Part shown: in pieces, positions 1 to 64,000 of the stretch
How positions within the stretch are numbered: the stretch's first letter is position 1
How the letters are laid out: every line of letters begins with the position of its first letter
Assembly (NCBI GenBank): GCA_963676565.1
Contig: OY781089.1
Coordinates: 2,560,001 to 2,624,000, forward strand
Reading direction: 5' to 3'
DNA: 64,000 bases
DNA from: Halarcobacter sp.
Lineage (GTDB): Bacteria; Campylobacterota; Campylobacteria; Campylobacterales; Arcobacteraceae
Notes under the pieces: generated by a model
Database searches by the model: none
What the model was told of the DNA's origin: nothing
What the model saw: the letters and a program-made list of their open reading frames with translations, nothing else
Position numbers and translations under genes: made by a program

Positions 1-876
1 TATACAGATGCAATAAAAGATTTTTTAAAAGAGTTTGAGATTAAATCAGATGAAATTATAGCTATTGGTCTACATGGACAGACACTATGGCACTCTCCAA
101 ACAAACCCTATGCTTTTTCAATGCAATTAGGTGATGGATCACTTGTAGCGAAGAAACTTCAAATTGATGTGGTAAATGATTTTAGAAGTGCAGATATAGC
201 AAACAATGGACAAGGAGCACCTTTAACCCCTGCTTTTCATAAATCTTTATTTGATGATAAACAAACTGCAGTTTTAAATCTTGGAGGTATTGCAAATATC
301 ACTATTTTAACAAAGGAATACCTAGGTTTTGATACTGGTGTTGCAAATATTTTAAGTGATTACTGGATACAAAAAAATCAAAAAACCCCTTTTGATAAAA
401 ATGGTTCTTGGGCTAAAAGTGGAAAAGTAAATGAAGTGCTTTTAAAAGCTTTACTAGATGACCCTTATTTTAAGAAACTTCCCCCTAAAAGTACAGGTAG
501 AGAGTATTTTAATAGCACATGGTTAGAAAATAAATTAAAAAGCTTTTCTTCCATAAGTGCAGTTGATATACAAGCAACACTTTTAGAATTTACTATTGTT
601 CCTATAATTGAAATATTAAAAACAAAAGAGATAAAAAGATTAATTGTATGTGGTGGTGGAGCCCAAAATAAATTTTTAATGGAAAAATTATCAAATAAAC
701 TAAAGAATATAAAGGTAATAAAAAGTGATGGACTTGGAATTGATAGTAACTTCTTAGAAGCTATTGCTTTTGCATGGTTAGCTTACAAAAGAGTTAATCA
801 TCAAGCTATTGATTTGTCATCAATTACAGGTTCATCTAAACCAACTATTTTAGGAGCAATTCATGGAAAAGATTAA
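1..876 (+). CDS. anmK: Anhydro-N-acetylmuramic acid kinase (5' end lies outside window)
   Basis: Frame is open from position 1 (..IGLHGQTLWHSP..). AnmK motifs DFRSADIANNGQGAPLTP, NLGGIANIT, FDTG, PPKSTGREYF, CGGGA, EAIAFAWLA. Confidence 0.93.
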   Translation, partial: YTDAIKDFLKEFEIKSDEIIAIGLHGQTLWHSPNKPYAFSMQLGDGSLVAKKLQIDVVNDFRSADIANNGQGAPLTPAFHKSLFDDKQTAVLNLGGIANITILTKEYLGFDTGVANILSDYWIQKNQKTPFDKNGSWAKSGKVNEVLLKALLDDPYFKKLPPKSTGREYFNSTWLENKLKSFSSISAVDIQATLLEFTIVPIIEILKTKEIKRLIVCGGGAQNKFLMEKLSNKLKNIKVIKSDGLGIDSNFLEAIAFAWLAYKRVNHQAIDLSSITGSSKPTILGAIHGKD

Positions 877-1801
877 AGAGTTTTTAAAGGGTACCTCCTA
901 TGAAAACTTCACCATTGAAGTTGCTTCTAGTGATGCAAGTTTTAGACGATATTTTAGATTAAAAGATAAAAATACTAGTTTTATTTTAATGGATTCATCT
1001 TTAGAAAAAACATCTTTAGAACCATTTATAAAAGTAACAAATCTTTTATTAAGTGTAAATTCCCATGCTCCAAAAATCATTTTTGAAGATTGTGAAAAGG
1101 GTTTTTTAATTTTAGAAGATTTAGGCTCTTTAAATCTACTTGATAAATTAAACAAGGATAACTTTAAAGAACTATACAAAAAATGTATAGATGAAATTAT
1201 TACTATGCAAAAAATTGGTGGGAAAGATTTACCTTTATATGATGAAGCTTTCTTAAAACAAGAGATGAATTTAATGAAAGAGTGGTTTTTAAATAAATAC
1301 TTACAAAAAAACTTAAATAAAGAAGAGATTGAAGTTATTGAAAAGAGTATTGATTTAATAGCAAAAAAAGTACTTTCTCACCCTCAAGGAGTATTTGTAC
1401 ATAGAGATTTTCATTCAAGAAATATTATGTTTTGTGAACCACTTGGAATAATAGATTATCAAGATGCTATGAATGGTTCTATTGTATATGATTTAGTATC
1501 ATTGTTAAAAGATTTATATATAAAATTTAATCCAAAAAATATACAAGAATTGGCACTTTATTTCAAAGAGCAAAAGAAACTTCAAATAGATGATGAAGAG
1601 TTTTTAAAATGGTTTGATTTTATGGGATTACAAAGACATATAAAAGTTTTAGGTATTTTTGCAAGACTTTATATAAGAGACAACAAAGATGGCTATTTAA
1701 AAGATTTACCTCTTACTTTAGAGTATGTTCTTGAAAGCTTAGAAAAATATCCAGAGCTTAATGAACTTTATGAAATATTATCAAAGGTAAAATTACCATG
1801 A
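863..1801 (+). CDS. amgK: Anomeric MurNAc/GlcNAc kinase (APH-like phosphotransferase)
   Basis: ASSDASFRRYFR, HRDFHSRNIM, IDYQDA, QRHIKVLGIFARL motifs; lies between anmK and murU. Confidence 0.85.
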   Translation: MEKIKEFLKGTSYENFTIEVASSDASFRRYFRLKDKNTSFILMDSSLEKTSLEPFIKVTNLLLSVNSHAPKIIFEDCEKGFLILEDLGSLNLLDKLNKDNFKELYKKCIDEIITMQKIGGKDLPLYDEAFLKQEMNLMKEWFLNKYLQKNLNKEEIEVIEKSIDLIAKKVLSHPQGVFVHRDFHSRNIMFCEPLGIIDYQDAMNGSIVYDLVSLLKDLYIKFNPKNIQELALYFKEQKKLQIDDEEFLKWFDFMGLQRHIKVLGIFARLYIRDNKDGYLKDLPLTLEYVLESLEKYPELNELYEILSKVKLP

Positions 1802-2454
1802 CTGCACCAAATATGACAGCCCAAAATATGATAGCATTAATACTTGCAGCGGGTAGAGGTGAAAGAATGAAACCTTTAACAAACACAACACCAAAACCAC
1901 TTTTAAAAGTAAAGGAAAAAGCTTTGATAGAGTGGCATATTGAAAAGTTGGTTTCAAAGGGATTTACAACAATTATTATAAATATCGCCTATTTAGGTGA
2001 GCAAATCATGGAAAAACTAGGTGATGGTTCAAAATGGGGAATTAAAATAATCTATAGTGATGAGAGACAAAGTGGTGCTTTGGAAACAGCAGGTGCTATT
2101 ATTAAATCATTACCACTTTTAAGTGAAACTTTTTTAGTTGTAAATGCAGATATATGGTGTGACTATGATTTTGATATAAATTACAAATTAGATAACTCTT
2201 TAGCCCATCTTATTTTAGTGCAAAACCCAAAACATAATCTAAGTGGAGATTTTAAATATGAAGGTTCTTCTTACACCTTTAGTGGTATTGGATATTATAG
2301 TAAAAAGATTTTTGAAAATATGAAACTAGAAAAAAAAGCTTTAGGCCCACTTCTAAAAGAACTTGACTCTCAAAATAAAATCAGTTTTGAAGTTTATAAA
2401 GGTGTTTGGAGTGATATTGGAACTCCACAACGTCTAAAATTAGCTAATATATAA
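1798..2454 (+). CDS. murU: MurNAc-alpha-1-P uridylyltransferase (NTP transferase)
   Basis: ILAAGRGERMKPLTNTTPKPLL, ALETAGAI, WSDIGTPQRL; overlaps amgK stop. The true start may be ATG 1813 or 1828. Confidence 0.85.
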   Translation: MTAPNMTAQNMIALILAAGRGERMKPLTNTTPKPLLKVKEKALIEWHIEKLVSKGFTTIIINIAYLGEQIMEKLGDGSKWGIKIIYSDERQSGALETAGAIIKSLPLLSETFLVVNADIWCDYDFDINYKLDNSLAHLILVQNPKHNLSGDFKYEGSSYTFSGIGYYSKKIFENMKLEKKALGPLLKELDSQNKISFEVYKGVWSDIGTPQRLKLANI

Positions 2455-2479
2455 TTGAATTTAATAAGGAATATAATCA

Positions 2480-4453
2480 ATGACTAGATCTTATTATTCT
2501 AATAGCATTAAAATTTTTTTGAATGATGACATAGATAAAATATTAGGTCAACTCACAAGAAAACATAGTCACTCGTTAGATGATTTACAAAAAAATGCCT
2601 GGATAAAACAAATTGATATTTTGAAATCAACATTTAAAAATACCCATAGAGGTCATATTTTCTTTGAATTTGCCATTCCTAGAATGGGTAAAAGAGTTGA
2701 TAATATTGTTATTATTGATGATTCAATCTTTATAATAGAATTTAAAGTTGGAGCTAATAAATATGAAAACTATGCAATAGAACAAGTTTTAGATTATTCT
2801 AATGACTTAAAAAATTTTCACGAAGGGAGTCATCACAATAAGATATTTCCAATATTAGTATCTACAGAATCTGATTATATTAATAATAAGATTGAAACTC
2901 TTCAAGACTTATTATTTAAACCATTACTTGCAAATAAAGATAATATTACAGAATCTATAGAAAAATGCTTAGAATATAATCAAATGAAACCTATTGATCC
3001 TCTTCAATGGTCTAATTCAATTTATAAACCAACTCCTACAATTATTGAAGCTGCACAAGCACTATACAAAGGCCATGATGTAAAAGAAATATCACGTTCT
3101 GACTCTGGTGCAATAAATTTAACTAGAACAACAGAAAGTATAAATAGAATTATTGAAAATTCAAAAAATAATAATTTAAAATCTATATGTTTTATAACTG
3201 GTGTTCCTGGTGCAGGGAAAACACTTGCTGGACTCAATATTGCTAATGAAAGAATGAATATTGATAAAAATGAGCATGCTGTTTTCTTATCTGGAAATGG
3301 TCCCCTAGTAGATGTTCTAAGAGAAGCCCTTACTAGAGATGAAGTTAAAAATGCAAGTAATTCTGGAAAAAAATTAACAAAAAAAGAAGCTGCAATTAAA
3401 GCTAATTCATTTATTCAAAATATCCATCATTTTAGAGATGATGCACTTATGAATAATAAGGCGCCAATAGAAAAAGTTGTAGTATTTGATGAAGCACAAA
3501 GAGCTTGGAATGAAAAACAAACTAGTTCATTTATGAAAAGAAAAAAAGGTCACGATAATTTTAATTCATCAGAGCCTAACTTTTTAATAAATGTTATGAA
3601 TAGACATCAAAATTGGTGTACTATTATTTGTTTAATTGGAGGAGGACAAGAAATCAACACAGGTGAAGCTGGTCTTGAAGAATGGGTAAATTCACTAAAA
3701 CATAATTTCAAAGACTGGAATATTTTTTACTCAAATTTAATTGTTCAAGATGAAAACTATTTAAATAATTTAGAACTAAAGCAATGGTTAATAAATAATG
3801 CAAAAGTAGAGAAAGATCTCCATTTAGCTGTATCAGTTCGTTCTTTTAGGTCAGAAAGATTATCAGAATTTATACATTTATTATTAACTTTAGACTTAAA
3901 TAAATGTAGAGAAATTTATTCAAAGTATTTGAAAAAAGCTTATCCTATTAAAATCACAAGAAACTTTGAAAATGCTAAACAATGGTTAAAACAACATGCT
4001 ATTGGAAGTGAAAGAAATGGAATATTAGCTTCTTCTGGAGCATATAGGTTAAGACCACATGGTATTAATGTAAAGAATCAAATAGACGCTCCCATTTGGT
4101 TTTTAAACGATAAGTACGATATTAGGTCATCTTATTTTAATGAAGAAGTTGCAACAGAATTTGATGTTCAAGGATTAGAATTAGATTGGATATGTGTTTG
4201 TTGGGATGGGGACTTCTATCTAAAAAACAATAAATGGGTATATAGAAAATTCAAAGGTACCAAATGGCAAAATGTTAATCAAGATATAATTAAGAATTAT
4301 TTATTAAATGCTTATAGAGTTTTACTTACTAGAGCTAGACAAGGTATGATCATTTTTATCCCTTATGGAACAAATGATGATTCGACAAGATTAAATGAGT
4401 TTTATGATGAAACCTTTGAATATTTAACACAAATTGGAATAGAAGAAATTTAA
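2480..4453 (+). CDS. DUF2075-family (Schlafen group 3-like) helicase with N-terminal nuclease-like domain
   Basis: Walker A GVPGAGKT, DEAQR, QGLELD, NAYRVLLTRARQG; N-terminal EF..P...KRVD...IIEFK resembles a PD-(D/E)xK nuclease. Confidence 0.8.
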   Translation: MTRSYYSNSIKIFLNDDIDKILGQLTRKHSHSLDDLQKNAWIKQIDILKSTFKNTHRGHIFFEFAIPRMGKRVDNIVIIDDSIFIIEFKVGANKYENYAIEQVLDYSNDLKNFHEGSHHNKIFPILVSTESDYINNKIETLQDLLFKPLLANKDNITESIEKCLEYNQMKPIDPLQWSNSIYKPTPTIIEAAQALYKGHDVKEISRSDSGAINLTRTTESINRIIENSKNNNLKSICFITGVPGAGKTLAGLNIANERMNIDKNEHAVFLSGNGPLVDVLREALTRDEVKNASNSGKKLTKKEAAIKANSFIQNIHHFRDDALMNNKAPIEKVVVFDEAQRAWNEKQTSSFMKRKKGHDNFNSSEPNFLINVMNRHQNWCTIICLIGGGQEINTGEAGLEEWVNSLKHNFKDWNIFYSNLIVQDENYLNNLELKQWLINNAKVEKDLHLAVSVRSFRSERLSEFIHLLLTLDLNKCREIYSKYLKKAYPIKITRNFENAKQWLKQHAIGSERNGILASSGAYRLRPHGINVKNQIDAPIWFLNDKYDIRSSYFNEEVATEFDVQGLELDWICVCWDGDFYLKNNKWVYRKFKGTKWQNVNQDIIKNYLLNAYRVLLTRARQGMIIFIPYGTNDDSTRLNEFYDETFEYLTQIGIEEI

Positions 4454-5271
4454 TTAAAACTTTCTAAATATTTAGCCACAGCATCTTCATCATTTGTATA
4501 AGAGGAAACATATGTAGCTATTTTTTTTAAGTCGTCATGGGCATTAGAAACTGCAACACTAGTTTGAGCAAGTTCGAACATTCCCATATCATTTAAATTA
4601 TCACCAAAAACTGTAAAATCTTTATAATCAACTTGCATCAACTCATGAACAGTTTTTAATCCATGGGCTTTATCTGCATCTTTATGTAAAATTGTTAGAA
4701 AATAACATCCCATATAAGCTTCTGGAGCTAAAATAGATTTAATTTCATCTTTAAAAATAGAATGAATATTTTCTTGTAATTGTTGTAATTGCTCTTTTGT
4801 AGAGAAATAAACTATTTTGAAATTCTCTTTCATAGCTTTTATATTGTTAGATTCTTGAAGATTGTCATCCATATGATATCTTTTTATCAACTCATTAGTA
4901 TAACTATTTCTTTGTTTTGGATATAAAAAAGCCTCATTAAGATTTTTATCTTTTAGGGATAAAACAACAGGATAGATTCCAAGTTTTCTTCCACATTCAA
5001 TAATTTCATTTCCAATCTCTTGGGATAAGATTTTCATATCTAAAATCTTTTTTTCAGGAGATACAATTAGTGAACCATCAAGTAAAATCATTGGTGCGTT
5101 TGTATTAAGTCCTTTTAAAAACTGTTCACTTTTTTTATAACTTCTAGCTGTTGCAATACTCATAATATGTTTTTTTGACATATTATTCCAGGTGTTTAAA
5201 CTATAAGGGCTAATAGATAAGTCATTACGTAAAAAAGTGTGGTCAAGATCAGTTAAAAAAAGTTTAGTCAT
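4450..5271 (-). CDS. Cof-type HAD superfamily hydrolase
   Basis: DLDHT motif I, ATAR, K, GDNLND motif, NDEDAVA C-terminus. Confidence 0.85.
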   Translation of the reverse strand: MTKLFLTDLDHTFLRNDLSISPYSLNTWNNMSKKHIMSIATARSYKKSEQFLKGLNTNAPMILLDGSLIVSPEKKILDMKILSQEIGNEIIECGRKLGIYPVVLSLKDKNLNEAFLYPKQRNSYTNELIKRYHMDDNLQESNNIKAMKENFKIVYFSTKEQLQQLQENIHSIFKDEIKSILAPEAYMGCYFLTILHKDADKAHGLKTVHELMQVDYKDFTVFGDNLNDMGMFELAQTSVAVSNAHDDLKKIATYVSSYTNDEDAVAKYLESFN

Positions 5272-5316
5272 AATTATCCTTCAAATCAATCTTGATAGTG
5301 TATTATTATGCTACTG

Positions 5317-5343
5317 TAGTTTCACTAAAAAATAGTGAAACTA
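5317..5343. terminator. Inverted repeat, probable intrinsic terminator
   Basis: TAGTTTCACTA-aaaaa-TAGTGAAACTA just downstream of the 5363..5926 gene. Confidence 0.6.
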
Positions 5344-5362
5344 AAAATTTATTGAAGATATA

Positions 5363-5926
5363 TTAAACTGCACCCATAAGTTGTTTTGAGCTTTCCCCTA
5401 CAAAAGTCAACATTTCTTCATATGATGCACTTGCCTCATCTACATCAGTATCAATCAACTCATCATATACTGCTTCAATTTTTTCTTCTTGTTTTTTTAA
5501 TCTCTTCATATCAGATTTCTCTAAATCTGCTAGTTCTAAAAGTTCATTCCAAACAGAGCTTTCATCTAAAGGAAATGCAGTAAATTTGATACCTTCATAC
5601 TCAAAAGTACCAGCTTTTTCTAAATCTGTTACATATAATAGATATAAACCACCAGATACTAAAAAATCTTTATATTTTTCTACTAATGGTGCTAAGTCAT
5701 GAAAACTTTCTAATTCACAAGCAAAAAATTTCATTGTTCCATCAAGAATAGTAATTACTTGTTTTGCCTGAATCTTTGGAGGAAGTTTTCTATCAGGAGA
5801 GATTTGTTTTCCAGGTTCGACTATTAAAGCTCCCCTATATCCATATGTTCCATCACTTAATTCACCTTGAAATGATGGTTGCCATGCTAATTCATTTTCC
5901 TTTAAAAACTCTACGAAATTTGCCAT
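5363..5926 (-). CDS. Conserved-looking acidic hypothetical protein preceded by a sigma54-type promoter
   Basis: 187-aa ORF with AAGGA RBS; no family recognised. Confidence 0.75.
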   Translation of the reverse strand: MANFVEFLKENELAWQPSFQGELSDGTYGYRGALIVEPGKQISPDRKLPPKIQAKQVITILDGTMKFFACELESFHDLAPLVEKYKDFLVSGGLYLLYVTDLEKAGTFEYEGIKFTAFPLDESSVWNELLELADLEKSDMKRLKKQEEKIEAVYDELIDTDVDEASASYEEMLTFVGESSKQLMGAV

Positions 5927-5958
5927 TTTTATTCCTTGTATTTATATTTTCCAATGTA

Positions 5959-5976
5959 ATGCAAGAAATATTCCCT
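5959..5976 (-). promoter_or_regulatory. sigma54 (-24/-12) promoter motif
   Basis: Minus strand GG-AATATTTCTT-GC-AT (GG 5974-5973, GC 5962-5961), 35 bp from the ATG. Confidence 0.6.
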
Positions 5977-5990
5977 AAGCTTTTTTTACT

Positions 5991-7547
5991 CTACATAAAC
6001 CTTTCAAAGCTTTGAGGATATGGAGTATTTAATAAATCACCCTTTTGCATAGGTGGAAACAATTCATCATATCTTTTATAGCTAGTTTGGTCTAACCTTC
6101 TAAAAATATGTGTTCTATTTAGCTTGTGTGGATTATCAAGTCCTGCTGATGCAATTATCTCAATAAAACTTTCTAAAGTTACTTCATGAAAATTTGCAAC
6201 TCTTTGTTTTTTGTCTTCGACTACAAGTCCTTTTGCTAATCTTGGATTTTGAGTAGCAACACCCGTTGGGCAAGTATTTTTATGACATTGTAAAGCCTGA
6301 ATACATCCAAGACTTAACATCATTCCTCTAGCACTTGCTACTAAATCAGCCCCAAGAGAGAAGGCTTTAGCTATATCCATTCCATTTAAAATTTTTCCAG
6401 AAGCAACAACTTTAATCTCATCTTTTAAATTAAATCCATTTAAACAATCAACTACAAAAACCAAGGCCTCTCTAAGTGGCATACCAACAGAATTTGTATA
6501 TTCTAAAGGAGCAGCACCAGTTCCACCTTCACCACCATCAACAGTTATAAAATCTGGTCTAATGTTATGTTCAACCATTGCTTTACAAATATCAATAAAT
6601 TCCTCTTTTCTTCCAACACAAAGTTTAAATCCAACGGGCTTTCCTTCAGTTAAATCCCTTAATCTTTTAATAAATTTTAAAAGTCCTAAACTTGAATTAA
6701 AAGCACTGTGTGTTGGTGGAGAATCAACTCTTGTATGTGGTTTAACATCTCTATCCTCAGCTATTTCAAGGGTATTTTTATTTGCTGGTAAAATACCGCC
6801 ATGTCCAGGTTTTGCCCCTTGAGAAAGTTTAATCTCAATCATTTTTACATTTTCATTTAATGCTTTTTTAGTAAATTTTTCTTCATGAAAATTTCCATCT
6901 TCATCTCTACAACCAAAATATCCAGTTCCAATTTGCCATATCAAATCACAATTAGATGCTAAATGATATCTACTTAATCCACCTTCCCCTGTGTTTAAAG
7001 CAAAATTTCCAATTTTAGCGCCATGTCCTAAAGCCATAATAGCATTTGAACTTAAGGCTCCAAAACTCATGGCAGAAATATTTAAAATAGATGAATCATA
7101 TGGGACTTTACAATCACTACCACCTATTAATACTCTTGGACTTAAGTCTAAATCATGGGCTTTTAAAGCATGTAAAGAGTGTCCTATCCACTCATAACCT
7201 TCTTGATAAACATCCATCTTAGTTCCAAAAGGAATTGTACTTTGTTGTTTTTTTGAACGTCTATAAACTACACTTCTTGCTTGTCTATTAATTGGAACCC
7301 CATCCATATCAGATTCAATAAAATATTGTCTAATAGGAGGTCTAAGCTCTTCTAAAACCCATCTCATACGTGCAACTACAGGGAAGTTTCTCCATAAGGC
7401 ATGTTTAGTTTGTTTTGTATCATAAATACCAACTGCAATTAAAACTGCAAATATCAAAGCAAGCCATAAAAATGATAAATCGATAATAGAAAGGATAATT
7501 ATAAAAATAGATCCAAAGATGATAATTTTTTGAAATAGTTTAGGCAT
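5991..7547 (-). CDS. FMN-binding glutamate synthase family protein
   Basis: SAMSFGALS, NTGEGG, EIKLSQGAKPGHGG, DGGEGGTGAAP, CIQALQCHKNTCPTGVATQ; likely start MPKLF at 7547. Confidence 0.88.
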   Translation of the reverse strand: MPKLFQKIIIFGSIFIIILSIIDLSFLWLALIFAVLIAVGIYDTKQTKHALWRNFPVVARMRWVLEELRPPIRQYFIESDMDGVPINRQARSVVYRRSKKQQSTIPFGTKMDVYQEGYEWIGHSLHALKAHDLDLSPRVLIGGSDCKVPYDSSILNISAMSFGALSSNAIMALGHGAKIGNFALNTGEGGLSRYHLASNCDLIWQIGTGYFGCRDEDGNFHEEKFTKKALNENVKMIEIKLSQGAKPGHGGILPANKNTLEIAEDRDVKPHTRVDSPPTHSAFNSSLGLLKFIKRLRDLTEGKPVGFKLCVGRKEEFIDICKAMVEHNIRPDFITVDGGEGGTGAAPLEYTNSVGMPLREALVFVVDCLNGFNLKDEIKVVASGKILNGMDIAKAFSLGADLVASARGMMLSLGCIQALQCHKNTCPTGVATQNPRLAKGLVVEDKKQRVANFHEVTLESFIEIIASAGLDNPHKLNRTHIFRRLDQTSYKRYDELFPPMQKGDLLNTPYPQSFERFM

Positions 7548-7588
7548 AAGGAAGTCTCTTTTTTTATTTTTATTATACAAAAAAGAGA

Positions 7589-7891
7589 TTAATTAGAAGG
7601 TTTATATTTTTTAGTTATCCTTGCAAAATCATAAAAATCACTTAACATTAAATAGCGAATTTGAATATCTTCAAATTTCTTATGAACTATTTCTAAACCT
7701 TCATTATATAATCTTACATCTTCAATAAATTCATTTGGATAATCAAGCTTTTCCTCTTTTATTTGAGGGAAACATTCCATAAATTGAAAAAAAAGTTTAT
7801 TTACAAGTTCTTTTTTTTCATTGCTTGGTTCTTTTAAAAAACCTTTTAGAGTTTCAAACTCTTTACAAATTTCTACTAAACACTTGTACAT
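7589..7891 (-). CDS. Hypothetical protein
   Basis: 100-aa ORF overlapping the end of the upstream ArsC-family gene (operon). Confidence 0.7.
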   Translation of the reverse strand: MYKCLVEICKEFETLKGFLKEPSNEKKELVNKLFFQFMECFPQIKEEKLDYPNEFIEDVRLYNEGLEIVHKKFEDIQIRYLMLSDFYDFARITKKYKPSN

Positions 7892-8301
7892 GAATCACTA
7901 CTACTTTGACAAGTACCAATTTGTTTTTTTGTATCAAGTTCTAAATCTAAGACATCATTTAATTTTGCCATATCAAATCCACAAATTTTACTATCATCTA
8001 CAATTATCAAAGGTCTTTTTATTAAAATTGGATCATTAATCATTTTATATATCAATTGTTCTTTGGTGACTGAATTTAAGTCAATTTCACCGTTTTTTAT
8101 CTTTGGAGCAGTTTCATTTACAATTTCATTTTTTTCTAGTCCTACAAAAAATGACTCTAAGGTTTTTTTGTCCCATTTTGTATCAAGTATAGATTTAACT
8201 TCAAACTCAAGACCGTTGGCTTTTAAAAGCTCTTTTTGTTTTTTATTTCCTAAACAACCAGGCTTCTCATAAAAAACAATCTTTTTTTTAACATAAAACA
8301 T
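7876..8301 (-). CDS. ArsC/Spx-family protein, nitrogenase-associated type
   Basis: IVFYEKPGC..N.KQK..L...G, APKIKNGE, DPILIKRPL..GFD matches the pattern of the nitrogenase-associated ArsC subfamily. Confidence 0.75.
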   Translation of the reverse strand: MFYVKKKIVFYEKPGCLGNKKQKELLKANGLEFEVKSILDTKWDKKTLESFFVGLEKNEIVNETAPKIKNGEIDLNSVTKEQLIYKMINDPILIKRPLIIVDDSKICGFDMAKLNDVLDLELDTKKQIGTCQSSSDSCTSV

Positions 8302-8328
8302 TTTGTCTCCTTCATCCTAATAATCTAT

Positions 8329-8346
8329 ATGCAAATATCATGCCTT
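8329..8346 (-). promoter_or_regulatory. sigma54 (-24/-12) promoter motif
   Basis: Minus strand AA-GG-CATGATATTT-GC-AT, 30 bp from ATG 8301. Confidence 0.7.
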
Positions 8347-8355
8347 TTATTGTTT

Positions 8356-8373
8356 ACGGTATTATTTTTGCAT
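8356..8373 (+). promoter_or_regulatory. Possible divergent sigma54 promoter motif
   Basis: AC-GG-TATTATTTTT-GC-AT, 35 bp before ATG 8406; an overlapping TATAAT makes sigma70 an alternative. Confidence 0.45.
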
Positions 8374-8405
8374 ATAATACTTTTTTTCAATTACAAAGGT
8401 ATTAC

Positions 8406-9578
8406 ATGCTTTCAAAATATTCATTCGGAACTTATAGAACAACTTATCAAAATCCAATTCATAAAGAAGCTTTAAATTTTGCATTAGATAATGGGATTAC
8501 TCATATTGATACTTCATCAAACTATATGCATGGTGAAGCAGAAATTATGATAGGTCAAATAATAGAAAATAGAAATAGAGAAGATTTCACTATTGTTTCA
8601 AAGGGTGGTTATATCCAAGGTGAAAACCTAAAAAGAGTTATGGAAGGCTTTAAAGTTGAAGATTTAGTAAGATATGATGAAAACTGTTTTCACAGTATCC
8701 ATGAAGAGTTTTTAGAAGATCAAATCAATAGAAGTTTAGAAAGATTAAAAACAAACTACATCGATGTCTATCTACTTCATAATCCCGAATACTACTTATT
8801 AAAAGAGATAAAAGTTGGTATGACAGAACAAGCCATCTTAAAACACCACGAGATTATGCAACAAAGAATAAAAAGAGCCTTTGCCTTTTTAGAAGCAAAG
8901 GTTAAAGAAGGAAAAATAAAAGCCTATGGTATTAGCTCAAACTCCTTTGCAAAAAAAAGAATAAATTACCACTTTTTAGAGTATAAACACTTAATAAACT
9001 ATGCAAAAGAGATTGCAGGAGATAATCACAATTTTAAAGTAATACAATTGCCTATGAATATGTTTGAAAATGATGGTGAAGAGTGTGCAAAATGGGCCCA
9101 TGAAAATGGTTTAGAAGTTCATATTAATAGACCATTAAATGCGATGAAAGAGGATAGAATGATTAGGCTTGCTTCATATGAAGAGTGTATAAATTATGAT
9201 TCCCTTTTAGCTCAAATTAGAGAAATAAATAATGATGCCTTTCAAGAGGTTATTGACCAGATTTTAAAAATAGAAAATGATTACAGATGGGCTGGCGATG
9301 TTGATGATATATTAGAGTATCAAGTAATCCCTTATATTGTTCAAAATATCAATCTTGACCCAGTTTATTTTCAATTAGTTGATAACTTTTTAAACTGTTA
9401 TAAAAGTAATATAAAAAGTAGAATTTCAAAAGAAGTAGCAAAGGAAATAAATATAAATGGTCCAATAGATGGTGTTGCTTTAAAATATTTGGAACAAAAA
9501 GAGTATGTTACAAGAATACTTGTGGGGATGAGAGATAAAAGATATGTAAAAAAGATTTTAGATTACTCTAAAATCTAA
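8406..9578 (+). CDS. Aldo/keto reductase family protein
   Basis: FGTYR, HIDTSSNY, SKGGY, SLERLKTNYIDVYLLHNPE, YGISSN; start taken at ATG 8406 after AAGG. Confidence 0.85.
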   Translation: MLSKYSFGTYRTTYQNPIHKEALNFALDNGITHIDTSSNYMHGEAEIMIGQIIENRNREDFTIVSKGGYIQGENLKRVMEGFKVEDLVRYDENCFHSIHEEFLEDQINRSLERLKTNYIDVYLLHNPEYYLLKEIKVGMTEQAILKHHEIMQQRIKRAFAFLEAKVKEGKIKAYGISSNSFAKKRINYHFLEYKHLINYAKEIAGDNHNFKVIQLPMNMFENDGEECAKWAHENGLEVHINRPLNAMKEDRMIRLASYEECINYDSLLAQIREINNDAFQEVIDQILKIENDYRWAGDVDDILEYQVIPYIVQNINLDPVYFQLVDNFLNCYKSNIKSRISKEVAKEININGPIDGVALKYLEQKEYVTRILVGMRDKRYVKKILDYSKI

Positions 9579-10454
9579 TCTTTTAAGCTCTCTTTTTTTA
9601 TACCATTGTAGTAAAATATATGAGATTATAATTGCTGCAATGGTTCTAATTACTACAACCATAGTAAAATCAGCACCAAATATTACAAACAATAAAGTAT
9701 CTTCAATAACTGCGTGACAAATCATCAAAAAAGTACCTATATAGAAAATATCATCCTTAGAGATATTTCCACTTTCAACCTCTTTTATTAAAATTCCAGC
9801 TCCATAAGTAATACCTAAAATTATACCAACAGTAATAGAAAAACCTTTACTAACATTTTTTTGTGATTGTTTAATAAACTTTCTACTTTTTATGAAATCC
9901 ATCAAAAAAATCAATGCAGTTATTAAAATAATTACTGTGATACTTAATTCAATTGAATTTAAAATAGAACTTTGCAATAAATCACCAATACTTTCATATG
10001 TTTGTTTTTCAAACACAGAATCAGTTAAACTTGCACTAAAAAGTTTTGCAGGTAATAATGAAGTAAAAAAAGCAACTATAAAAGCACTAATTATCCTAAG
10101 GCTATATGAATAAAAATTACCTATTCCAATTTTTTTCATAATTACACCTTCTACAGGAAGTGCATGTGCAATACCTACAAAAACAGCTAAAATCGACCAC
10201 TGGTGAATAGTTAAATCCAATGGTGCAGCAAAAGCAACAGAAGCATAAACATTTAAAAACATTCCACTAATAATTGCAAGTGAAGTTTCAGGTGGCAAAC
10301 CAATTATTGAAGTAAATGGTTCTATTAAAAAACTAACATAGGATAAAGTATTATAGTAAAATAGTATATCTGCAATAATATAAATAGGTATGATTAGCTT
10401 TAAAACTATCCATGCACTTTTTATTGATGATTTGAAACTTTCTTTGTAATTCAT
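9558..10454 (-). CDS. Membrane protein, nucleoside-recognition (Gate) domain type
   Basis: Multiple TM helices; HALPVE and CHAVIEDTLLF motifs. Confidence 0.7.
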   Translation of the reverse strand: MNYKESFKSSIKSAWIVLKLIIPIYIIADILFYYNTLSYVSFLIEPFTSIIGLPPETSLAIISGMFLNVYASVAFAAPLDLTIHQWSILAVFVGIAHALPVEGVIMKKIGIGNFYSYSLRIISAFIVAFFTSLLPAKLFSASLTDSVFEKQTYESIGDLLQSSILNSIELSITVIILITALIFLMDFIKSRKFIKQSQKNVSKGFSITVGIILGITYGAGILIKEVESGNISKDDIFYIGTFLMICHAVIEDTLLFVIFGADFTMVVVIRTIAAIIISYILLQWYKKRELKRLDFRVI

Positions 10455-10457
10455 AAA

Positions 10458-11417
10458 TTAAGCTAAGCCATTTACAATATTTATTGGTTTTTTACCATCA
10501 AGAACTCTTTTTACATTTAGAGCAGCTTTTTGTCTCATCTCAAAATAAGCTTTATCACTATAAAAAGCAGAATGTGGATTAATCATAAATCTTCCATCAA
10601 GCCACTTTTCTTTTGCTTTCCAAGCATCTATCATTTTTCCACTTACTGGCGGTTCACTTGGAAGAACATCTAAACTAACACAATTTAAATGTCCAGATTT
10701 TAAAGGTTCATAAAAAACATCTAAATCTTTTACAATAGCACCACGTGCAGTATTTACAAGTGAACTTCCTGGTTTCATTTTAGAGATAAACTCTTCATCA
10801 ATCATTGCATTTGTCTCTTTATTTAAAGGAGCATTTATAGAGATAATATCGCAAGTTTCAAGTAATTCGTCAAGATTGTCAAATCTTTTTGCACCAAGCA
10901 TTTTTTCAGTTCCACTTGAAAGATATGGATCATAAAAATGTGTTTGAAATCTTAGGGCATTTGCTTTTAATAAAACACTTCCCCCTATTCTTCCTGCTCC
11001 AATAACACCAAGCTTATAATCGCTTGTTCTTTTGATATATTTTAATGTATTAGTTTGCCATGTTCCATCATCATACTCTCTACATTGATAATCATATCTA
11101 GTAATTCCACGGGCAATATTCATAATCATAGCAATTGATGTATCACTTACTTCATCTGTACCATAATCAGGTGTATTTGAAGCATAAATCCCTTTTGATT
11201 TAATATATTCCAAATCTTGAAACACATCATAACCTACACCGTATCTAACTAAAGCTTTTAGATTTGGTAGTTTATCAATAAATTCATTTGTAATTTTATG
11301 ATGCCAAACTAAAAGTACCTCTATACCCTCATGAAGTTCAGATGATAATTCATCCCCTAAAACATCTCTTTCAATATCAGGGTTTGTAACCTTATCTGTA
11401 ATATAAACTCTTTTCAT
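10458..11417 (-). CDS. D-isomer-specific 2-hydroxyacid dehydrogenase (CtBP-like)
   Basis: RYGVGYD, NTPDYG, GAGRIG, VNTARG, LDVLPSEP, PHSAFYS. Confidence 0.88.
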   Translation of the reverse strand: MKRVYITDKVTNPDIERDVLGDELSSELHEGIEVLLVWHHKITNEFIDKLPNLKALVRYGVGYDVFQDLEYIKSKGIYASNTPDYGTDEVSDTSIAMIMNIARGITRYDYQCREYDDGTWQTNTLKYIKRTSDYKLGVIGAGRIGGSVLLKANALRFQTHFYDPYLSSGTEKMLGAKRFDNLDELLETCDIISINAPLNKETNAMIDEEFISKMKPGSSLVNTARGAIVKDLDVFYEPLKSGHLNCVSLDVLPSEPPVSGKMIDAWKAKEKWLDGRFMINPHSAFYSDKAYFEMRQKAALNVKRVLDGKKPINIVNGLA

Positions 11418-11487
11418 AATATCTCCAAAATATCTATAAATATTAGCTTGATATTTTAGTTAAATATTGCAAAAAGTTAAGAATTTT

Positions 11488-12225
11488 TTACTCAATTATT
11501 CTTTTAGCTAGTTTTTCTATAACTTTCTTTTTTAGGATATGAATATCACTTTGCTTTACCCATAACAAGGCTTCTTTTTTATAATATTCTAAAATAAGAG
11601 GGTCAATAGATTCTTTTTTTTCATCCATTTTTTGTAAAAAATCTTTTAATTCTCCTTCATCAAAATCTTCAAATTTTTCTAACTTAAAATATAAAGCTTC
11701 TAAGAAATCATTATCGATAAAATCTTTACTTCTTTTTAAAAACTTTGTAGCTTCTGTTTCTAAAGCTTTTATATCATTCCATTTTCTTCCAGTTTTAAGC
11801 TGGTCAATTGCTACAGGTAAAAACACAGGAACTAGATCTAAAACTTGATTTAACTCACTAAAATCATTATCAACCATAGATCTAAAAAGCATTCTAGTTC
11901 TGTTTCTAATTTTTACTCTTAGATTATCATCTTTTATTACATCTTTATGAATTAACTGAAATCTTCTAAGAGCAGGTAATTTTGAGTGATTAAAAGCCAT
12001 AATAGAAACAAGTGGGGCACTATCAGCTATTTGCTCCTCCCTTGAGCCATTTGGTCTACAAAATGCCCAATAAAGCCTAGCTTCCATATCTTCATGATTT
12101 AGATATTTTTCATCCCCTAAGCTTTCAAAATCATCCTCATCTTTTAGTAGTTCTACTTCATCTTTATATGTTAAATTGAATAACTCTTCCAAAACGTTCA
12201 AACCTTTTAATATTTTTTTTCTCAC
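11488..12225 (-). CDS. Hypothetical protein (last gene of AAA+/VWA operon); start uncertain
   Basis: 245-aa ORF overlapping the VWA gene end; conserved-looking RLYWAFCRP motif. Confidence 0.7.
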   Translation of the reverse strand: MRKKILKGLNVLEELFNLTYKDEVELLKDEDDFESLGDEKYLNHEDMEARLYWAFCRPNGSREEQIADSAPLVSIMAFNHSKLPALRRFQLIHKDVIKDDNLRVKIRNRTRMLFRSMVDNDFSELNQVLDLVPVFLPVAIDQLKTGRKWNDIKALETEATKFLKRSKDFIDNDFLEALYFKLEKFEDFDEGELKDFLQKMDEKKESIDPLILEYYKKEALLWVKQSDIHILKKKVIEKLAKRIIE

Positions 12226-13384
12226 TTATTATAAATAGTGTCTTACAAACTAAACTTTCATACATCTCAAATTCACCATCAGTTAAAACCATAAGTAAGT
12301 TATCACTTCTGATATCACTTGATTTTTTTAAATATCTTAAAACTTCATCAAAATTTGTTCCACCATCACTTTTAGGGATAAAAAGTTCTTTTTCTATCAA
12401 GGGATTAAAGGAATCAAACTCGATTATATGCTCCTCTTTAACTTTTAAATCAAAAGGAAGAACCTTTACTTTATATTCATAGAAACCTTCACAAACATCT
12501 TTTACTACCCCTAGAAATTTTTTATATTCATCAAGGGTAACACTTGAACTACTATCAAGTGCTATAAAAACCTCAATCATCTCGTCACTTTTTTTATTCC
12601 CAGGTAAATACAATCCACTATGAACAAATTTTCTATTTGGCCTTGAGTAAGTTGATGTTTTTTCAAACAGTGATGAGATTAAATACTCTTTTAAAGTATC
12701 TTGTAGTGAAATTTCAGGTTTTATTAAAGTATCTATTTCAATTTGCATTCCCTGATACTCTTTTGAACTTTTTTTAGCTATTGAAAGTGCTTGTATTATG
12801 ATTCCATCTAATTTTTCTCTATCACCACTACTTGTATTTTCATCATTTACCTCTTCTATATCCATCTTTGATTCATCATAGATATAAGCTTTTAATTTAC
12901 CATCTTCTTTTGGTTTAGTTTTTATCTCATCATCTTTTTTTTCTTCTGAAGAGCTTTCATTTTTTTCTTCTTCTTTTCTAAGGATTTCATAGACCTCTTC
13001 AACACATTTATTTTCTAAGTCTAAATCTAATATCTCATCAGTTGGCATTTTCCCTATATTTGAGAAACTATATAAAACCAAATTTGTAACTAAATCACAA
13101 GCTTGATTCCAAAGTTTTTTCTCTCTTGTTCTTTGTCTAAAGGGGTGTTTTAAAACTATGTGTAAAAGTGTGTGGGCATAAAGATAAGTTATCTCATCAC
13201 TAGAATAACTTTGTAGTTTTTTTAAATCAATAAATATCTCTTTACCATTAGTTTGAAATGCACTATTACTATTATCTTTAAAACTAGTTGGAATTGATAA
13301 TGCTAATACAGAAAGAAAGGGATGGTTAAATAAAAAGTTAATCCTTATTTTCTGAAAAACTTCATCATATGATATACTCACCAT
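12164..13384 (-). CDS. DUF2201-type protein: metallopeptidase-like N-terminus plus VWA-like domain
   Basis: AFQTNG, AH..LHIVLKH, WNQACD..N; C-terminal MIDAS-like DSSSS, GGTNF, TDGE; likely start MVSIS at 13384. Confidence 0.8.
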   Translation of the reverse strand: MVSISYDEVFQKIRINFLFNHPFLSVLALSIPTSFKDNSNSAFQTNGKEIFIDLKKLQSYSSDEITYLYAHTLLHIVLKHPFRQRTREKKLWNQACDLVTNLVLYSFSNIGKMPTDEILDLDLENKCVEEVYEILRKEEEKNESSSEEKKDDEIKTKPKEDGKLKAYIYDESKMDIEEVNDENTSSGDREKLDGIIIQALSIAKKSSKEYQGMQIEIDTLIKPEISLQDTLKEYLISSLFEKTSTYSRPNRKFVHSGLYLPGNKKSDEMIEVFIALDSSSSVTLDEYKKFLGVVKDVCEGFYEYKVKVLPFDLKVKEEHIIEFDSFNPLIEKELFIPKSDGGTNFDEVLRYLKKSSDIRSDNLLMVLTDGEFEMYESLVCKTLFIISEKKNIKRFERFGRVIQFNI

Positions 13385-14372
13385 ACTGCTCCATCCAAGT
13401 ATCAAACTCTTCAAGTTCTGCTATATCTTCATCTTTGACTATTAAATCTTTAATAAGCATCACATTAAACTCAACTGGAAGATGATTTGCATATTTAAAT
13501 AAATTCTTTCCTTGAGAATTCCCTTTATATTTTTCAATTATTGCTGCACATAAAGCATATAAAGCACTAGGTTCGTCTGGAACAACATCACTTTCTCCTT
13601 CCAAGATAGCATCAATATCAGGTAACGTTTTATAAACTTTTACAAAAGAGATAAACTCAATGCCTGCACCATATCCAACAGTTCCGTAAACAACTGGATG
13701 AATACAATTTAGATCTTCATTCTTTTTTAAAATATTGGATAACATATTCCATGCTCTTGGTGTACAAAAAGCTGGATTTGTTTCAGTTGAACTTGGTACC
13801 TCATTACTTAATAAATCTGGACGAAAGCCTAAAAAACCTATAACAAAAGGATGTATCTCATTTTTGATTGCCCAAATTTTAAAATCATCATATTTAGCTT
13901 CCAAAACAATATGTACCATCCTATTAATAAGTGGACTTGGAAGTTTAAAAACAATACCTTTATCATCTATTTTATTTCCAGCACAAATGATTCTCCAACC
14001 CCTAGGCAGTGTGTACTCACCAATTTTCCTATCTAAAACCAACTGATAAATTGCAGCTTGAACTGAAAGTGGAGCTGAGTTTAACTCATCTAAAAAAAGT
14101 ATTCCTTCAGAATCTTCATTGGAGGGTAAAAAAATTGGTGGCATCCATTTTGTTTGATTATTAGATATTGTAGGAATTCCCCTTAAATCAACTGCATCAA
14201 GTTGAGAAAGTCTTACATCTATAAGCTTTAAATCATTTTGTTTTGCAATATCATTTACAATATATGATTTTCCAATTCCTGGACTACCATGGATAAATAA
14301 AGGTATATCTACATCTATTAAAACTTGGATTTGTTTATATAATTCAGTTGTTCCTATAGAAGGTGTAATCAT
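13365..14372 (-). CDS. MoxR-like AAA+ ATPase
   Basis: GSPGIGKS, DLRGIP, ILFLDELN, CAGN, TPRAW. Confidence 0.85.
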   Translation of the reverse strand: MITPSIGTTELYKQIQVLIDVDIPLFIHGSPGIGKSYIVNDIAKQNDLKLIDVRLSQLDAVDLRGIPTISNNQTKWMPPIFLPSNEDSEGILFLDELNSAPLSVQAAIYQLVLDRKIGEYTLPRGWRIICAGNKIDDKGIVFKLPSPLINRMVHIVLEAKYDDFKIWAIKNEIHPFVIGFLGFRPDLLSNEVPSSTETNPAFCTPRAWNMLSNILKKNEDLNCIHPVVYGTVGYGAGIEFISFVKVYKTLPDIDAILEGESDVVPDEPSALYALCAAIIEKYKGNSQGKNLFKYANHLPVEFNVMLIKDLIVKDEDIAELEEFDTWMEQYGEYII

Positions 14373-14380
14373 TATTTATC

Positions 14381-14569
14381 CTATGAAAGTTTTAGCTCTT
14401 TTAGTATCTCTTGTAAATCTTTATTTAAATCGGTGATTTTTTCTAGAACTTTATCTTTTTGCTCATTTGACATTGAAAATTTGCTATCAATATTTTCATA
14501 AATTTTTAAAGAGTCAGTAAAAATCTTTTGCATCAAATCTTGTTTTATTTTTTCTTCTAAAATACCCAT
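14381..14569 (-). CDS. Small helical hypothetical protein
   Basis: 62-aa ORF with AGGAG RBS in the same operon. Confidence 0.65.
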   Translation of the reverse strand: MGILEEKIKQDLMQKIFTDSLKIYENIDSKFSMSNEQKDKVLEKITDLNKDLQEILKELKLS

Positions 14570-14582
14570 AATATCTCCTTGA

Positions 14583-14965
14583 TTAAACTTTTTTTAGAAA
14601 GCTAGCTAAATCACTATCCATACTTATTAGATGTAAATCAAACCAATCTGGAAGCTTTTGTATATAGTAAGCTTTTAATAGTTGCTTACCAATAGAAGTG
14701 TTACTTTTTTCTAAAAAAAACTGCATCTCATGTAGTACTTTTTGATGTTCCTCTTTATGCTCTCTTGAAGTTGGATAATTAAATTGATCCATTTGTAATT
14801 CTTCATAAAAAAATGTCTTTTTGTATGTTCTATTAACTCTTTTGTTTTATTTATTATACTGCCAATTGAATTGCTGTCTGCACCATTATAAATCTGAACA
14901 AACTCTTTATGAATCTCATCCATTTCATTGTGTTTTAGAAGATGCTTATTATCTTTAAATTCCAT
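14583..14965 (-). pseudogene. Hemerythrin-family protein split by a 1-nt frameshift in a homopolymer
   Basis: The 5' ORF has MDEIHKEF..HTKRHF and the 3' ORF has HKEEH..WFDLHLISMD. Adding one T to the T7 run (plus A7, 14807-14813) restores HFFYEELQM (HFxxEExxM). Confidence 0.8.
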
Positions 14966-14994
14966 ATTTTTCTTACCATATTTTTAAAGCTTAT

Positions 14995-15012
14995 ATGCAA
15001 TAACTATACCCC
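14995..15012 (-). promoter_or_regulatory. sigma54 (-24/-12) promoter motif
   Basis: Minus strand GG-GG-TATAGTTATT-GC-AT, 32 bp from ATG 14965. Confidence 0.65.
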
Positions 15013-15179
15013 ATTGAAAAAACTCTTTTAAACAATGTTTTGTATAATGTATTTTTTAATAAGAGCAACTCGTTGCTCACTTTAGAATTTGCTTCTTTAA
15101 AAAGAGTTTATCTCTTTTGCTAAAAGAAGTGTAATATTTAGGTCCCTTTAAAAATAGGGATTATTTTTAAAGGAAATTT

Positions 15180-15878
15180 ATGCAATTTGAAAAACTTATA
15201 CATGGAAAACTAATAAAAAGATATAAAAGATTTTTAGCAGATATTATACTTGATGATGGAAGTGAAATAACTGCCCATGTTCCAAATAGTGGTGCAATGA
15301 CAAGTTGTATTGAAGAAAATTGTGATGTTTGGGTTACACACCATGATAATCCAAAAAGAAAACTAAAATATACCCTTGAACTTACTCGTATGGGTGATAA
15401 CTTAATCTGTACAAATACAGGTGTTGCAAATAAAATTGCAATCGAAGCAATTGAAAATGGCGTAATAACTGAATTACAAGATTATGATAATCTAAAACCA
15501 GAACAAAAATATGGAAATCAAAACAGTAGAATTGATATTTTATTGTGGAATAACAATAGTGATAAAAAATGTTTTGTTGAGATTAAAAGTGTAAGTTTAA
15601 ACCTTGGTGATACCTTAGCATTTCCAGATGCCAAGACAACTAGAGGTCAAAAACATTTAGAAGAGTTAAGAGATATGGTGCAAGAAGGTCATAGAGCAGT
15701 AATGCTTTATATAATCCAAAGAACAGATAATCTTCCTTTTAGAATAGCACATGAAATTGATAAAAAATATAATGAGATTTTTGAAGAGGTAATAAAACAA
15801 GGTGTGGAAGTTTTAGTTTATCAATCTGATATAAATCATGAAGAGATAAATGTAGTAAAAAAAGTAGAATTTAAGTAA
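15180..15878 (+). CDS. sfsA: DNA/RNA nuclease SfsA
   Basis: KRYKRFLAD, AHVPNSGAM, SRID, VEIKSV, FPDAKTTRGQKHL. Confidence 0.93.
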   Translation: MQFEKLIHGKLIKRYKRFLADIILDDGSEITAHVPNSGAMTSCIEENCDVWVTHHDNPKRKLKYTLELTRMGDNLICTNTGVANKIAIEAIENGVITELQDYDNLKPEQKYGNQNSRIDILLWNNNSDKKCFVEIKSVSLNLGDTLAFPDAKTTRGQKHLEELRDMVQEGHRAVMLYIIQRTDNLPFRIAHEIDKKYNEIFEEVIKQGVEVLVYQSDINHEEINVVKKVEFK

Positions 15879-15879
15879 A

Positions 15880-16167
15880 TTAACTTAACTCTACTCCACA
15901 ACTTTGGCACTCTTTTCTAAACCAACCTCGTCCAGGAAATTTACCACAACTTGGACACTTCCATAAAAAAATTGTGAACCCCATATATATTACAAATCCA
16001 GCTATTCCTGCTCTAAACCAAAAATCTTGATTTTGACCAAATATCTGTTCAATATCTTTTATAGCAATTACTATACTAGGTGTTAAAAGGATAAAAAATA
16101 TTCCCGCTGCAATTTTTGCATTTAATATCACTTTAGCAAATTCCTTTTTCACATCTTGATTTCTCAT
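15880..16167 (-). CDS. Small membrane protein with zinc-ribbon motifs
   Basis: Two TM helices then CPSCG..CQSCG; start MRNQD after AAGGA. Confidence 0.65.
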   Translation of the reverse strand: MRNQDVKKEFAKVILNAKIAAGIFFILLTPSIVIAIKDIEQIFGQNQDFWFRAGIAGFVIYMGFTIFLWKCPSCGKFPGRGWFRKECQSCGVELS

Positions 16168-16325
16168 TTTTGTCCTTAATAAAAATATTGAAAATAGTAT
16201 CAAGGAAAAGTAGCAATAACAAAACAAATGATATCAAAGTATAAGATTTTCTTAATATTTTTTATTAAAACTTGCTTAAGTTTCATAAGGTACAATTATA
16301 AAAAAATTATAAAGGTAAGTTATAC

Positions 16326-16526
16326 ATGAATAAATTTGACAAATTTAGAAATTTTTGTAGAAAGTTCAGAATTATTGTGGGAATAGTTTTAATTGGAATT
16401 GGTTTTTTTACAGGAATTGTATGGTTCTATTTAGGTATTATTCCATTAATTGCTGGAATTGTAGACTTCTGTCCAACATGTCTTATTTCAAAAAAATGTA
16501 CTCCTAAAAATTTACAGCAAAATTAA
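16326..16526 (+). CDS. DUF2892/YgaP-like small membrane protein
   Basis: RIIVG..GIIPLIAGIVDFCP motif. Confidence 0.75.
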   Translation: MNKFDKFRNFCRKFRIIVGIVLIGIGFFTGIVWFYLGIIPLIAGIVDFCPTCLISKKCTPKNLQQN

Positions 16527-16534
16527 TCTCAAGC

Positions 16535-17623
16535 TTAATTGCTTGAGATTTTATAAATATTGCCACTATCAGTTGAAATAAAAAGTTCACCATTTTTTGA
16601 CTCAACTATATTTCTAATTCTTTCACCTAATTTTTCCAAAAAGCGCTCTTCTTTAACTAATGATAAATCTTTACTAACTTCAACTTTATTTAGATGCCTT
16701 AATTTTAATGCAGTAGATAATATATCCCCTTTTAAAGATTTAAATAATTTTCCACTGTAAACAATAAGTGAACTTGGAGCAATTGATGGAATATAGACTT
16801 TTTTAGGTTGTTCCATACCTTTTTTATGTGTTCCTTCTCCAACAGCTAATGGAGCCCAATACTCTTTCCCATATGAGATAACTGGCCACCCATAATTTTT
16901 TCCTTTTTCAATTAAATTGATTTCATCACCACCTCTTGGCCCATGTTCAATACTCCATAAACGTTGAGTTTTTTTATCATAAAAAATCCCCTGAGGGTTT
17001 CTATGACCATAACTATAAATCTCTGGAAGTTTTCCTCTTTTTTTAACAAATGGATTATCACTAGGTACAGTCCCATCTAAATTTAGCCTAATAATACTAC
17101 CTGCATGATTAGCTAAATCTTGTGCATTTTCTCTAATACCTCTATCTCCTATAGAAAAAAACAAATGACCATTTTCATCAAAGGTGATTCTACTACCAAA
17201 ATGTACATTCTTATCTGTAGCAGATTTACTAATAAATAAATCTTTAAAATCTATAAGTTTTTTTCCATCAAATTTGGCACTTGCTAATGTTGTAACACCC
17301 TGATTATTTATAGATTTTGAATAGGTAAAATAAAAAGTTTTATCAGTCTTGAAATTTGGTGATTTTTTAACATCTAATAAACCACCTTGACCACGATTGT
17401 GAACATTGATTTTATCTATTAATGGTTTTAATTTTAAAGTGTTTAAATCTAAAAGCATTACTTCACCTGATTTTGTCGTAAGAATCATCTTTTCATCATC
17501 TATAAAATCTATTCCCCAAATTATTCCAAGATTTGTTTCTATTTTATTTATTTTAAATTTGTCATTGGCAAATAAATTTATAGATAAAAAAAGAGCTAAA
17601 ATAGTTTTTAATAGTAACTTCAT
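16535..17623 (-). CDS. PQQ-dependent sugar (glucose/sorbosone) dehydrogenase
   Basis: Signal peptide; GQGGLLD, HFGSRI, YGHRNPQG, EHGPRGGDEIN, NYGWP. Confidence 0.9.
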   Translation of the reverse strand: MKLLLKTILALFLSINLFANDKFKINKIETNLGIIWGIDFIDDEKMILTTKSGEVMLLDLNTLKLKPLIDKINVHNRGQGGLLDVKKSPNFKTDKTFYFTYSKSINNQGVTTLASAKFDGKKLIDFKDLFISKSATDKNVHFGSRITFDENGHLFFSIGDRGIRENAQDLANHAGSIIRLNLDGTVPSDNPFVKKRGKLPEIYSYGHRNPQGIFYDKKTQRLWSIEHGPRGGDEINLIEKGKNYGWPVISYGKEYWAPLAVGEGTHKKGMEQPKKVYIPSIAPSSLIVYSGKLFKSLKGDILSTALKLRHLNKVEVSKDLSLVKEERFLEKLGERIRNIVESKNGELFISTDSGNIYKISSN

Positions 17624-17724
17624 AATAAACTCCTTTATTTACAATAATTAATTTTATGATTAAAAAGTTAAATAAGTATTAAGTGAAAAAAAGTAAATTC
17701 AAAACTTCAAAAAAGGTAGCTTCT

Positions 17725-18429
17725 TTAAAAGCTACTCTCTTTTATCCATGATTTTATTAAATCAGATAATAATTTAGGAGTTTCTAAAGGAAGCATATGT
17801 GATGTACCCTCCCTTGATATTACTTCAATATTTGTATGTTCTTTTTTTATTTTTTTAAGGGATTTATGATTAATAAGTCTGTCATTTAATGAATAAAAAA
17901 ACTTTATTGGGATTTTTAAAGCAGTTAACTCTTCATAGATATCATTTCTTTTAAATGTACTTTCCATTTGTACATTATAAACATCTTTTCCCATAGAAGA
18001 GAACATATCTTGAACTAGAGAAATCAATTTTTCATCATTTTTATTTGATTCTTCTAATAAAGATTGTGTTTTTTTGTAAGATAAACCCTTAAAACCTAAA
18101 TTGTTCATTTGTTGTAAGGTAAGTTTCCTTTTCTCAATTTCATCTTGATTCATTGAACTTGGAGTCCCAGCAACAAGCATAAGCTTTTTTACTCTATTTG
18201 GAAATCTTGTGGCAAAATAACATGCTGTATAACCACCTAAAGAGAAACCCAAAAGATTAATCTTTTCATCTTCTATTTGTTTATTTAACTGTTCTACTGA
18301 CTCATCAAAATCAGAAGTATGGGGTAAAGGCAAATGTATTAATTCATAATCAGTTAATAAAGGTCTTAGTTTACTCCATAATCTTTCATCAGTCATTAGA
18401 CCAGGAAGTAAATATATTTTTTCTTTCAT
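17725..18429 (-). CDS. Alpha/beta hydrolase
   Basis: LPGL, GFSLGG nucleophile elbow, SHMLPLE. Confidence 0.85.
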   Translation of the reverse strand: MKEKIYLLPGLMTDERLWSKLRPLLTDYELIHLPLPHTSDFDESVEQLNKQIEDEKINLLGFSLGGYTACYFATRFPNRVKKLMLVAGTPSSMNQDEIEKRKLTLQQMNNLGFKGLSYKKTQSLLEESNKNDEKLISLVQDMFSSMGKDVYNVQMESTFKRNDIYEELTALKIPIKFFYSLNDRLINHKSLKKIKKEHTNIEVISREGTSHMLPLETPKLLSDLIKSWIKESSF

Positions 18430-18491
18430 TTTCTATCCAGTATATAATATTTTTTGTTTTAGTTTGTATCAAAATTTTTATTAAAACTTTA

Positions 18492-19232
18492 CTAACAAGT
18501 GATGTTATATTTTTCAACTAATGTTGAAATCTCTTTTCCTAGAAAGTTTAATTTTTCCATAGTAAGTCTTTCTTTACTGCCAGATATTCCAACTGATCCA
18601 ATTAATATATTTTCATGATTAAATAAAGGAACTGCAGTACAACACATGTTATCTTGGGATTCACTATAATCAATTGAATATCCATTTTTTTGAACATCTT
18701 CTAATGTGTCATTTAACTCATTTAAGTTTTTTATTGTGTTGTGTGTATATTGATTTAATTTCAAATTTTCTAAACTGTAGTTACCAAAGGCAAGTATTGA
18801 TTTACCCAAAGCACTAGTATGTAAAGGTGTTTGAAGTCCTATATTATTTCTAGTTTTAAGCTTTCTCGAACTATTATCAACTTGATTTAGATATAAAACT
18901 TTATTGTTATCAAAAATACCTAAATAAGCACACTCATTTGTTAGTTTTGATATATCTTCAAGAAGTGGTTTAGTTTTTTGAACAAGAAGTTGAATCTTTG
19001 TTTTTTTATTTTGTTCATTCTCTAAACTTTTGGGGATAATCTCATTTGACTCATCTAAATATTCAATATAATTTTCACTATTCAAAGTCTGTAAGATTCT
19101 TGACATAGTACTTTTATTTATATTCATTTTACTACAAAGTGTAGAAGCTTGAATAGGTTTTCCATAATTTACAATCTCTTTATAAACTTGTAAACCCTTA
19201 GAAAGAGATTTTAAAGAATCTGACATTTTCAC
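18492..19232 (-). CDS. IclR-family transcriptional regulator
   Basis: N-terminal HTH (KSTMSRILQTL), PLHTSALGKSILAF, IclR C-terminal domain. Confidence 0.9.
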   Translation of the reverse strand: MKMSDSLKSLSKGLQVYKEIVNYGKPIQASTLCSKMNINKSTMSRILQTLNSENYIEYLDESNEIIPKSLENEQNKKTKIQLLVQKTKPLLEDISKLTNECAYLGIFDNNKVLYLNQVDNSSRKLKTRNNIGLQTPLHTSALGKSILAFGNYSLENLKLNQYTHNTIKNLNELNDTLEDVQKNGYSIDYSESQDNMCCTAVPLFNHENILIGSVGISGSKERLTMEKLNFLGKEISTLVEKYNITC

Positions 19233-19236
19233 CCTT

Positions 19237-19268
19237 TATGCAAAACTAATAAAAATTAGTTTTGCATA
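19237..19268. terminator. Perfect inverted repeat (terminator or operator)
   Basis: TATGCAAAACTAAT-aaaa-ATTAGTTTTGCATA between the pfpI-like gene and iclR. Confidence 0.55.
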
Positions 19269-19272
19269 TTTT

Positions 19273-19833
19273 CTATAAAAGTTCGTTAAATTTTGCTAAC
19301 CAAGCTGGATGAGCAGGCCAAGCTGCTGCTGTAACTAAATGTCCATCAACATAAGCATCTTCAAATCCAACATCAATCCATGTTCCACCATTTGTATTAA
19401 TATCAGGCGCACACGCTGGATATGCTGAACAAGTTTTATCTTTTACAACACCTGCTGCAACTAAAACTTGTGCCCCATGGCAAACAGAAGCAATAGGTTT
19501 TTTCTCATCATCAAAATATTTTACAATTTCGATAACTCTTCCATTAAGTCTAATATACTCTGGTGCCCTACCCCCTGGAATCAATAAAGCATCATATTTT
19601 GTTTCATCAATTTCATCAAAAGAAGCATTTAATGTAAAATTGTGTCCTGGCTTTTCAGTATATGTCTGATCACCTTCAAAATCATGAATTGCAGTTTTTA
19701 TTTGTTCCCCTGCTTTTTTATCTGGACAAACAACATCTACATCATGACCTAACATTTTCAAACATTGAAAAGGCACCATCAATTCATAATCTTCAACAAA
19801 GTCACCAGCAATAATCAATATCTTTTTTGACAT
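19273..19833 (-). CDS. DJ-1/PfpI family protein
   Basis: [19 protein letters not shown] catalytic motif, AWPAHP. Confidence 0.92.
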
Positions 19834-19932
19834 CTCACTCTCCTATAATTAGATTTAGTTAATCTTATAGAAAGTGAATTTAATATTAAACTTAGTGGAA
19901 AGATTAGTTTAAAGTAGTTTCAGCATGTGAAA

Positions 19933-20700
19933 CTATACTAAAGATTGTAGATACTCATATGCTGTAATCCCATATGCCCTGTTAAAATGGGAAAGGTCAG
20001 AAAAACCATATTCTACTATAGTTGCATATAAGTCTTTAGTTTGCTCCAAATATTTTTTTGCATGGATAAGTTTACAATTTAAAAAAAACTGATAAGGAGT
20101 AATTCCTGTATTGGCTTTAAACATCCTGATAAATTGAAATTTACTTAAACTCAACTTTGCAGAAATTTCATCTATATTTAAAACATCATCAAGTTCATAA
20201 TATATCATCTCTTTTGCTTTTTTTATAAAAAGATTTTCTTTTTTGTAATCAATTATAAAATCTTTAGAAGAAAAGTTATCAGCAACATTTAATAAAAGTT
20301 CATTGCACAAAGATATATCTTTTTTGTTTAAAATTGCATATGAAAGATTTAAAATATCTTGTTTTAATTTTTGATTATAAATAATAGGAGTGGCAAACTT
20401 TTCTATATGTTTTTTACCCAAAGCTTCTGTAAAAAGTTCAGGTTTAATATATAACATCACATAATCTAAAGATTCGTCTTTAGTTCCTGCTTGTCCATCA
20501 TGTAATTGTTCTGGACTAAAAAGCATAACTCCATTTTTATACGACTTAAGATTTGTTCCTTCCAAGTTATATTTTTGAATACCATTTAGAGTAACCCCTA
20601 AACAATACTCCTCATGGGCATGCTTTTTATATGAAAAGGTATGCATCTTTGCTGATAAAGCTGTTATATCAATCCTATTTTTATATATAAACTTTTCCAT
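19933..20700 (-). CDS. AraC-family transcriptional regulator
   Basis: Cupin HAHEEY, C-terminal HTH (FIRMFKANTGITP; GFSDLSHFNR). Confidence 0.88.
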   Translation of the reverse strand: MEKFIYKNRIDITALSAKMHTFSYKKHAHEEYCLGVTLNGIQKYNLEGTNLKSYKNGVMLFSPEQLHDGQAGTKDESLDYVMLYIKPELFTEALGKKHIEKFATPIIYNQKLKQDILNLSYAILNKKDISLCNELLLNVADNFSSKDFIIDYKKENLFIKKAKEMIYYELDDVLNIDEISAKLSLSKFQFIRMFKANTGITPYQFFLNCKLIHAKKYLEQTKDLYATIVEYGFSDLSHFNRAYGITAYEYLQSLV

Positions 20701-20717
20701 AAAATCTTTTTAAAATA

Positions 20718-21083
20718 CTAAACCAAATATTTAGCGTCGTTTGTTAGTTCACACTCTTCATCACCAGTATTAACAACACCTTCAGGCTCAATAACCATTA
20801 TATTACACTCAGTTTGGGCAAAAGGTTTATGTTCTACTCCTTTTGGAACTACAAACATTTCACCTCTGTTTAAAGTTACACTTCCATCTCTAAACTCAAT
20901 AGTTAATGTTCCATCCATAACAATAAATACCTCATCAGTATCTTTATGACTATGCCAAATAAATTCACCTTGAACTTTTACAACTTTAAACTGGTAATTA
21001 TTCATTTGTGCAATAATTTTTGGAGACCAATGTTCATTGAATTTTGTAAATTTTTCATTTATATTAATAGCTTTATATTCCAT
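20718..21083 (-). CDS. Cupin domain protein
   Basis: [27 protein letters not shown]. Confidence 0.88.
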
Positions 21084-21162
21084 TTTTAACCTTTCAATAA
21101 AATTTTAAAACTATTATAACAATAAATTTTTTACTGACATAGAACATTATTGCATTATAATA

Positions 21163-22311
21163 TTAATTAATTTTTCCGTTTATCTCTTCTAGCCTTCTTT
21201 TATACGCCTTAGCTGCAACTGCATAACCACCATTTGTAGTATCAACAAAATGGATATGTTTCCCATGTCTTTCAAAAATTAAACATGTCATAAGTGCATG
21301 TTTTGACTTATTTATTCCATAAATAAGTTTTTTATTTTGGTACTCTTTTTCCAAATACTCTTCAAGTTCTTTCATCTGTTTATTACTAATAGAGAAAACC
21401 ATTCTAACTATGTTGTCAAACTTCTCAATATCTGTGGTTGAGATGATTCTTTTTTTATATTTTTCCCATTCACCAATTTTAAACTTCATCAATAAAAACC
21501 CTAAAAGGTTTATAAATCTTAGTTTAAATAAAGTGACCATTTTACCTAGTAATGATTTTGATAAAAAAGAGGCTTCTACATTTAAGTCTTTAGCATTAAA
21601 ACTAAGTAATAGTTTTTTCTCATTGATTGGATGTCTTGAACTAATATCACCAACAATTTTTTCAATATTTTCTAAGACATCTTTATAATCTTTTTCATCA
21701 AGACATTTTAAGATAAATGACAAGGTTTCATCTTTAGATGATTCAATAAAAGACCATCTACACTCCAAACCTTCTAAATCTAACTCATAAAACTCATCTT
21801 TTTTATCTTTTATATGATATTTGTCATCAAGTTTTAAAAGATAATCAAAATAATCTAATCCCTCCCCTTTTATCAAAGCTTGTTCATGATTTTGTGTAGT
21901 TTTATATTTAGCTATTAAAATCTCTTTTTCAAAACTTGCAAGTTTTTCTAAAGAGATAGATCCTACTCTAAGTTCTAGACCATAAGCATCTTTTGCCATT
22001 TCTCTAACTGCAACTAATGCACGCCTTGCACTTTTATAAACACGTCTTGGAACTAAAATAAAAGCGCCATCACCACCAAAAATAAAAGGAAGTTCTAAAC
22101 TTCTATCAATATTTAAAACAGAGATAATACTCATAGCTCCTAGCATATTGATCTCTTTATATTTTCCTTTTTCTATATTTTTTGTAGAATCTTTGACATC
22201 TGTTGCTAAAAGATGCCAATCATTTGGTATTTTTGTATAAATATCAGGGTTCGATAATTCTGTAAAATCACTTACAGGCTTAAGATTTTTATAAAAATAA
22301 TAAGTTGCCAT
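21163..22311 (-). CDS. DUF3095-family protein
   Basis: TDVKDST, FGGDGA, GLECRW, KFD, ALMTC, HIHFVD..GGYA.AA. Confidence 0.8.
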   Translation of the reverse strand: MATYYFYKNLKPVSDFTELSNPDIYTKIPNDWHLLATDVKDSTKNIEKGKYKEINMLGAMSIISVLNIDRSLELPFIFGGDGAFILVPRRVYKSARRALVAVREMAKDAYGLELRVGSISLEKLASFEKEILIAKYKTTQNHEQALIKGEGLDYFDYLLKLDDKYHIKDKKDEFYELDLEGLECRWSFIESSKDETLSFILKCLDEKDYKDVLENIEKIVGDISSRHPINEKKLLLSFNAKDLNVEASFLSKSLLGKMVTLFKLRFINLLGFLLMKFKIGEWEKYKKRIISTTDIEKFDNIVRMVFSISNKQMKELEEYLEKEYQNKKLIYGINKSKHALMTCLIFERHGKHIHFVDTTNGGYAVAAKAYKRRLEEINGKIN

Positions 22312-22322
22312 TTAACTCTTTT

Positions 22323-22763
22323 TTAATTTATTGGTTCTGGTGTATTAATCATCCAGATAGAAAAAATATCAACATAATCCCAAAACGATTTTTTTTCCTC
22401 TTCACTTAAATTTGTTTCTTCAATCGCTTTTGCAAACATCTCTAACCAAACTACCCTAGCACTTGGAGTGATTTTAAAAGGCATATGTCTTGCTACCATT
22501 CTTGGAGCACCTCTGCTTTCATTGAAATATTTTGGTCCTCCACAAATTTGAATGAAAAAATCAGCAGAGTGTTTTTTTGCCATAGCTAAAGCTTGTTCAT
22601 TTTCAGGGAAAAGATCTTTAATTTTACTTTCCGCTAGTAAATCATAGTGTCTACTTATTAAACTTCTCATACCTTCTTCTTTTAAAGTTGTTAATATTTT
22701 TGGATTTGGAAGGCTTACATTTGGTCTATTTCCCATTGAAGTCTCAGATATATTATATTCCAT
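22323..22763 (-). CDS. Truncated (2/2) globin, group II-like
   Basis: FFIQICGGP..F...RG.PRMVARHMPFKIT..AR..WL; start MEYN. Confidence 0.82.
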   Translation of the reverse strand: MEYNISETSMGNRPNVSLPNPKILTTLKEEGMRSLISRHYDLLAESKIKDLFPENEQALAMAKKHSADFFIQICGGPKYFNESRGAPRMVARHMPFKITPSARVVWLEMFAKAIEETNLSEEEKKSFWDYVDIFSIWMINTPEPIN

Positions 22764-22883
22764 TTTTTTCCTTTTTTGATTTGTGAAAATATACACTTTT
22801 AATAATTTATAAATTATATGAAAATAAGGTAAATTAAAAAATTAAACAAATTTTGATAAAATTTAAAAAAAATTGGAAATTAA

Positions 22884-23273
22884 ATGAATACAAAAAATCT
22901 TTTTATACTATCTTTTATTGGGATACTTACAACATACTATTTTATTCTTGGCATTGATAAATCAATTCAACTTATAAAAGATGAATATCTTTCAATAATA
23001 GCATTGATTGTAATTCTTATAAGTCTTTTATTTTTTAAATTAAAACTAAAAGGTCATCAAACTATAGATTTTGTTCAAAATAATCAATTCTCTTTAAAAT
23101 CTACAATCTTATTTTTTCTAGTATTTCAAGTTGTAGATTACTATTATGAAGATGGATTTATTGGAATGATTTCACAATGGTTTTTATATTGGATAATGGG
23201 ACTTATTGCAATAACATTAATGAAAACAATAAACTGCTATAGAAATTATAAATATCTGAAAAACAACCCATAG
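22884..23273 (+). CDS. Hypothetical membrane protein
   Basis: Four hydrophobic segments. Confidence 0.65.
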   Translation: MNTKNLFILSFIGILTTYYFILGIDKSIQLIKDEYLSIIALIVILISLLFFKLKLKGHQTIDFVQNNQFSLKSTILFFLVFQVVDYYYEDGFIGMISQWFLYWIMGLIAITLMKTINCYRNYKYLKNNP

Positions 23274-23363
23274 TATTAAATTTAACTTAATTTTTTTATT
23301 AGTACACACTTTTAAGCCACTTCATAATTATAAAATTATCTAAATGTATTTAAAGGATAATTA

Positions 23364-24605
23364 ATGAAACAAAAATCATTATTGAAAAATGTTGGTGTCC
23401 AAATCATTATAGCAATGATTTTAGGTACTATTGTAGGTATAGTAATGGGTAAAGATGCATCTGTTTTTGCACCCCTTGGAACAATATTTATTCACCTAAT
23501 CAAAATGCTTGTAATACCATTGATTGTAATCTCAATTATCTCTGGTGCTGCAAACTTAAGTGATAGCCCAAGTGCAGGAAAAGTTGGAATTGGTACAATT
23601 GCCTTTTTCTTAGGAACTTCTGCTTTTGCAGTTGCATTAGCATTAATAGCAGGTGAAGTTTTTAAACCAGGTGTTGGATTAGACTTAAGTAGTGTAAGCC
23701 ATATGTTTTCAGACCAATATGCTGACAAAGGGGCTCTTCCTGGTGCAATGGAAACACTTATTGGTATGATTCCAACTAATATTTTCCAATCACTTATGGA
23801 TGCAAACATCTTACAGATTTTAGTTTTTTGTTTATTCTTTGGTATTGCAATTTCTAAAATTCCAAAAGAAAAGAGTAGTCCACTAATCAATGGTTTAGAG
23901 GGTATGATTCAAGCTTTAATTTGGATGGTTACTGTTGTAATGATGTTAGCACCAATTGGTGTTTTTGGTCTTATGGCTGATTCAATTGGTACATATGGAT
24001 TTGATATGCTTGGCCTTGTAGCAAAACTTTTTATAGTTTATATGGGAGCTCTTTTAGTTTATGGATTTATTTTTTATCCACTTATTATAAAACTATTCTC
24101 GAAAACATCTGTAAAAGATTTTATTGGTGCTATGAAAAAACCTCAAGTAGTTGCTCTTTCAACTGCTTCATCTATGGCAACACTTCCTGTTACAATGAAA
24201 ACTTGTGAAGAGGATTTAAATGTTTCAAAATCTACTTCATCTTTTGTTTTACCACTTGGTGCAACAATTAATATGAGTGGAAATGCCATTTATTATGGAC
24301 TTGTGGCTATTTTCTTTGCACAGATGTATAATATTGATTTAGGACTAGCTGGATATGCTGCTATTATTTTCACAGCTACTATTGGTGCAATTGGACAAGC
24401 TGGTGTTCCAGGTCCTTCATTTTTAGTTGTTGCGGTATTACTTTCTGCTGGAATTCCTATTGAAGGCTTACCTTTATTATTTGCCCTTGATAGAATTTTT
24501 GATATGACTAGAACTGCTTTAAATATTACAGGTGATGCTGTTTGTGCAGTAGTTATTGATAATTTAAATGAAAAACAAGATAAACTTCAATCAGTTGAAG
24601 TTTAA
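23364..24605 (+). CDS. Dicarboxylate/amino acid:cation symporter (DAACS)
   Basis: STASSMATLP, LPLGATINM, GQAGVPG, DRIFDMTRTALNITGD. Confidence 0.92.
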   Translation: MKQKSLLKNVGVQIIIAMILGTIVGIVMGKDASVFAPLGTIFIHLIKMLVIPLIVISIISGAANLSDSPSAGKVGIGTIAFFLGTSAFAVALALIAGEVFKPGVGLDLSSVSHMFSDQYADKGALPGAMETLIGMIPTNIFQSLMDANILQILVFCLFFGIAISKIPKEKSSPLINGLEGMIQALIWMVTVVMMLAPIGVFGLMADSIGTYGFDMLGLVAKLFIVYMGALLVYGFIFYPLIIKLFSKTSVKDFIGAMKKPQVVALSTASSMATLPVTMKTCEEDLNVSKSTSSFVLPLGATINMSGNAIYYGLVAIFFAQMYNIDLGLAGYAAIIFTATIGAIGQAGVPGPSFLVVAVLLSAGIPIEGLPLLFALDRIFDMTRTALNITGDAVCAVVIDNLNEKQDKLQSVEV

Positions 24606-24607
24606 AT

Positions 24608-24634
24608 AAAAGAAGAGATTAAGTCTCTTCTTTT
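24608..24634 (+). terminator. Intrinsic terminator
   Basis: AAAAGAAGAGA-ttaag-TCTCTTCTTTT right after the stop codon. Confidence 0.7.
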
Positions 24635-24735
24635 AAAATCTATTAATAATATTATTGTAATCTAAAAGTAAAATGTAAACTTTAATTAAATCTACTTAAT
24701 GTATACTCATTAAGAATATATTTTAGGTATTTTAA

Positions 24736-26646
24736 ATGAAAACATTAAATGCATATTTCAAGGACATTAAAGAGCTTGAAAGATTTATTAAAGATAATTG
24801 TATTGAAGACTCTTCAAAACTTTTAATTCAAGTTTTCACCCATGAAAACAATCCTTCATATATAGAACAAATAACAAACTATTTTTCAAAAAATTTCCCT
24901 TTATCTTCCTTAATAGGCTCTACAACAGATGGAGAGATAAAAGATGGCTTAGTAAGTACTAATACAACAGTTATAAGTTTTACAATTTTTGAACAAATAA
25001 CTTTAAAAACTGAAATCACAAATCAATTTGATAACCACTTCCAAGTAGGAAAAGATATAGCATCAAAGATAATACAAGAGGATACAAAAGTTATAATATC
25101 TTTTATTGATGGCTTATTAGGAAATGGTGAAGAGTATATCAAAGGGATAGAGTCAATTGACAAAAATATTATTGTTGCAGGGGGACTTGCAGGGGATAAT
25201 GCAAAATTTGAAAATACTTATGTTTTTACAAAAGAGAAAATATACACAAAAGGTTTTGTGGCAGTATCTTTAAGTAGTAAAAACTTAAATGTTAATACTG
25301 ATTATAGTTTTAATTGGGTTCCTATTGGGCAAAAATTAAAAATCACAAAATCAGATAAAAATGTAGTTTATACTATAAATGATAGAACCGCATTAGAAAC
25401 ATATGCATATTATTTAGGTCATGATATTAGTAAAAATCTTCCATATGTGGGAATTGAATTTCCTTTAATTCTTGAAAGAAATGGTATACAAATAGCAAGG
25501 GCAGTAATTGCAAAAAATGATGATGGTTCTTTAGTATTTGCAGGGAACTTAAATGTTGGAGATGAAGTAAGTTTTGGTTATGGAAATTGCAATGAAATAC
25601 TTGATAAAACACAATACCATATTGATAAAATTGCTTCTAAACCAGTTGAAAGTATATTTATCTATTCATGTATGGCAAGAAGAAGATTTATGCCAGATAA
25701 AATTGAACATGAAACACTTATATATAACGATTTAGCACCAACAGCTGGTTTTTTTACGTATGGAGAGTTTTTTAGTGAGAAAGACAATAAAGAGCTTCTA
25801 AATCAAAGTATGACTCTTTTAGCTTTAAGTGAATCAGAAAATATAAATAATAAAAAAATCACATTAGATATAAAAAAAGGAGCAAGCTCAACAGTTCAAG
25901 CTTTATCACATTTAATCTATGTATCAACAAAAGAGCTTCAAAGAAAAGATGAAATTATGATTTCCCAATCAAGAAATGCTGCTATGGGTGAGATGTTGAA
26001 TATAGTTGCCCATCAATGGAGACAACCTTTAAGTTCTATTTCAATGATTGCTAATAATGCTTTAGCTGATTTAGAATTAGATAGTTTAGATAATGATTCC
26101 CTTGAAGAGTATCTTAAAAATATACAAAAGAAAGCATTAGATTTATCAAATATAATTAACAATTTCAAAAACCACTTTAAACCTAGTGATAAAAAAGAGG
26201 AGATATCATTAAAAAAACTTTTTGATGATACAAAAGATATAATAAATGCAAACCTTGAAAACAATGATATAGAACTAATCATACAAGATGATAATGCTCC
26301 AATTGTTTATGTTTATAAAAGAGAATTAATGCAAGTTCTTCTTAATCTTATAAACAACTCAAAAGAAGCATTTACACCACAAGAAAAATTAAAAAAAGCT
26401 ATTGTAATATCGGTGAAAGAATCAAATCAAAATGTCATTATAAGTGTTTGTGACAATGCAGGTGGAATAGATGAAAAGATTATTGATGAGATATTTAACC
26501 CATACTTTAGTACAAAAAATGAACTAAATGGGACTGGTCTTGGACTTTATATGAGTAAGATAATTATTGAAAAATATATGCAAGGTACAATAACAGCAGA
26601 GAATAGAAAATATGGCGCTTGTTTTAATATTCAGTTAAGAAAATAA
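24736..26646 (+). CDS. FIST-domain sensor histidine kinase
   Basis: FIST motifs GSTTDGEI, AGGLAGD, SCMARR, GFFTYGE; H-box AHQWRQPL; HATPase DNAGG, GTGLGL. Confidence 0.88.
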   Translation: MKTLNAYFKDIKELERFIKDNCIEDSSKLLIQVFTHENNPSYIEQITNYFSKNFPLSSLIGSTTDGEIKDGLVSTNTTVISFTIFEQITLKTEITNQFDNHFQVGKDIASKIIQEDTKVIISFIDGLLGNGEEYIKGIESIDKNIIVAGGLAGDNAKFENTYVFTKEKIYTKGFVAVSLSSKNLNVNTDYSFNWVPIGQKLKITKSDKNVVYTINDRTALETYAYYLGHDISKNLPYVGIEFPLILERNGIQIARAVIAKNDDGSLVFAGNLNVGDEVSFGYGNCNEILDKTQYHIDKIASKPVESIFIYSCMARRRFMPDKIEHETLIYNDLAPTAGFFTYGEFFSEKDNKELLNQSMTLLALSESENINNKKITLDIKKGASSTVQALSHLIYVSTKELQRKDEIMISQSRNAAMGEMLNIVAHQWRQPLSSISMIANNALADLELDSLDNDSLEEYLKNIQKKALDLSNIINNFKNHFKPSDKKEEISLKKLFDDTKDIINANLENNDIELIIQDDNAPIVYVYKRELMQVLLNLINNSKEAFTPQEKLKKAIVISVKESNQNVIISVCDNAGGIDEKIIDEIFNPYFSTKNELNGTGLGLYMSKIIIEKYMQGTITAENRKYGACFNIQLRK

Positions 26647-26664
26647 TATTTATATATTAATTTC

Positions 26665-27132
26665 TTAATTTCTAAGTGTTGCTATAAGCCTATTTGAATC
26701 TTTTAAAAAGCCAAATACATCATCTATTGATTTTACTAAAATATCTGAAGATAAAAAAGTTTTAGTACATAAACCTTCATCTTGTAAAATAGCAATACCT
26801 AAAACACACTCTTCTAACATTAATAGATCATTTCTACCATTACCAACACTTAAAACTGTTTTACTGCCTAGCTTCTTTACAAACTCTAACTTGTCTTTGT
26901 CTTGATTTTGCTTCCCTATTACTATAACTTCACAATTTGTGTTTTCTAACTCTTTTTTTACTGTGCCATAAGTATCTGCTGTAATTACATAAAATTTAAA
27001 ATCTGATGCAAGTTTATTAATATTTTCAGAAACATTTTTAAGTAGTTTTCCATCAACTGCAATTGTTCCATTATAATCAAATACAACACTTTTTATCTCA
27101 AAAGCTTCCCTACCTGGAATTTCAATTTTCAT
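26665..27132 (-). CDS. HAD-like soluble P-type ATPase domain protein
   Basis: FDYNGT, TADTYG, GNGRND. Confidence 0.8.
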   Translation of the reverse strand: MKIEIPGREAFEIKSVVFDYNGTIAVDGKLLKNVSENINKLASDFKFYVITADTYGTVKKELENTNCEVIVIGKQNQDKDKLEFVKKLGSKTVLSVGNGRNDLLMLEECVLGIAILQDEGLCTKTFLSSDILVKSIDDVFGFLKDSNRLIATLRN

Positions 27133-27154
27133 ATATTTACTCTATTTATTTTAT

Positions 27155-27631
27155 TTATTCAAATCTTTTATCAGAACGTCTATTTATAACATCCTCTGCA
27201 CTTGCTTTTAACCATCCTGATCTACTATCTTTAACACCATCAAATTTTTCAATATATGGCTTTATATCTAAAAGTGGTGTTCCATCTAATACATCTATGC
27301 CATCTACATAAACTTTATTATCTTTAACACTTTTTAATTTTACTATTGATAAACCTATATGGTTTGGTCTAAGTGGTGTCCTTGTTGAAAAAACTCCTCT
27401 TTCTTGAGTATCCATAAAAGGAGTTACAGTAAGTTCAGTTCTTTTTACTTCATGAAAACTATATATTAAATAGATATGACTAAAGCCATCTAAATCTTTT
27501 AATCCCTCACTAAGCTCTTCATCAAGGATAATAATCCCTTCTACATCTTTTGCACCCTTTGGTTGAATAGGCATATCTTCAATAGCCTTAAAAGGTGTTT
27601 TTATTGTTCCAATTGGTTTTATATTATGCAT
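27155..27631 (-). CDS. tsaA: tRNA m6t6A37 methyltransferase TrmO (TsaA)
   Basis: GVFSTRTP.RPNHIGLS, DVLDGTPLLDIKPY. Confidence 0.9.
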   Translation of the reverse strand: MHNIKPIGTIKTPFKAIEDMPIQPKGAKDVEGIIILDEELSEGLKDLDGFSHIYLIYSFHEVKRTELTVTPFMDTQERGVFSTRTPLRPNHIGLSIVKLKSVKDNKVYVDGIDVLDGTPLLDIKPYIEKFDGVKDSRSGWLKASAEDVINRRSDKRFE

Positions 27632-28601
27632 TTTCTAATCTCTTTAAATATATTAAGGCTCTATTTGTAACTGCTTGGCTGTAAGTATTTATCTTAAAGT
27701 GTTCTGGACTCCAACCTTTTAAAAATCTTTTAAAATCTGCCCAAGATAGACAAAACAACATTCTCCATTCATCTTCAATATCTTGTGGATCGATACTAGG
27801 ATGATAAATCTCTATAGCCTTATGTAATTCATCAAAATAGATATCTTTTATAAACTCTTCTAAATCTTCACAATCTTCTGGTTCAACTGCACTACTCATA
27901 AAGTATGCTAAATCCTTCATCCCACAACCATGACCTACATATTGAAAATCAACTGCCGCACATCTTGTAACTGATTTATTAAAACAAAAATTTGCTAATT
28001 TTGCATCCCCATGGACTATTGTTTGATATTTAGTATTTTTAAGTATTTCGTCTATTGTACTTGCATATTCCTTTAATTCACCATCTTCAAGTCTTTCAAA
28101 CTCATCGGGTCTTGTTTCAAGATGCCAGTAAGTTCCAGTTTCCCAAAGTAGTTCATTTTTTATATTTAAATATTTAGCATGAAAATTTGCAAGCCAAGAT
28201 AAACAAATTTTTATATGGCTTTCATTTGCATCTAAGGTGGTTGTAACAAGCTCAATATCTGCTAAATCTTCCATTACTATTAGATACTCATTTTCTGTTT
28301 TAAAAGTTTTTAGACCTTGTGGTATTCTACATCTTTCATCAACTTCTTTGCTAAAGTTTTCATACCAATTTACTTCAACTTCATAGGAGTGAAGTTTTCT
28401 TTGATGGGAGAAATCAGTATTCCAGCCCCTTGGATGAAGTTCAGGTTTTGGAAGTTTTATATGTTTTACAATAATATTTTTTGATTCAAATTTTAGTCTT
28501 ACTAGTTCACCATATCCACTCCAAAGAGTCTGGATGGTTTCCTTTGAAATTAATTCGCCAATATCTAAGTCATTGCCAATTTTTTGATATAAAGAGTTCA
28601 T
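27624..28601 (-). CDS. Kinase-like phosphotransferase (APH/ecdysteroid-kinase-like)
   Basis: LWSGYG, HGDAKLANF, VDFQYVG. Confidence 0.8.
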   Translation of the reverse strand: MNSLYQKIGNDLDIGELISKETIQTLWSGYGELVRLKFESKNIIVKHIKLPKPELHPRGWNTDFSHQRKLHSYEVEVNWYENFSKEVDERCRIPQGLKTFKTENEYLIVMEDLADIELVTTTLDANESHIKICLSWLANFHAKYLNIKNELLWETGTYWHLETRPDEFERLEDGELKEYASTIDEILKNTKYQTIVHGDAKLANFCFNKSVTRCAAVDFQYVGHGCGMKDLAYFMSSAVEPEDCEDLEEFIKDIYFDELHKAIEIYHPSIDPQDIEDEWRMLFCLSWADFKRFLKGWSPEHFKINTYSQAVTNRALIYLKRLENA

Positions 28602-28667
28602 AGTTACGTATTATATTTAAAATAAAGTCAATAAATACTAATACAAGTAATTATTGACTAATTAAAT

Positions 28668-28979
28668 CTAAATTTTCACTTCACTTATTTGGATAATAGG
28701 GTTTGAATTTGTAAAGTTTGGTAAATCATTCATGATTTTATCTGCATGGGGAGTAAATGCTTCTTGAAAAGCTTCCACCGATTCAAATGTTAAATGAGTC
28801 ATAGCAACATAAGGAATCTCTTGCCCTGGAATTGCATTTGCTAATCCATAATCAACATTTGCACCTTTTAAAGCATCACCAATTAACTCTCCTGCCATTG
28901 GGATATGAGTATCTAAATAATAATCCATATCGAACTTAATATCTTCACCGTTTGGGTATAAAACACTTACTCTAACCAT
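28668..28979 (-). CDS. EthD-family protein
   Basis: VSVLYP, FDMDYY..HIP, D.PNFT..P.IQISEV. Confidence 0.88.
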   Translation of the reverse strand: MVRVSVLYPNGEDIKFDMDYYLDTHIPMAGELIGDALKGANVDYGLANAIPGQEIPYVAMTHLTFESVEAFQEAFTPHADKIMNDLPNFTNSNPIIQISEVKI

Positions 28980-29042
28980 TTTTTCTCCTTAGTGATTATG
29001 TATTAAGATTAGTCTAACCAATTTTTTTAATAAAAACAATAG

Positions 29043-29921
29043 TTATTTACTGTTTTTGGAAAATTTAGAACTAACTAAAATACCACCAAAAATTACAAGT
29101 AAAATACCTATAAATGTAGTTAAATCAGGGAAAGCATCACCTAAAGCAACTCCAAATCCTATAGAAAATGGAATATTTGTATAACTAACTACTCCAATAA
29201 TACTTGCTTTACTTACACTATATGCCCTTGTAATAAACCACTGTGAACCAGTAGAAATGATAGCCATAAAACCAATCAAAGCCCAAATAACAGGATCTGT
29301 ATGGAGTTTAAATTCAAAAATCGGAGTAAAAAAATAAATTAACAATGGGATAATCAAACCAATCCCCATAAATGAAAGCATTATAAGTCTTGCATCAAAT
29401 ATATCTTTTATTTTTTTTATAGTTGCATAAGCACAAGCTGCAAAAAAACCACCCAGTACTCCTAAAACATGTTCAAATGAAAACTCTATTCCAAAAGGTT
29501 TCATCACAAGTATAATTCCTATAAATCCAATAATAAGTGCAAAAAATGTTTTTAAACTAATACTCTCTTTTACTAAATAATAGGCGAGTATTGTTACAAA
29601 AAATGGTGAAGTTCTATTTAAAACAACTGCTTCACCAAGGGGAATTGTTGCAATTGTATAAAAAAACAATGCCATTGCCAAAGCTCCAAACAATCCCCTT
29701 AATAATAGTAAATGTAACTTTGATCTATCAAAGGCTACATTAAATTTTTTTAGTGTAAATAGTATGATAAAAACACCTATTAAGTTTCTATAAAAAACTA
29801 TTTCTAAAGGATCCATACTAGTTGATAAGTACTTTGCTACTGCTCCATTTAGTGCTCCTAAAACAGAACTTGCAAGCATAAAAAGTACACCTATATCTAT
29901 TAACTTTAATCTTTCATTCAT
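29043..29921 (-). CDS. DMT/EamA-family transporter
   Basis: About 10 TM helices with duplicated EamA pattern. Confidence 0.85.
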   Translation of the reverse strand: MNERLKLIDIGVLFMLASSVLGALNGAVAKYLSTSMDPLEIVFYRNLIGVFIILFTLKKFNVAFDRSKLHLLLLRGLFGALAMALFFYTIATIPLGEAVVLNRTSPFFVTILAYYLVKESISLKTFFALIIGFIGIILVMKPFGIEFSFEHVLGVLGGFFAACAYATIKKIKDIFDARLIMLSFMGIGLIIPLLIYFFTPIFEFKLHTDPVIWALIGFMAIISTGSQWFITRAYSVSKASIIGVVSYTNIPFSIGFGVALGDAFPDLTTFIGILLVIFGGILVSSKFSKNSK

Positions 29922-29935
29922 ATAATTTATTCTCT

Positions 29936-32464
29936 TTATTTATTCATATTTTTTTTAGTTTTATTGGTTGCAATTGCCTCATAAGGATTATCTGGCCAAT
30001 AATGTTTTTTGTACTTAGAAAATAACTCTTTTTTCACCTCAGCATAAGAGTTTTCCCAAAAACTTTTAAGGTCGTATGTTATTTGAATAGGCCTTAAAGC
30101 TGGACTTAAAAGATGCATTTGTAAAGGGGTTTTTCCATTTAAGATTTTTGGTGTTTCGTGAAGACCAAAAACCTCTTGTATTTTAACTTTTAATATTGGT
30201 GTTTGAATATTAGTGTAATCTATTTTTATATTTGAGCCACTTGGTACCCTTAAAAAACTAGGAGCTAAAATATCTATTTGTTGTTGTTTTTCCCAAGGAA
30301 TATATGAAAGTAAAATAGCATAAATATCCAAAGACTCTAATTGCTTAATTGATTTAACATCACTTAAGTATGGTTTTAACCAAGATTCAAGGGTCTCTAA
30401 TAAATCTTCATCTTTGAAACTTACCAACTCATCTTTCATATTTTCATTTATAAAGTTTACTCTATTTTTTAAATCAATCGTCTTTTTACTCCATGTTAAA
30501 AGCTCTAATCCCTCTTTTTTTATAAGTTCACAAAAAAGATTAGAAAAATCGATATTATTCTCAACTGAAATAGCCTTTGAAGTAAGTTCAACTTCATAAA
30601 AATTGCTAACTTCTCTTATATCAAGCCTTTTTGACTCTTTATTATAAGTTATTGTCTGTGTTGTTTTTATATATTCACTAAAATACTCTTGTATCAATTC
30701 AAGTGAAATTTTAATTGCATATGAGATATATGAATCTTTATTTTGAGCATTTAGTATTGGTGTTACTAAAAACCTTTCATTAAATAAAGAATCCTCAATA
30801 TCTATTATCGCACCCTTACCATTGCTAAGTTTATATCTATTATTATTTTTCCCTCTTTGCTTTGCTAATCTATCGGGATAAGCAAAAAGGATTAATATAC
30901 TTAAAATCTTTTCATCAACTCTTTTTTTAGCTTTTTTCACTTCCTCTAAAGAGTTTAATTTTTTAAATATAAACCTAGCTTGTTTTAAAATATTTGAAGC
31001 TAAGTTTTTATTTATTAGATGACTACCTAAATCATTTTCATATAAGTGAATAAATCTAGAATAGATATTAGTATCACTAAAACTGCTTTTAAAAATATCT
31101 TTTTCACTAAGTAGTGTTGCTAAAATTGATGCTTCATAGGCAAAGCCTAAGTCATTTGCTTTTAATATCATAAATGCAAATCTAGGATGAATCCCAAGGG
31201 ATAATGCTTTTTCCCCTATCTTTGTTATCAAAGAGTTTTCATCTAACATTTTTAACTCTTGAAGAACTAATTTTGTACTTTGTTCAACTTCCTTTAAAGG
31301 ATAATCTAAAAATTTGAGCTCTTTTGTATCTTTTACTCCCCAAAGTGAAATTTCAAGAAAAAATGAACTTAAATCTGTTCTTAGTATTTCAGGTTTTGTT
31401 GACTCTTGCAATATCTTTTTCTCATGCCAAAGTCTATAACACTTTCCACTACTTAATCTTCCCGCACGCCCTGCTCTTTGAACTGCTGAATCTTTTGAAA
31501 TAAAAGTAAGATTTAAATGATTCATACTTGTTGAATAGTTATAAGAGGATTGTTTTTCTAGTCCTGAATCAATAACAATGCTAACACCTTCAATAGTTAG
31601 TGATGTTTGAGCAATATTAGTTGAAAGTATTACTTTTCTTTTATCACTTCTTAGTAAAGCCTTATCTTGTTGCTCTTTACTCAAAGCTGAATATAAAGGT
31701 AAAATCTCTATATCACTTTTTTTACCTTTTAGTTTCTCATTTAAACTATTTTGCAAGTTTTTTATCTCTTTAGTTCCTGCTAAAAAAACTAATATATCCT
31801 CACTATTCTCTTCCAGTGCTTTTAAAGTTGTATCACAAAGTAAGCTATTTAGAGTTTTAAAATCAGGTTGTTTTATACTCTCTTTTAAATAGATATTTTC
31901 AACATCATATAACTTCCCCTTTGAACTTATAACAGGTACTTTTCCTAATAAATTTACTAGGTCATTTGAATTTAATGTTGCAGACATAATCAAAAGTTTT
32001 AAATCATCTCTTAACAACTCTTGCACTTGTAAAGATAAGGCCAAGGATAAATCAGTATGAATACTTCTTTCATGAAACTCATCAAAAATAATCATCGCTA
32101 CATCTTCCAAAGATTGGTCAGATTGAAGTTTTCTCACAAGTATTGCTTCTGTTACAACAAGAAGTTTTGTTTGTTTTGAATAACAACTTTCCATTTTAAC
32201 TTGATAACCAATACTTTGACCTAATTCTTCTCCAAGTAGTTTTGCCATTTGTTGAGCTACCATTCTAGCTGCTACACGTCTAGGTTCTAGCATAATAATC
32301 ATCTTAGAGTTATCATCAGAATGAAGCCATGATTCTTTTAATAAAGAGATTGGAACAACTGTACTTTTTCCAGCTCCTGGAGGAGCTTCAAGTATAAGTT
32401 TTGAATTTTGATTTAATGTTTGTTTTATTTCATCTAAAACACTATATATAGGTAAACTTGTCAT
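29936..32464 (-). CDS. hrpB: ATP-dependent helicase HrpB
   Basis: APPGAGKST, DEFHERS, SAT, QRAGRAGR, C-terminal LLSPA.RPIQIT..FW...Y..KH.WP. Confidence 0.93.
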   Translation of the reverse strand: MTSLPIYSVLDEIKQTLNQNSKLILEAPPGAGKSTVVPISLLKESWLHSDDNSKMIIMLEPRRVAARMVAQQMAKLLGEELGQSIGYQVKMESCYSKQTKLLVVTEAILVRKLQSDQSLEDVAMIIFDEFHERSIHTDLSLALSLQVQELLRDDLKLLIMSATLNSNDLVNLLGKVPVISSKGKLYDVENIYLKESIKQPDFKTLNSLLCDTTLKALEENSEDILVFLAGTKEIKNLQNSLNEKLKGKKSDIEILPLYSALSKEQQDKALLRSDKRKVILSTNIAQTSLTIEGVSIVIDSGLEKQSSYNYSTSMNHLNLTFISKDSAVQRAGRAGRLSSGKCYRLWHEKKILQESTKPEILRTDLSSFFLEISLWGVKDTKELKFLDYPLKEVEQSTKLVLQELKMLDENSLITKIGEKALSLGIHPRFAFMILKANDLGFAYEASILATLLSEKDIFKSSFSDTNIYSRFIHLYENDLGSHLINKNLASNILKQARFIFKKLNSLEEVKKAKKRVDEKILSILILFAYPDRLAKQRGKNNNRYKLSNGKGAIIDIEDSLFNERFLVTPILNAQNKDSYISYAIKISLELIQEYFSEYIKTTQTITYNKESKRLDIREVSNFYEVELTSKAISVENNIDFSNLFCELIKKEGLELLTWSKKTIDLKNRVNFINENMKDELVSFKDEDLLETLESWLKPYLSDVKSIKQLESLDIYAILLSYIPWEKQQQIDILAPSFLRVPSGSNIKIDYTNIQTPILKVKIQEVFGLHETPKILNGKTPLQMHLLSPALRPIQITYDLKSFWENSYAEVKKELFSKYKKHYWPDNPYEAIATNKTKKNMNK

Positions 32465-32513
32465 ATAAAATATTATACTTAGAAAACTCTCATACTTTTC
32501 TAAATATGCAAGT

Positions 32514-33821
32514 TTAGATTTTTCTTTCTTTTATAAATTCAATAACTTTTTTTGCACTTTCTTTTGAACCATATAAAGAGCTATCAAGAGTTATATGATA
32601 GTTAGTAGCATCTCTCCAATCCTTTTTTGTAAAATGCATACAATAATTTGCTCTTTTTTCATCAGAGTCTTTTAAATCATTATCCCCAAAAGGTGATTTT
32701 GCTTTGTAGATTTTATTTATTTTATCTTTTCTATATTCATTATTAGCATGGATAAAAACATTTATGCAATTTGGATGATCTTTTAAAATAAAATTTGCAC
32801 AACGACCTACAATAACACAAGACTCTTTTTCACAAATATCTCTTATAATCTTACTTTGAATTAAAAAAAGTACATCTTTAGGTGGTAATTCATCATTTAC
32901 ATAATTAAAGTTTTGTTCATATAAATCATACAATAAAGAGTTTGTGAGTTTTTGTTCATTTTCTTGAATATATTCATGGGTATAACCTGTTTTCTGCGAA
33001 GTTAAATCAATTAACTCTTTATCATAAAAAGCAACTCCTAGCTCTTTTGCTATATATTTACCTATTTCATGTCCACCACTACCATATTCTCTTGAGATAG
33101 TAATCACAAAAGTATTGTTATATTTATCACTAATATCTTCAATATCTGATTCTTTTGTAACTTCATCAGCAAGCCAATTTTCAATAAAAGGTAGCTTTGT
33201 ACTAAAATATTTTATCATTGCTCCTATTAATAAAGCAGCAATAATACTACCTTCTCTAATTCCAACTAAATGATTTAAGAAAATAAAAGAACTGATAACT
33301 CCTAAAATCACCATCAAAGTATCCATAGATATCTTTATTTTTCCAAACTCTTTTTTGAAGGTTTTAGATATAACGACTACTAAGCCTTCCAAAGGAAGAT
33401 ATGTAAGTCTTGATTTAACTACAAGGAAAATACCAAAGGCTAATACAGCACAAGAGATTAAACATAAGATTAATTGTTCTATATAATTTGAAGGTATTAA
33501 ACTCTCTACTAAAAACATTGCAACATCAATGCAATATCCAAATACTATAATTGCAGGAAGTTGTACCAATTGAAAAGGATTGTATTTTTTACGAAGTATT
33601 GCTATTTGAATCCCCATAAATAAGACATTTAATAGTATTGTAAACTGTCCAATAGTTAAGGGAAAATATACACTATAAATATATGGTACACATGATATTG
33701 GGGATACTCCTATATCTGCTTTAACGGAAAATGAAACTCCAAATGACATAATAAAAAGTCCCACAATAAATACAAAAAGCCTTTTAAATAAATTTATATT
33801 GATAATATTTTCTTTTTTCAT
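32514..33821 (-). CDS. YczE/YitT-like membrane domain fused to cytidylate-kinase-like domain
   Basis: N-terminal ADIGVSP..GIREGS membrane domain; C-terminal ITISREYGSGG, VIVGRCA, NYHITLDS. Confidence 0.8.
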   Translation of the reverse strand: MKKENIININLFKRLFVFIVGLFIMSFGVSFSVKADIGVSPISCVPYIYSVYFPLTIGQFTILLNVLFMGIQIAILRKKYNPFQLVQLPAIIVFGYCIDVAMFLVESLIPSNYIEQLILCLISCAVLAFGIFLVVKSRLTYLPLEGLVVVISKTFKKEFGKIKISMDTLMVILGVISSFIFLNHLVGIREGSIIAALLIGAMIKYFSTKLPFIENWLADEVTKESDIEDISDKYNNTFVITISREYGSGGHEIGKYIAKELGVAFYDKELIDLTSQKTGYTHEYIQENEQKLTNSLLYDLYEQNFNYVNDELPPKDVLFLIQSKIIRDICEKESCVIVGRCANFILKDHPNCINVFIHANNEYRKDKINKIYKAKSPFGDNDLKDSDEKRANYCMHFTKKDWRDATNYHITLDSSLYGSKESAKKVIEFIKERKI

Positions 33822-33840
33822 CTTTCTCTTTTCTTAAAAT

Positions 33841-33857
33841 AACTGTACAGTACGGTT
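33841..33857. promoter_or_regulatory. Probable TetR operator
   Basis: AACTGTAC-A-GTACGGTT near-perfect palindrome between the divergent tetR and membrane gene. Confidence 0.6.
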
Positions 33858-33918
33858 TAATTAAAGGGATATTATCCATTTAAATGTTAATATTACTTTA
33901 ATAAATAGGAATAGTTTA

Positions 33919-34527
33919 ATGAGAAAGAAAACAGAAGAAAAAAAAGAAGAGATAATAAAAGCTGCTAAAGAGGTTTTTAAAGAGTTTGGTTTTGAAAAAG
34001 CCTCAATGTCAAAAATAAGTTCAAAGCTTGGTGGATCTAAAGCAACACTGTATAACTACTTCTCTTCAAAAGAAGAACTTTTTTTTGAAGTTATTTCTAT
34101 TGCAAATGCCCAAGAAAGTGATTTTGTACATCAAATTATAGATACTAAAAATGAAACCCTTGATATTCATACCCAACTATACGAATTTGGAAAAAGGTTT
34201 ATAAATTTTGTATATTCTCAAAAAATGGTTGAAATAAGAAGACTCACAATAAGTCAATCAGAGATAACAAACCTAGGTAGAATTACGTATAAAAACCGAG
34301 TATTAAAAAGTCGAGAAATACTTTCTAAATATTTAGAAAAAGCAATAAAGTTTAATAAAATAAAAAAAACAGATACAAATATAGCAGCAATACATTTTTT
34401 TGGACTTTTAGAATCGGAGTTGATGTATCCATTTCTTTTTCAAGTTGATACAAATTTTTCAAAAAAACATATGGATGAGATGGCTGAAAGGGCAATTGAT
34501 ATTTTTATATTAGCATATGGCGTCTAA
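33919..34527 (+). CDS. TetR/AcrR-family regulator
   Basis: GFEKASM..I...GGSKATLYNYFSSKEELF. Confidence 0.92.
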   Translation: MRKKTEEKKEEIIKAAKEVFKEFGFEKASMSKISSKLGGSKATLYNYFSSKEELFFEVISIANAQESDFVHQIIDTKNETLDIHTQLYEFGKRFINFVYSQKMVEIRRLTISQSEITNLGRITYKNRVLKSREILSKYLEKAIKFNKIKKTDTNIAAIHFFGLLESELMYPFLFQVDTNFSKKHMDEMAERAIDIFILAYGV

Positions 34528-34542
34528 GACTTCATATAGCTA

Positions 34543-35772
34543 TTATAATAACCCCTGCTCTCTTAACTTATCTTTTTTACTTTTTCTTTTACCTTTTATT
34601 GGTGCACTTCCTTTTTGTTTTGTAGTATTTGAAATAGTAAAATCAAAGCCATCTATTTGCTCTTTTTTTATATCTAATTTATATCTTTTTTCTATTAGTT
34701 TAAAGTGGTTTAGATTTTCATTATCTAAAAAAGATATAGCTGTTCCACTTTTCCCTGCTCTTGCTGTTCTTCCTATTCTATGAATATAATCTTCTGTACT
34801 TCTTGGCAAATCAAAATTTACAACACAATCAATATCATCAATATGCAAACCCCTTGATGCAATATCAGTGGAAAAAAGTATATCTATCTTTTTATTTTTA
34901 AAATCATTTAGAGTTAGACTTCTCTCCTCTTGGGTTAAATCTCCATGAAAAGATTCAGCCTCATATCCTTTTTTGATAAACTTATTTGCAATATTATCTG
35001 CTGCTCTTTTATTTGCCATAAAAACCAATACTGATTTAAAGTTATTCTCTTTTATTAGATGTCTTAAAAGCGCACTTCTATCCTCTTTTTTTACAAATAT
35101 TGCCCTTTGAGTTATCTCTTTCACATTTGTATTTGAATCTTCGATTTCTACTTTTAAGGCTTTGCTAGTTATCTTTGAAGATATATCAATAACTTTTGGT
35201 GAATATGTTGCAGAAAATAAAAGATTTTGTCTATTCTTTGGAATAATCTTTAAAATCTCATCAAGTTCTTGAACAAAACCTAAATCAAGCATCTTATCAG
35301 CTTCATCTAAAACAAAATATTCAATAGTAGATAAATCAATTTGCTTTTTACCTATAATATCAAGAAGTCTTCCTGAAGTTGCAACTACTATATCACACCC
35401 CTTTTGTATCTTTAAAAGTTGTTCCCCTATCTTTTCTCCACCTATAATAGAAACTATAGAAAGGGCTTTTGGAAAATATTGACTAAGGTCTGAAAATGTT
35501 TGGGCAATTTGAAGAGTTAATTCCCTTGTTGGAGCTAAAACCAACACTTTTATTTTTGCTTTTTTTTGTGTTTTATTCTCTTTCAATGATTCTAAAATAG
35601 GAATAACAAAACTTGCAGTTTTACCACTTCCTGTTTTTGCCTGAGCCATAATATCTTGTTTTGTTTTTACAAGAGGGATTACCTTTGTTTGAATAGGAGT
35701 TGGAGTTTTATAATTGTTTTGCTCTAAAGATTTTGAAAGTTCTAAAGATAGATTGAATATATCAAATGACAA
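34543..35772 (-). CDS. DEAD-box RNA helicase
   Basis: PTPIQ, AKTGSGKT, PTREL, DEAD, SAT, HRIGRTAR. Confidence 0.93.
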   Translation of the reverse strand: MSFDIFNLSLELSKSLEQNNYKTPTPIQTKVIPLVKTKQDIMAQAKTGSGKTASFVIPILESLKENKTQKKAKIKVLVLAPTRELTLQIAQTFSDLSQYFPKALSIVSIIGGEKIGEQLLKIQKGCDIVVATSGRLLDIIGKKQIDLSTIEYFVLDEADKMLDLGFVQELDEILKIIPKNRQNLLFSATYSPKVIDISSKITSKALKVEIEDSNTNVKEITQRAIFVKKEDRSALLRHLIKENNFKSVLVFMANKRAADNIANKFIKKGYEAESFHGDLTQEERSLTLNDFKNKKIDILFSTDIASRGLHIDDIDCVVNFDLPRSTEDYIHRIGRTARAGKSGTAISFLDNENLNHFKLIEKRYKLDIKKEQIDGFDFTISNTTKQKGSAPIKGKRKSKKDKLREQGLL

Positions 35773-35790
35773 GATTTTCCTTTTAGTTTA

Positions 35791-36084
35791 TTATATAGAT
35801 TTTTCAGAATTTTTAGAAATCTGAGTATTGTAAATATTTGCGACATGAATTAAACTTGTGACTTTAATTAGAGGTTTTATCAAAAGCTGTGCACTTCCAA
35901 CTATAAATAGCCAAGTTCCACTATTCATTAATGTATCATTTAAAAAGAAAAAGCTACCTGTTAAAAACCAAATAGCTATAAGCAAATCATTGAAAGCACC
36001 TAAAAACTCATAACGTCTTTGTATAACAATATGCTGATTTCCAACATCTACATCAAGTTCATTTTCTTTTTCATAAAAATTCAA
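35791..36084 (-). CDS. YrhK-like small membrane protein
   Basis: RYE....ND....WF..GS.FF......GTWLF..GS.Q.LIKP. Confidence 0.75.
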   Translation of the reverse strand: MNFYEKENELDVDVGNQHIVIQRRYEFLGAFNDLLIAIWFLTGSFFFLNDTLMNSGTWLFIVGSAQLLIKPLIKVTSLIHVANIYNTQISKNSEKSI

Positions 36085-36102
36085 TTTTTCTCCTCAATTC
36101 TT

Positions 36103-36420
36103 TTATTCACCATTTAATACAGACATTACAGTTGCCCTACTTGTTTTTAGTTCTTTTGTAATTTTAGCAATATTTATATCACCATTATCATTGTAATATT
36201 CTTCATCATCTAACATTCTTAAGATCTCATCTTTTTTATCAAGTATCTCCTGAGAACTATCTCTTTTAGCAAATGTAAAATCCTCTTCACTCATAGTTTC
36301 CATAGCTACTAAATCTCTTTTTATAGTTTGAACTGTAACCTTAAGCTCTTTTGCTAAATCCTTTGGGTCTTCAATTCCTCTTAAGATTAAATCTCTTATG
36401 GCAATTCTTCTTGTTTTCAT
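36103..36420 (-). CDS. Small HTH-containing hypothetical protein
   Basis: LAKELKVTVQTIKRDL and a second IAKITKELKTSRATV helix-turn-helix; start MKTRR. Confidence 0.7.
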   Translation of the reverse strand: MKTRRIAIRDLILRGIEDPKDLAKELKVTVQTIKRDLVAMETMSEEDFTFAKRDSSQEILDKKDEILRMLDDEEYYNDNGDINIAKITKELKTSRATVMSVLNGE

Positions 36421-36458
36421 TTTTCTTCTACGATGATATGAGATTTTCATTTATGTCC

Positions 36459-37220
36459 TCATTTTTTAGTTGATAAACTTATAAACCACAAATTACAAAT
36501 ATGTTTATAAATAGTTATATATGATTCAAGTTTTAAGATATCTTTTTTTGTAAAAGTTTTTAGGTACTTTTTCAATAGATATCTTTTTTCATTTTTATCT
36601 AAATCAAATTCAAAACAAATAGTTGCAAGGTCAAAAAATGCATCATTTAAACCTACATATTCCCAATCAATAAACTTAATATCTTTTTTATAAAAAAGAA
36701 TATTTTGAGGGTTTAAATCGTGATGGCATATAACTAATCTTTTTTTATATTTTTCTAAATTTTTTAACTCTTTTTTACATATCTTTAGACTATTTTTTGC
36801 CTCTTTTGTTTTTAGATAATTGTAATTTTTCAACTCTTTTTTTAAATTCAATTTTTTTGATTTAATCTTAATATTATGAAGTTTTTTTAAAGTTATAATT
36901 AAAGCTTTTAAATCCTCTTTATCTAATTTAGTTTTGTGCTTGCCTTTTAAAAAATTATAAATCATAAAACTTTTATTTTTATCAAGATAAATTGGTTTTG
37001 AAGCAATACCTTCTTTATAAGCTTTTTTTTGAATCTTATACTCAAAATCTCTACTTATATTTACAGTTGCATCACTTCTAAACTCCCTTAAAACATAAGT
37101 GTTTTTTGAAGTTTTCAACTCATAGTTTATATTACAAAAACCTTGATTTTTCAATGGTTCAAGAGTTAAAACCTCTTCATTTTTAAATATCTTATAATCT
37201 TGAAGTTTCTGTATTATCAT
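36459..37220 (-). CDS. Choline/thiamine-kinase-like phosphotransferase
   Basis: GFCNINY, CHHDLNPQNI, IDWEY; overlaps pnuC. Confidence 0.78.
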   Translation of the reverse strand: MIIQKLQDYKIFKNEEVLTLEPLKNQGFCNINYELKTSKNTYVLREFRSDATVNISRDFEYKIQKKAYKEGIASKPIYLDKNKSFMIYNFLKGKHKTKLDKEDLKALIITLKKLHNIKIKSKKLNLKKELKNYNYLKTKEAKNSLKICKKELKNLEKYKKRLVICHHDLNPQNILFYKKDIKFIDWEYVGLNDAFFDLATICFEFDLDKNEKRYLLKKYLKTFTKKDILKLESYITIYKHICNLWFISLSTKK

Positions 37221-37809
37221 ACTCTTTTTTCCAGTTTTGATATGCAACAAATGCTAATATAGTGTAAATCATAAATAAAACAGCTGTTAGATTTAAACCT
37301 TTTTGAATATAGATGTAAATAGAAACAATATCAATAACTATCCAATATATCCAATTTTCTATAATCTTTTTTGCAAGCATATAAGTTGAAAAGACTGCAA
37401 ATACTGTTGTAAAAGAATCAACATAAGCAAAATCAGCACTAGTATAATTTGCCATAACATATCCAAAACCTAAAGAGATAATACTTAAAACTATAATGAT
37501 TTGAATATTTTTACTTAAACCAAATGTTGATACTTCTAACTCTTGTTGTTCTAATTTACCACCAAATTTCCATGAATACCAACCATAAACTGCCATAATA
37601 AGATAATAAGCATTTAAAGCTGAATCCATAAGTAATGATACATCATAAAAAAGTATTGTATAAATAAGTGTTGAGACAAAGGCAGCTGGCCAACACCAAA
37701 GGCTTTGTTTTATTGCTAAAACTATGTAAGCTATTGCTAAAATCATAGCAATAGCTTCATAAGTAGTCATTACATTTAATGACTCAATTACTGTTTGCAT
37801 AAATTCCAA
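37192..37809 (-). CDS. pnuC: PnuC-family vitamin transporter
   Basis: WCWPAA, YGWYSW, DSFTT, KKIIENWIYWIVID. Confidence 0.88.
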   Translation of the reverse strand: MEFMQTVIESLNVMTTYEAIAMILAIAYIVLAIKQSLWCWPAAFVSTLIYTILFYDVSLLMDSALNAYYLIMAVYGWYSWKFGGKLEQQELEVSTFGLSKNIQIIIVLSIISLGFGYVMANYTSADFAYVDSFTTVFAVFSTYMLAKKIIENWIYWIVIDIVSIYIYIQKGLNLTAVLFMIYTILAFVAYQNWKKEYDNTETSRL

Positions 37810-37883
37810 AGTATATAATCCTCTATATTTTTTTAAATGGATTTTAATTAAATATACTGAGAATCATATAAAATAAAGAAAAT

Positions 37884-38846
37884 TTATTTCAAAATATGAG
37901 TTCTATCTTTACTTGATTTAACTCTTCCTGTTTTTATGGTGTTAAATATATGTTCAAAAACTTTCCCTGGGTTTCCTTTTTTATTTGTTAGAAAATATGA
38001 ATGACCTTTTGGATAATCATATTTATTACTCAATTCTTCACAATCAATTGAATAAACATTTTTTTGAACTTTTGATATATCTTCAGGGCCTGTATGGCCT
38101 AATCTTCTTGATGCAATTCTATTTTTTAGATTTGATACTTTACTAGCTCTTAAAGCCAGGTCACTAGATGAAAAGTAAACTGAAACATTGCTACTTGATT
38201 GACTTATAAATCTTCCTTTTTTATCCTCTTCCAAAGATTCATTTACAATATCTGCAGCCACTAAAAAGCTATGTCTAAATAAAAGAGGAACCCCATTTGC
38301 TAAATCATATCTATTCCATTGGTGTAAAGTTTCCCTATAAACTCTATTTCCCATAGAATGACTTAATACACTTATTCTTTTTAAACATATATCTTCATCT
38401 TTTGTGTAAGCATCTCTCCATTTCATAAACTTTTGAAGCACTCTTGCAAATGAAAAAGAACTAACATCTGCTGATTTTTGATCATCCCAATAATCTTTTA
38501 TAATACCTTTGTCATTATCACATGGCCAAATTATAGGTATCACTAGAACTAAGTCTTTCTCTTTTTCATCAAATAACTTTTGGAGAGTTTTAACTCTAGG
38601 AAAGATATCATTTTCTGGAAGATTAGAAAATCCATGAATAAAAAGAAGTATATTTTTAGCTTTTGACAATTTTAATTGTTTCATTAGGTTTGTTGAACCA
38701 ATTTCCATATAATCATTTTCGCTATTTCTTTCACAATAATATACTGAATTAGAAGGTGCATTTTTATCTAAATCAAAATCATACTTTACCCCTGCAGTTT
38801 GCTTTGCAAAGCTACCTTTTGGCTCTCTATTTGTTATAAAATACAT
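37884..38846 (-). CDS. DUF900-type alpha/beta hydrolase
   Basis: YFITNR, FIHGFSN, WP, SHSMGN, VAAD, D.AL..S, RLG, GHSY. Confidence 0.8.
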   Translation of the reverse strand: MYFITNREPKGSFAKQTAGVKYDFDLDKNAPSNSVYYCERNSENDYMEIGSTNLMKQLKLSKAKNILLFIHGFSNLPENDIFPRVKTLQKLFDEKEKDLVLVIPIIWPCDNDKGIIKDYWDDQKSADVSSFSFARVLQKFMKWRDAYTKDEDICLKRISVLSHSMGNRVYRETLHQWNRYDLANGVPLLFRHSFLVAADIVNESLEEDKKGRFISQSSSNVSVYFSSSDLALRASKVSNLKNRIASRRLGHTGPEDISKVQKNVYSIDCEELSNKYDYPKGHSYFLTNKKGNPGKVFEHIFNTIKTGRVKSSKDRTHILK

Positions 38847-39067
38847 ACTTTTCTCCTTTATTTTGTTACTTTAGAAATCAGTTCCTTTTGAAGATATAGT
38901 TTTTAATAAATTTTATAAATAATGAATAATTTTATATATTATAACAATATTTATATTCTTTTAAGTAATTTTTTTAGTAATTAATTAAATATTTTTAAAA
39001 AAGCTTATGTATTTGTTTAATTGATAAATTTAAATTAGGCTAAAATAATTTTCTTTAGCCTAGTTTT

Positions 39068-39580
39068 TTATAAGATTTTGTTTATATCTTCGATTAGTTT
39101 TTGTGAGTTTTCATCTAATTTTGTATTAGAGTTTTTTGAAATAAAATCTTCTATACCTGAAGTTCTCATAGAAAATTGTTTTGAATATTTAATTATCTCT
39201 TCATCTAAGTTACTAACTCCAGCTTTTGTTTGAACTAAATAGATATTGAAACTATTATCTTCTATTGTGAATTTTACATGGTTAAAATAAACCTTTGCAT
39301 CTTTAAATATCAAATCTAAGGTAAGTGTATCTTTTCTAAAAAAAGGAAAGGCTTGTTGTGCTTCTCCTAAAACTTCTGTGATTAGATAATAAGCTAAAGT
39401 ATCAGGTGTCAAGTTATCAGTACTAATTCTTTTTTCCTGTTTATTAAAGTATTCATCAACTAATCTAATAAAAAAATTAGATGACATAACACCAATATCT
39501 TTTAATATTACACAATTTATGTATTCATAAACTAAATGTGCATTCTCTTTTATAAATGCTTTCAGCTCTTTTTCTTGCAT
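39068..39580 (-). CDS. Hypothetical protein
   Basis: 170-aa ORF with AGGA RBS; followed by inverted repeat TAGGCTAAA..TTTAGCCTA (~39036-39062). Confidence 0.7.
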   Translation of the reverse strand: MQEKELKAFIKENAHLVYEYINCVILKDIGVMSSNFFIRLVDEYFNKQEKRISTDNLTPDTLAYYLITEVLGEAQQAFPFFRKDTLTLDLIFKDAKVYFNHVKFTIEDNSFNIYLVQTKAGVSNLDEEIIKYSKQFSMRTSGIEDFISKNSNTKLDENSQKLIEDINKIL

Positions 39581-39688
39581 TTTTGTTTCCTATAAAAATA
39601 TATTTATTTAAAAAAAAGATTTTATCTAATTAGTTGTTAAATAGTTAAAATGTAGATTTTAAACTAACTTCTAAAAATATTTTGCTTA

Positions 39689-39706
39689 GTGGTACTAAAA
39701 TTGCAT
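39689..39706 (+). promoter_or_regulatory. sigma54 (-24/-12) promoter motif
   Basis: TGGTAC-TAAAA-TTGCAT, near-consensus TGGCAC-N5-TTGCW, 33 bp from ATG 39737. Confidence 0.78.
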
Positions 39707-39736
39707 ATACAAAAAGATTAAGAAAAGGAATATATT

Positions 39737-40207
39737 ATGCAAGATTTTATTGATATGTACAAAGAAACTTATCAGATTAAACAGCAAATTAAACTCGATG
39801 AATCACTAAACCAAGGTGATATACAAATTATTGAAGATGGATATAAAATAAATGCTAGCAAAGATGCTGATGTTTTAGAGATATTAGGGAAAATAAAACT
39901 TCACACAATAGTTAAAGATGATAGAGTATTTAATCCAACAACTAATTTTATGGAAATCATTGTTTTAGCTTGGATATATAAAACTATGTCAACTGTTTTA
40001 GAAGTTTTAGAGATGGATTTATTACTTGAAAAACTTTTAATAAAAAAAGAACATGATCCAATAGCCTCATATGCCGTACTTAAAATACTTGAAGCTAATC
40101 CCCTACTTTCAGGAGCAGATTCTAGTATGATAGATCACTATCTAACAATGGAGCTTACAAGCGAACTAATGAATCAAATGGAAGATAAAAAAGAAGAAGT
40201 TAATTAA
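39737..40207 (+). CDS. Hypothetical protein under a sigma54-type promoter
   Basis: 156-aa ORF with AAGGA RBS. Confidence 0.72.
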   Translation: MQDFIDMYKETYQIKQQIKLDESLNQGDIQIIEDGYKINASKDADVLEILGKIKLHTIVKDDRVFNPTTNFMEIIVLAWIYKTMSTVLEVLEMDLLLEKLLIKKEHDPIASYAVLKILEANPLLSGADSSMIDHYLTMELTSELMNQMEDKKEEVN

Positions 40208-40347
40208 GATTCTTCTGATGAGTCAGAACTTGATTCCTCAGATTTACTCTCTTTTAAAGATTCTTTCTTTTTACGCTTTTCTTCTTTTTTTCTAAGTTTT
40301 TCTAACTCTTTTGCTCTTTTTTCATAATTGTAATTAGTTTTAGCCAT
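40204..40347 (-). CDS. Small 47-aa charged protein (not in ORF track)
   Basis: MAKTNYNYEKRAKELEKLRKKEEKRKKKESLKESKSEESSSDSSEES*, with AAGGA RBS 6 nt upstream of the ATG. Confidence 0.7.
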   Translation of the reverse strand: MAKTNYNYEKRAKELEKLRKKEEKRKKKESLKESKSEESSSDSSEES

Positions 40348-40530
40348 TCACTATCCTTGTTGTGTTTTATAAATTGGTAAAACAATAATTATTTTTAATA
40401 TTAAAAATATAGTAAATGCTCTAAAAATCTATGTTTTGTTATATTATATAGTGTAGCGTAGCTTAATGGCATTTTGTCTTAAGTATAAAAACTTATTAGC
40501 TTCAAAATAAAAATATTAATTTTAATAATA

Positions 40531-40591
40531 TGTATATATACAAAGTAATACTATTTAAACACTTAATATTTTGTATAAATACAAAGTATTA
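40531..40591 (+). promoter_or_regulatory. Tandem operator repeats upstream of the hipBA-like operon
   Basis: TGTATATATACAAAGTAATA (40531) and TGTATAAATACAAAGTATTA (40572), each with a TGTAT..ATACA palindrome; TATAAT follows. Confidence 0.6.
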
Positions 40592-40618
40592 TGATATAAT
40601 ATTTCAAAAGGAGTTCTT

Positions 40619-40957
40619 ATGGATTTTAACTTATTAACAAATGAAGATATTATAAAAGAACTTGGTAAAAACTATGAAGAGTTAAGACTTCAAAAAAGAC
40701 TTTCTGATGATGATGTTCATAAAAAAGGTGGTGTTAGTATTGATGCCATCCAAAGACTAAAAAATGGTTCTAATATAAACTTATTAAATTTTATAAAGAT
40801 TTTAAGAGGACTTGGAGAGTTAGACAAGCTTCAAAAACTACTTGAAGTAAAAGAGGAGTTTAGTATTCAAGAAAAAGTAAAAAACACTAAACCCAAAAGA
40901 ATATTCAAATCTAAAAAAGATACCAATAGTGACTTTATTTGGGGAGAAGATAAATGA
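40619..40957 (+). CDS. XRE/HTH antitoxin (HipB-like)
   Basis: HTH RLQKRLS....KKGGVS..AIQRL.NG; stop overlaps the hipA start. Confidence 0.8.
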   Translation: MDFNLLTNEDIIKELGKNYEELRLQKRLSDDDVHKKGGVSIDAIQRLKNGSNINLLNFIKILRGLGELDKLQKLLEVKEEFSIQEKVKNTKPKRIFKSKKDTNSDFIWGEDK

Positions 40958-42273
40958 GTAAAATAGTTGAAGTAAAATTATGGGGTACAACTATTGGATA
41001 TCTTGGTTACCCAAAAGATTCAAATATAGCGCAATTTGAGTATGACAAAAACTTTATGAAATCTAATATTTCACCCTCACCTTTACTGATGAATTATCCA
41101 CCTGACAAGTTTTATTTTGAAGATATTAGTTTTAGAACTTTTAAAGGAGTAGCTGGAGTTTTTGCGGATTCTTTGCCAGATAAATATGGGAATCAACTAA
41201 TCGATCAATTTATGGCAGAGAAAAAAATCCCCAAAGAAGATATAACAACTCTAGATAGATTATTATATGTGGGGAAAAGAAGTATTGGAGCTTTGGAATA
41301 TCATCCTTGTGAATTTGAAGATGATTTTGAAAAAAGTGCAAAAGCTTTAGATATATCTTTATTGTCTCAACTAGCTGAATTAGTAATTACAAAAAAAGAC
41401 AAACTAAATGATAAATTAAAAGATTCAAAAACAAAAAAAGAGGCACTTGATTTGATTAGAGTTGGTTCTAGCGCAGGAGGAGCAAGGGCAAAAGCACTTA
41501 TTGCAAAAGATGAAGATAAAAAGAATATATATATTGATGGAACAAACTTATATGAAGGGAACTATTCTTATTGGCTTTTAAAATTTGATTCATCTGCAAA
41601 TCAAGATAGGGATTCAAAAGACCCAAAAGGGATGACTAGAGTTGAATATATCTATTCCTTGTTTGCTAAAGAGTGTGAGATAGATATTCCTGAAACCTCA
41701 TATTTAGAAATAGATGATGATTTTCATTTTATGATAAAAAGATTTGATAGAGTTGTAGAAAATAAAAAAACCTCAAAACTACACTATATATCTTGGGCTG
41801 GACTATCTCATTATGATAGAGATACAACAGGGGCATACTCATACGAACAACTAATCTTAAACTTACGTCAACTAAACTTTGGACAAGAAGAGATTACAGA
41901 AATTTTTAAAAGAGCTGTTTTTAATATAGTAGGAAGAAACCAAGATGACCACACAAAAAACTTTGGATTTTTGATGAATAAAAAAGGAGAATGGAGTTTA
42001 TCCCCTGCTTTTGATATGACCTACTCTTTTGACCCATCTGGGACTTGGACGAAAGTTCATCAAATAAGATTAAATAAAAAGCAAGATAATTTTACAAAAG
42101 AAGATATTATTGCATTTGGGAAATATTGTAATCTAACTCAAATACAATCAACAAAAATCCTTGAAAAAACTATTGGGATATTTAAAAAATTTGAAAAACT
42201 TGCAGATGAATATAAGGTACCAATAAAAGTGAAAGATATCATCTCTAAAAATTTGAGAAGAGATTTAATTTAG
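40954..42273 (+). CDS. hipA: HipA-family serine/threonine kinase toxin
   Basis: HipA N-terminal FADSLPD.YG, SAGGARAK, KRFDR, NQDDHTKNF, LSPAFD. Confidence 0.9.
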   Translation: MSKIVEVKLWGTTIGYLGYPKDSNIAQFEYDKNFMKSNISPSPLLMNYPPDKFYFEDISFRTFKGVAGVFADSLPDKYGNQLIDQFMAEKKIPKEDITTLDRLLYVGKRSIGALEYHPCEFEDDFEKSAKALDISLLSQLAELVITKKDKLNDKLKDSKTKKEALDLIRVGSSAGGARAKALIAKDEDKKNIYIDGTNLYEGNYSYWLLKFDSSANQDRDSKDPKGMTRVEYIYSLFAKECEIDIPETSYLEIDDDFHFMIKRFDRVVENKKTSKLHYISWAGLSHYDRDTTGAYSYEQLILNLRQLNFGQEEITEIFKRAVFNIVGRNQDDHTKNFGFLMNKKGEWSLSPAFDMTYSFDPSGTWTKVHQIRLNKKQDNFTKEDIIAFGKYCNLTQIQSTKILEKTIGIFKKFEKLADEYKVPIKVKDIISKNLRRDLI

Positions 42274-42870
42274 TACCTTATTTATATTAGATAAAGAAGC
42301 AACCTCTCCTGGCATTAGACTATCAATATGAATCTCACCAATTCTAATTCGAACAAGTCTTAATGTAGGGAATCCAACAGCAGCAGTCATTTTTCGAATC
42401 TGACGTTTCTTTCCTTCACAAATCGTAATAGATATCCAACTAGTAGGTCCATGTTTTGGATGACGAATATTTTTTCCTCGAGGTGGTAAATCTGGCTCAC
42501 CATCAATTGCAAATGCTTTACAAGGAAGAGTTAAATATTTGCTCCCACTTACAGTAATTTCAACACCCTTTTGGAGATTAGAAATTGCATCCTCTGTAAT
42601 CACACCATCAACTTGCACATAGTACTCTTTTTCTATACTTTTATTTCTAACTTTATGACTTGTCATACCATCAGTTGTAAGTAATAATAAACCTTCTGAG
42701 TCATGGTCTAACCTTCCAATAGCCATAGTATCCTCAGGAAAATCATAAAAGTCACCTAATAAGCTTTTATTTTTCATTTTTTCTTGCTTGAATTGACTTA
42801 AACACCCATATGGTTTAAATATTTTAAAGTGCTGGTGAGTTTGTTCTGATGTAGAGTTTTCATTTGGCAT
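42265..42870 (-). CDS. Pseudouridine synthase, RsuA/RluE family
   Basis: KPYG.LSQF, GRLDHDSEGLLLLTTDG, EGKKRQIRKMTAAVGFPTLRLVR. Confidence 0.88.
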   Translation of the reverse strand: MPNENSTSEQTHQHFKIFKPYGCLSQFKQEKMKNKSLLGDFYDFPEDTMAIGRLDHDSEGLLLLTTDGMTSHKVRNKSIEKEYYVQVDGVITEDAISNLQKGVEITVSGSKYLTLPCKAFAIDGEPDLPPRGKNIRHPKHGPTSWISITICEGKKRQIRKMTAAVGFPTLRLVRIRIGEIHIDSLMPGEVASLSNINKVLN

Positions 42871-42926
42871 TAAAGATATCCTTTAGATTATGTGGAATTG
42901 TAACTTTTATTTTATAAAGTTGCGAT

Positions 42927-44207
42927 TTAATCTTTAATATCTTTTTTGTATACCTTTCCATTGAATTTTAATATAGATTTTTGGTTCGTTGTTATTACTT
43001 TAGCATCACATTCCCCATTCTTATTAACTTCATTTTTGGTTTCTGTAACCTTGCTTTTTATCAAAATATTAAAAAAGCCATTTGATTTTTGGTTTGACAT
43101 AATTAAAGTGTTTTTAGTATCTGTAAATTCACCAGAACAGTTACCGTTCCATTCACCAATGGCGTTCATCACGGAGTATTTATCAAGAATTTTTTTTAGT
43201 CTGTTGCCTGATTTGATAAAAAGAGACAAGGTTTCGCTTGTATAAGGATTAACTCTTGACATTCCCTGATAGCGTACTTTAACACCAAAAGCTCGAATCT
43301 TTTTATTAATAAAGTATCGCGCTGTATCTATACTGATTTTTCTAAGCATTATGGCATCTGAAACCCATTGGTTCGTTTGACTGCTTTCAAAGAATTTTTG
43401 TATTATTTTTCCAGTACGATTATCGGCAATAACAATATGACTGTTGAGGGCAAAATATTGTATTCCCTCTTCTACAATCTCTGGTATAACTATAATCACT
43501 TCATTTGGAGTTTGAGGGTTGGCTTTTGATACAATCAAATCTGTTTTTACTAATAACGGATCAAGACCTAATTCTTTTAAAACAGATAAAACTAATGTGA
43601 AATTTGATAAGGTGTCATTTAGTCTCTTTGAATTTGTCCTGTCAATCGTACCATCAAAATTAATAACAAATTCCTGTACTTCTATTTTTTTGACCAAATC
43701 CCAAGAAGTATGGTGGCTTGTGATAGCACGTTCACTTATTCTTGATTTTATTTGAGTCAGACCTTCAGCTATCTCGTCATAGACAATCCGCTGATAATCA
43801 ATAACATTGCCTTTTAAATCATAGTTTATCAAGGTAGATTCCATTTCATATTCACCCAATTTATAGGTAACCACCACCGTATAGAAGTTTTGAGACAAAG
43901 TTACTTTGTAAGAACTCACTGCTTTATACTTAGATTTTTCTTGATAGAAATCAGGATATATAGTTTCAATCTTCAAAGCGTGACTATCAATGGATTTAAA
44001 GTCAGCAACGTCAATAAAATCATCAAAGTTTGTGGTATCAACTACTGGCAGTTTTCTCTCTTTTAGAGTATTTATCACGTCTTTAAAATCAATAGATTTC
44101 TCTACTTGTTCTATTGCACCTTCCACTTGCTTTTCATCTTGTTTTTCTTGTCCAAAAGAATAAGAGAACAACAGCGATATAAGTATAAAAATTTGCATAT
44201 GTTTCAT
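42927..44207 (-). CDS. Secreted hypothetical protein (C-terminal half resembles PA3715-like family)
   Basis: Signal peptide; SDA....I.IDTA.Y......RAFG..V......S..NPY..E.LSL, GEW...C.GEF. Confidence 0.6.
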   Translation of the reverse strand: MKHMQIFILISLLFSYSFGQEKQDEKQVEGAIEQVEKSIDFKDVINTLKERKLPVVDTTNFDDFIDVADFKSIDSHALKIETIYPDFYQEKSKYKAVSSYKVTLSQNFYTVVVTYKLGEYEMESTLINYDLKGNVIDYQRIVYDEIAEGLTQIKSRISERAITSHHTSWDLVKKIEVQEFVINFDGTIDRTNSKRLNDTLSNFTLVLSVLKELGLDPLLVKTDLIVSKANPQTPNEVIIVIPEIVEEGIQYFALNSHIVIADNRTGKIIQKFFESSQTNQWVSDAIMLRKISIDTARYFINKKIRAFGVKVRYQGMSRVNPYTSETLSLFIKSGNRLKKILDKYSVMNAIGEWNGNCSGEFTDTKNTLIMSNQKSNGFFNILIKSKVTETKNEVNKNGECDAKVITTNQKSILKFNGKVYKKDIKD

Positions 44208-44209
44208 GA

Positions 44210-44596
44210 TCAGATCCAGTCTAAAGTTTTTTCAAGAAAATAGTGTAAGAAAGCTAAAATAACTAATATTAACAACATAGAAATTCCACGTTTTAAGAAC
44301 ATATACTTAGATAAGTTACATTTTTTTTTCAGATAAAAGAGATCAAAAAGTATAAATAGTATAGCTAAAATGGCTCCTATAATACCTCCCACAAAAAACA
44401 CTCCAAAAAAAAGCATTTTGGAATAAATAAAAGATAAGAAATTTGTTTCTTCTGGCGTTGGACCTGCAATCAAGTATGAAAGTAAATACATATAGCCAAT
44501 ACCTAGAATCAAGGCAATGACTGTCCAAAGGGCATACTCTAAAATGAGTTTTCCCACTTTATTGGATTGAACAACGTTTTTTTCGTTCGTCTTCAT
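44210..44596 (-). CDS. Hypothetical membrane protein
   Basis: Three TM segments; co-oriented block. Confidence 0.65.
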   Translation of the reverse strand: MKTNEKNVVQSNKVGKLILEYALWTVIALILGIGYMYLLSYLIAGPTPEETNFLSFIYSKMLFFGVFFVGGIIGAILAILFILFDLFYLKKKCNLSKYMFLKRGISMLLILVILAFLHYFLEKTLDWI

Positions 44597-46145
44597 TGGG
44601 TATTCCTTTCATTTTGTCTAACAAGTCAGGATCGCTAAAGTCTAACTCTTGCTCAATATTGCAAATATAGATAGATGAATTTTTTTCATTACTTTCTTTT
44701 ACCCTAAAAAGGGTATTGGTTAATACCCAATGAGTATTTTTAAAAGTAATGTAGTGGTTAGCCTCGTTAAGTCCGCGATCAGGAAATGTTGTTTGAATTA
44801 AAAAGCCATTTTCTTCTGCTAATACATCAACAATTTGATTTCCACCATCTTCTGAAAAATTGGTACTTTTTAAAGCAAATCGGTATGCTCCATCTTTATT
44901 GATAAACAGTAATAACTCATCTTCTTGGTATGGAATTGAGCTTACTACTTTGTCCAAAGCATAGTCATTGTTGATATCAATGTCTCTAACAAAATAATTT
45001 TTATTGTTCAAGTAGTATGATATATCTTTACCTATAGGATTTTTCTTATTCTCTTCCACATTAAATTCATTTGCAAACAAATCATATATAATATGCATTT
45101 TGTGATTATTAAAGCTATGCGTAAACTTTTTGTCAAATTGTGGATGTTGTCCATCAAAGAGAAAAAACAAAACTGACTTTGCTTCTTTAAATTCCAAGGT
45201 ATTGATTAGATTATATCGCTGTTTTTTCTTGATATACTTTATAAATTTATCTTGAAAATAATTAACGGCATCAGCTTGCCATTTACCATTTTTTGCAATA
45301 TTAATGAGTTTTTTTTCATAGTTCTTATACTTTTCATTTGAAATCAACTCAAAAAAATAAGCAATATAAGCATTGCTTTCATTGTAAAGTTTGCTGGGGG
45401 AATCGTTGTACTCATTCCATCCAAAATAACTTACAAATTCTTGAAAACTATCAGGAAAGAGATTTAGAAAAAGTACCTCATTTTTTGTGGAGAACGCCAG
45501 CTTTATTTGAGCTATAGAAATACTGTTATCTAGCGGTTCTTCAACATCAGAAATTAAATCATTGTTATTGAACTTGCGATTGGGTTTATTAATCAAATTT
45601 CCCTCATTGAAGAAACTAAACTTTCCACACTCTAAAGTGACATTGACTTTACAGTTAGAATAATCAAATTCTGCCAACTTATACTTACTATACATACCTA
45701 ATTCTTCAGTGACCAAGCCACCTAGATCTTCTTCGTTTTCTAAAAAATATGCTGTACCTTCATCTTGAAAAACACTAAAAGGAAAAGCCTTAGAATACTT
45801 ATAAAATAAAATTGAATCTTCTTTTTGATAAGCTAGTTTCTTGCCTGTTGAAAACCCTTTTTTCAAGTGTTCTGTTACTTTTTCCCTAATTACTTGATGA
45901 AGAATACTCTGATCCTTTTCAGGATACTTTACTAAATAAAGATTAGGATAGACCTCGGATTGTATAAACATCATATTCTTAAAAAAGAAGTGGTTAATAA
46001 TCTGTACAGTAAGACCAATAACAAATAAAGCCAAAGCCACTCGTGACCTTTCTTTATTTTGTAAAATCCACTTTATTAATCTAATGGCAAAAAATAGTAA
46101 GCCAATACTCAATAGAAGAAACAAAATGATGAGGATTATTTCCAT
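44559..46145 (-). CDS. Membrane-anchored hypothetical protein
   Basis: Two N-terminal TM helices, large soluble domain with a DINND (FG-GAP/EF-like) motif. Confidence 0.65.
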   Translation of the reverse strand: MEIILIILFLLLSIGLLFFAIRLIKWILQNKERSRVALALFVIGLTVQIINHFFFKNMMFIQSEVYPNLYLVKYPEKDQSILHQVIREKVTEHLKKGFSTGKKLAYQKEDSILFYKYSKAFPFSVFQDEGTAYFLENEEDLGGLVTEELGMYSKYKLAEFDYSNCKVNVTLECGKFSFFNEGNLINKPNRKFNNNDLISDVEEPLDNSISIAQIKLAFSTKNEVLFLNLFPDSFQEFVSYFGWNEYNDSPSKLYNESNAYIAYFFELISNEKYKNYEKKLINIAKNGKWQADAVNYFQDKFIKYIKKKQRYNLINTLEFKEAKSVLFFLFDGQHPQFDKKFTHSFNNHKMHIIYDLFANEFNVEENKKNPIGKDISYYLNNKNYFVRDIDINNDYALDKVVSSIPYQEDELLLFINKDGAYRFALKSTNFSEDGGNQIVDVLAEENGFLIQTTFPDRGLNEANHYITFKNTHWVLTNTLFRVKESNEKNSSIYICNIEQELDFSDPDLLDKMKGIPNEDERKKRCSIQ

Positions 46146-46179
46146 GAAGTTACATCCTTAGGGCACTGCAATCAATAAG

Positions 46180-46563
46180 CTAATACCATTTAGTCAAATA
46201 CTTGATACGAGCATTTGTCATTTCAATTTCGCACTCAAGTCTGGCTTCATTGCGTTGCATACCCCCACTTTGAAGTACATAAAATGCATCACAATTTTTT
46301 TTCTTGAATTCAAGCCAGCTACGTTGGCTAATAATCAAGCTTTGTTTCAATTCATTAGCATCAACTAAGGCTGCATCGGGTAATTTTCCCGTGTTTATGC
46401 TACTCATAATAGCTTTATAAATACGATTCAATTCAGCATCAGATGACTCTTGTTCAAGCTGTAGCTCACATAAAGAAGTAGGCAGACCACAACGTTCATC
46501 AATATCTTGTGCAAACAATTGGAAAGTCGTACAATAAAAAAATAGAACCAAGAACCTAATCAT
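46180..46563 (-). CDS. Lysozyme-inhibitor LprI (DUF1311)-like secreted protein; first gene after attC remnant
   Basis: Signal peptide; D.ELN..YK, L..SQRSWL.F....C, C...MT..R. Confidence 0.75.
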   Translation of the reverse strand: MIRFLVLFFYCTTFQLFAQDIDERCGLPTSLCELQLEQESSDAELNRIYKAIMSSINTGKLPDAALVDANELKQSLIISQRSWLEFKKKNCDAFYVLQSGGMQRNEARLECEIEMTNARIKYLTKWY

Positions 46564-46585
46564 TTAACTTTCCTTTTATTAAAAT

Positions 46586-46626
46586 ATATAACGTTTAAGT
46601 TGAAAAACATTTAGTAATAGTTAATA
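46586..46626 (-). mobile_element. Degenerate attC remnant (cassette 6)
   Basis: Minus strand TATTAAC..ttttcaacttAAAC-GTTATAT shares the AAAC-GTT right end with attC1/2/5 but has no central stem. Confidence 0.5.
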
Positions 46627-46636
46627 ATAAATATTT

Positions 46637-47050
46637 TTATTTAACTCCACATTTACTATCAAGTATTTTAGCTAAACTATCTCTTTTTTTATCTGCTTTC
46701 ATCAGTCTTTGATACTCTGATTCATCATTATTCTTTTTAGCTTCAACTTTTGCCATAAAAGATTGATACGAATATAATGAATCATACATAAATAATTTTC
46801 CATCGATTTTATCTATCTCTTTTGCTGCACATTTACAATATTCTAATTCTTTTTCATTTTTGGCTTGTTTTTCACAAGTGATTTTAAACATCTGTTTTGA
46901 TTTTTTAATTTGCCCACTTTTTAGCATCTGTTCATACATCTCTTGATTTGCTTTAACTTGATAAAACTCTTCAATATTCATAGATAAAATATTGTTAGCA
47001 AAACATTGTAATGATAAAAAAGATATAAGAATTAAATATTTGATGCCCAT
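46637..47050 (-). CDS. Gene cassette 6: secreted hypothetical protein
   Basis: Signal peptide, C..YCKC motif; lies between attC5 and the attC remnant. Confidence 0.7.
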   Translation of the reverse strand: MGIKYLILISFLSLQCFANNILSMNIEEFYQVKANQEMYEQMLKSGQIKKSKQMFKITCEKQAKNEKELEYCKCAAKEIDKIDGKLFMYDSLYSYQSFMAKVEAKKNNDESEYQRLMKADKKRDSLAKILDSKCGVK

Positions 47051-47219
47051 TCATTTCCTTTTATTTTTTAGTTTATTTAACAATCATAGTATCTTTTTGA
47101 GACTTAAATAATACTCTTCAAAATAAAGCTTGTAAATATATTAAATAATTATTAATATTACTCCAAAATGAAGTTAATTAAAATCATTTTCTGCAATAAT
47201 TTTAAACTATTCTTTTGTA

Positions 47220-47278
47220 GTTTAACGTTTGAAATAAGCCAATAAATTTCCCGCATGGTAATTTATTGGCTGTTATAT
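47220..47278 (-). mobile_element. attC5 (blaOXA cassette), apparently internally deleted
   Basis: ATATAAC-AGCCAATAAATTACC-atgcg-GGAAATTTATTGGCT-tatttcaaac-GTTAAAC. R'' contains the bla stop and is complementary to the cassette start GTTATAT. Confidence 0.8.
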
Positions 47279-48028
47279 AATATTCTTAAATTTTAAAGCT
47301 TCCATTACAATTTGTTTTCTATATTTTAACTCTTCTTTTTTAATATCAGCATTTAAGGCAAAAAACCAAATGTTATTTTTAGTTTCAACATATCCTACAT
47401 ACCATCCTATTTTACCTGACCATCCTGATTTGGCTTTTATTATATAATCTTTTGTTTTTTCAACAGTTAATATTTTTTTTGTAATATCGATATATTTTTG
47501 TTGAAAGGGTAAATCATCTTTATATAATTTTTTGAGAAACTCTATTTGTTCAACTGCTGATATTTGTAGATCACCTTCTAGCCAAAAAGTAGATACATCT
47601 AAACCAGTTTTTTCATTACCGTAATCTATTTTTTTTAACCAATCTAAATATTTTTCATTTCCTATTTTTTTTGCAAATCTTTGATAACACCAAACGCATG
47701 ACATTGCAATAGCACTTTGTAAAGTTTGATCTTTATTCCATGGTTCATAAAATCTTTTTTTACCATCCCACTTAATAATTTCATATTCGTCTTTTATCAC
47801 TCTTTCTTCTAAAACAATAAGTGTATTTGGTATTTTAAAAGTTGATGCTGGAATATATCTTTTTATGGCTCTTGTATCGTTATGTATAAACTCTTCATTA
47901 TTTAGTGATGACAAAACAATTGTTCCATTGATTTTTGTTTTTTTAAAAATGTTTTCTAACTCTTTATCTTGTGCTAGTGCAAAATTGAACAAAATGTTTA
48001 TCAGTATAATTATTTTTACATTGTTCAT
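47273..48028 (-). CDS. blaOXA: Gene cassette 5: class D beta-lactamase (OXA family)
   Basis: PASTFK, SCV, YGN, FWLEG, KSG motifs; signal peptide from MNNVK; RBS AAGGGG right after GTTATAT. Confidence 0.93.
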   Translation of the reverse strand: MNNVKIIILINILFNFALAQDKELENIFKKTKINGTIVLSSLNNEEFIHNDTRAIKRYIPASTFKIPNTLIVLEERVIKDEYEIIKWDGKKRFYEPWNKDQTLQSAIAMSCVWCYQRFAKKIGNEKYLDWLKKIDYGNEKTGLDVSTFWLEGDLQISAVEQIEFLKKLYKDDLPFQQKYIDITKKILTVEKTKDYIIKAKSGWSGKIGWYVGYVETKNNIWFFALNADIKKEELKYRKQIVMEALKFKNII

Positions 48029-48040
48029 TTTTCCCCTTTT

Positions 48041-48166
48041 ATATAACGCCCAGTTAAGGGGTGAAGCACGCAATGACCAAGCCTCTGCATAGCACATCAA
48101 CATCGAAATCCAACGCATAGCAAAAATGCCACGCGTGCTGAATCCCTCTTGAACTGTTTGTTATGG
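48041..48166 (-). mobile_element. attC4, long Vibrio-superintegron-type repeat (126 bp)
   Basis: CCATAAC-AAACAGTTCAAGAGGGATTCAGCACGCGTGGC..GCGTGCTTCACCCCTTAACTGGGC-GTTATAT. R'' is complementary to the cassette start GTTATGG. Confidence 0.9.
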
Positions 48167-48643
48167 CGCTCCACTCAACGTTAGCTCTTGTATATCAACT
48201 TGGTCTACTTCCCTGCCTAATATTAGCTTGTACTCGACTAAACGATGAACTGGGATAACTGGCAACTCGATACCTTGATAATCTTTAATAACTGATTCTG
48301 AGAAGTAAATTTCAAGCTGGTGCCAAGAGCCATCTTGACATGATTGTATCTTAGTATGTTCAGACAAACCGATTTCAATTTTTTGATTTTGGTAAACCAA
48401 TTGGAAATACTCTAGATCCCAACCATATTCGGCATAATGAGTTAACGGTTTGGATATGTATTTTGCTACATGCGATAGCACTTTGTCTGCGTCTGAGTTT
48501 CGAATATAAAGATCTATATCTGCGATTTCCCGACTTCCACCATGAATAGTTGCCGCTAATCCACCTACTATTTGATACTCCACAACCTCTGCATCTAAGA
48601 TCTCTTTGAGCCACTGCAAGGCTACTTTAACTTTATCACTCAT
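48161..48643 (-). CDS. Gene cassette 4: Pol-beta-like nucleotidyltransferase family protein
   Basis: GGLAA..HG..R..ADIDL motif; stop codon inside R''; more GC-rich than host genes. Confidence 0.75.
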   Translation of the reverse strand: MSDKVKVALQWLKEILDAEVVEYQIVGGLAATIHGGSREIADIDLYIRNSDADKVLSHVAKYISKPLTHYAEYGWDLEYFQLVYQNQKIEIGLSEHTKIQSCQDGSWHQLEIYFSESVIKDYQGIELPVIPVHRLVEYKLILGREVDQVDIQELTLSGAP

Positions 48644-48673
48644 CTAGTTCCTTTAGCTGAATTTTGCCTTGCG

Positions 48674-48733
48674 CCATAACGCCCCACACATGGGCGCAGC
48701 TTTGCTGCGTCCTTGTGCTGTGGCTTGTTAAGG
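48674..48733 (-). mobile_element. attC3, short GC-rich 59-be-type site (60 bp)
   Basis: CCTTAAC-AAGCC-ACAGCACAAGGACGCAGC-aaa-GCTGCGCCCATGTGTGGGGC-GTTATGG. R'' is complementary to the cassette start GTTAAGG. Confidence 0.88.
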
Positions 48734-49069
48734 GTGCGCATCAGGTTTTGCAACAACCTTAAGACGATTTGTTTTAACCCAAACACCTGCATCCTCCTCT
48801 TTGCCACCATATATAATTTGAGAGAATCCATCATACTCACTGTAAATACCTACTCCATCTTTTGGAATTATAAATTTCCCTTTAATCGAGCATGATTCGT
48901 GCGGTGCTGAATAAAATTGTGCTCGCCCTTCACCAACAACTTCACCCATCCATACCCTGTGCCAGTATTTGGCTTTTGCTTTAACATCCAGAGCTTTGCA
49001 ATCTATGTCTTCATTGCTATAGGCATTAAAAGATAAAACTAATGTGAAAAGCGTAATGATCATTCTCAT
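48728..49069 (-). CDS. Gene cassette 3: secreted hypothetical protein (SH3-like)
   Basis: Signal peptide; FYSAP...C....FII..D....Y..Y..F..I.Y.....WV...RL; stop in R''. Confidence 0.7.
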   Translation of the reverse strand: MRMIITLFTLVLSFNAYSNEDIDCKALDVKAKAKYWHRVWMGEVVGEGRAQFYSAPHESCSIKGKFIIPKDGVGIYSEYDGFSQIIYGGKEEDAGVWVKTNRLKVVAKPDAHP

Positions 49070-49076
49070 GCTAAAC

Positions 49077-49146
49077 CCTTAACGTTTGAGTCGAGAAATA
49101 TTTGAGCCGCTAAGGTCAAATATTTCTCTCCAATGATTTGTTATAT
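49077..49146 (-). mobile_element. attC2, host-type (70 bp)
   Basis: ATATAAC-AAATC-ATTGGAGAGAAATATTTGACC-ttagcg-GCTCAAATATTTCTCGACTCAAAC-GTTAAGG. Confidence 0.85.
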
Positions 49147-49550
49147 ACTAGTTTACTATTAATAATTTGGATTATTCCTTCAACATTATCCTTAAGTATA
49201 ATAGCTCGTTCAATAAATAAAGATACATCAGAATCAATTATATTTTCATCATCAATTAAAGTATTTTCAATTAGACCGGAAAAGTATGAGTGTATTTCAT
49301 GTATTAAACAATTTCTTTGATCTTTTAACATATTTAAAGCAGGAACAACATTCTTCAATGAATCATGTTTTTTTAATTTAAATATTAATCCACCTAATGT
49401 GCTTTCAATAAACTGTGAATTTTCATTATTTTCATCAAGAAATTTTTTAATTAAGCTTTCTAATTTTCCAGTAATTAAAATGACACGACCAAGTTCCATA
49501 CAAAATCTATCATTAGTATATAAAAGATTATAAAAATGTTTATTACTCAT
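49116..49550 (-). CDS. Gene cassette 2: hypothetical protein with HEPN-like RxxxxH motif
   Basis: TLGGLI..RNCLIH; the ORF reads into attC2 (..YNKSLERNI*); AGGAG RBS after GTTATGC. Confidence 0.68.
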   Translation of the reverse strand: MSNKHFYNLLYTNDRFCMELGRVILITGKLESLIKKFLDENNENSQFIESTLGGLIFKLKKHDSLKNVVPALNMLKDQRNCLIHEIHSYFSGLIENTLIDDENIIDSDVSLFIERAIILKDNVEGIIQIINSKLVYNKSLERNI

Positions 49551-49563
49551 TCAAACTCCTTAT

Positions 49564-49634
49564 GCATAACGTTTAAGGAGAGCAATATTTGACACAAGGG
49601 CGGGTCAAATATTGGTTCCTACGTTTTGTTAGTC
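49564..49634 (-). mobile_element. attC1, host-type (71 bp)
   Basis: GACTAAC-AAAAC-GTAGGAAC-CAATATTTGAC-ccgcccttgt-GTCAAATATTG-CTCTCCTTAAAC-GTTATGC. R'' contains the stop and is complementary to GTTAGTC at 50125-50119. Confidence 0.88.
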
Positions 49635-50105
49635 ATTTAGTTGACTCGCTGATTCTTCTATCGTCTTGATAGGGTCTTCCATAAATTTACAGGCTTTTGA
49701 AACTTTTAAATCTTCAATTATCTCAGATAAGTTTGGTTGTAGAACTTTACTAGACTCTTCAGCATATAACAAACACTTTTCTTCATCTGCTATTGTAATG
49801 AAATTTTCCAAAATTTTTATATTGTCTTGTGCTGGAGAAAATTTAAGAACAACAGCTTCAAATTTTTCATCTGTTTTATAAATCTGTATTTGAGAACCCC
49901 AGTTATCGTCTGATTTAAATTCTTCAACATCACCCCAACTATTATTAATTGGTAATAAAGAACGTATTGAATTCATGAAATTTGTTGAGGGGTTTGAAAA
50001 CTCTTCCCAAGCAAAATAATCATCTAGCGCACTTTGAAAATCAGTTTTATGCTTTTCTACAAACTCTTTAGGAATGATTTCAATATTATATTGAAAAATT
50101 GCCAT
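49629..50105 (-). CDS. Gene cassette 1: hypothetical protein
   Basis: 158-aa ORF between GTTAGTC entry site and attC1. Confidence 0.72.
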   Translation of the reverse strand: MAIFQYNIEIIPKEFVEKHKTDFQSALDDYFAWEEFSNPSTNFMNSIRSLLPINNSWGDVEEFKSDDNWGSQIQIYKTDEKFEAVVLKFSPAQDNIKILENFITIADEEKCLLYAEESSKVLQPNLSEIIEDLKVSKACKFMEDPIKTIEESASQLND

Positions 50106-50118
50106 TATTTATCCTAGT

Positions 50119-50201
50119 GACTAACTATTTATTGAATATAAATTATATAAATAAAGTACTTAAATACACTTATTTATTATATATTTATAATAATTATATA
50201 A
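50119..50201 (-). mobile_element. attI-like entry site of the cassette array
   Basis: G^TTAGTC core preceded by a non-palindromic AT-rich tract with direct repeats (TATTTATT x2, AATTATATAA x2) instead of an attC. Confidence 0.55.
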
Positions 50202-50323
50202 AATAATATTATTAGATATATATTGTGAAGAATAAATTTATTAAAGTATACTTCCAATAACTTAAAAGAGCTTGTCACATTAGTTTGGAGTGATTACCTA
50301 ACTTTGTCATAAATAGGGGGGGG

Positions 50324-50350
50324 GTAAGGACGTTTGTCCTTACTTTTTTT
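50324..50350. terminator. Hairpin GTAAGGAC-gttt-GTCCTTAC with T-run on + strand, preceded by a G-run
   Basis: Perfect 8-bp stem; abuts the stop of the 50349..51098 gene. Confidence 0.6.
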
Positions 50351-51098
50351 ATGAGTATAATTGAATAAACTTATTTTCTTGAAACTCCATTAAAATGCAT
50401 TTTGAAACTTTTAATTTTTCTAGTAAATCTTCTGGAGATATAGGTAAACAATTAAGATTTATTTTTTTAGTAACATTCATAATATTTATAAACTTTTTAT
50501 CTGTGGTTAAAAAATAATCTAATCCGTTCACTTCTGCACTCCATAAATGAAAAGCATCAGGTAGCTGTTTATCTGATAAACCTGAACATATCTCTTTAAA
50601 TCTTTCTATATTGTTAATAGATTTTTTTGTTAAGTTGGGATAACTACTAGTATTTCTTACTAAATTCTTTATATCAGCATTATTTAAAGAAAGCAAAAAT
50701 TTACAAAAGTCAATAACATTTTTGTTATCTATAAATTCAAGAAAATCCATACTTTGAAAGTAGCTTCTATCAATCGCTGGTTCAATAAATTTAATTGAGA
50801 CATTTTTTAAAAGATATCCTCTCTCTTCTAGGAAAGTTTTTTTCCAACCTTCAAATTTAACTTCATCATAAGAGAAGAAATGTATCTTATTCTCATAAAC
50901 TAAATTTACAATTGTTGGAATACACATAATTTGATTCCTTTTCCATTGATTATTATCATCTGGTAATGGTTTTCTAACATAGCCTAAAATATCATTAGTA
51001 AGTACTTGATTACCCCATTTAAGTGTTTTTTGAGAAATTTGATACTGTAATGTTTCACTTAAACTAAAAATACAATTATCTAAAAAAACTTTTATCAA
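50349..51098 (-). CDS. Hypothetical protein, PIN-like motifs
   Basis: VFLDNCI near the N-terminus and DAFHL..AE...LDYFLTTDKKF; TTG start after GAGG. Confidence 0.62.
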   Translation of the reverse strand: MIKVFLDNCIFSLSETLQYQISQKTLKWGNQVLTNDILGYVRKPLPDDNNQWKRNQIMCIPTIVNLVYENKIHFFSYDEVKFEGWKKTFLEERGYLLKNVSIKFIEPAIDRSYFQSMDFLEFIDNKNVIDFCKFLLSLNNADIKNLVRNTSSYPNLTKKSINNIERFKEICSGLSDKQLPDAFHLWSAEVNGLDYFLTTDKKFINIMNVTKKINLNCLPISPEDLLEKLKVSKCILMEFQENKFIQLYS

Positions 51099-51136
51099 TT
51101 ATTGACCTCTTAAAATAGTAGTTTGATTAAAATATA

Positions 51137-51241
51137 TTTTGTCGTAAGCTTGGTGTAGATTTTACCGAAGTCTAGCGAAGGTGTACTACTCGTACATCGA
51201 AGCTAGAATTCGGTGAAAGATGCGCCGAAATTACGGCAAAA
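51137..51241 (+). repeat. 105-nt imperfect palindrome (REP/ERIC/MITE-like or structured RNA)
   Basis: TTTTGTCGTAA/TTACGGCAAAA, TTGGTGTA/TGCGCCGA, TTTTACCGAA/TTCGGTGAAA, TCTAGC/GCTAGA, GGTGTAC/GTACATC nested stems. Confidence 0.7.
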
Positions 51242-51244
51242 AAA

Positions 51245-52780
51245 TTATTCCCACTCGATTGTTGCTGGTGGCTTAGAAGAGATATCATATACCACTCTAT
51301 TAATCCCATCAACTTCGTTAATAATTCTTCTAGAAATAGTTTCTAATACATCATGAGGGATATGTGCAAATGTAGCTGTCATACCATCTGTTGCTTCTAC
51401 AATTCTAACACATACAGTATTGTCATAAGTTCTATTATCACCCATAACACCAACTGATTTTACATTTAGAAGTACTGTAAATGCTTGCCATGTTTTATCA
51501 TATAATCCAGTTGCATGTAAAACATCTAGCATGATAACATCTGCTTTTCTAAGTAATTCTAAATCAGGTTTATTAACATCTCCCATCACTCTAATAGCAA
51601 GTCCAGGACCAGGGAAAGGATGTCTACCAATCATATCTTTTGGAAGTCCAAGTTCAAGTCCTAAAAGTCTTACTTCATCTTTGAAGATTTCTCTTAAAGG
51701 TTCAATTAACTCAAAAGTCATCCAATCTGGAAGTCCACCAACATTGTGATGTGACTTGATAGTTTTAGAAGGTCCTTTAACTGAAACAGACTCAATAACA
51801 TCTGTATAAAGTGTACCTTGTGCTAAGAACTCAATACCATCGTGTTTTTTTGCTTCTTTATCAAATACTTCAATAAAAGTTTCACCGATAATTTTTCTTT
51901 TTCTTTCAGGATCAGTTACTCCAGCTAATCTTTCAAGGAATAGTTCACTTGCATCAGCAGTAATAAGATTCACACCTCTTGCTTTAAACATAGCTTCAAC
52001 TTGTTCTCTTTCATTTGCTCTTAATAAACCATTATCAACAAATACAGGAATAAGTTGGTCTCCAATAGCTTCAGCTAAAAGTGTTGCAACAACAGAAGAG
52101 TCAACTCCTCCACTTACACCACATAATACTTTTTTATCTCCAACTTGGTCTTGGATTTTTTTGATTTGTTCTTTTGCAAATGAACCCATGTTCCATGTTG
52201 ATTCACAACCACAAACATGTTTTGCAAAGTTTTTAAGAATCTTAGCACCTTCAGCTGAGTGATAAACTTCTGGGTGAAATTGAAATGCATAAATATTTTC
52301 ATCTTCTTTTGCAATTGCTGCAAATGGAGAGTTTTCACTTGTTCCAATAACTTCAAAACCTTCTGCTAATTTGTCAACTTTATCTCCATGTGACATCCAA
52401 ACAGTTTGTCCATCAGTTGTGTCTTTGAAAATCGCACACTCTTTTTCAAAAGTAAGTTTTGCTTTCCCGTATTCATGATGATCTGCAGGGATTACTGAAC
52501 CACCATAAAATTGAGAGATAAGTTGCATACCATAACAAATACCCAAGATTGGAAGTCCAAGATTAAAAATCTCTTCATCAGGGTGATATGCATCTTGTGC
52601 ATATACTGAAGCAGGTCCACCACTTAAAATAATACCTTTTGGAGTTCTAGCTAAAATATCTTCGATTCTTTCACTATATGGTACAATCTCAGAGTAAACA
52701 CCAGCTTCTCTTAATTTTCTTGCGATAATTTGTGTATATTGACTACCAAAATCTAATACAACTATTGGTACATGTTTCAT
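51245..52780 (-). CDS. guaA: GMP synthase (glutamine-hydrolysing)
   Basis: [41 protein letters not shown]. Confidence 0.97.
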
Positions 52781-52877
52781 TAAATAGATTCCTTATTTTC
52801 TAATTAGTATCCGCGATTATAACTAAAGAGTAATTTAATATTGATTAATAGAAAAATAAGTGAGTAAAAGAAGAGAA

Positions 52878-52904
52878 TGTAAAAGTGCAAAAAGCACTTT
52901 TACA
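52878..52904 (-). terminator. Terminator after nhaD
   Basis: TGTAAAAGTGC-aaaaa-GCACTTTTACA. Confidence 0.65.
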
Positions 52905-52911
52905 AATAAGA

Positions 52912-54306
52912 TTATCCTACGTGATAAAATCCTAAGATTTCGTATTGAACATACCAAATAGTAACAGAAGCAATATATCCAATAAGGATAGTCCATGCAT
53001 ATTTCATATGTGAACCAAATGTATAAATACCATGAAGTTTACCCATAACTCCAACACCTGCTGCTGAACCAAATGAGATCAATGAACCACCAACACCCGC
53101 TGTAAGTGTTACTAACATCCATTGGTCAAGACCCATTTCAGGAGATGCTTTAAGTACTGCTGACATAACAGGAACGTTATCAACGATTGCAGATAAGAAA
53201 CCAACACCAATATTTGACCAAGTTGGTCCTAATACTGATGGGTCATAAACTACAACTGCTAATGCTAACCATCCAATAAAGTATAATGCACCAACTGCAG
53301 CTAAAATACCAAAGAAGAACATTAATGTATTATTTTCAATTTTTGCCATTGAATGGAAGATATTAAAGTGGTCTTTACCATGTTTTCTTTTTAAACCATA
53401 AGAATAAACTTTAAGTAAAGAAAGACCAAACATCATACCCCACATAGCTGGTAAATGTAATACTTGGTGAGACATAACAGCACAGAAAATTGTGAATACA
53501 CCAAGTCCCATTACTACTTTTGCACCCTCTGCCATTTGTGGTTTAAGCTCTTTTGATGCATCAAAATCAGGTTTTGTTTCTGGAACAAATTTAGAAAGGA
53601 TAAATGCAGTAATTAAATATCCACCAATAGAAGATGGGAATAAAAATAAGAAATCAGTAAATGTACCCTTACCTGCAGTCCAAGCCATAAGTGTAGTAAT
53701 ATCTCCAAATGGTGACCAAGCACCACCTGCATTTGCTGCAACAACAATATTAATTGCACCAGGTACTAAGAAGTCTTTTCTTGTTTTTTCAATTGTTATT
53801 AATACAGTTGATAAAATAAGAGCAGTTGTTAAGTTATCTGCAATTGGAGAGATAAAGAATGCCAAAATACCAGTTACCCAGAAAAGTTTTCTATATGTAT
53901 AACCCTTTGAAACTAGATTATATTTTAAGCTATCAAATACTCCCATATGGATTAATGACTCAATATAAGTCATAGCAACAAATAAGAAGAAGAAAATTCC
54001 AGCAATTTCTAAAATCAAGTGTTGCGCTTCAGTGTGCACCAACCCTAAATCTAGACCATTTAACGCATAATATAGCGCAACTAGAATAAACATAAACGTA
54101 CCAATAAATAGTGCAGGCTTTGCCTTATCAATTTCGTACTTCTCCTCAGCAGCTACGAAATAGTAACCTACCACAAAAATAAATAGACAAGCGAATCCTA
54201 CCCAAGTCATAGTTAAATCAGGTGCAACTTCTGCCGTACCAGAAGCTCCACTCGCTGCTAACAGCGATAAAGATGATAAAAATAACATCATCAACAGTTT
54301 TAACAT
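52912..54306 (-). CDS. nhaD: Na+/H+ antiporter NhaD
   Basis: KAKPAL, SPIADNLTT, ANAGGAWSPFGDITTLM, SAIVDNVP, GSAAGV. Confidence 0.92.
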   Translation of the reverse strand: MLKLLMMLFLSSLSLLAASGASGTAEVAPDLTMTWVGFACLFIFVVGYYFVAAEEKYEIDKAKPALFIGTFMFILVALYYALNGLDLGLVHTEAQHLILEIAGIFFFLFVAMTYIESLIHMGVFDSLKYNLVSKGYTYRKLFWVTGILAFFISPIADNLTTALILSTVLITIEKTRKDFLVPGAINIVVAANAGGAWSPFGDITTLMAWTAGKGTFTDFLFLFPSSIGGYLITAFILSKFVPETKPDFDASKELKPQMAEGAKVVMGLGVFTIFCAVMSHQVLHLPAMWGMMFGLSLLKVYSYGLKRKHGKDHFNIFHSMAKIENNTLMFFFGILAAVGALYFIGWLALAVVVYDPSVLGPTWSNIGVGFLSAIVDNVPVMSAVLKASPEMGLDQWMLVTLTAGVGGSLISFGSAAGVGVMGKLHGIYTFGSHMKYAWTILIGYIASVTIWYVQYEILGFYHVG

Positions 54307-55760
54307 TTTTTCTCCTTAATAAAATGTGCTCCAAGTGATTTTTTTCTTTCAATTGCAGCTTTTAGAATAGATTTTGCCGTAAGCAACCTTAAATAAAGCA
54401 GTCTACCAATGTTTTCATTAAAAAAATTATTAATTTCTTCTAAGGCTTTTTTTAGTGCTTCTTCATCTCTTACTATTCCAGCATTTTCCCACATAAGTTG
54501 TCTAACTCTCTCTTTTATGGGCTTATCAGCCTCTTTGTTACGAACATATGACCGTATGCTTTTATCATAATTTAGAGCTTCAATTTTAAAATTTTCTTTC
54601 ATTGAAATATCAACTGCAATTTTTGAATAAACTACACCTTCAAGTAAAGAATTTGATGCTAATCTGTTTGCTCCATGCAATCCTGTGCATGCACATTCAC
54701 CAATTGCATACAAGTTTTTCATCCCTTTAACTTTTGCATCAACATTTGTTGCAATTCCACCCATAGAATAGTGAAATGCAGGAGAGATAGGAACTCTTTC
54801 AAAGGGTAAGTCATAACCAAACTGTTTTAGGTTTTCATAAATATTAGGGAATCTTTTTCTAAATGAGTTTTTTTCAAAACTATCAAAAGAAAGATAAATT
54901 CCTAATCCAGTCTTACTATGGTAATCATAAATTGATCTACTTACAACATCTCTTGGTGCTAATTCACCATCAGGGTGATATTCAAATAAAAATCTATTAT
55001 TGTTTTCATCTACAATATGAGCACCCTCACCCCTTAGTGCTTCACTAAGTAATGATTTTCTTGCAAAAGAGGTACCTTTAAATACTGTGGGATGAAATTG
55101 CATCATCTCCATATCTTTTAGCTCAAAGCCCTTTTCAGCACAAATACCTTGTATCTCACCTGCAATTGCTGTTGAGTTTGTATGATATTTATAAATTGAG
55201 CCAATACCACCACTTGCTAATATTGTATTATGAGCATATACAACTTTTTGTTCAGTTTCACTAACATAATATTGAACCCCATAACAAACATCATCTTTAA
55301 TTAAAAGATCATTTACAACACAATTCGTTTCAATTTCATGTTGGCAAGTTCCCATCAAAAACAGATGAATCATTCTTCCAGTGGCATCACCGTCAGCGTG
55401 TAAGATTCTGTTTCTACTGTGAGCTGCTTCTTTTGTAAAGGCTAAGTCACCTTTGTTGTTTAAGTCAAATTGCATTCCAGCAGCAATCATATCATCAACA
55501 CAAGCCCTTGAGTTTTCACTTAAAACTTCAACAGCATTTATGTTGTTGTGATTAACTCCTGCAACTAAAGTATCTTTTATATGCGCAGGGATATCTTCTT
55601 TATCAACTGCAGTTGCGATACCACCCTGTGCATAAAAAGTATTACATTCCCAAGGAACTTTTTTACAAAGCACCAATACTTTTTTATCCTTTGGTATTAG
55701 CCTTGCTGCATTTAATCCAGCAACACCTGAACCAACTATAATGTAATCATATATATTCAT
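54300..55760 (-). CDS. nadB: L-aspartate oxidase
   Basis: GSGVAGL, AQGGIA, EAAHS..RILH, QFHPT, SEALRGEG, HYSMGG, HGANRLASNSLLE. Confidence 0.92.
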   Translation of the reverse strand: MNIYDYIIVGSGVAGLNAARLIPKDKKVLVLCKKVPWECNTFYAQGGIATAVDKEDIPAHIKDTLVAGVNHNNINAVEVLSENSRACVDDMIAAGMQFDLNNKGDLAFTKEAAHSRNRILHADGDATGRMIHLFLMGTCQHEIETNCVVNDLLIKDDVCYGVQYYVSETEQKVVYAHNTILASGGIGSIYKYHTNSTAIAGEIQGICAEKGFELKDMEMMQFHPTVFKGTSFARKSLLSEALRGEGAHIVDENNNRFLFEYHPDGELAPRDVVSRSIYDYHSKTGLGIYLSFDSFEKNSFRKRFPNIYENLKQFGYDLPFERVPISPAFHYSMGGIATNVDAKVKGMKNLYAIGECACTGLHGANRLASNSLLEGVVYSKIAVDISMKENFKIEALNYDKSIRSYVRNKEADKPIKERVRQLMWENAGIVRDEEALKKALEEINNFFNENIGRLLYLRLLTAKSILKAAIERKKSLGAHFIKEKKC

Positions 55761-55855
55761 TATTTTGAAATTTCCTTATTGTCCTCAACATAAACGGGAG
55801 GTGCCTTATAACCACACCCACTAAAAGATAATATAAATCCTGCTATAATAATTGC

Positions 55856-56272
55856 ATGAAAAAAGTTAATGAAATTCTTAGTCATCTTAAAAATAATCCT
55901 GAATTCAGGAAGATTAATACACAAGCCACAATAATAAAATTTATTGAGCTTTTACCAGACAAATTAAAAAAAGGTGTTAAATTTGCCTATATAAAAAGAG
56001 AAATACTCTTTTTTGTACTTTCTCATCCTGTTTATAAAATGGAGTTTGAGTATAACAAGAGTTTAATAAATGACTTATTAAAACAAGCACGTATAGCAAA
56101 TGTCCAAGAATTAAGGTTTTTCGTTACTAATAAAATTGAAAAAAAGAAAAAAACAGAAGTTATTCCAATGACATTTAAAGAAAGATCATATGGTATATTT
56201 GAAAATAAAATCACAAATGAAAAACTTCATGCAAAAGTTGAAGAAATAAGAAAACTTATAAAAAACTCTTAA
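55856..56272 (+). CDS. DUF721/DciA-like hypothetical protein
   Basis: L.F.LSHPV.KMEF.Y pattern; C-terminal F.ERS.G.FEN. Confidence 0.55.
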   Translation: MKKVNEILSHLKNNPEFRKINTQATIIKFIELLPDKLKKGVKFAYIKREILFFVLSHPVYKMEFEYNKSLINDLLKQARIANVQELRFFVTNKIEKKKKTEVIPMTFKERSYGIFENKITNEKLHAKVEEIRKLIKNS

Positions 56273-56843
56273 GTAGTTTTTCCCTTTGCTTATAATCAGG
56301 ACAATATTCTTCAACTAAATTCCAAAACTTTTTAGAATGATTTTTATGCTTTATATGAGCTAATTCGTGAATTACAACATACTCAATAACCTCAATTGGA
56401 AACTTCACAAGTAAGGTGTTAAAATTTAATCCATTCTTATAATTGCAACTTCCCCAAGTTCTTTTGTTTTTTCTATACTTTAAACTAGTTGGAAAAAGAC
56501 TCATAATATTTGAATATCTTTCAACTATTGGAGGTATTATCTTTTTTGCTTCATTTTTATAAAAAATATCAATATCCCTTAGATCTAGATTTTTATGCTT
56601 TAGCCCTAGGAAATAAAATTCATTATCTTCTAAACTGTTTTTTTCAAACTTTAAAATAGAATTTTCTATCCATTTTTGTTTTCTTTCCAAAAGATTTATT
56701 GCATCCTCTTTTGTGAAATAATAATTTGTGTTAATTTGTATCATTTGGGAAGATTTTACCCTTAAATAAGTATTTTTCATACCCTTTTTTTTTACTACTT
56801 TAATCAATAGTGTTTTATTGTTGAATATAAGTTCAAATTTCAA
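56256..56843 (-). CDS. YgjP-like (DUF45) zinc metallopeptidase
   Basis: K..WGSC, YVVIHELAH..HKNHS..FW; TTG start. Confidence 0.85.
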   Translation of the reverse strand: MKFELIFNNKTLLIKVVKKKGMKNTYLRVKSSQMIQINTNYYFTKEDAINLLERKQKWIENSILKFEKNSLEDNEFYFLGLKHKNLDLRDIDIFYKNEAKKIIPPIVERYSNIMSLFPTSLKYRKNKRTWGSCNYKNGLNFNTLLVKFPIEVIEYVVIHELAHIKHKNHSKKFWNLVEEYCPDYKQREKLLKSFL

Positions 56844-56934
56844 TTAATTCCTTAAGTATAATATAGATATAATCCGTGCCAATATTAGTTGCAAACTATA
56901 TTAACATATTGAAAATTATTCAGAGGATAAGTGA

Positions 56935-58101
56935 ATGAAAATTGCAAAAAGAATGGAGAATTTATCTCCGTCGGTTACAATGGCTATTACTGCGTTAGGG
57001 AGAGAACTAAAAGCGCAAGGTAGAGACATTTTAAGTTTTAGTGCTGGTGAGCCAGATTTTGATACTCCACAAGTTATTAAAGATGCTGCAAAAAAAGCAA
57101 TCGATGATGGACACACTAAATACACAGCAGTAGAGGGAACTATTGCAACCAAACAAGCAATTATCAATAAGTTAAAAAAGGATCATGGTTTAGATTATGA
57201 ATTAGGTGATATTGTTGTTAGTAATGGTGCAAAACACTCGCTGTTTAATCTTTGCCAATTATTAATTGAAGAGGGAGACGAAGTAATCATCCCTGCACCT
57301 TACTGGGTTACATATCCAGAGCAAGTTAAATTCTCAAATGGAACACCAGTAATTATTGAAACTAATGATTCAACAGAATTTAAAATAACAGCTGAACAAT
57401 TAAAAGCGGCTATCACACCAAATACAAGAGCCTTAATTTTAAATACACCTTCAAACCCAACAGGTGGTGTTTATACAAAAGAGGAATTAATCGCTATTGG
57501 AAAAGTATTAGAAGGTACTGATGTTCTAGTATGGTCTGATGAAATGTATGAAAAAATTATGTATGATGGAAAAGTATTCACTTCAGCAGCAAGCGTAAGT
57601 GAAGATATGTACCAAAGAACAATCACTATTAATGGTATTTCTAAAGCAGTTGCTATGACTGGATGGAGATATGGATATATAGCAACTCCTAAAAAAGATT
57701 TAGTAAAAGCTATGATTAAACTTCAAGGGCAAGTTACGTCAAACGTAAACTCTATAACACTTCAAGCAGCTGTAGCTGCTTTAGATGGAAGTGCAGATGC
57801 TGATATTGAAATGATGAGAGTTGAATTTGAAAAAAGAAGAGATGTTGCAATTGAACAATTTAATGCAATCAAAGGTTTATCTTGTGTTAAACCAGATGGA
57901 GCATTTTACCTTTTTGTAAATATCAAAGAAGCTTGTGATGATTCTTTAAAATTTGCTGCTGATCTTTTATCAGAAAAAGGTGTTGCAGTAGTTCCTGGTG
58001 ACGCTTTTGGTCTTCCAGGTTACTTTAGATTCTCTTTTGCTACAGACTTAGCAAGTATTGAAGAGGGAATTAGAAGAATTAAAGATTTTGTGGAAAAATA
58101 A
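56935..58101 (+). CDS. aspC: PLP-dependent aspartate aminotransferase (class I/II)
   Basis: GEPDFDTP, NTPSNPTG, DEMY, SKAVAMTGWRYG. Confidence 0.88.
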   Translation: MKIAKRMENLSPSVTMAITALGRELKAQGRDILSFSAGEPDFDTPQVIKDAAKKAIDDGHTKYTAVEGTIATKQAIINKLKKDHGLDYELGDIVVSNGAKHSLFNLCQLLIEEGDEVIIPAPYWVTYPEQVKFSNGTPVIIETNDSTEFKITAEQLKAAITPNTRALILNTPSNPTGGVYTKEELIAIGKVLEGTDVLVWSDEMYEKIMYDGKVFTSAASVSEDMYQRTITINGISKAVAMTGWRYGYIATPKKDLVKAMIKLQGQVTSNVNSITLQAAVAALDGSADADIEMMRVEFEKRRDVAIEQFNAIKGLSCVKPDGAFYLFVNIKEACDDSLKFAADLLSEKGVAVVPGDAFGLPGYFRFSFATDLASIEEGIRRIKDFVEK

Positions 58102-58106
58102 GAGTT

Positions 58107-59012
58107 ATGACTCCACAAAAAAAAGCTACCGTTGTTTCAAGTAGTGTTGCTGCTTTATTAACACTAATGAAACTAGTTATTGGTATAGCTAGTGGGTCTG
58201 TTGCAGTTTTAGCATCTGCAATAGACTCAGTTCTTGATATGTTTGTATCTTTATTTAACTACTTTGCTGTAAACAATTCTGAAAAACCAGCCGATGAAAC
58301 TTTTAATTATGGACGTGGAAAAATTGAAGCCTTAGCTTCTGTAATTGAAGGTACAATTATTACTATTTCTGGTTTATTTTTACTTTATCAAGCTATTGAA
58401 AAAGCAATCAATGGTGAAGTATCTCAATATCTTGGTATCTCTTTAGGTGTAATGGTTGCCTCTTTAATGATTACTGTTAGTTTAGTAATCTACTTAAATA
58501 AGATTGCAAAACAAACTAATAGTATGGTGATCAAAGCTGATGCTTTACACTATAAAACAGATGTTTACACAAATGCTGCTGTTTTAGTATCACTATTACT
58601 TGTAAACTTTACAGGTATTGAATTAATCGATGTTATTGTTGGTGGTGGTATCTCTATATTTATTATCTATTCAGCCTATGAATTGATTCAAGAAGGTGTT
58701 CTTGTATTATTAGATAGAGCAGTTGATGAAGAGATAGTAAAAGATATCAAAAAAGCTTTAATGTCAGAAGAAAGAGTTAACACATTCCATATGTTAAAAA
58801 CAAGAGAAGCAGGAAGTCAAATCTTTGTTGATGTTCACTTAGTTTATGATTGTCTAATCACTCTTATGGAAGCTCATAAAATAACTGATAAAATAGAAAA
58901 TAAAATAAGAAAACTAGATAGATCAAAGGATTGGGTTATCAATATTCATATGGATCCATATGATGATCTTGATAGTAATGAAGACAATCATCTATCAGAA
59001 GGTTCACATTGA
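58107..59012 (+). CDS. Cation diffusion facilitator (FieF-like)
   Basis: ASAIDS..D, YGRGKIE, ADALHYKTD, IHMDP. Confidence 0.9.
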   Translation: MTPQKKATVVSSSVAALLTLMKLVIGIASGSVAVLASAIDSVLDMFVSLFNYFAVNNSEKPADETFNYGRGKIEALASVIEGTIITISGLFLLYQAIEKAINGEVSQYLGISLGVMVASLMITVSLVIYLNKIAKQTNSMVIKADALHYKTDVYTNAAVLVSLLLVNFTGIELIDVIVGGGISIFIIYSAYELIQEGVLVLLDRAVDEEIVKDIKKALMSEERVNTFHMLKTREAGSQIFVDVHLVYDCLITLMEAHKITDKIENKIRKLDRSKDWVINIHMDPYDDLDSNEDNHLSEGSH

Positions 59013-61342
59013 ATTATATAAATATACTTGGAGCTAGTGGAACAAAAACACAATCTACAGGAACAACCTCATTTCAAATTTATAAAAATATCATAATTGA
59101 TGCAGGAAATGTAATAAAACCTCTAGGGGAAGAGGTTTTAAACATAAATCATATATTCCTAACCCATACCCATTCTGACCATATTATAGATTTACCTTTT
59201 ATTATTGAAAGTTTTTTCGAACAAAGAAAAGAACCTTTGACAATATATGGTTCAAGTCAAACTATTCAATCTTTAAAAAATCATACATTTAACGATGAAA
59301 TATGGCCTGACTTTTCAAAAATAAAACTTATAAATTCAGAAGAGTTTTCTATAAAATACCAAGTTATAAAAGAGAATGAAACCATAAAAATTGATTCATA
59401 CAGTATAACTCCTATAAAGGCAAACCACATAGAAGGAGCCTTTGGATATGTTATTGAAAAAGCTAATCTAGACTCATATTTTATTAGTGGTGATACTTAT
59501 ACAAACCCTTTGATTTGGGAAACAATAAATACTAATAAAAAAATAAAATCATTAATTATAGAATGTTCTTTTCCAAATAAGTTTGAAAAATTAGCTCACG
59601 AGAGTAAACATTTAACCCCAAAACTTTTAAAAGATATAATTTCAAAAATCAATAGAGATGATGTACAAATATTTATATATCATTTAAAACAATCCTATAA
59701 AAAACAATTAATTGAAGAGATTGAAAATTTAAATATTTTATCAAATGGCGGAAAAATTTTAGCAGATGGGGATGTTATTCATCTAGAAACAGGTGAAACA
59801 CAATCTAAAAACATAAGTCATGATAAGTTTGATAGAATAATGGAAATCAACAAAGAACTTTCATCACAAGTTGATAAAGACAAATTATTTGAAATGATTT
59901 TATCATTAACAAGGGATTTGACTAATTGTGAAGCTGGTACTTTATATATTGTTACAAAAGATAGAAAAAGCTTAGAGTTTAAAGTTATTCAAAATGATCC
60001 TTTAAATATAAAAATGGGAAATTGGGAAAAACCTATTTCATGGAATTCTTTACCAATTTACTTAGATGATGGAAAAGAGAATATAGAAATGGTTTCTGTT
60101 GTATCTGCATTAGAAAAAAGAATTATTAATATTCCTGATGTATACAACTGTGAAGATTATGATTTTGAAGGAACAAAAAAATTTGATAGTTCTTCAGGTT
60201 ATAGATCAAAATCTATGTTAGTTATCCCTTTAGTTAATCATGAAGAAGATGTTATTGGAGTATTACAGCTAATAAATAAAACTACCTTTTCACATGATGA
60301 AATTATCCCTTTTAACAAAGAAGATGAAAATATATTAAAAGCATTAGCTTCTCAAGCTGCTATGGCCTTAACAAATTCATTTTTAATAAACAGTTTAGAA
60401 GAGTTTCTAAACTCATTCGTAACAACAATTGCCCATGCAATTGACGCAAAATCAAAACATACAAGTAAACATATAGATAAGGTTGCAAAAATAGCTATCT
60501 ATTTAGCAAAATCTATTCATAAAGATAATACTATCTATAAAGATGTAAAATATAGTGAAAATCAATTTAAGCAAATTGAACTTGCCGCTTGGATGCATGA
60601 TATAGGTAAAATTTCCATGCCTGAATCAGTAATAGATAAAGGTACAAAACTCCAAACTATTTTTGACAGAATTGAAAATATAAAAGAAAGATTTGAAATA
60701 ATAAAAAGAGATTTAGAAATCTCCTATTTAAAAAATGAAATTTCAAAAGAGAATTATCTAGACCAAATTAAAAAAATAGATGATGATTTTACTTTTTTAC
60801 AAACTGCAAATATTGGTGGAGAATTTATGCAAGATAAAGATATTGAAAGGATTGAAGAAATCTCTAAATTTCAATATATAAAAAGAGGCGAAGTCTGCAC
60901 AATCTTAACAGAAGATGAAGTAAAAAATCTATCAATAAGAAAAGGTACTTTAAGTAAAGAAGAAAAAGACATTATGAACAGTCATGCTCAATTAACCCTT
61001 GATATGTTATCAACTCTTCCTTTCCCTAAAAAATACAAAGATACCCTAAATATTGCTGTAAATCACCATGAAAAGTTGAATGGAAAAGGTTATCCAAGGG
61101 GACTTAATGAAAAAGATTTAAGTCTTGAAGATAGAATCATGATACTTGCAGATATATTTGAAGCATTAACAGCAAGTGATAGACCATATAAAGAAGGTAA
61201 AAAATTATCTGAAGTATATAAAATCCTTTCATTTATGGTTAAAGATAATGAAATAGATGGAAAACTTTTAGAGTTTTTCTTTGAAAGTGACGCCTTTAAA
61301 AAGTATATTAGTGAAGAACTAAAACCAAATCAAATAGATTAG
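59009..61342 (+). CDS. MBL-fold (class II cAMP phosphodiesterase-like) + GAF + HD-GYP protein
   Basis: THTHSDHI; GAF YRSKSMLVIPL..GVLQLINK; HDIGK and HHEKLNGKGYP; TTG start. Confidence 0.85.
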   Translation: MNYINILGASGTKTQSTGTTSFQIYKNIIIDAGNVIKPLGEEVLNINHIFLTHTHSDHIIDLPFIIESFFEQRKEPLTIYGSSQTIQSLKNHTFNDEIWPDFSKIKLINSEEFSIKYQVIKENETIKIDSYSITPIKANHIEGAFGYVIEKANLDSYFISGDTYTNPLIWETINTNKKIKSLIIECSFPNKFEKLAHESKHLTPKLLKDIISKINRDDVQIFIYHLKQSYKKQLIEEIENLNILSNGGKILADGDVIHLETGETQSKNISHDKFDRIMEINKELSSQVDKDKLFEMILSLTRDLTNCEAGTLYIVTKDRKSLEFKVIQNDPLNIKMGNWEKPISWNSLPIYLDDGKENIEMVSVVSALEKRIINIPDVYNCEDYDFEGTKKFDSSSGYRSKSMLVIPLVNHEEDVIGVLQLINKTTFSHDEIIPFNKEDENILKALASQAAMALTNSFLINSLEEFLNSFVTTIAHAIDAKSKHTSKHIDKVAKIAIYLAKSIHKDNTIYKDVKYSENQFKQIELAAWMHDIGKISMPESVIDKGTKLQTIFDRIENIKERFEIIKRDLEISYLKNEISKENYLDQIKKIDDDFTFLQTANIGGEFMQDKDIERIEEISKFQYIKRGEVCTILTEDEVKNLSIRKGTLSKEEKDIMNSHAQLTLDMLSTLPFPKKYKDTLNIAVNHHEKLNGKGYPRGLNEKDLSLEDRIMILADIFEALTASDRPYKEGKKLSEVYKILSFMVKDNEIDGKLLEFFFESDAFKKYISEELKPNQID

Positions 61343-61359
61343 GTTATAATAACTTTATT

Positions 61360-63534
61360 ATGAACAAAAAAAATCTATTAAAAAAATTTATGATTTTTCT
61401 AGGTTTAGGAGTTTTCCTAAGCTTTATAATTTCTACAATATATATCAATTTTGATAAGCTTCCAAACTCTATAGATAATCGACTAAGAGACTATTTCTTT
61501 ACTCTTAGAGGAGAGATACCACATGAAGATAATATTGTAATTATTGATATTGATGAAGCATCATTAAAAGAAGTAGGACAATGGCCTTGGTCAAGACCTA
61601 AGGTATCTCAATTATTAGAAAATCTTACAAATATGGATATAGGCTTAATTGCTTTTGATATGGTTTTTGCTGAACCAGATAAAAGTTCACCCCATAGAGT
61701 ATTTAAAAAATATGGTATCACAAAGGAAAATACTCCTAACTATGACCTAATTTTAGGAGATACTGTTGCAAATACTCCTACAATATTAGGGTATGTTTTT
61801 GAATTTAAAGATAATGAATATATAAATAAAAAAGCTCCTCAAATCCCTGCAATCTTTATAGAAAAGAATAAAAAACTAGGAGATGACTTTTTATTAAAAG
61901 CAAAAGGGGCTATTATAAATGTACCTGAGGTTCAAGAAAAGGCATATACGAGTGGTTTTTTCAATAATATACCTGATGAATCAGGGGTAATAAGAAGTGT
62001 CCCACTTATAATCTCTTATGAAGATATGATATACCCATCTCTAGCTTTGGAAGTTATACGTTTAATTTCCAAAACTAAAAAAGTTGTTGTCAACTATGAT
62101 GAGTATGGAATAGTTAATATAAAACTAAATAATTTAACAATTCCAACGGATAGATATGGAAGACTTTTAATAAACTTTAGAGGTAAATCAAAAAGCTTTA
62201 AATATTATTCTGCAAAAGATATTTTAAATGGTTCAATTAGGAAAAAAGAACTTGAAGGGAAAATTGCACTAATTGGGACTACTGCAGTTGGACTATTAGA
62301 TCTTAGAGCAACACCTTTTGAATCAGTTTATCCAGGAGTGGAAGTTCATGCCAATGCAATTGACAATATTTTAACTGGTGATTTTTTAGCCAAAGAATCA
62401 TGGGTTGATGGTGCAAATATCTGGATTATATTTTTCTTAACAATCTTAACTGTTCTCTTAATAACATATTTACCCTTTTGGTTAAACCCAATTATTACCC
62501 TTTCATTACTAGGAGGAACAGTTTTAATTCTTTATACTTTATTATTTACCTATGGTTTAGTTTTAAATATATTTTTTCCACTTTTAACAATTGTTATTGC
62601 AGCCATAGTTGTAACTTTATTTGATTATTTTTATGAAATAAAAAAAGAAAAAGCAATAAAGAAGAAATTTGCTTCTAAAGTTTCTGCATCAGTTATGGAT
62701 AACCTTTTAAAAGATATTGATAATAATGAATTCCAAGCAGAAGAAAAAGAGGTAACAGTCTTTTTTAGTGATATTAGAAACTTCACGAATATCTCAGAAC
62801 AAATGGATGATGCAAAAGGACTTATTGAATATCTTAATGAGTATATGGAGCCAATGAGTAATATAATTACAGAATATGAAGGAACAATAGATAAATATAT
62901 TGGGGATTCAATAATGGCTTATTGGAATGCTCCTGCACAAGTAATAAATCATGCAGACAAAGCTGTTACTGCTTCACTTAAACAAATAAAACAACTTGTT
63001 CCACTAAATAGAAAACTAAAAAAAGAAAAAAAACCTCTTATTGATATGGGTATAGGTATTAATACAGGAAAAGCAATTGTAGGTGAAATGGGGAGTAAAG
63101 GTAGAAGTGATTACACAGTAATTGGAGATGCCATTAATCTTGGAGCAAGATTAGAATCACTATGTAAATTTTATGATTCTAAACTCAACATTTCAAATTT
63201 TACAAAAGAGCAACTAAAAGATAATTATACTTTTAGATTTCTTGACTTAGTAAAAGTTAAAGGAAAGAAAAAGCCTGTAGAGATATGGCAAGTAATTGAC
63301 TTTGGAGAAGCTAAAGGAGAACTAAAAGAAGAGTTAGCACTTTATAACAAAGCGATTAATCTTTATAAAGAATCAAACTTCAAAGAAGCATTAAAAATCT
63401 TTGAAGAACTAGAAAGCTATGATAAAAAAACAAATAAAAAAATATATGAAATTTATATAAATAGATGTAAAGAGTTTATAGTTTCACCTCCAACTGATTT
63501 TAACGGTATTTATGAACATCATACAAAAATCTAA
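61360..63534 (+). CDS. CHASE2-domain adenylate/guanylate cyclase
   Basis: IDIDE..GQWPW, PGVEVHA; cyclase FSDIRNFT, DKYIGDSIMA, YTVIGDAINLGARLE. Confidence 0.92.
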   Translation: MNKKNLLKKFMIFLGLGVFLSFIISTIYINFDKLPNSIDNRLRDYFFTLRGEIPHEDNIVIIDIDEASLKEVGQWPWSRPKVSQLLENLTNMDIGLIAFDMVFAEPDKSSPHRVFKKYGITKENTPNYDLILGDTVANTPTILGYVFEFKDNEYINKKAPQIPAIFIEKNKKLGDDFLLKAKGAIINVPEVQEKAYTSGFFNNIPDESGVIRSVPLIISYEDMIYPSLALEVIRLISKTKKVVVNYDEYGIVNIKLNNLTIPTDRYGRLLINFRGKSKSFKYYSAKDILNGSIRKKELEGKIALIGTTAVGLLDLRATPFESVYPGVEVHANAIDNILTGDFLAKESWVDGANIWIIFFLTILTVLLITYLPFWLNPIITLSLLGGTVLILYTLLFTYGLVLNIFFPLLTIVIAAIVVTLFDYFYEIKKEKAIKKKFASKVSASVMDNLLKDIDNNEFQAEEKEVTVFFSDIRNFTNISEQMDDAKGLIEYLNEYMEPMSNIITEYEGTIDKYIGDSIMAYWNAPAQVINHADKAVTASLKQIKQLVPLNRKLKKEKKPLIDMGIGINTGKAIVGEMGSKGRSDYTVIGDAINLGARLESLCKFYDSKLNISNFTKEQLKDNYTFRFLDLVKVKGKKKPVEIWQVIDFGEAKGELKEELALYNKAINLYKESNFKEALKIFEELESYDKKTNKKIYEIYINRCKEFIVSPPTDFNGIYEHHTKI

Positions 63535-63598
63535 TTTTCTATTTTATTTATTTTTTTTTGATATAATAATTTTTAATTAATCAAAATGAGACCTATGC

Positions 63599-64000
63599 AT
63601 GAAAAAAAAACTTTTTTTATTTTTTTTATTAACAACTTTAGTTTATGCTAAAAATTATACTCTGTATCTTACTTCAACAAATTCTTTAGAATCAGCAAAA
63701 GAATATTATGAGAACATTAAATTTCATACTCCTGATTCTTTTGATACAATAATTCATCAAAGAGACGATAAAAGTTATACCCTATTAATAAAAGATATAG
63801 AGACTTTAGAAAAAGCAAAAAAAATTCAAAAGCTTCTTTATTTAACAACTAATTACCAAGACAGCTACATAAAAGCTTTTGATAAAAAACCTAACTACAA
63901 TGTAATTCAAATAAAAAATGAAGAAATAAAAAATGAAGAACCATATAAGCAAAACCTTGAACAATCTAATAAATATATAACTGCTGCAACAATGTACAAT
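63599..64000 (+). CDS. Secreted protein, 3' end outside window
   Basis: MKKKLFLFFLLTTLVYA signal peptide; frame open to the window end; IKNEE tandem duplication. Confidence 0.65.
   Translation, partial: MKKKLFLFFLLTTLVYAKNYTLYLTSTNSLESAKEYYENIKFHTPDSFDTIIHQRDDKSYTLLIKDIETLEKAKKIQKLLYLTTNYQDSYIKAFDKKPNYNVIQIKNEEIKNEEPYKQNLEQSNKYITAATMYN

Follow-up and report, generated by a model that had tools for sequence, protein, structure and literature searches.

Five -24/-12 elements in the 64,000-nucleotide stretch of Halarcobacter sp. DNA analyzed here (the window) are very probably sigma54 promoters that fire together with nitrogenase under the control of a sole, NifA-like activator. As judged from sequence comparisons, the sites match the -24/-12 elements of the nif genes and the genome has a single activator, so the scattered genes that follow the sites are likely members of the nif regulon.

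Probable sigma54 sites in the window

The site pattern is GG followed by GC after exactly 10 nt (GG-N10-GC), in its strict form GG-N8-TTGCAT. Strict matches were located before ORF187 (5959 to 5974, minus strand), before an ArsC-type gene (8329 to 8344, minus strand) and, back to back with it, before an aldo/keto reductase gene (8358 to 8373, plus strand), at the head of a hemerythrin-ORF62-AAA-VWA-ORF233 operon (14995 to 15010, minus strand), and, as a sigma54-type site, before ORF156 (39691 to 39706, plus strand). The original prediction placed the sites at 5959, 8329, and 14995, as here, and at 8356 and 39689, positions that take in 2 nt of flank. The motifs ending in TTGCAT exceed chance: six strict matches were observed in the window versus 1.5 expected, and six were reached in 0/100 shuffles. 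The looser GG-N8-TTGC occurs 26 times versus 12.1 expected (26 reached in 0/100 shuffles), and a control with a 9-nt spacer between GG and GC gave 2 matches versus 1.4 expected. The sixth strict match, at 13477 (plus strand), is antisense within the ATPase gene. From the C of GC, the ATG is 34, 29, 34, 31, and 32 nt away at the five sites, so that the constant spacing claimed earlier (30 to 35 bp) was recovered as 29 to 34 nt.

In the whole genome, GG-N8-[TG]TGCA was found 22 to 60 nt ahead of called starts 29 times versus 3 to 6 times for spacings of 6, 7, 9, and 10. The site evidence rests on this count, since the corresponding intergenic count (32 versus 0 to 6) is inflated by apparent rRNA repeats and imperfect gene calls. 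Ten nif-island promoters (those of nifH, nifE, nifN, nifX, nifB, nifV, and others, with gene names assigned from sequence and family matches) have GGAAYA-N4-[TG]TGCAT in common, 30 to 56 nt from the ATG, and the window sites resemble these promoters, which are 1.8 Mb away. A sigma70 promoter scan was at chance (58 versus 57.7).

We consider it extremely unlikely that the TTGCAT boxes are due to chance or are bound by another factor. Three non-fixer genomes do have three to four matches each to a related pattern, and one relative (G018), in whose complete genome no nifH, nifD/K, rpoN, or activator was found, has nevertheless kept ORF156 with its intact site. However, the strict 10-nt spacing with its empty shifted controls, the fixed distance to the ATG, the likeness to nif promoters, and the loss of sites in non-fixers all argue for sigma54 promoters.

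Sigma54, its activator, and nitrogenase genes

The original prediction depended on the genome having rpoN, and rpoN is indeed present together with nifHDK, nifEN, and one NifA-like activator. The single rpoN is 2.3 kb from nifH. The only strong PF00158 match in the genome, its sole sigma54 activator, is a GAF-AAA-HTH protein encoded in the nif island; nifA is its best model, with a score of 518 bits, just below the TIGR01817 cutoff of 529. Among 150 Arcobacteraceae relatives, which are related genomes and not independent samples, rpoN was found in 51/52 nifH-positive and 0/98 nifH-negative genomes. A strong NifA-type match was present in 48 relatives, all nifH positive, and was the only activator match in 44 of them. 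In this family, sigma54 thus appears to be kept only with nif and mostly with one activator, and a -24/-12 element may for this reason be nearly sufficient to recruit a gene. Co-occurrence with nif, as originally predicted, was seen across the family for four of the five units, ORF156 being only weakly tied to nif. Family-wide counts below refer to these 150 relatives, and order-wide counts refer to a set of 190 genomes, 43 of them nifH positive.

Missing TGT-N10-ACA enhancer

The reported absence of TGT-N10-ACA was reproduced, with none in the 260 nt preceding each of the five sites (0/5) and one at the 22 sites of the genome. The sequence was also absent from Campylobacterales ORF187 promoters (0/30 and 0/11; 0/41 together) and reductase promoters (0/20) and was found at 1/20 nifH promoters. 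In a search for a dyad shared by the 22 promoters of the genome, none survived multiple testing, and among 68 orthologous promoters each top dyad was driven by a single gene family. NifA would act on most of these promoters without TGT-N10-ACA, either from solution or via weak sites, and such enhancer-free control would allow genes to exit the nif island and yet stay regulated.

Alternatively, NifA could need upstream sites of another sequence that escaped detection, which we regard as a real possibility, although short of a probable one. The NifA-type recognition helix is kept in 8 of the 13 NifA sequences inspected, and in one genus (g2) the active NifA has no HTH, which is retained on an ATPase-dead paralogue; both observations speak against pure enhancer independence. 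Moreover, nifH upstream regions are rich in TTTACA/TGTAAA (16/20 versus 37% background) and carry a conserved palindrome. However, neither element is enriched at the ORF187, reductase, or ORF156 promoters, the noncoding DNA upstream is only 0 to 25 nt long at several promoters, and no 3-bp dyad is common to the target families. The nifH palindrome was set aside as an enhancer because it is also found in front of sufB and ApbC-like genes, neither of which had a sigma54 site that we could see, and because its scores at the window sites do not rise above background.

Genes behind the sites

The gene labels of the original prediction held, except that the hemerythrin gene is frameshifted in this strain. 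ORF187 (5363 to 5926, minus strand) encodes a nif-associated protein with no Pfam family across 57 members, save two single weak matches. No fold was recognized either, with no Foldseek match at an E value of ≤0.001 and no Z score of ≥5 among 48,161 chains, results that do not in themselves prove a new fold. All 47 family carriers of ORF187 have nitrogenase genes (47/47), as do 24/25 order-wide (nifH positive), and the relaxed sigma54 motif precedes ORF187 in 29/29 relatives versus 0 for shifted spacings. The gene lies inside the nif island in three relatives (G040, G144, and G001) and is monocistronic here, 1.8 Mb from nifH. Seven nifH-positive relatives are without ORF187 and 24 are without an orthologue of the VWA protein described below, indicating that neither is essential. 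Proteobacterial homologues of ORF187 have a sigma54 site in 42/74 cases (controls, 0 to 1) and TGT-N10-ACA in 49/74 versus a 6.7% background; nifH was found in 10/10 of their hosts tested.

The ArsC/Spx-like nitrogenase-associated protein (TIGR01616; 116.9 bits versus a cutoff of 109) is encoded at 7876 to 8301 (minus strand). Its gene was found in 39/150 relatives, all of which carry nitrogenase genes (39/39), and has its own sigma54 site in 7/25 loci; elsewhere it comes after an ORF233 paralogue, which has a site in 7/10 loci. ORF100 (7589 to 7891, minus strand), with no Pfam family, is directly 3' of the ArsC-type gene in the loci of nine relatives. The gene for an FMN-binding glutamate-synthase-family protein (5991 to 7580, minus strand), which readthrough from the site at 8344 may reach, is a probable passenger, being found at this place in G141, G083, and G115 and not in G120 or G056. 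On the other strand, the aldo/keto reductase (8406 to 9578, plus strand) has a nif-island paralogue (29% identity). Nitrogenase is present in 22 of its 24 carriers; the site is kept in 19 of these 22 and missing in three, as well as in both non-fixers.

The operon behind the 14995 site begins with the hemerythrin gene (14583 to 14965, minus strand), which is intact in other strains and relatives; at the frameshift, contigs from three other runs show one extra base. The site precedes hemerythrin in 10/11 relatives, the eleventh being at a locus edge (controls, 0), and lies directly before AAA or VWA in five relatives in which hemerythrin is not in front. ORF62 (14381 to 14569, minus strand) is a weak paralogue (29% over 45 amino acids; E value, 3e-4) of a sigma54-preceded nif-island gene; in G001 it has a site of its own and sits within the nif island. 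The gene for an AAA_5 ATPase with Walker A and B motifs (13365 to 14372, minus strand) adjoins that for a DUF2201_N and VWA protein (12164 to 13384, minus strand) with an intact MIDAS, the arrangement of MoxR AAA+/VWA pairs. The MIDAS residues D277, S279, S281, T343, and D369 are invariant in 16 sequences. The peptidase motif of DUF2201_N departs from HExxH (HTLLH), with H71 and H75 invariant and a nearly invariant Thr at the Glu position. ORF233 (11488 to 12192, minus strand) lies behind the VWA gene in most of the loci examined and was found in 29/150 relatives, all with nitrogenase genes (29/29). Nitrogenase is likewise present in 28/29 VWA carriers; in the exception, G096 (230 contigs), no nif gene was found. 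The triad forms a diazotroph-only clade, with ATPase orthologues nifH positive in 16/16 cases order-wide and 100/100 support for the ATPase clade.

The AAA+/VWA pair also matches PHROG families strongly (phrog_1297, E value of 1e-100; phrog_1314, E value of 7e-66), as a phage-related or defense module with no part in nitrogen fixation might. We find such a module very unlikely, because no PADLOC match was better than an E value of 1e-4, the orthologues are limited to diazotrophs and have the operon-head sigma54 site in Arcobacteraceae, and in three genomes of other families they stand behind a NifQ-like gene.

ORF156 (39737 to 40207, plus strand), for which no family was found, is the weakest member. 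It was detected in 6/150 relatives, five of them nifH positive, and its site is present in all six (6/6), including G018. A single-sequence query found no relatives of it in metagenome contigs.

Predicted roles of the candidate regulon genes

We infer a role in O2 protection or nitrogenase maturation for the regulon genes. ORF187 and the ArsC-type protein are predicted to be nitrogenase-associated factors, acting via protein contact or thiol redox. The AAA+/VWA/ORF233 proteins are predicted to form an ATP-driven remodeller in which the VWA MIDAS would grip a nif-related metalloprotein in the way that NorQD grips NO reductase. The hemerythrin and reductase proteins would be helpers against O2 or carbonyl stress that were recruited in some lineages, and ORF156 would be a recent or loose recruit.

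The sites could instead be sigma54/NifA promoters of general stress or housekeeping genes that are boosted while N2 is being fixed but have no action on nitrogenase. For the set as a whole we think this rather unlikely, and it probably does hold for three members: the reductase, hemerythrin, and ORF156. Two non-fixers have the reductase, paralogues of the ATPase with 40% to 45% identity are common in non-fixers, and nifS-nifU and a second AAA/VWA pair likewise bear such sites. Against it, ORF187, the ArsC-type gene, ORF233, and the ATPase clade are found almost only in diazotrophs, and a nif-type gene lies within 6 kb of the ORF187 homologue in 37/80 proteobacterial loci.

Comparison with known systems

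Dispersed NifA regulons are already known. The NifA-RpoN regulons of Stutzerimonas stutzeri A1501 (PMC2820453) and Azoarcus BH72 (PMC3916325), in the portions of these accounts available, resemble the one described here in their -24/-12 promoters, GAF-AAA-HTH activator, N2-induced hypothetical genes, and targets partly outside the nif cluster. Their promoters carry TGT-N10-ACA, in contrast to 1/22 sites here, where sigma54 is also without another activator, and the MoxR/VWA triad was not found in those portions (PMC2820453, PMC3916325). Rhodobacter capsulatus, as far as the available text goes, similarly has a single nif-linked rpoN used only by nitrogenase activators but belongs to another phylum and has NifA sites at its promoters and two activator types (PMC6925177). 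Helicobacter pylori FlgR is, like NifA here, the sole activator in a Campylobacterales genome, with a GAFTD variant of the GAFTGA loop and no evident enhancer; according to the available part of the source, however, it is an enhancer-independent flagellar regulator with a receiver domain and no HTH, whereas NifA here is of the GAF type and mostly has an HTH (PMC3162934). NorQ/NorD, CbbQ/CbbO, and RavA/ViaA, in the accessible text (PMC9976466), share an adjacent AAA_5 ATPase and C-terminal VWA protein with a DxSxS-T-D MIDAS and a link to a metalloenzyme pathway; the pair here differs in its DUF2201/phage-N4-like subfamily, in which the zincin domain is Glu-less, and in having ORF233 as a third gene.

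In A1501, the N2-induced hypothetical genes include PST1305 (arsenate-reductase-like; 38.7-fold) and PST1324 (26-fold), according to the available part of the report (PMC2820453). The A1501 protein ABP79019 belongs to the ORF187 family (29% identity to ORF187) and, as synteny suggests, is probably PST1324 of the PnfA operon (PST1325-PST1324), unlike the monocistronic ORF187 here; in three loci, the homologue is behind a PnfA-sized gene divergent from nifH. The original prediction of an undescribed nif-coregulated set is therefore supported as to coregulation, by co-occurrence and site likeness, but not as to novelty for every member, since the ArsC-type gene has, and ORF187 probably has, an N2-induced but uncharacterized A1501 counterpart. 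Azotobacter "naf" papers may also already describe an ORF187 homologue. In the literature searched, which did not extend to subscription journals and bioRxiv supplements, we found no paper on this regulon, none naming accession ABP79019, and none reporting these regulon members or the absence of the enhancer; PMC12316311 contains no Campylobacterota term.

Implications

Few gene-level studies have addressed diazotrophy in Campylobacterota. In a genome with a single sigma54 and a single activator, a short motif directly reads out the candidate nitrogen fixation regulon and names accessory genes beyond the nif island, of a kind overlooked by surveys based on gene clusters. Among them, the AAA+/VWA triad confined to diazotrophs and a widespread protein that has no known fold are candidates whose part in maturing or protecting nitrogenase can be tested, which bears on nitrogenase transfer, and the system is a natural one for asking when NifA requires an enhancer. 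In its fullest form, which we hold to be unlikely, the model is an enhancer-free sigma54 nif regulon in Campylobacterales diazotrophs, with a dedicated MoxR AAA+/VWA/ORF233 machine for remodelling or reactivating nitrogenase or its cluster assembly proteins and with ORF187 as a cross-phylum nitrogenase factor of new fold. If this were true, AAA+/VWA/ORF233 would be to nitrogenase what NorQD or Rubisco activase is to its own target.

Sigma54-type promoters and nitrogenase genes

The window contains six GG-N8-TTGCAT (-24/-12) matches, compared with 1.5 expected (0/100 shuffles). Five of these are the sites that the original prediction described as consistently spaced, with an ATG 29 to 34 nt downstream of each; the sixth is antisense, within a gene. 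Before gene starts genome-wide, the 10-nt spacing was specifically enriched (29 sites versus 3 to 6 for other spacings). Ten of the 29 sites are in the nif island, the nifH region 1.8 Mb away, where the promoters share GGAAYA-N4-[TG]TGCAT, and five are in the window. Five more clear intergenic sites were identified elsewhere on the contig (G000:C1:491458, 590780, 857033, 1581432, and 1756587), so the window accounts for five of the ten non-island sites. Behind these extra sites are nifS-nifU and genes for a 130-aa His-rich protein, for two small unknown proteins, and for a second AAA/VWA pair. At G000:C1:1252827 and 1254101, two TGGCATGAA..TTGCA sites close to the consensus had no same-strand start codon nearby, and two sigma54 sites in the nif island (G000:C1:737309-737590) precede very short unannotated ORFs.

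The complete genome is a single 3.34-Mb contig, and those of its homologues that carry names suggest Halarcobacter/Arcobacter. The rpoN, nifA, and nifHDK genes, for which the original prediction proposed to check it, are represented by nifH with a single rpoN at a distance of 2.3 kb, by four genes of the NifD/K/E/N type, and by the one strong match to a sigma54 activator, a GAF-AAA-HTH protein whose best model was nifA (score just under the cut-off). Among 150 family genomes, nifH was present in 52, and rpoN was found in 51 of those and in 0 of the other 98; Arcobacter butzleri is described as having neither RpoN nor NtrC-type activators (PMC2147049). A strong NifA-type match was present in 48 family genomes, in 44 of them as the sole activator match. 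Since rpoN occurs only in nifH genomes and NifA is mostly the sole activator, functional sigma54 promoters of this family would almost necessarily be NifA-driven.

Distribution of the putative target genes

In the same 150 genomes, the nifH-positive and nifH-negative relatives carrying each target numbered 45 and 2 for ORF187, 38 and 1 for the ArsC-type gene, 28 and 1 for ORF233, 28 and 1 for the VWA orthologue (at least 58% identity, weaker paralogue matches excluded), 21 and 3 for the aldo/keto reductase, and 5 and 1 for ORF156; this support, like all presented here, is comparative, and related genomes are non-independent samples. Two exceptional genomes (G057 and G089) are fragmented, and both have nifD/K-type genes. 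The predicted co-occurrence with nif thus held for ORF187, ORF233, and the ArsC-type gene, and exceptions were left for the reductase (G123 and G135), VWA (G096; 230 contigs), and ORF156 (G018).

A relaxed motif preceded ORF187 in 29/29 fetched loci, ORF156 in 6/6, and the reductase in 19/24, with none at shifted spacings; the reductases without it belong to both non-fixers and three fixers. The motif was also in front of 10 of 11 hemerythrin genes, and in five relatives with no hemerythrin in front, the site directly precedes AAA or VWA. The nif island of one relative (G001) contains ORF62, ArsC-type, and ORF187 orthologues, each with its own site. As counter-evidence, the complete genome G018, which has no nifH, rpoN, or activator, retains the site before ORF156, which may be a relic or a recent transfer.

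In the window, the hemerythrin gene has a strain-specific frameshift (14583-14965), sfsA (15180-15878) points away from the hemerythrin operon, an arrangement shared with several relatives, and an HTH and HipA-type toxin-antitoxin pair (40619-42273) lies just downstream of ORF156. Seven relatives' loci (L125 to L129, L137, and L138) have a shorter ORF233 paralogue of ~190 aa; its acidic tail is conserved, it has a sigma54 site to itself, and it often lies upstream of the ArsC-type gene. The paralogue was not found in this genome.

ORF187 and the AAA+/VWA/ORF233 triad

Order-wide, ORF187 was identified in 25 of 190 genomes, 24 of them with nifH; the remaining copy is broken. Homologues of ~186 aa extend to Proteobacteria (309 confirmed). 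Among the best 80 of these, 37 loci had a nif-type gene, called by similarity to this genome's proteins, within 6 kb, and nifH was present in 10/10 tested hosts. In the 74 loci with a usable start, a strict sigma54 site preceded the homologue in 42 (controls, 0 to 1), and TGT-N10-ACA was present within 300 nt upstream in 49 (background, 6.7%). The Stutzerimonas stutzeri A1501 member ABP79019 (29% identity, via a cluster mate) is probably PST1324, which lies beside pnfA and is reported to be induced 26-fold under N2 fixation (PMC2820453). The predicted ORF187 structure was of high confidence, with a pLDDT of 91.8, and matched no solved fold. Invariant residues across 57 members are limited to Arg, Gly, and Lys, so ORF187 is more likely an accessory factor that binds other proteins than a metalloprotein. 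Two Bradyrhizobium plasmids (H1 and H2) have weak full-length family matches (20 to 22% identity).

The triad ATPase, named MoxR-family in source annotations, carries the Walker A and B motifs, and the VWA protein keeps the MIDAS and has no peptidase Glu. ATPase orthologues (at least 59% identity) occurred in 16/190 order genomes, all nifH positive, and formed one clade with 100/100 support (42 rows, partial sequences of <280 aa excluded); paralogues at 40 to 45% identity are common in non-fixers. A NifQ-like gene is ahead of the orthologue in three genomes, and a sigma54 site likewise precedes the second AAA/VWA pair. NorQD and CbbQO (PMC9976466) serve as models for a proposed role of the triad, in which ATP would drive the remodelling of a metalloprotein connected with nif. 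The AAA/VWA pair also matches phage families.

Missing enhancers and the activator

TGT-N10-ACA, the NifA enhancer, was upstream of only 1/22 sigma54 sites in this genome and 1/20 nifH promoters, and searches found it at 0/20 reductase promoters and at 0/30 and 0/11 Campylobacterales ORF187 promoters (two sets sharing family membership and no loci). The ORF187 family therefore has enhancers in Proteobacteria (49/74) but none here. In 18/21 genomes, a TARGAYA-N5-TRTCYTA palindrome stands 81 to 114 nt ahead of the nifH promoter; it likewise precedes nifS, sufB, an ApbC-like gene, and putative sodB and ahpC (G000:C1:726915, 1581353, 1572597, 815178, 2434531, and 95009), which suggests a site for an Fe-S/oxidative regulator, presumably Rrf2-like.

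All 13 inspected NifA sequences have a GAFTD loop, as also reported for FlgR. Three stop before the HTH, two have a degenerate recognition helix, and eight keep the helix; two checked genomes with HTH-less NifA have a paralogue in which the ATPase is dead and the HTH intact. Given these eight helices and the intact HTH of the dead paralogue, DNA binding probably keeps a role at some sites, possibly at nifH. In genus g2 (G001, G023, and G072; L309, L310, L313, L329, and L330), NifA is apparently split in two: the nif-island protein lacks the HTH but its AAA+ domain is intact, and in a distant paralogue, present in G001 and G023, the NifA-type HTH is intact but Walker A is dead and there is no GAFTGA loop. 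A heteromeric activator is possible. Co-acting activator paralogues are described in PMC9542535.

NifA targets outside nif clusters (PMC3916325) and a nif-dedicated RpoN (PMC6925177) are already known from the accounts cited, and many Azotobacter naf genes are listed as being of unknown function (PMC10581106); our searches of the open-access literature turned up no description of this regulon, of the triad, or of the lack of enhancers. On comparative grounds, the regulon would behave like a NifA-sigma54 regulon, but whereas a canonical one requires the enhancer, this scattered set is mostly without it, and its promoters may well fire enhancer-independently.

Follow-up and report, generated by a model that had tools for sequence, protein, structure and literature searches.

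The ORFs found beside guaA constitute a genuine integron gene-cassette array without an integrase gene (CALIN). In the window, which is the whole 64-kb stretch of DNA that was analysed and which is collinear with one 71-kb salt-marsh metagenome contig, co-oriented minus-strand ORFs at 46.6–50.2 kb are separated by five well-formed attC sites and one remnant. The region falls within the CALIN definition because a cassette array and an attI site remain while the integrase gene has been lost, and it is very probably the cassette array and attI of a chromosomal integron that lost its intI, that is, a relic of a genus-wide integron. The flanking genes are conserved; we take them, from their translations, to be guaA on the right and a pseudouridine-synthase-like gene (named rluE in the original prediction) on the left, and in many congeners these two genes are likewise neighbours, with some 1 to 14 kb or more between them. 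The original prediction had described ORFs bracketed by a GTT core and an attC, and every one of these elements was recovered in its place (Table 1). It had counted six cassettes: the attC-bounded array stands, but the co-oriented ORFs with attC-derived boundaries number seven.

Table 1. Features of the array and its flanks, with attC sites in plus-strand numbering; heptamer, positions of the leading heptamer of a cassette that complement its own R''; R1, score in the attC covariance model described in the text; fold z, single-stranded folding energy relative to shuffles.
Feature	Position	Strand	Observations
guaA, conserved right flank	51245..52780	-	91–97% aa identity in 10 congener loci matched by tblastn
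249-aa ORF, at the place of intI in congeners	50349..51098	-	shared with G086 alone (91% aa)
attI-like site	50119..50187	-	crossover core GTTAGTC 50119–50125; conserved 65-bp element 50122–50187
Cassette 1	49570..50124	-	ORF 49629–50105 (158 aa) and attC1; heptamer 7/7
attC1	49564–49634 (71 nt)	-	R1 50 bits, E 5e-9; fold z -6.8
Cassette 2	49083..49569	-	ORF 49116–49550 (144 aa, no family) and attC2; heptamer 5/7
attC2	49077–49146 (70 nt)	-	R1 80.5 bits, E 3e-16; fold z -5.0
Cassette 3	48680..49082	-	ORF 48728–49069 (113 aa) and attC3; heptamer 7/7; GC 0.39
attC3	48674–48733 (60 nt, G+C-rich)	-	no R1 match; fold z -3.8
Cassette 4	48047..48679 (633 bp)	-	ORF 48161–48643 (160 aa) and 126-nt attC4; heptamer 7/7; GC 0.41
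attC4	48041–48166 (126 nt)	-	no R1 match; fold z -0.2
Cassette 5	47226..48046	-	predicted class D (OXA-type) beta-lactamase ORF 47273–48028 (251 aa) and attC5; heptamer 7/7
attC5	47220–47278 (59 nt)	-	R1 32 bits, E 1e-4; fold z -5.0
Cassette 6	46592..47225	-	ORF 46637–47050 (137 aa) and attC remnant; heptamer 5/7 (remnant)
attC remnant (cassette 6)	46586–46626	-	L'-R' side alone kept; R1 11.5 bits, E 7.6; fold z -0.3
Distal variable block	42927..46591	-	no attC detected; family matches; absent from G086
LprI-family ORF, distal block	46180–46563	-	family match
528-aa ORF, distal block	44559–46145	-	
128-aa ORF, distal block	44210–44596	-	
PA3715-family ORF, distal block	42927–44207	-	family match
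Pseudouridine-synthase-like gene, conserved left flank	42265..42870	-	assigned from its translation

In an attC site R'' reads RYYYAAC and R' reads GTTRRRY, and R'' is complementary to the G plus the first six bases of its own cassette. AAC...GTT cores are present in all five attC sites, and the complementarity claimed in the original prediction, exact in cassettes 1, 3, 4 and 5 (GTTAGTC/GACTAAC in cassette 1) and reaching 5/7 in cassette 2, is borne out, as is the ending of cassette 6 in a partial attC. Under the GTTRRRY constraint four two-choice positions are free, which gives a chance of about 1/16 per cassette and therefore p ~1e-4 for four exact matches in five, by our own estimate made without a dedicated tool.

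We have analysed the attC sites with a covariance model, R1, whose only input was 19 attC sites from seven congeners and which served as a surrogate for the attC model of IntegronFinder. In the R1 alignment 86.1% of cells pair, versus 76.3% in shuffles, none of the 500 shuffles being as high. Scanning the 64 kb returned attC2, attC1 and attC5, all on the minus strand, inside the array and with E ≤ 1e-4, and no other match at E < 0.01 save much weaker plus-strand echoes of attC1 and attC2 (20 and 23.6 bits). An attC covariance model had been put forward as a possible refuter of the array; R1 in fact matches three of its sites. Single-stranded DNA folding also separates the sites, since none of 200 shuffles folded as well as attC1, attC2, attC3 or attC5, whereas the energies of attC4 and of the remnant are no better than those of shuffles. 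In the minimum-energy folds of the bottom strand the 3' arm exceeds the other by 1 nt in attC1 and attC2 and by 3 nt in attC3, and the R box is not always paired; attC5 lacks 10 nt of the R''-L'' arm just after R'' (alignment A4). For the attC-like folding with extra bases the picture is mixed: four sites fold significantly (z -3.8 to -6.8) and the longer arm is seen in attC1–3, but attC4 and the remnant have no significant fold. R1 does not match attC3 and attC4 because they belong to other attC classes; as both are weak by the model, and attC4 also by its fold, their status rests on the cores, the heptamers and, in the case of cassette 4, its homology with foreign arrays. When the entire 64 kb was scanned by rules, strict settings gave three sites, all of them within the array, and loose settings seven, of which the array contributed three. 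Moreover, attC2 is 89–95% identical to attC sites in the arrays of congeners, and R1-type attC sites occur in 19 of the 25 genomes of the genus.

An integron integrase was found neither in the window, where the original prediction had seen no tyrosine recombinase ORF, nor anywhere in the complete 3.34 Mb one-contig genome: the best TIGR02249 match in the genome has 50.4 bits where the cut-off is 265, no match lies in the window, and tblastn with the IntI of a congener on the genome yielded no intI remnant, only generic recombinases at 24% identity. The search covers this single-contig assembly, and an unassembled plasmid would lie outside it. The situation is different in relatives, as IntI exceeds the curated TIGR02249 cut-off in 44 of the 184 species of the same family whose genomes were searched and in 7 of 25 genomes of the genus, with fragments in five more; the gene has been lost here and from 18 of the 25 representatives of the genus. 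Eight congeners have intI, intact, decayed or as a stub, directly between guaA and the array. It stands 150–220 bp from the 3' end of guaA and is intact in G096, G101, G093 and G087 (complete genes at the homologous place, about 400 bits against the cut-off of 265), decayed in G094, G105 and G099, and reduced to a stub at the guaA-array junction of G104; in this genome attI likewise adjoins guaA, and G106 keeps an attI-like remnant at the guaA locus. The original prediction had left the array either served in trans or a relic. The relic reading is the better supported, because the complete genome has no IntI and congeners have intI or its pseudogene at the same guaA junction. The accompanying remark that integrons are little described in Campylobacterota needs qualification: they are not rare in the genomes of this lineage, as the family count indicates, and CALIN and In0 elements called by IntegronFinder have already been published for Sulfurovum and Sulfurimonas (PMC10295459, Table 1). 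Our literature searches returned no dedicated description of integrons as common in Arcobacteraceae.

The head of the array carries a putative surviving attI site, homologous to those of congeners. The motif is common to 12 of 12 aligned loci (this one and 11 others); conservation begins exactly at the core AAC and the cassette side diverges. In nine congener loci the same motif lies about 255–300 bp upstream of the intI start codon. The attI reading is not exclusive, because the 65-bp element also occurs away from array heads: this genome has three copies, and several lie inside the arrays of G087, G101 and G104. At the place of intI itself this genome has the 249-aa ORF, which has no family match in Pfam, NCBIfam or PADLOC and whose Atlas matches are all hypothetical proteins. 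The nearest relative, G086 (93% nt), lacks the segment corresponding to window positions 42921–50197 and keeps this ORF.

The cassettes have diverse relatives. The ORF of cassette 1, for which Pfam, NCBIfam and PADLOC gave no match, has a homologue (92% aa) within the decayed G105 array. The protein of cassette 3 has an N-terminus that by eye resembles a signal peptide, and a single distant homologue (55%); homologues of the cassette 6 ORF lie at other positions in G093 (95% nt) and G087, and the distal block is partly syntenic with another place in G087 (92–95% nt). Cassette 4 is, by its sequence, a Vibrio-type cassette. Its product, a nucleotidyltransferase-fold 'MazG-related' protein, shares 97% identity with a protein of Vibrio parahaemolyticus, and its DNA matches metagenome contig L043 at 94.6% over 644 bp (window 48041–48684), from core to core and no further. 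The guaA-rluE interval was compared across relatives, for which an invariant cassette order had been named as evidence against an array; cassette content in fact varies among relatives and samples. Indeed, a 489-base contig from the public run X2 shows no difference over 48676–49143 and resumes at 48042 and below, so omitting exactly the 633 bases of cassette 4 and joining cassette 3 to cassette 5, with nine shared letters at the joint. This joint is weak, as its short side has only 21 letters and the 9-nt repeat at both ends would also permit deletion by slippage; nevertheless, a contig that lacks cassette 4 and is otherwise identical to the window counts against a long-frozen array.

The product of cassette 5 is predicted to be a class D beta-lactamase. 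The ORF, listed as 47273–48118, most likely starts at 48028. It matches the class D model NF012161 with 275.6 bits against a cut-off of 250 and covers the full-length class D fold, and the catalytic motifs STFK, YGN and KSG are visible in the translation and in the structure alignment. The cut-off of none of the named OXA families of NCBIfam is reached, the best of them, OXA-198-like, scoring 250.6 bits where 515 are required. Among PDB structures the best relatives are OXA-48-like enzymes, and identity to the closest solved structure, 9h16, is only about half, as judged by eye from the alignment. Homologous OXA genes are followed directly by an attC in Arcobacter sp. BM102, which has an attC directly upstream as well, Arcobacter sp. 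15-2 and a Sulfurovum sp.; a Poseidonibacter record with the gene has no R1 attC, and G093 has the OXA gene at a different locus with an attC on either side. Together with the core-to-core occurrence of cassette 4 in Vibrio-type arrays, these contexts indicate that the cassettes behave as discrete mobile units.

A history consistent with these observations would start with an ancestor of this Arcobacter-like genus that had an integron between guaA and the pseudouridine-synthase gene, with intI towards guaA and attI and the cassettes away from it. Through the action of IntI, circular cassettes would have entered at the G|TT of attI and left by excision between attC sites, and the array would have become a mosaic in which native AT-rich cassettes with attC sites of a 69–71-nt family, the class D beta-lactamase among them, stand beside at least one that was captured from a Vibrio-type superintegron. 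The unrelated 249-aa ORF would then have replaced intI and about 220 bp upstream of it in the lineage that includes this genome and its nearest relative. With no resident integrase the array would be essentially frozen and decaying, the decay being suggested by the deletion in attC5, the attC remnant of cassette 6 and the distal block without attC. Cassette expression would start in the AT-rich attI region or depend on read-through from guaA and the 249-aa ORF, which have the same orientation; since the cassette leaders are very short and leave no room for a promoter, it would have to originate outside the cassettes.

Other readings have been weighed against this history. That the palindromes are ordinary intergenic repeats or terminators of REP type, their integron likeness being a coincidence, could draw on the lack of a significant fold in attC4 and the remnant and on promoter and terminator scans that were uninformative (31 promoter-like sites versus 30.4 expected); it is in effect refuted, as congener arrays with the same repeat family directly adjoin bona fide intI genes, recombination by IntI specifically predicts both the complementary heptamers and the homology of cassette 4 from core to core, and no Rfam family matches. 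Import of the array en bloc from another congener, by homologous recombination through the guaA and pseudouridine-synthase flanks after the replacement of intI and with no capture in this lineage, would suit the empty site of the nearest relative, which also has the 249-aa ORF, the presence of single cassettes at 92–95% nt elsewhere in other species (cassette 1 in G105, cassettes 5 and 6 in G093, the LprI block in G087) and the frequent natural transformability of Campylobacterota. We consider it improbable, since none of the 24 congeners searched has this cassette order or cassettes 2, 3 or 4, and the junction of attI with the 249-aa ORF would need to be re-created.

There is a somewhat better, though still minor, chance that the array is not frozen and that cassettes are gained and lost through IntI acting in trans, from an unassembled plasmid, an incoming mobile integron or the DNA of a co-resident relative. 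The X2 contig without cassette 4 points in this direction, as do the divergence of only about 5% between the DNA of cassette 4 and its Vibrio-type copies and the sharing of the 249-aa ORF that replaced intI with a relative already 7% diverged; the possibility has been raised for CALINs generally in the preprint of Cury et al. (bioRxiv 10.1101/030866). On the other side stand the complete genome without IntI, the damage to attC5 and attC6 and the 21-letter side of the X2 joint, where replication slippage between the copies of the 9-nt repeat GGGCGTTAT would yield the same product.

The relic of a chromosomal integron thus favoured here resembles the CALINs defined by Cury et al. (2016, IntegronFinder) in having at least two close attC sites, co-oriented promoterless cassettes, cassette genes mostly of unknown function, partly degenerate attC sites and no intI nearby or in the genome. 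According to the preprint (bioRxiv 10.1101/030866), nearby intI pseudogenes revealed the origin of no more than 15 among 279 CALINs, and resistance genes are rare in CALINs; here the origin is traceable by attI and the homologous position in congeners, with no intI remnant, and a resistance gene is carried. Likeness to the sedentary chromosomal integrons of Vibrio (VCR/VPR-type attC) lies in the fixed location in the genus, the homogeneous host-specific attC sites and the many unknown cassettes, cassette 4 with its 126-nt attC being itself of Vibrio type; in contrast, the host belongs to Campylobacterota, the native attC sites are AT-rich and of 69–71 nt, and the arrays are short (4–7 cassettes) and split over several loci, with the integrase lost here. 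The same location across the genus and the homogeneous attC sites are traits expected of a sedentary integron, for which Cury et al. ask for over 19 attC sites or for a frequency of 100% within a species. A complete integron it is not, as intI is missing, though attI stands at the array head. With mobile integrons of classes 1–5 the locus shares the recombination logic and a beta-lactamase gene as cassette, but it has no intI, transposon context or 3' conserved segment, and its enzyme falls outside the named NCBIfam OXA families. That enzyme shares with OXA-48-like and OXA-198-like enzymes the class D fold and motifs, differing in its identity of only about half to 9h16.

The locus thus offers a rarely traceable origin of a CALIN, namely a chromosomal integron of the whole genus that lost intI in place and kept attI. 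A wider picture, which we offer as speculation more likely to fail than to hold, is that Arcobacteraceae have a large, essentially undescribed chromosomal integron system (IntI in about a quarter of species), with cross-phylum cassette trade with Vibrio and an OXA cassette lineage of their own, in which arrays may gain or lose cassettes after integrase loss, as the exact presence/absence polymorphism of cassette 4 among near-identical strains would suggest, and the attI module may be copied to several loci and array interiors as an extra landing pad or internal promoter. Integrons are common in the genomes of Arcobacteraceae (44 of 184 species), Arcobacter-like bacteria of marine and estuarine habitats draw on the same cassette pool as Vibrio, and cassettes with a class D beta-lactamase circulate in Campylobacterota (Arcobacter, Sulfurovum), a point of relevance to resistance-gene reservoirs in the environment.

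Between 46.1 and 50.2 kb of the window, seven co-oriented minus-strand ORFs are separated by imperfect palindromes, of which five are well formed, with ...AAC and GTT... cores at their ends, and one is a remnant (see table). The leading bases of each cassette, read on the minus strand and numbered from the guaA side, are GTTRRRY, and in cassettes 1, 3, 4 and 5 the start of the cassette's own attC is the exact complement of this leading heptamer, the agreement being 5/7 in cassette 2 and also 5/7 in cassette 6. Such complementarity is the trace expected from a circular cassette recombined between G and TT. When folded as single-stranded DNA, attC1, attC2, attC3 and attC5 give z values of −6.8, −5.0, −3.8 and −5.0, with 0/200 shuffles as good, whereas attC4 and the remnant fold no better than their shuffles. 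When the whole window was scanned with attC rules, strict settings returned three sites, all of them within the array, and loose settings seven (3/7 within the array); Rfam gave no match at E ≤ 0.1 over 42000-53000. The palindromes, the heptamers, the folds and the scan together confirm the cassette array that had been described from the sequence in the original prediction.

Coordinates (window, plus strand) of the array elements and of neighbouring features
Feature	Position	Length
attC1	49564-49634	71 nt
attC2	49077-49146	70 nt
attC3	48674-48733	60 nt
attC4	48041-48166	126 nt
attC5	47220-47278	59 nt
attC remnant (attC6)	46586-46626	41 nt
Conserved attI-like element	50122-50187	65 bases
Candidate attI site	50119-50187	
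Terminator-like element	50318-50347	
ORF at the intI position	50349-51098	249 aa
Hairpin between guaA and the 249-aa ORF	51137-51241	~105 nt
Overlapping plus-strand ORF pair	40619-42273	112 and 439 aa

We have also searched for these sites with a covariance model (R1) derived from congener arrays adjacent to genuine integron integrase genes, nothing being taken from the window. Within the genus these arrays carry a homogeneous repeat family of 69-71 nt, and nineteen short attC sites from seven species were aligned under a hand-written R-box/L-box/stem structure. The proportion of pairing cells in this alignment is 86.1%, against 76.3% in shuffles (0/500 as high), some of the 'unpaired' cells being alignment artefacts as two attC sub-classes stand one column out of register, and four stem pairs show changes on both sides. 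When 26 attC sites of the long and short classes were aligned together (A1), RNAalifold yielded no consensus structure, as MAFFT had misaligned their arms. Run across the window with filters off, R1 matched attC2 (80.5 bits, E 3e-16), attC1 (50 bits, E 5e-9) and attC5 (32 bits, E 1e-4) on the minus strand, the plus-strand scores of attC1 and attC2 being only 20 and 23.6 bits, and no further match with E < 0.01 was found in the 64 kb. attC3 and attC4, which are not matched by this family-specific model, belong to other, G+C-richer attC classes. With these matches, and with the heptamers described, a non-integron origin of the array is extremely improbable. A rule-based scan of the whole genome, using an arm prefilter, proved insensitive: the 15 hairpins that it gave were mostly isolated and did not include attC1. 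A genome search with R1 was preferred.

Cassette 5 encodes a class D beta-lactamase of 251 aa (NF012161, 275.6 bits vs a cut-off of 250) with the motifs STFK, YGN and KSG, which reaches the cut-off of no named OXA family and whose closest solved structures are OXA-48-like enzymes; it is the sole such gene in the genome (tblastn, E 1e-5). An R1-type attC lies directly downstream of three relatives of this gene: that of an Arcobacter sp. MAG (91% aa), which has another attC immediately upstream, that of Arcobacter sp. 15-2, and that of a Sulfurovum sp. MAG (78%). None was seen downstream of a Poseidonibacter relative. The congener G093 has a 92%-identical copy between two attC sites on another contig. 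Compared with those copies, attC5 of the window lacks 10 bases directly after R''. The 160-aa product of cassette 4 shows 97% identity with a 'MazG-related'/nucleotidyltransferase protein from Vibrio parahaemolyticus, and among its 179 homologues the named ones are nearly all from Vibrio and other marine Gammaproteobacteria. At the DNA level cassette 4 is 94.6% identical to a metagenome contig over 644 bp, the homology extending from core to core (48041-48684) and no further, and in the metagenome contigs the cassette is flanked by the same attC family of 120-odd nt. The G+C content is 0.41 in cassette 4 and 0.39 in cassette 3, against 0.285 in the window. Cassette 3 has a single, distant homologue; no family was found for cassettes 1, 2 and 6, and cassette 7 is LprI-like. 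PADLOC returned no match for the cassette proteins, and its weak matches on a PA3715-family ORF (E 8e-4 and 1e-2) were discounted. Below the remnant attC6, no attC was detected in a 3.6-kb block of four ORFs, which is part of a region missing in the nearest relative, G086.

The original prediction had noted that no integrase accompanies the array, and this holds for the complete genome (one contig, 3.34 Mb): the best score of TIGR02249, the curated integron-integrase model, is 50 bits against a cut-off of 265, and tblastn with the IntI of one congener retrieves only generic recombinases at 24% identity. The same model exceeds its cut-off in 44/184 species genomes of the family and in 7/25 genomes of the genus, five more of which hold clear fragments. 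By mapping 12.5 kb of the window on 24 congeners, complemented by tblastn and using the 3' end of guaA as reference, we located intI intact at 150-220 bp from guaA in four genomes (G096, G101, G093 and G087), convergent with guaA and divergent from the cassettes, decayed at the same position in three others (G094, G105 and G099), and reduced in G104 to a stub consisting of its upstream region. In the present genome this position is held by an unrelated 249-aa ORF on the strand opposite to congener intI, for which no family match was found, the protein atlas returning hypothetical clusters only; among the 24 congeners, tblastn finds it only in G086 (91% aa).

The element immediately upstream of cassette 1 is found again in many genomes of the genus. 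We have aligned it with the intI-upstream regions of nine congener loci and with two further loci: in 12/12 sequences the common motif starts precisely with the AAC of the crossover core, what lies on the cassette side is unrelated in all, and in the nine intI loci it lies ~255-300 bp from the intI start codon. Given this conservation from the crossover point and the position upstream of intI, the segment is read, from sequence comparison, as a candidate attI site. In the window the similarity ends after ~65-70 bp, the sequence beyond being that common to G086, which indicates that a replacement took out intI together with the proximal part of the intergenic region.

Copies of the attI-like element lie also within arrays of three congeners (G087, G101 and G104), and the present genome has two more, so that it does not mark array heads only; the additional copies may be relics of further platforms or have another origin. 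Neither radA nor the RNase-T-like gene that flank the other two copies is adjacent to intI in any fetched congener locus. The third copy (G000:C1:2659039-2659332 of the present genome; locus L031, 7040-7332), outside the window, comes with almost all of the sequence that lies upstream of intI in G088 and G096, but this runs directly into radA and not into intI; a DUF5677 gene lies on its cassette side. Another copy heads a second integrase-less array, also outside the window (G000:C1:160737-164401; L030 4738-8402), with four minus-strand R1-type attC sites (E 1.5e-8 to 2.7e-5); HNH-, ABM- and transglutaminase-like ORFs are among the cassettes of this array, and its far end carries an LprI-like ORF. 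Two species, G087 and G101, have a near-identical array segment (L033 7300-8600 and L036 13500-14800), in which the element and ~200 bp of intI-upstream sequence precede two cassettes, of 130 and 81 aa, that are common to both species, and this suggests recent exchange of array segments including attI.

Across the genus, the interval between guaA and the pseudouridine synthase gene is shortest in G086, with the 249-aa ORF and ~30 bp, and exceeds 14 kb at its longest, and the cassette order of the window recurs in 0/24 congeners; the invariance among relatives that would have spoken against a cassette array is thus not found. In public sequencing runs, a 71-kb salt-marsh metagenome contig (X3) matches the 11-kb stretch from end to end, collinearly and at ~98% identity, and a 489-base contig from X2 shows no difference from the window over 48676-49143 and then resumes at 48042. 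The 633 bases omitted are exactly cassette 4, the length being correct to the base. At the joint, the two ends share 9 letters (GGGCGTTAT), and the short side has 21 letters of unique sequence, sides of less than 30 letters counting as weak. Recombination by IntI would yield this product, and so would slippage between the 9-nt repeat. A third run, X7, shows little or no cover in the bins over cassette 1 and the 249-aa ORF, and a 3,636-base contig from it aligns to 48136-49147 by its first 1,010 letters only; the sample may hold different proximal cassettes, missing cover not being evidence. Two X7 joints leave out 2850 and 1015 bases: 47271>50122 leads from the interior of attC5, and 49106>50122 from that of attC2, to where the attI-like element begins, their short sides of 28 and 21 letters lying within repeats.

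The array is very probably the relic of a genus-wide chromosomal integron beside guaA, now an attI-led CALIN, as an IntI is missing from the complete genome, congener intI stands at the same spot and the attI-like site has been kept; of the options considered in the original prediction, that of a relic is the best reading. An integron next to guaA would have captured native and foreign cassettes, intI would then have been lost in the common ancestor of the present genome and G086, and the array would persist in slow decay. The main rival, in which an integrase acting in trans still remodels the array, is compatible with a relic and is on the whole unlikely: the X2 contig is to be set beside the negative integrase searches of the genome. 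Import of the array en bloc by homologous recombination is less likely still.

As to expression, the cassettes have short leaders, the OXA start codon coming after 14 bases. A sigma-70 promoter scan gave 31 sites vs 30.4 expected and a terminator scan 1 vs 1.7 expected, so that no promoter can be named; transcription could start in the AT-rich attI region, or read through from guaA and the 249-aa ORF, which are now co-oriented. The near-perfect hairpin between these two genes (−25.7 kcal/mol, z −7.0; no Rfam match) has a similar 100-nt counterpart between intI and guaA in G101 (L019 18670-18769), and may be a terminator of guaA or a repeat. A run of G, a perfect 8-bp hairpin and a run of T, which closely follow the 249-aa ORF on its attI side, read as a plus-strand terminator that is absent from the consensus scan. 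At the opposite flank, the two overlapping ORFs upstream of the pseudouridine synthase gene resemble by eye a HipB/HipA-type toxin-antitoxin pair.

The array fits the definition of CALIN in the passages of Cury et al. (bioRxiv 10.1101/030866) that treat these clusters, where intI loss is discussed as one origin and recognisable intI pseudogenes are near only 15/279 CALINs. Excerpts of other papers place Campylobacterota among the phyla with integrons (PMC8618304), tabulate IntegronFinder CALIN and In0 calls for Sulfurovum and Sulfurimonas (PMC10295459) and mention class 1 integrons as the subject of Arcobacter reports (PMC13689115). Our literature search found no description of chromosomal integrons in Arcobacter or Arcobacteraceae, although supplements such as IntegronFinder tables might list some. 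What is worth retaining is a traceable loss of intI in place with attI retained, one cassette that the array has in common with Vibrio, a genus of another phylum, and a lineage of OXA-type cassettes inside Campylobacterota.

Follow-up and report, generated by a model that had tools for sequence, protein, structure and literature searches.

How does a gene cassette of the kind held in Vibrio chromosomal integrons come to stand in the chromosome of a campylobacterotan? Cassettes of sedentary chromosomal integrons are usually seen as the host clade's own, recognisable by a clade-specific attC, and exchange beyond the clade is documented mostly through clinical mobile integrons. The locus described here lies in a window of 64,000 nucleotides (the whole stretch of DNA that was analysed) from an Arcobacteraceae genome of 28.4% GC that is assembled as a single closed contig. 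Seven cassettes, headed by an attI-like site, form an array near guaA, and cassette 4 is placed between host-type cassettes of this Arcobacteraceae (Campylobacterota) array.

Anatomy and composition of the array

The features of the locus are as follows, from the guaA side.

50349..51098, minus strand: 249-aa ORF occupying the spot of intI in relatives; guaA follows (51245-52780)
50125..50190, minus strand: attI-like element at the head of the array, 94% identical to the intI-to-first-cassette sequence of a relative, G024
49570..50124, minus strand: cassette 1, host type; 158-aa ORF and 71-bp attC1 (49564-49634)
49083..49569, minus strand: cassette 2, host type; 144-aa ORF and 70-bp AT-rich attC2 (49077-49146); GC3 11.7%
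48680..49082, minus strand: cassette 3, 403 bp, 41.7% GC; 113-aa ORF (48728-49069) and 60-bp GC-rich attC3 (48674-48733)
48047..48679, minus strand: cassette 4, a complete Vibrionaceae-type gene cassette, 633 bp, 40.9% GC; borders at G|TT in the R' sites of attC3 and attC4
48161..48643, minus strand: cassette-4 ORF, 160 aa, predicted small nucleotidyltransferase-fold protein, called 'MazG-related' in NCBI records
48041..48166, minus strand: attC4, Vibrio-repeat (VCR-like) type, 126 bp; R'' CCATAAC at 48166-48160, R' GTTATAT at 48047-48041
47226..48046, minus strand: cassette 5, host type; class D (OXA-like) beta-lactamase ORF (47273-48028) and 59-bp attC5 (47220-47278); GC3 14.7%
46146..47225, minus strand: cassettes 6 and 7; 137-aa ORF, LprI-family ORF, decayed attC6 and truncated last site, with borders less certain

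Cassette 4 has the organisation of an integron gene cassette, with one ORF followed by an attC whose R''-L'' and L'-R' ends form imperfect inverted repeats and whose R' follows GTTRRRY. With the borders taken at the G|TT crossover by reading of the sequence, it coincides almost exactly with the span (48041-48680) that a preliminary description had singled out. Cassette 4 begins with GTTATGG, of which the R'' of its attC, CCATAAC, is the reverse complement, just as the R'' of attC1 (GACTAAC) complements the start of cassette 1 (GTTAGTC); the same correspondence is found in cassettes 3 and 5, and we read it in all four cassettes as the footprint of excision and insertion at G|TT. As in Vibrio superintegron cassettes, cassette 4 is promoterless and runs from a ribosome-binding site through the ORF to the attC. 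A promoter and terminator scan returned 12 promoter-like sites against 13.0 expected, with no enrichment and no cassette promoter evident, a result that counts against our main explanation; the gene may be expressed. Searches of Rfam and for tRNA genes returned no match. The R''/L'' and L'/R' ends of attC4 pair in the minimum-energy fold. Counting against our main explanation, the predicted fold of this site is not more stable than that of shuffled sequence (z -0.10 and -0.67), the corresponding values being -6.64 for attC1, -4.2 for attC2 and -2.79 for attC3; a predicted fold at 46570-46640 was likewise no better than shuffles.

Composition sets two cassettes apart. As the preliminary description had claimed, cassettes 3 and 4 are richer in GC than the host (41.7% and 40.9% by cassette, versus 28.4% for the genome), and the profile in 200-nt steps holds at 0.365-0.475 over 48000-49099. 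That description had called them interleaved with AT-rich cassettes; they in fact adjoin each other, and AT-rich cassettes flank the pair. The different attC of about 70 bp that it had ascribed to these neighbours was found at 59-71 bp (47220-47278, 49077-49146 and 49564-49634). GC within the ORFs and at third codon positions pointed the same way, the cassette-4 ORF (GC 38.7%, GC3 32.3%) resembling its Vibrio copies (GC 38-40%, GC3 32-36%) as opposed to host-type cassettes 1, 2, 5 and 6 (GC3 12-20%).

Many genomes of the genus contain the AT-rich attCs, including the attC2 type, at 84-97% identity, and cassettes 1, 5, 6 and 7 recur at 77-96% amino acid identity in different genomes of the genus, in other contexts. 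The cassette-1 ORF has a 92% identical protein in a genome (G006) where it lies beside a broken intI, and cassette 5 is 92% identical to a copy in another (G003), the match stopping at the cassette borders. The product of cassette 5 is a class D beta-lactamase (NF012161, 275.6 bits versus a cut-off of 250; Pfam Transpeptidase) with S-T-F-K and K-S-G motifs in its translation, and it falls below the cut-off of every named OXA subfamily. Cassette 3 encodes a secreted-looking near-orphan found in just two protein clusters, including its own, the sole relative standing at 55%; the cassette had no DNA match among plasmids.

Kinship of cassette 4 with Vibrionaceae cassettes

Over 641 bp, cassette 4 is 94.7% identical in nucleotides to cassettes of Vibrio sp. 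YIC-376 and V. hepatarius HF70, and it is 92-93% identical to those of Photobacterium salinisoli, Vibrio sp. ES.051 and a V. alginolyticus plasmid (NZ_CP099958.1, 93.0%). With a 1.1-kb BLAST query (47800-48900), matches were confined to about 48041-48686, in seven Vibrionaceae loci and one Oceanospirillum locus, and they ended at 48041-48044 and 48683-48686, which are the cassette borders. All 32 genome loci with a homologue of the ORF are gammaproteobacterial, as are all named matches among the best 120 of 179 in the protein search, and no homologue was found in 183 other Arcobacteraceae species genomes. In the protein tree, the window's ORF falls within a clade of nine rows with 100/100 support, all other members of which are Vibrionaceae. 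Vibrio labels change nine times on this tree; among marine Gammaproteobacteria, movement of cassette genes is widespread. The closest Vibrio copies sampled are about 5% different from cassette 4, which weighs against our main explanation and is why we name no immediate donor.

The attachment site carries the same signal. Taken alone, attC4 is 95.2% identical (E 2e-46) to sites of a V. vulnificus plasmid that holds 40 such places, 81% identical to sites of a V. cholerae plasmid, and alignable with Vibrio sites; in a plasmid search, 119 of the 176 matching records were from Vibrio. Its repeat family has 51 and 21 matches in the genomes of Vibrio sp. YIC-376 and V. hepatarius, 20 of the 21 in one 17-kb stretch of a single contig, and attC4 thus belongs to a homogeneous multi-copy repeat family of Vibrio arrays, which we take to be the family known by the name VCR and its canonical consensus. 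In the Arcobacteraceae assembly it is present as a single copy, the sole site of its type. The preliminary description had given attC4 a length of 126 bp, quoted its end strings and recognised in it the Vibrio chromosomal-integron repeat pattern; the length and strings are present in the sequence, and the likeness lies far beyond chance. Its expectations for cassette 4 were also borne out, with the best BLASTN matches in Vibrio and not in Campylobacterota, the protein nested in a Vibrionaceae clade, and GC3 close to that of Vibrio copies.

Together, these findings support the assignment of cassette 4, ORF and attC alike, to the Vibrionaceae chromosomal-integron cassette pool. It shares with Vibrio superintegron cassettes (VCR/VPR-type attC) the ORF family, the attC family of about 120-129 bp and 92-95% nucleotide identity over the whole cassette. 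It differs from them in standing in a Campylobacterota chromosome of 28% GC, among unrelated short AT-rich attCs and without an integrase.

The cargo is probably a small TM1012-like nucleotidyltransferase, as judged from a structural prediction. The protein shares 97% amino acid identity with a 359-member protein cluster from V. parahaemolyticus, and its AlphaFold model (pLDDT 93.1) has as best Foldseek match TM1012, a putative nucleotidyltransferase of Thermotoga maritima (2ewr; TM 0.82, E 2.8e-11). The predicted fold is also like those of LnuA, ANT(2'')-Ia and MenT1 (TM 0.60-0.71), although sequence identity to these four proteins is merely 11-19%. A glycine pair (G27, G28) and two aspartates (D42, D44), presumably the catalytic residues, are invariant across 27 homologues, so that the model combines the fold, the glycine-rich motif and the succeeding DxD of a minimal nucleotidyltransferase of the Pol-beta superfamily. 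No Pfam or NCBIfam family exceeded its cut-off. The aminoglycoside 2''-adenylyltransferase family PF10706 was considered and rejected, the protein scoring 15.1 bits, below the gathering cut-off of 21; 25 of the 27 homologues match this family only at E values up to 1, the best being 1.1e-05. Nothing points to antibiotic modification or toxin activity for this protein, and it is not a known resistance gene.

The missing integrase and the probable arrival of cassette 4

The array lacks the adjoining intI of a complete integron. The best match to TIGR02249 anywhere in the genome scored 50.4 bits against a cut-off of 265, and tblastn with the IntI of a relative revealed no intI remnant. With five clear attCs (47220-49634, read from the sequence) and no integron integrase in the genome, the array is now a CALIN, and it resembles those of Cury et al. 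2016 (PMC4889954), as far as they are described in the part of that paper drawn on here, in having two or more attC sites, cassettes of one orientation and neither a neighbouring intI nor one elsewhere in the genome. It departs from CALINs generally in that its origin is traceable, its relatives carry intI at the homologous guaA locus and an attI-like site is retained; the same portion of the paper reports recognisable intI pseudogenes near only 15 of 279 CALINs. Among 25 genomes of the genus, seven encode an IntI above the cut-off (395-408 bits) and at least five more hold fragments. The gene order in G024 is guaA, intI, attI-like element and cassettes, and its IntI matches VchIntIA (2a3v) over residues 1-317 (E 1.3e-81), so the integrase of the host lineage appears to be a full-length relative of Vibrio IntIA. 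The 3' portion of the attI-like element, about 35 nt, is conserved beside intI in all five intI-bearing genomes examined, the similarity stopping at G|TT; the 66-bp element is multi-copy in G016, with further copies far from intI, which makes the attI label insecure. The 249-aa ORF at 50349-51098 had no family match, and in G014 guaA is followed by this ORF and then a pseudouridine synthase gene, with no array between.

We consider it probable, with considerable confidence, that a cassette made in Vibrionaceae was inserted by an integrase into an Arcobacteraceae chromosomal integron near guaA that has since lost its intI. Cassette 4 would have been made and maintained in Vibrionaceae chromosomal integrons and their plasmid-borne offshoots, and would have entered an Arcobacteraceae cell on foreign DNA. 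An integron integrase would then have inserted it at the G|TT of an attC or attI site in the lineage's own integron, one that normally holds AT-rich cassettes with attCs of 59-71 bp, and the later loss of intI would have left a frozen attC cluster. What is observed here is the cassette anatomy and borders, the Vibrio kinship, the foreign composition, the host-type neighbours and the intI at the homologous spot in relatives. The preliminary description had proposed that a Campylobacterota integron system captures cassettes of marine Gammaproteobacteria; this is supported, with the capturing system inferred from relatives bearing intI at the same locus because this genome has no integrase of its own, a point against the main explanation. 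A further such point is that cassette 4 is fourth from the attI-like site and not first, which would call for either three subsequent insertions or recombination between two attCs, a rarer event.

The read data bear on whether the junctions are real. Run X15 contained 0.99 of the sequence words and covered the window region at depth 80; one of its contigs, 13.3 kb and AT-rich, stops 25 nt inside attC4, and another, 3.7 kb long, extends from 48139 across cassettes 4 to 1; each has a depth of 80 and shows no difference from the window sequence. The cassette 5/4 junction is spanned by no more than 25 letters of a contig, short of the 31 required for a bridge, which stands against the main explanation and which we attribute to other attC4-like contigs in X15 that are absent from the assembly; these run into unlike flanks, one of 443 bp having a depth of 80.3. 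Run X16, from an independent study, contains a contig across 48466-48784 that bridges the 4/3 junction, and its organism B has copies of cassettes 4, 3 and 2 that are about 99% identical, on contigs of depth 3-5, with no cover over most of cassette 5, which we do not read as absence. Matches in runs X1 and X2, which derive from salt marsh and other metagenomes and have word shares of 0.82 and 0.64, were limited to pieces of 18-64 nt. The unassembled contigs with Vibrio-type attCs in the isolate's reads hint at loading in trans.

That the assembler joined Vibrio contamination into an Arcobacter chromosome is accordingly a largely refuted and highly improbable reading. It could draw on those extra contigs and on the contig breaks inside attC4, but depth stays at 80 from one side of the cassette to the other, the 13.3-kb and 3.7-kb contigs both reach attC4, the genome is a single closed contig, and the joins lie precisely at G|TT and obey the R''/R' logic, a design seen again in G002; the coverage break by which the preliminary description would have recognised a chimera did not appear, the independent contig bridging the 4/3 junction. 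Alternatively, the strain might carry, or once have carried, a plasmid or other replicon with a Vibrio-type integron, whose integrase would have moved cassette 4 by attC x attC recombination after intI was lost, which would suit an intI-less genome, a mid-array position, the presence of the same cassette on a V. alginolyticus plasmid and a surplus of attC4-like contigs over the single assembled copy; traffic of this kind is proposed for CALINs in the consulted part of Cury et al. 2016 (PMC4889954). We nonetheless think capture in trans improbable, as the extra contigs could stem from a sister strain or contaminant and no integrase is seen on them, and as relatives indicate an intI once at the locus, which suffices.

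Somewhat less improbable, and still unlikely in our estimation, is that another Arcobacteraceae lineage captured the cassette, which then reached this genome within a longer piece of array, exchanged by homologous recombination with a related one. Organism B, with its three shared cassettes and its uncovered cassette 5, and the recurrence of host cassettes in other contexts would fit such a second-hand arrival, but the contigs of organism B have a depth of 3-5, and the scenario alters only the last step, so that the cross-phylum origin stands. Origin in Arcobacteraceae or a third taxon with subsequent spread to Vibrionaceae is disfavoured to the point of being very improbable: cassette trees are poorly rooted and the Vibrio labels on this one are scattered, but attC4 is of a type that is the multi-copy house repeat of Vibrio arrays and single-copy here, the ORF is confined to this one among the Arcobacteraceae species searched, and its composition is that of the Vibrio copies. 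In addition, among 301 Vibrionaceae genomes, the Arcobacter-type attC of the attC2 type had no match and that of the attC5 type had one weak match of 25 nt. Insertion by an integrase into the lineage's own integron remains our preferred account.

Probable cassette traffic between phyla

Vibrio-type attCs occur in four other Arcobacteraceae species of 183, and in all three whose flanking DNA was checked the adjoining sequence has Vibrio relatives. In G002, of the same genus, an AAA-ATPase cassette with a Vibrio-type attC stands directly behind a host-type attC and matches a V. campbellii plasmid at 90.2% identity; in G181, a GNAT cassette between flanks of 19-27% GC shares 85.7% identity with a V. 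alginolyticus plasmid; and in G173, a stretch is 81.5% identical to a V. parahaemolyticus plasmid. It is possible, and we suggest it only tentatively, that the chromosomal integrons of Arcobacteraceae take up cassettes from the Vibrionaceae pool again and again, in what looks like a one-way flow. In that case phyla would share the marine cassette pool, with Vibrio arrays as net exporters. Arrays without an integrase of their own, such as this one, may still be loaded in trans by integrases of incoming plasmids.

The sections of Ghaly et al. 2021 (PMC8352920) available to us trace cassette sources by attC type, place Vibrionales-type attCs on mobile integrons (qnrVC1, blaP3, dfrA6) and argue that cassette transfer tracks shared environment and not phylogeny; the taxa modelled there number 11, with Campylobacterota not among them. 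Cassette 4 is alike in that a Vibrionales-type attC marks a cassette outside Vibrionales, but the recipients in those sections are mobile (class 1-type) integrons of Proteobacteria, whereas cassette 4 stands in a chromosomal array from a different phylum and carries no known resistance gene. Campylobacterota are listed among integron-bearing phyla in a review by Ghaly et al. 2021 (PMC8618304), and their chromosomal integrons in Arcobacter-like bacteria combine an IntI-type integrase, attI and attC cassettes, as the loci of the intI-bearing relatives appear to do; the part of the review consulted makes no mention of Vibrio-type cassettes in Campylobacterota arrays. A full-text literature search, with most subscription journals and supplements outside its scope, found no paper on Vibrio-type cassettes in Arcobacteraceae or Campylobacterota arrays.

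Collectively, these data support cassette 4 as a clean natural example of an integron cassette crossing between phyla, nearly unchanged, from Vibrio into an Arcobacter-like array. A cassette about 95% identical to Vibrio copies, with exact recombination borders, and three further species with different Vibrio-related cargo provide direct natural evidence for cassette flow by habitat and not phylogeny (PMC8352920), and they hint at the direction of that flow. The case makes recombination of VCR-type attCs by an Arcobacteraceae IntI testable, and the presence of a class D beta-lactamase as a mobile cassette in the same array indicates that marine Arcobacteraceae arrays are both recipients and reservoirs of cassettes.

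Array layout and kinship of cassette 4

The Halarcobacter genome is a closed single contig of 3,340,668 bp, with the window at bases 2,560,001-2,624,000; GC is 28.4% genome-wide and 23-34% per kb in the window. In the 90% clusters of the proteins encoded around the array, the members with names are 'Arcobacter sp.', 'Halarcobacter sp.' and 'Arcobacter arenosus', so the host belongs to the Arcobacteraceae, in the phylum Campylobacterota. Between 46146 and 50190 every ORF lies on the minus strand, with attC-like sites between the ORFs. With the G|TT of every R' taken as a cassette border, the layout is:

Elements of the array, from its head
50125-50190 (-), attI-like element, array head
49570-50124 (-), cassette 1, 158-aa ORF, 71-bp attC
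49083-49569 (-), cassette 2, 144-aa ORF, 70-bp attC
48680-49082 (-), cassette 3, 113-aa ORF, 60-bp GC-rich attC
48047-48679 (-), cassette 4, 160-aa ORF, 126-bp attC (attC4)
47226-48046 (-), cassette 5, class D beta-lactamase, 59-bp attC
46146-47225 (-), cassettes 6 and 7, decayed sites

The first seven bases of cassettes 1, 3, 4 and 5 return as an exact reverse complement in the R'' of the cassette's own attC, the footprint expected of cassettes that circularise and insert at G|TT. On folding, the short attCs form clear bottom-strand hairpins (z -2.8 to -6.6). The ends of attC4 pair in the minimum-energy fold, at an energy on the shuffled level (z -0.10 and -0.67), a result that counts neither way.

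The preliminary description had proposed a Vibrio-superintegron-type cassette here, and direct reading of the sequence bore out its coordinates, the 126-bp attC length and the quoted end strings, as well as the GC richness of cassettes 3 and 4 (41.7% and 40.9% versus 28.4% for the genome; 0.365-0.475 throughout 48000-49099 in a 200-nt profile). Its word 'interleaved' was loose, since cassettes 3 and 4 lie side by side. The attCs of the neighbours are of other, AT-rich types, with 84-97% identical sites at many places in the 24 other genus genomes.

The proposed Vibrio origin of cassette 4 is supported. A 1.1-kb query (47800-48900), compared by BLAST with the loci of its relatives, reached 94.7% identity over 641 bp in Vibrio sp. 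YIC-376 and V. hepatarius HF70, and all full-cassette matches ended at 48041-48044 and 48683-48686, the cassette borders. A plasmid collection contains a 93.0% identical counterpart of 48043-48684 on the V. alginolyticus plasmid NZ_CP099958.1, a cassette set within a run of short co-oriented ORFs; attC4 alone is 95.2% identical to V. vulnificus plasmid sites, and of the 176 plasmid records that matched, 119 are Vibrio. The attC4 repeat family has 51 matches in the first genome of the YIC-376/HF70 pair and 21 in the second, 20 of the latter clustered within 17 kb on one contig; attC4 is single-copy in the window's genome.

The encoded protein shares 97% identity with a V. parahaemolyticus protein representing a cluster of 359 sequences. 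At E <= 0.001 it matched 179 of 194 candidates, and among the best 120 of these the named entries are all marine Gammaproteobacteria, Vibrio predominating. Species-representative genomes held 32 loci with a relative of the ORF, all 32 gammaproteobacterial (Vibrio, Salinivibrio, Photobacterium, Oceanospirillum, Marinomonas, Billgrantia, Amphritea and one 'Bacterium sp.'), in a search from which records of the window's own genome were possibly omitted. The protein tree and per-cassette composition, both suggested in advance as checks, agree with this origin: in a maximum-likelihood tree of 33 ORF sequences, with the root assumed at the three most distant rows, the window copy falls in a 100/100 clade of nine rows whose other members are all Vibrionaceae, and the ORF is Vibrio-like in GC (38.7%; Vibrio copies 38-40%) and GC3 (32.3%; Vibrio copies 32-36%, host-type cassettes 12-20%).

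Gene products in and around the array

No Pfam or NCBIfam model matched the cassette-4 protein above its cut-off. A profile of 27 homologues matched TM1012 weakly (E 0.0014), and the AlphaFold model (pLDDT 93.1) is closest to the same protein (2ewr; TM 0.82, E 2.8e-11), followed by LnuA, MenT1 and ANT(2'')-Ia. The residues G27, G28, D42 and D44, invariant among the homologues, fit a predicted pol-beta-type nucleotidyltransferase and are presumably the catalytic ones, by comparison with the superfamily in general.

Another foreign cassette is cassette 3 (48680-49082), with GC on par with the Vibrio cassette. For its 113-aa protein a single relative lies beyond its own cluster (55% identity), and its 60-bp GC-rich attC had no match in the plasmid collection. 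The host-type cassette 5 encodes a class D (OXA-like) beta-lactamase (47273-48028 (-); NF012161 275.6 bits, cut-off 250) that reached no named OXA subfamily cut-off; a 92% identical copy in the same-genus genome G003 matches only as far as the cassette borders, and remoter copies (68-77%) occur in G017, G002, G016, G006, G009 and G008. From cassette 7 to the pseudouridine synthase gene, 42927-46145 holds ORFs of 528, 128 and 426 aa, possibly large cassettes, possibly an island of their own; the 426-aa ORF encodes a PA3715-family protein, GC3 is 27% for the 528-aa and 426-aa ORFs, and the block of cassette 7 with the 528-aa and 128-aa ORFs recurs in G017 at 93-96% aa identity. Just outside the array, 40619-42273 (+) encodes a toxin-antitoxin pair, a HipB-like HTH protein and, after it, a HipA-family kinase (HipA_C 1.7e-42).

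The integron platform

The window's genome lacks an integron integrase: its best TIGR02249 match scored 50.4 bits (cut-off 265) and tblastn with a relative's IntI returned only generic recombinase C-termini. IntI scores 395-408 bits in 7 of 25 genus genomes, and at least five more hold intI fragments or copies with internal stops. In G024, one same-genus genome, guaA is followed by a convergent intI, a 66-bp element 94% identical to window 50122-50187, and cassettes; its integrase aligns full length with VchIntIA (2a3v; E 1.3e-81), with ~40% of positions identical by manual count on the alignment. An alignment of intI-adjacent elements from five of the seven available intI-bearing genomes showed that the last ~35 nt of the element are kept beside intI in all five and that similarity stops at G|TT. 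Because of this conservation and endpoint, we read 50125-50190 as the putative attI of this integron lineage. A caveat is that the G016 locus carries three further copies (2574-2637, 4661-4726 and 6575-6639), 2 kb apart and distant from intI, with the next ORF (>= 70 aa) beginning a few to ~500 nt after each; they would be either secondary sites of the attI-like kind or another class of attC.

The spot of the relatives' intI holds a 249-aa ORF in the window; between it and the attI-like element, 50317-50350 contains a ten-G run and, after it, a perfect 8-bp hairpin and a T-run. In G014, another same-genus genome, guaA and the 249-aa ORF run straight into the pseudouridine synthase gene (at 42265-42870 in the window) with no array, so that, compared with G014, ~42930-50197 of the window is inserted sequence, and the integron locus varies within the genus. 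By the usage of Cury et al. 2016 (PMC4889954) the array today counts as a CALIN, a cluster of attC sites without integrase and a well-known kind of element. Outside the window, the same genome carries more host-type attC or attI-like sites at G000:C1 160737-164401 and 2659039-2659107, which adds at least two clusters or lone sites that lack an integrase.

Assembly, recurrence and route of acquisition

Sequencing run X15, which contains 0.99 of sampled words and is possibly the source isolate, covers the region at depth 80 with zero differences. Its 13.3-kb contig stops at 48072, 25 nt inside attC4, followed by a 93-nt contig (48048-48140) and a 3.7-kb contig (48139 to past 49700). The graph breaks in attC4 because of other attC4-like contigs that the run contains over 48048-48169 (one of 443 bp, with 9 differences and a gap, at depth 80.3; further ones at depths of 171, 188 and 49.5), with summed depth up to 1367, which continue into unlike flanks. 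They are absent from the assembly, which has only one such site, and may stem from a sister strain, a contaminant or a replicon with Vibrio-type cassettes that was left unassembled. No contig bridges the cassette 5/4 junction by the required 31 letters. A chimeric assembly is extremely improbable: the depth does not change across the region, contigs of host type enter the Vibrio-type site from either side, the junction logic is exact, and a contig of run X16, from a separate study, crosses the cassette 4/3 junction (48466-48784, two differences).

Among 184 Arcobacteraceae species genomes, counting the window's own, the cassette-4 ORF occurs in the window's genome alone. A scan of the same set, scoring two candidates per genome, placed Vibrio-type attCs (77-81% identity) in G002, of the same genus, and in the other species G181 (two sites), G173 and G182. 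The G002 site ends a cassette, encoding a 182-aa AAA-ATPase, which shares 90.2% identity over 551 bp with a V. campbellii plasmid; its attC, 93% identical to V. parahaemolyticus sites, shows R''/R' matching, and the element immediately before the cassette is a host-type attC. In G181 a GNAT cassette matches the V. alginolyticus plasmid at 85.7% identity, in a 40% GC island with flanks of 19-27% GC, and in G173 a stretch matches a V. parahaemolyticus plasmid at 81.5%. With short queries and three candidates scored per genome, a search of 301 Vibrionaceae genomes turned up no host-type attC2 and, for the attC5 type, a single weak match of 25 nt, which does not imply absence; both queries match dozens of sites within the Arcobacter-like genus. 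We give transfer in the reverse direction next to no credence.

Very probably, foreign DNA brought the Vibrionaceae cassette into the cell, an integron integrase would have inserted it at G|TT into the lineage's integron near guaA, and intI would have been lost later. That a plasmid-borne integrase captured the cassette in trans, after intI loss, is improbable. Arrival within an array block from another Arcobacteraceae is unlikely, and would still be compatible with a cross-phylum origin.

Integrons of Campylobacterota are already documented (PMC8618304), and attC type, the Vibrionales type included, is an established tracer of cassettes, with the authors of PMC8352920 arguing that environment shapes cassette transfer. 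Among the full texts searched, no paper on Vibrio-type cassettes in chromosomal arrays of Arcobacteraceae or Campylobacterota was found. The process is a known one, and the instance described here is new, clean and recurrent.
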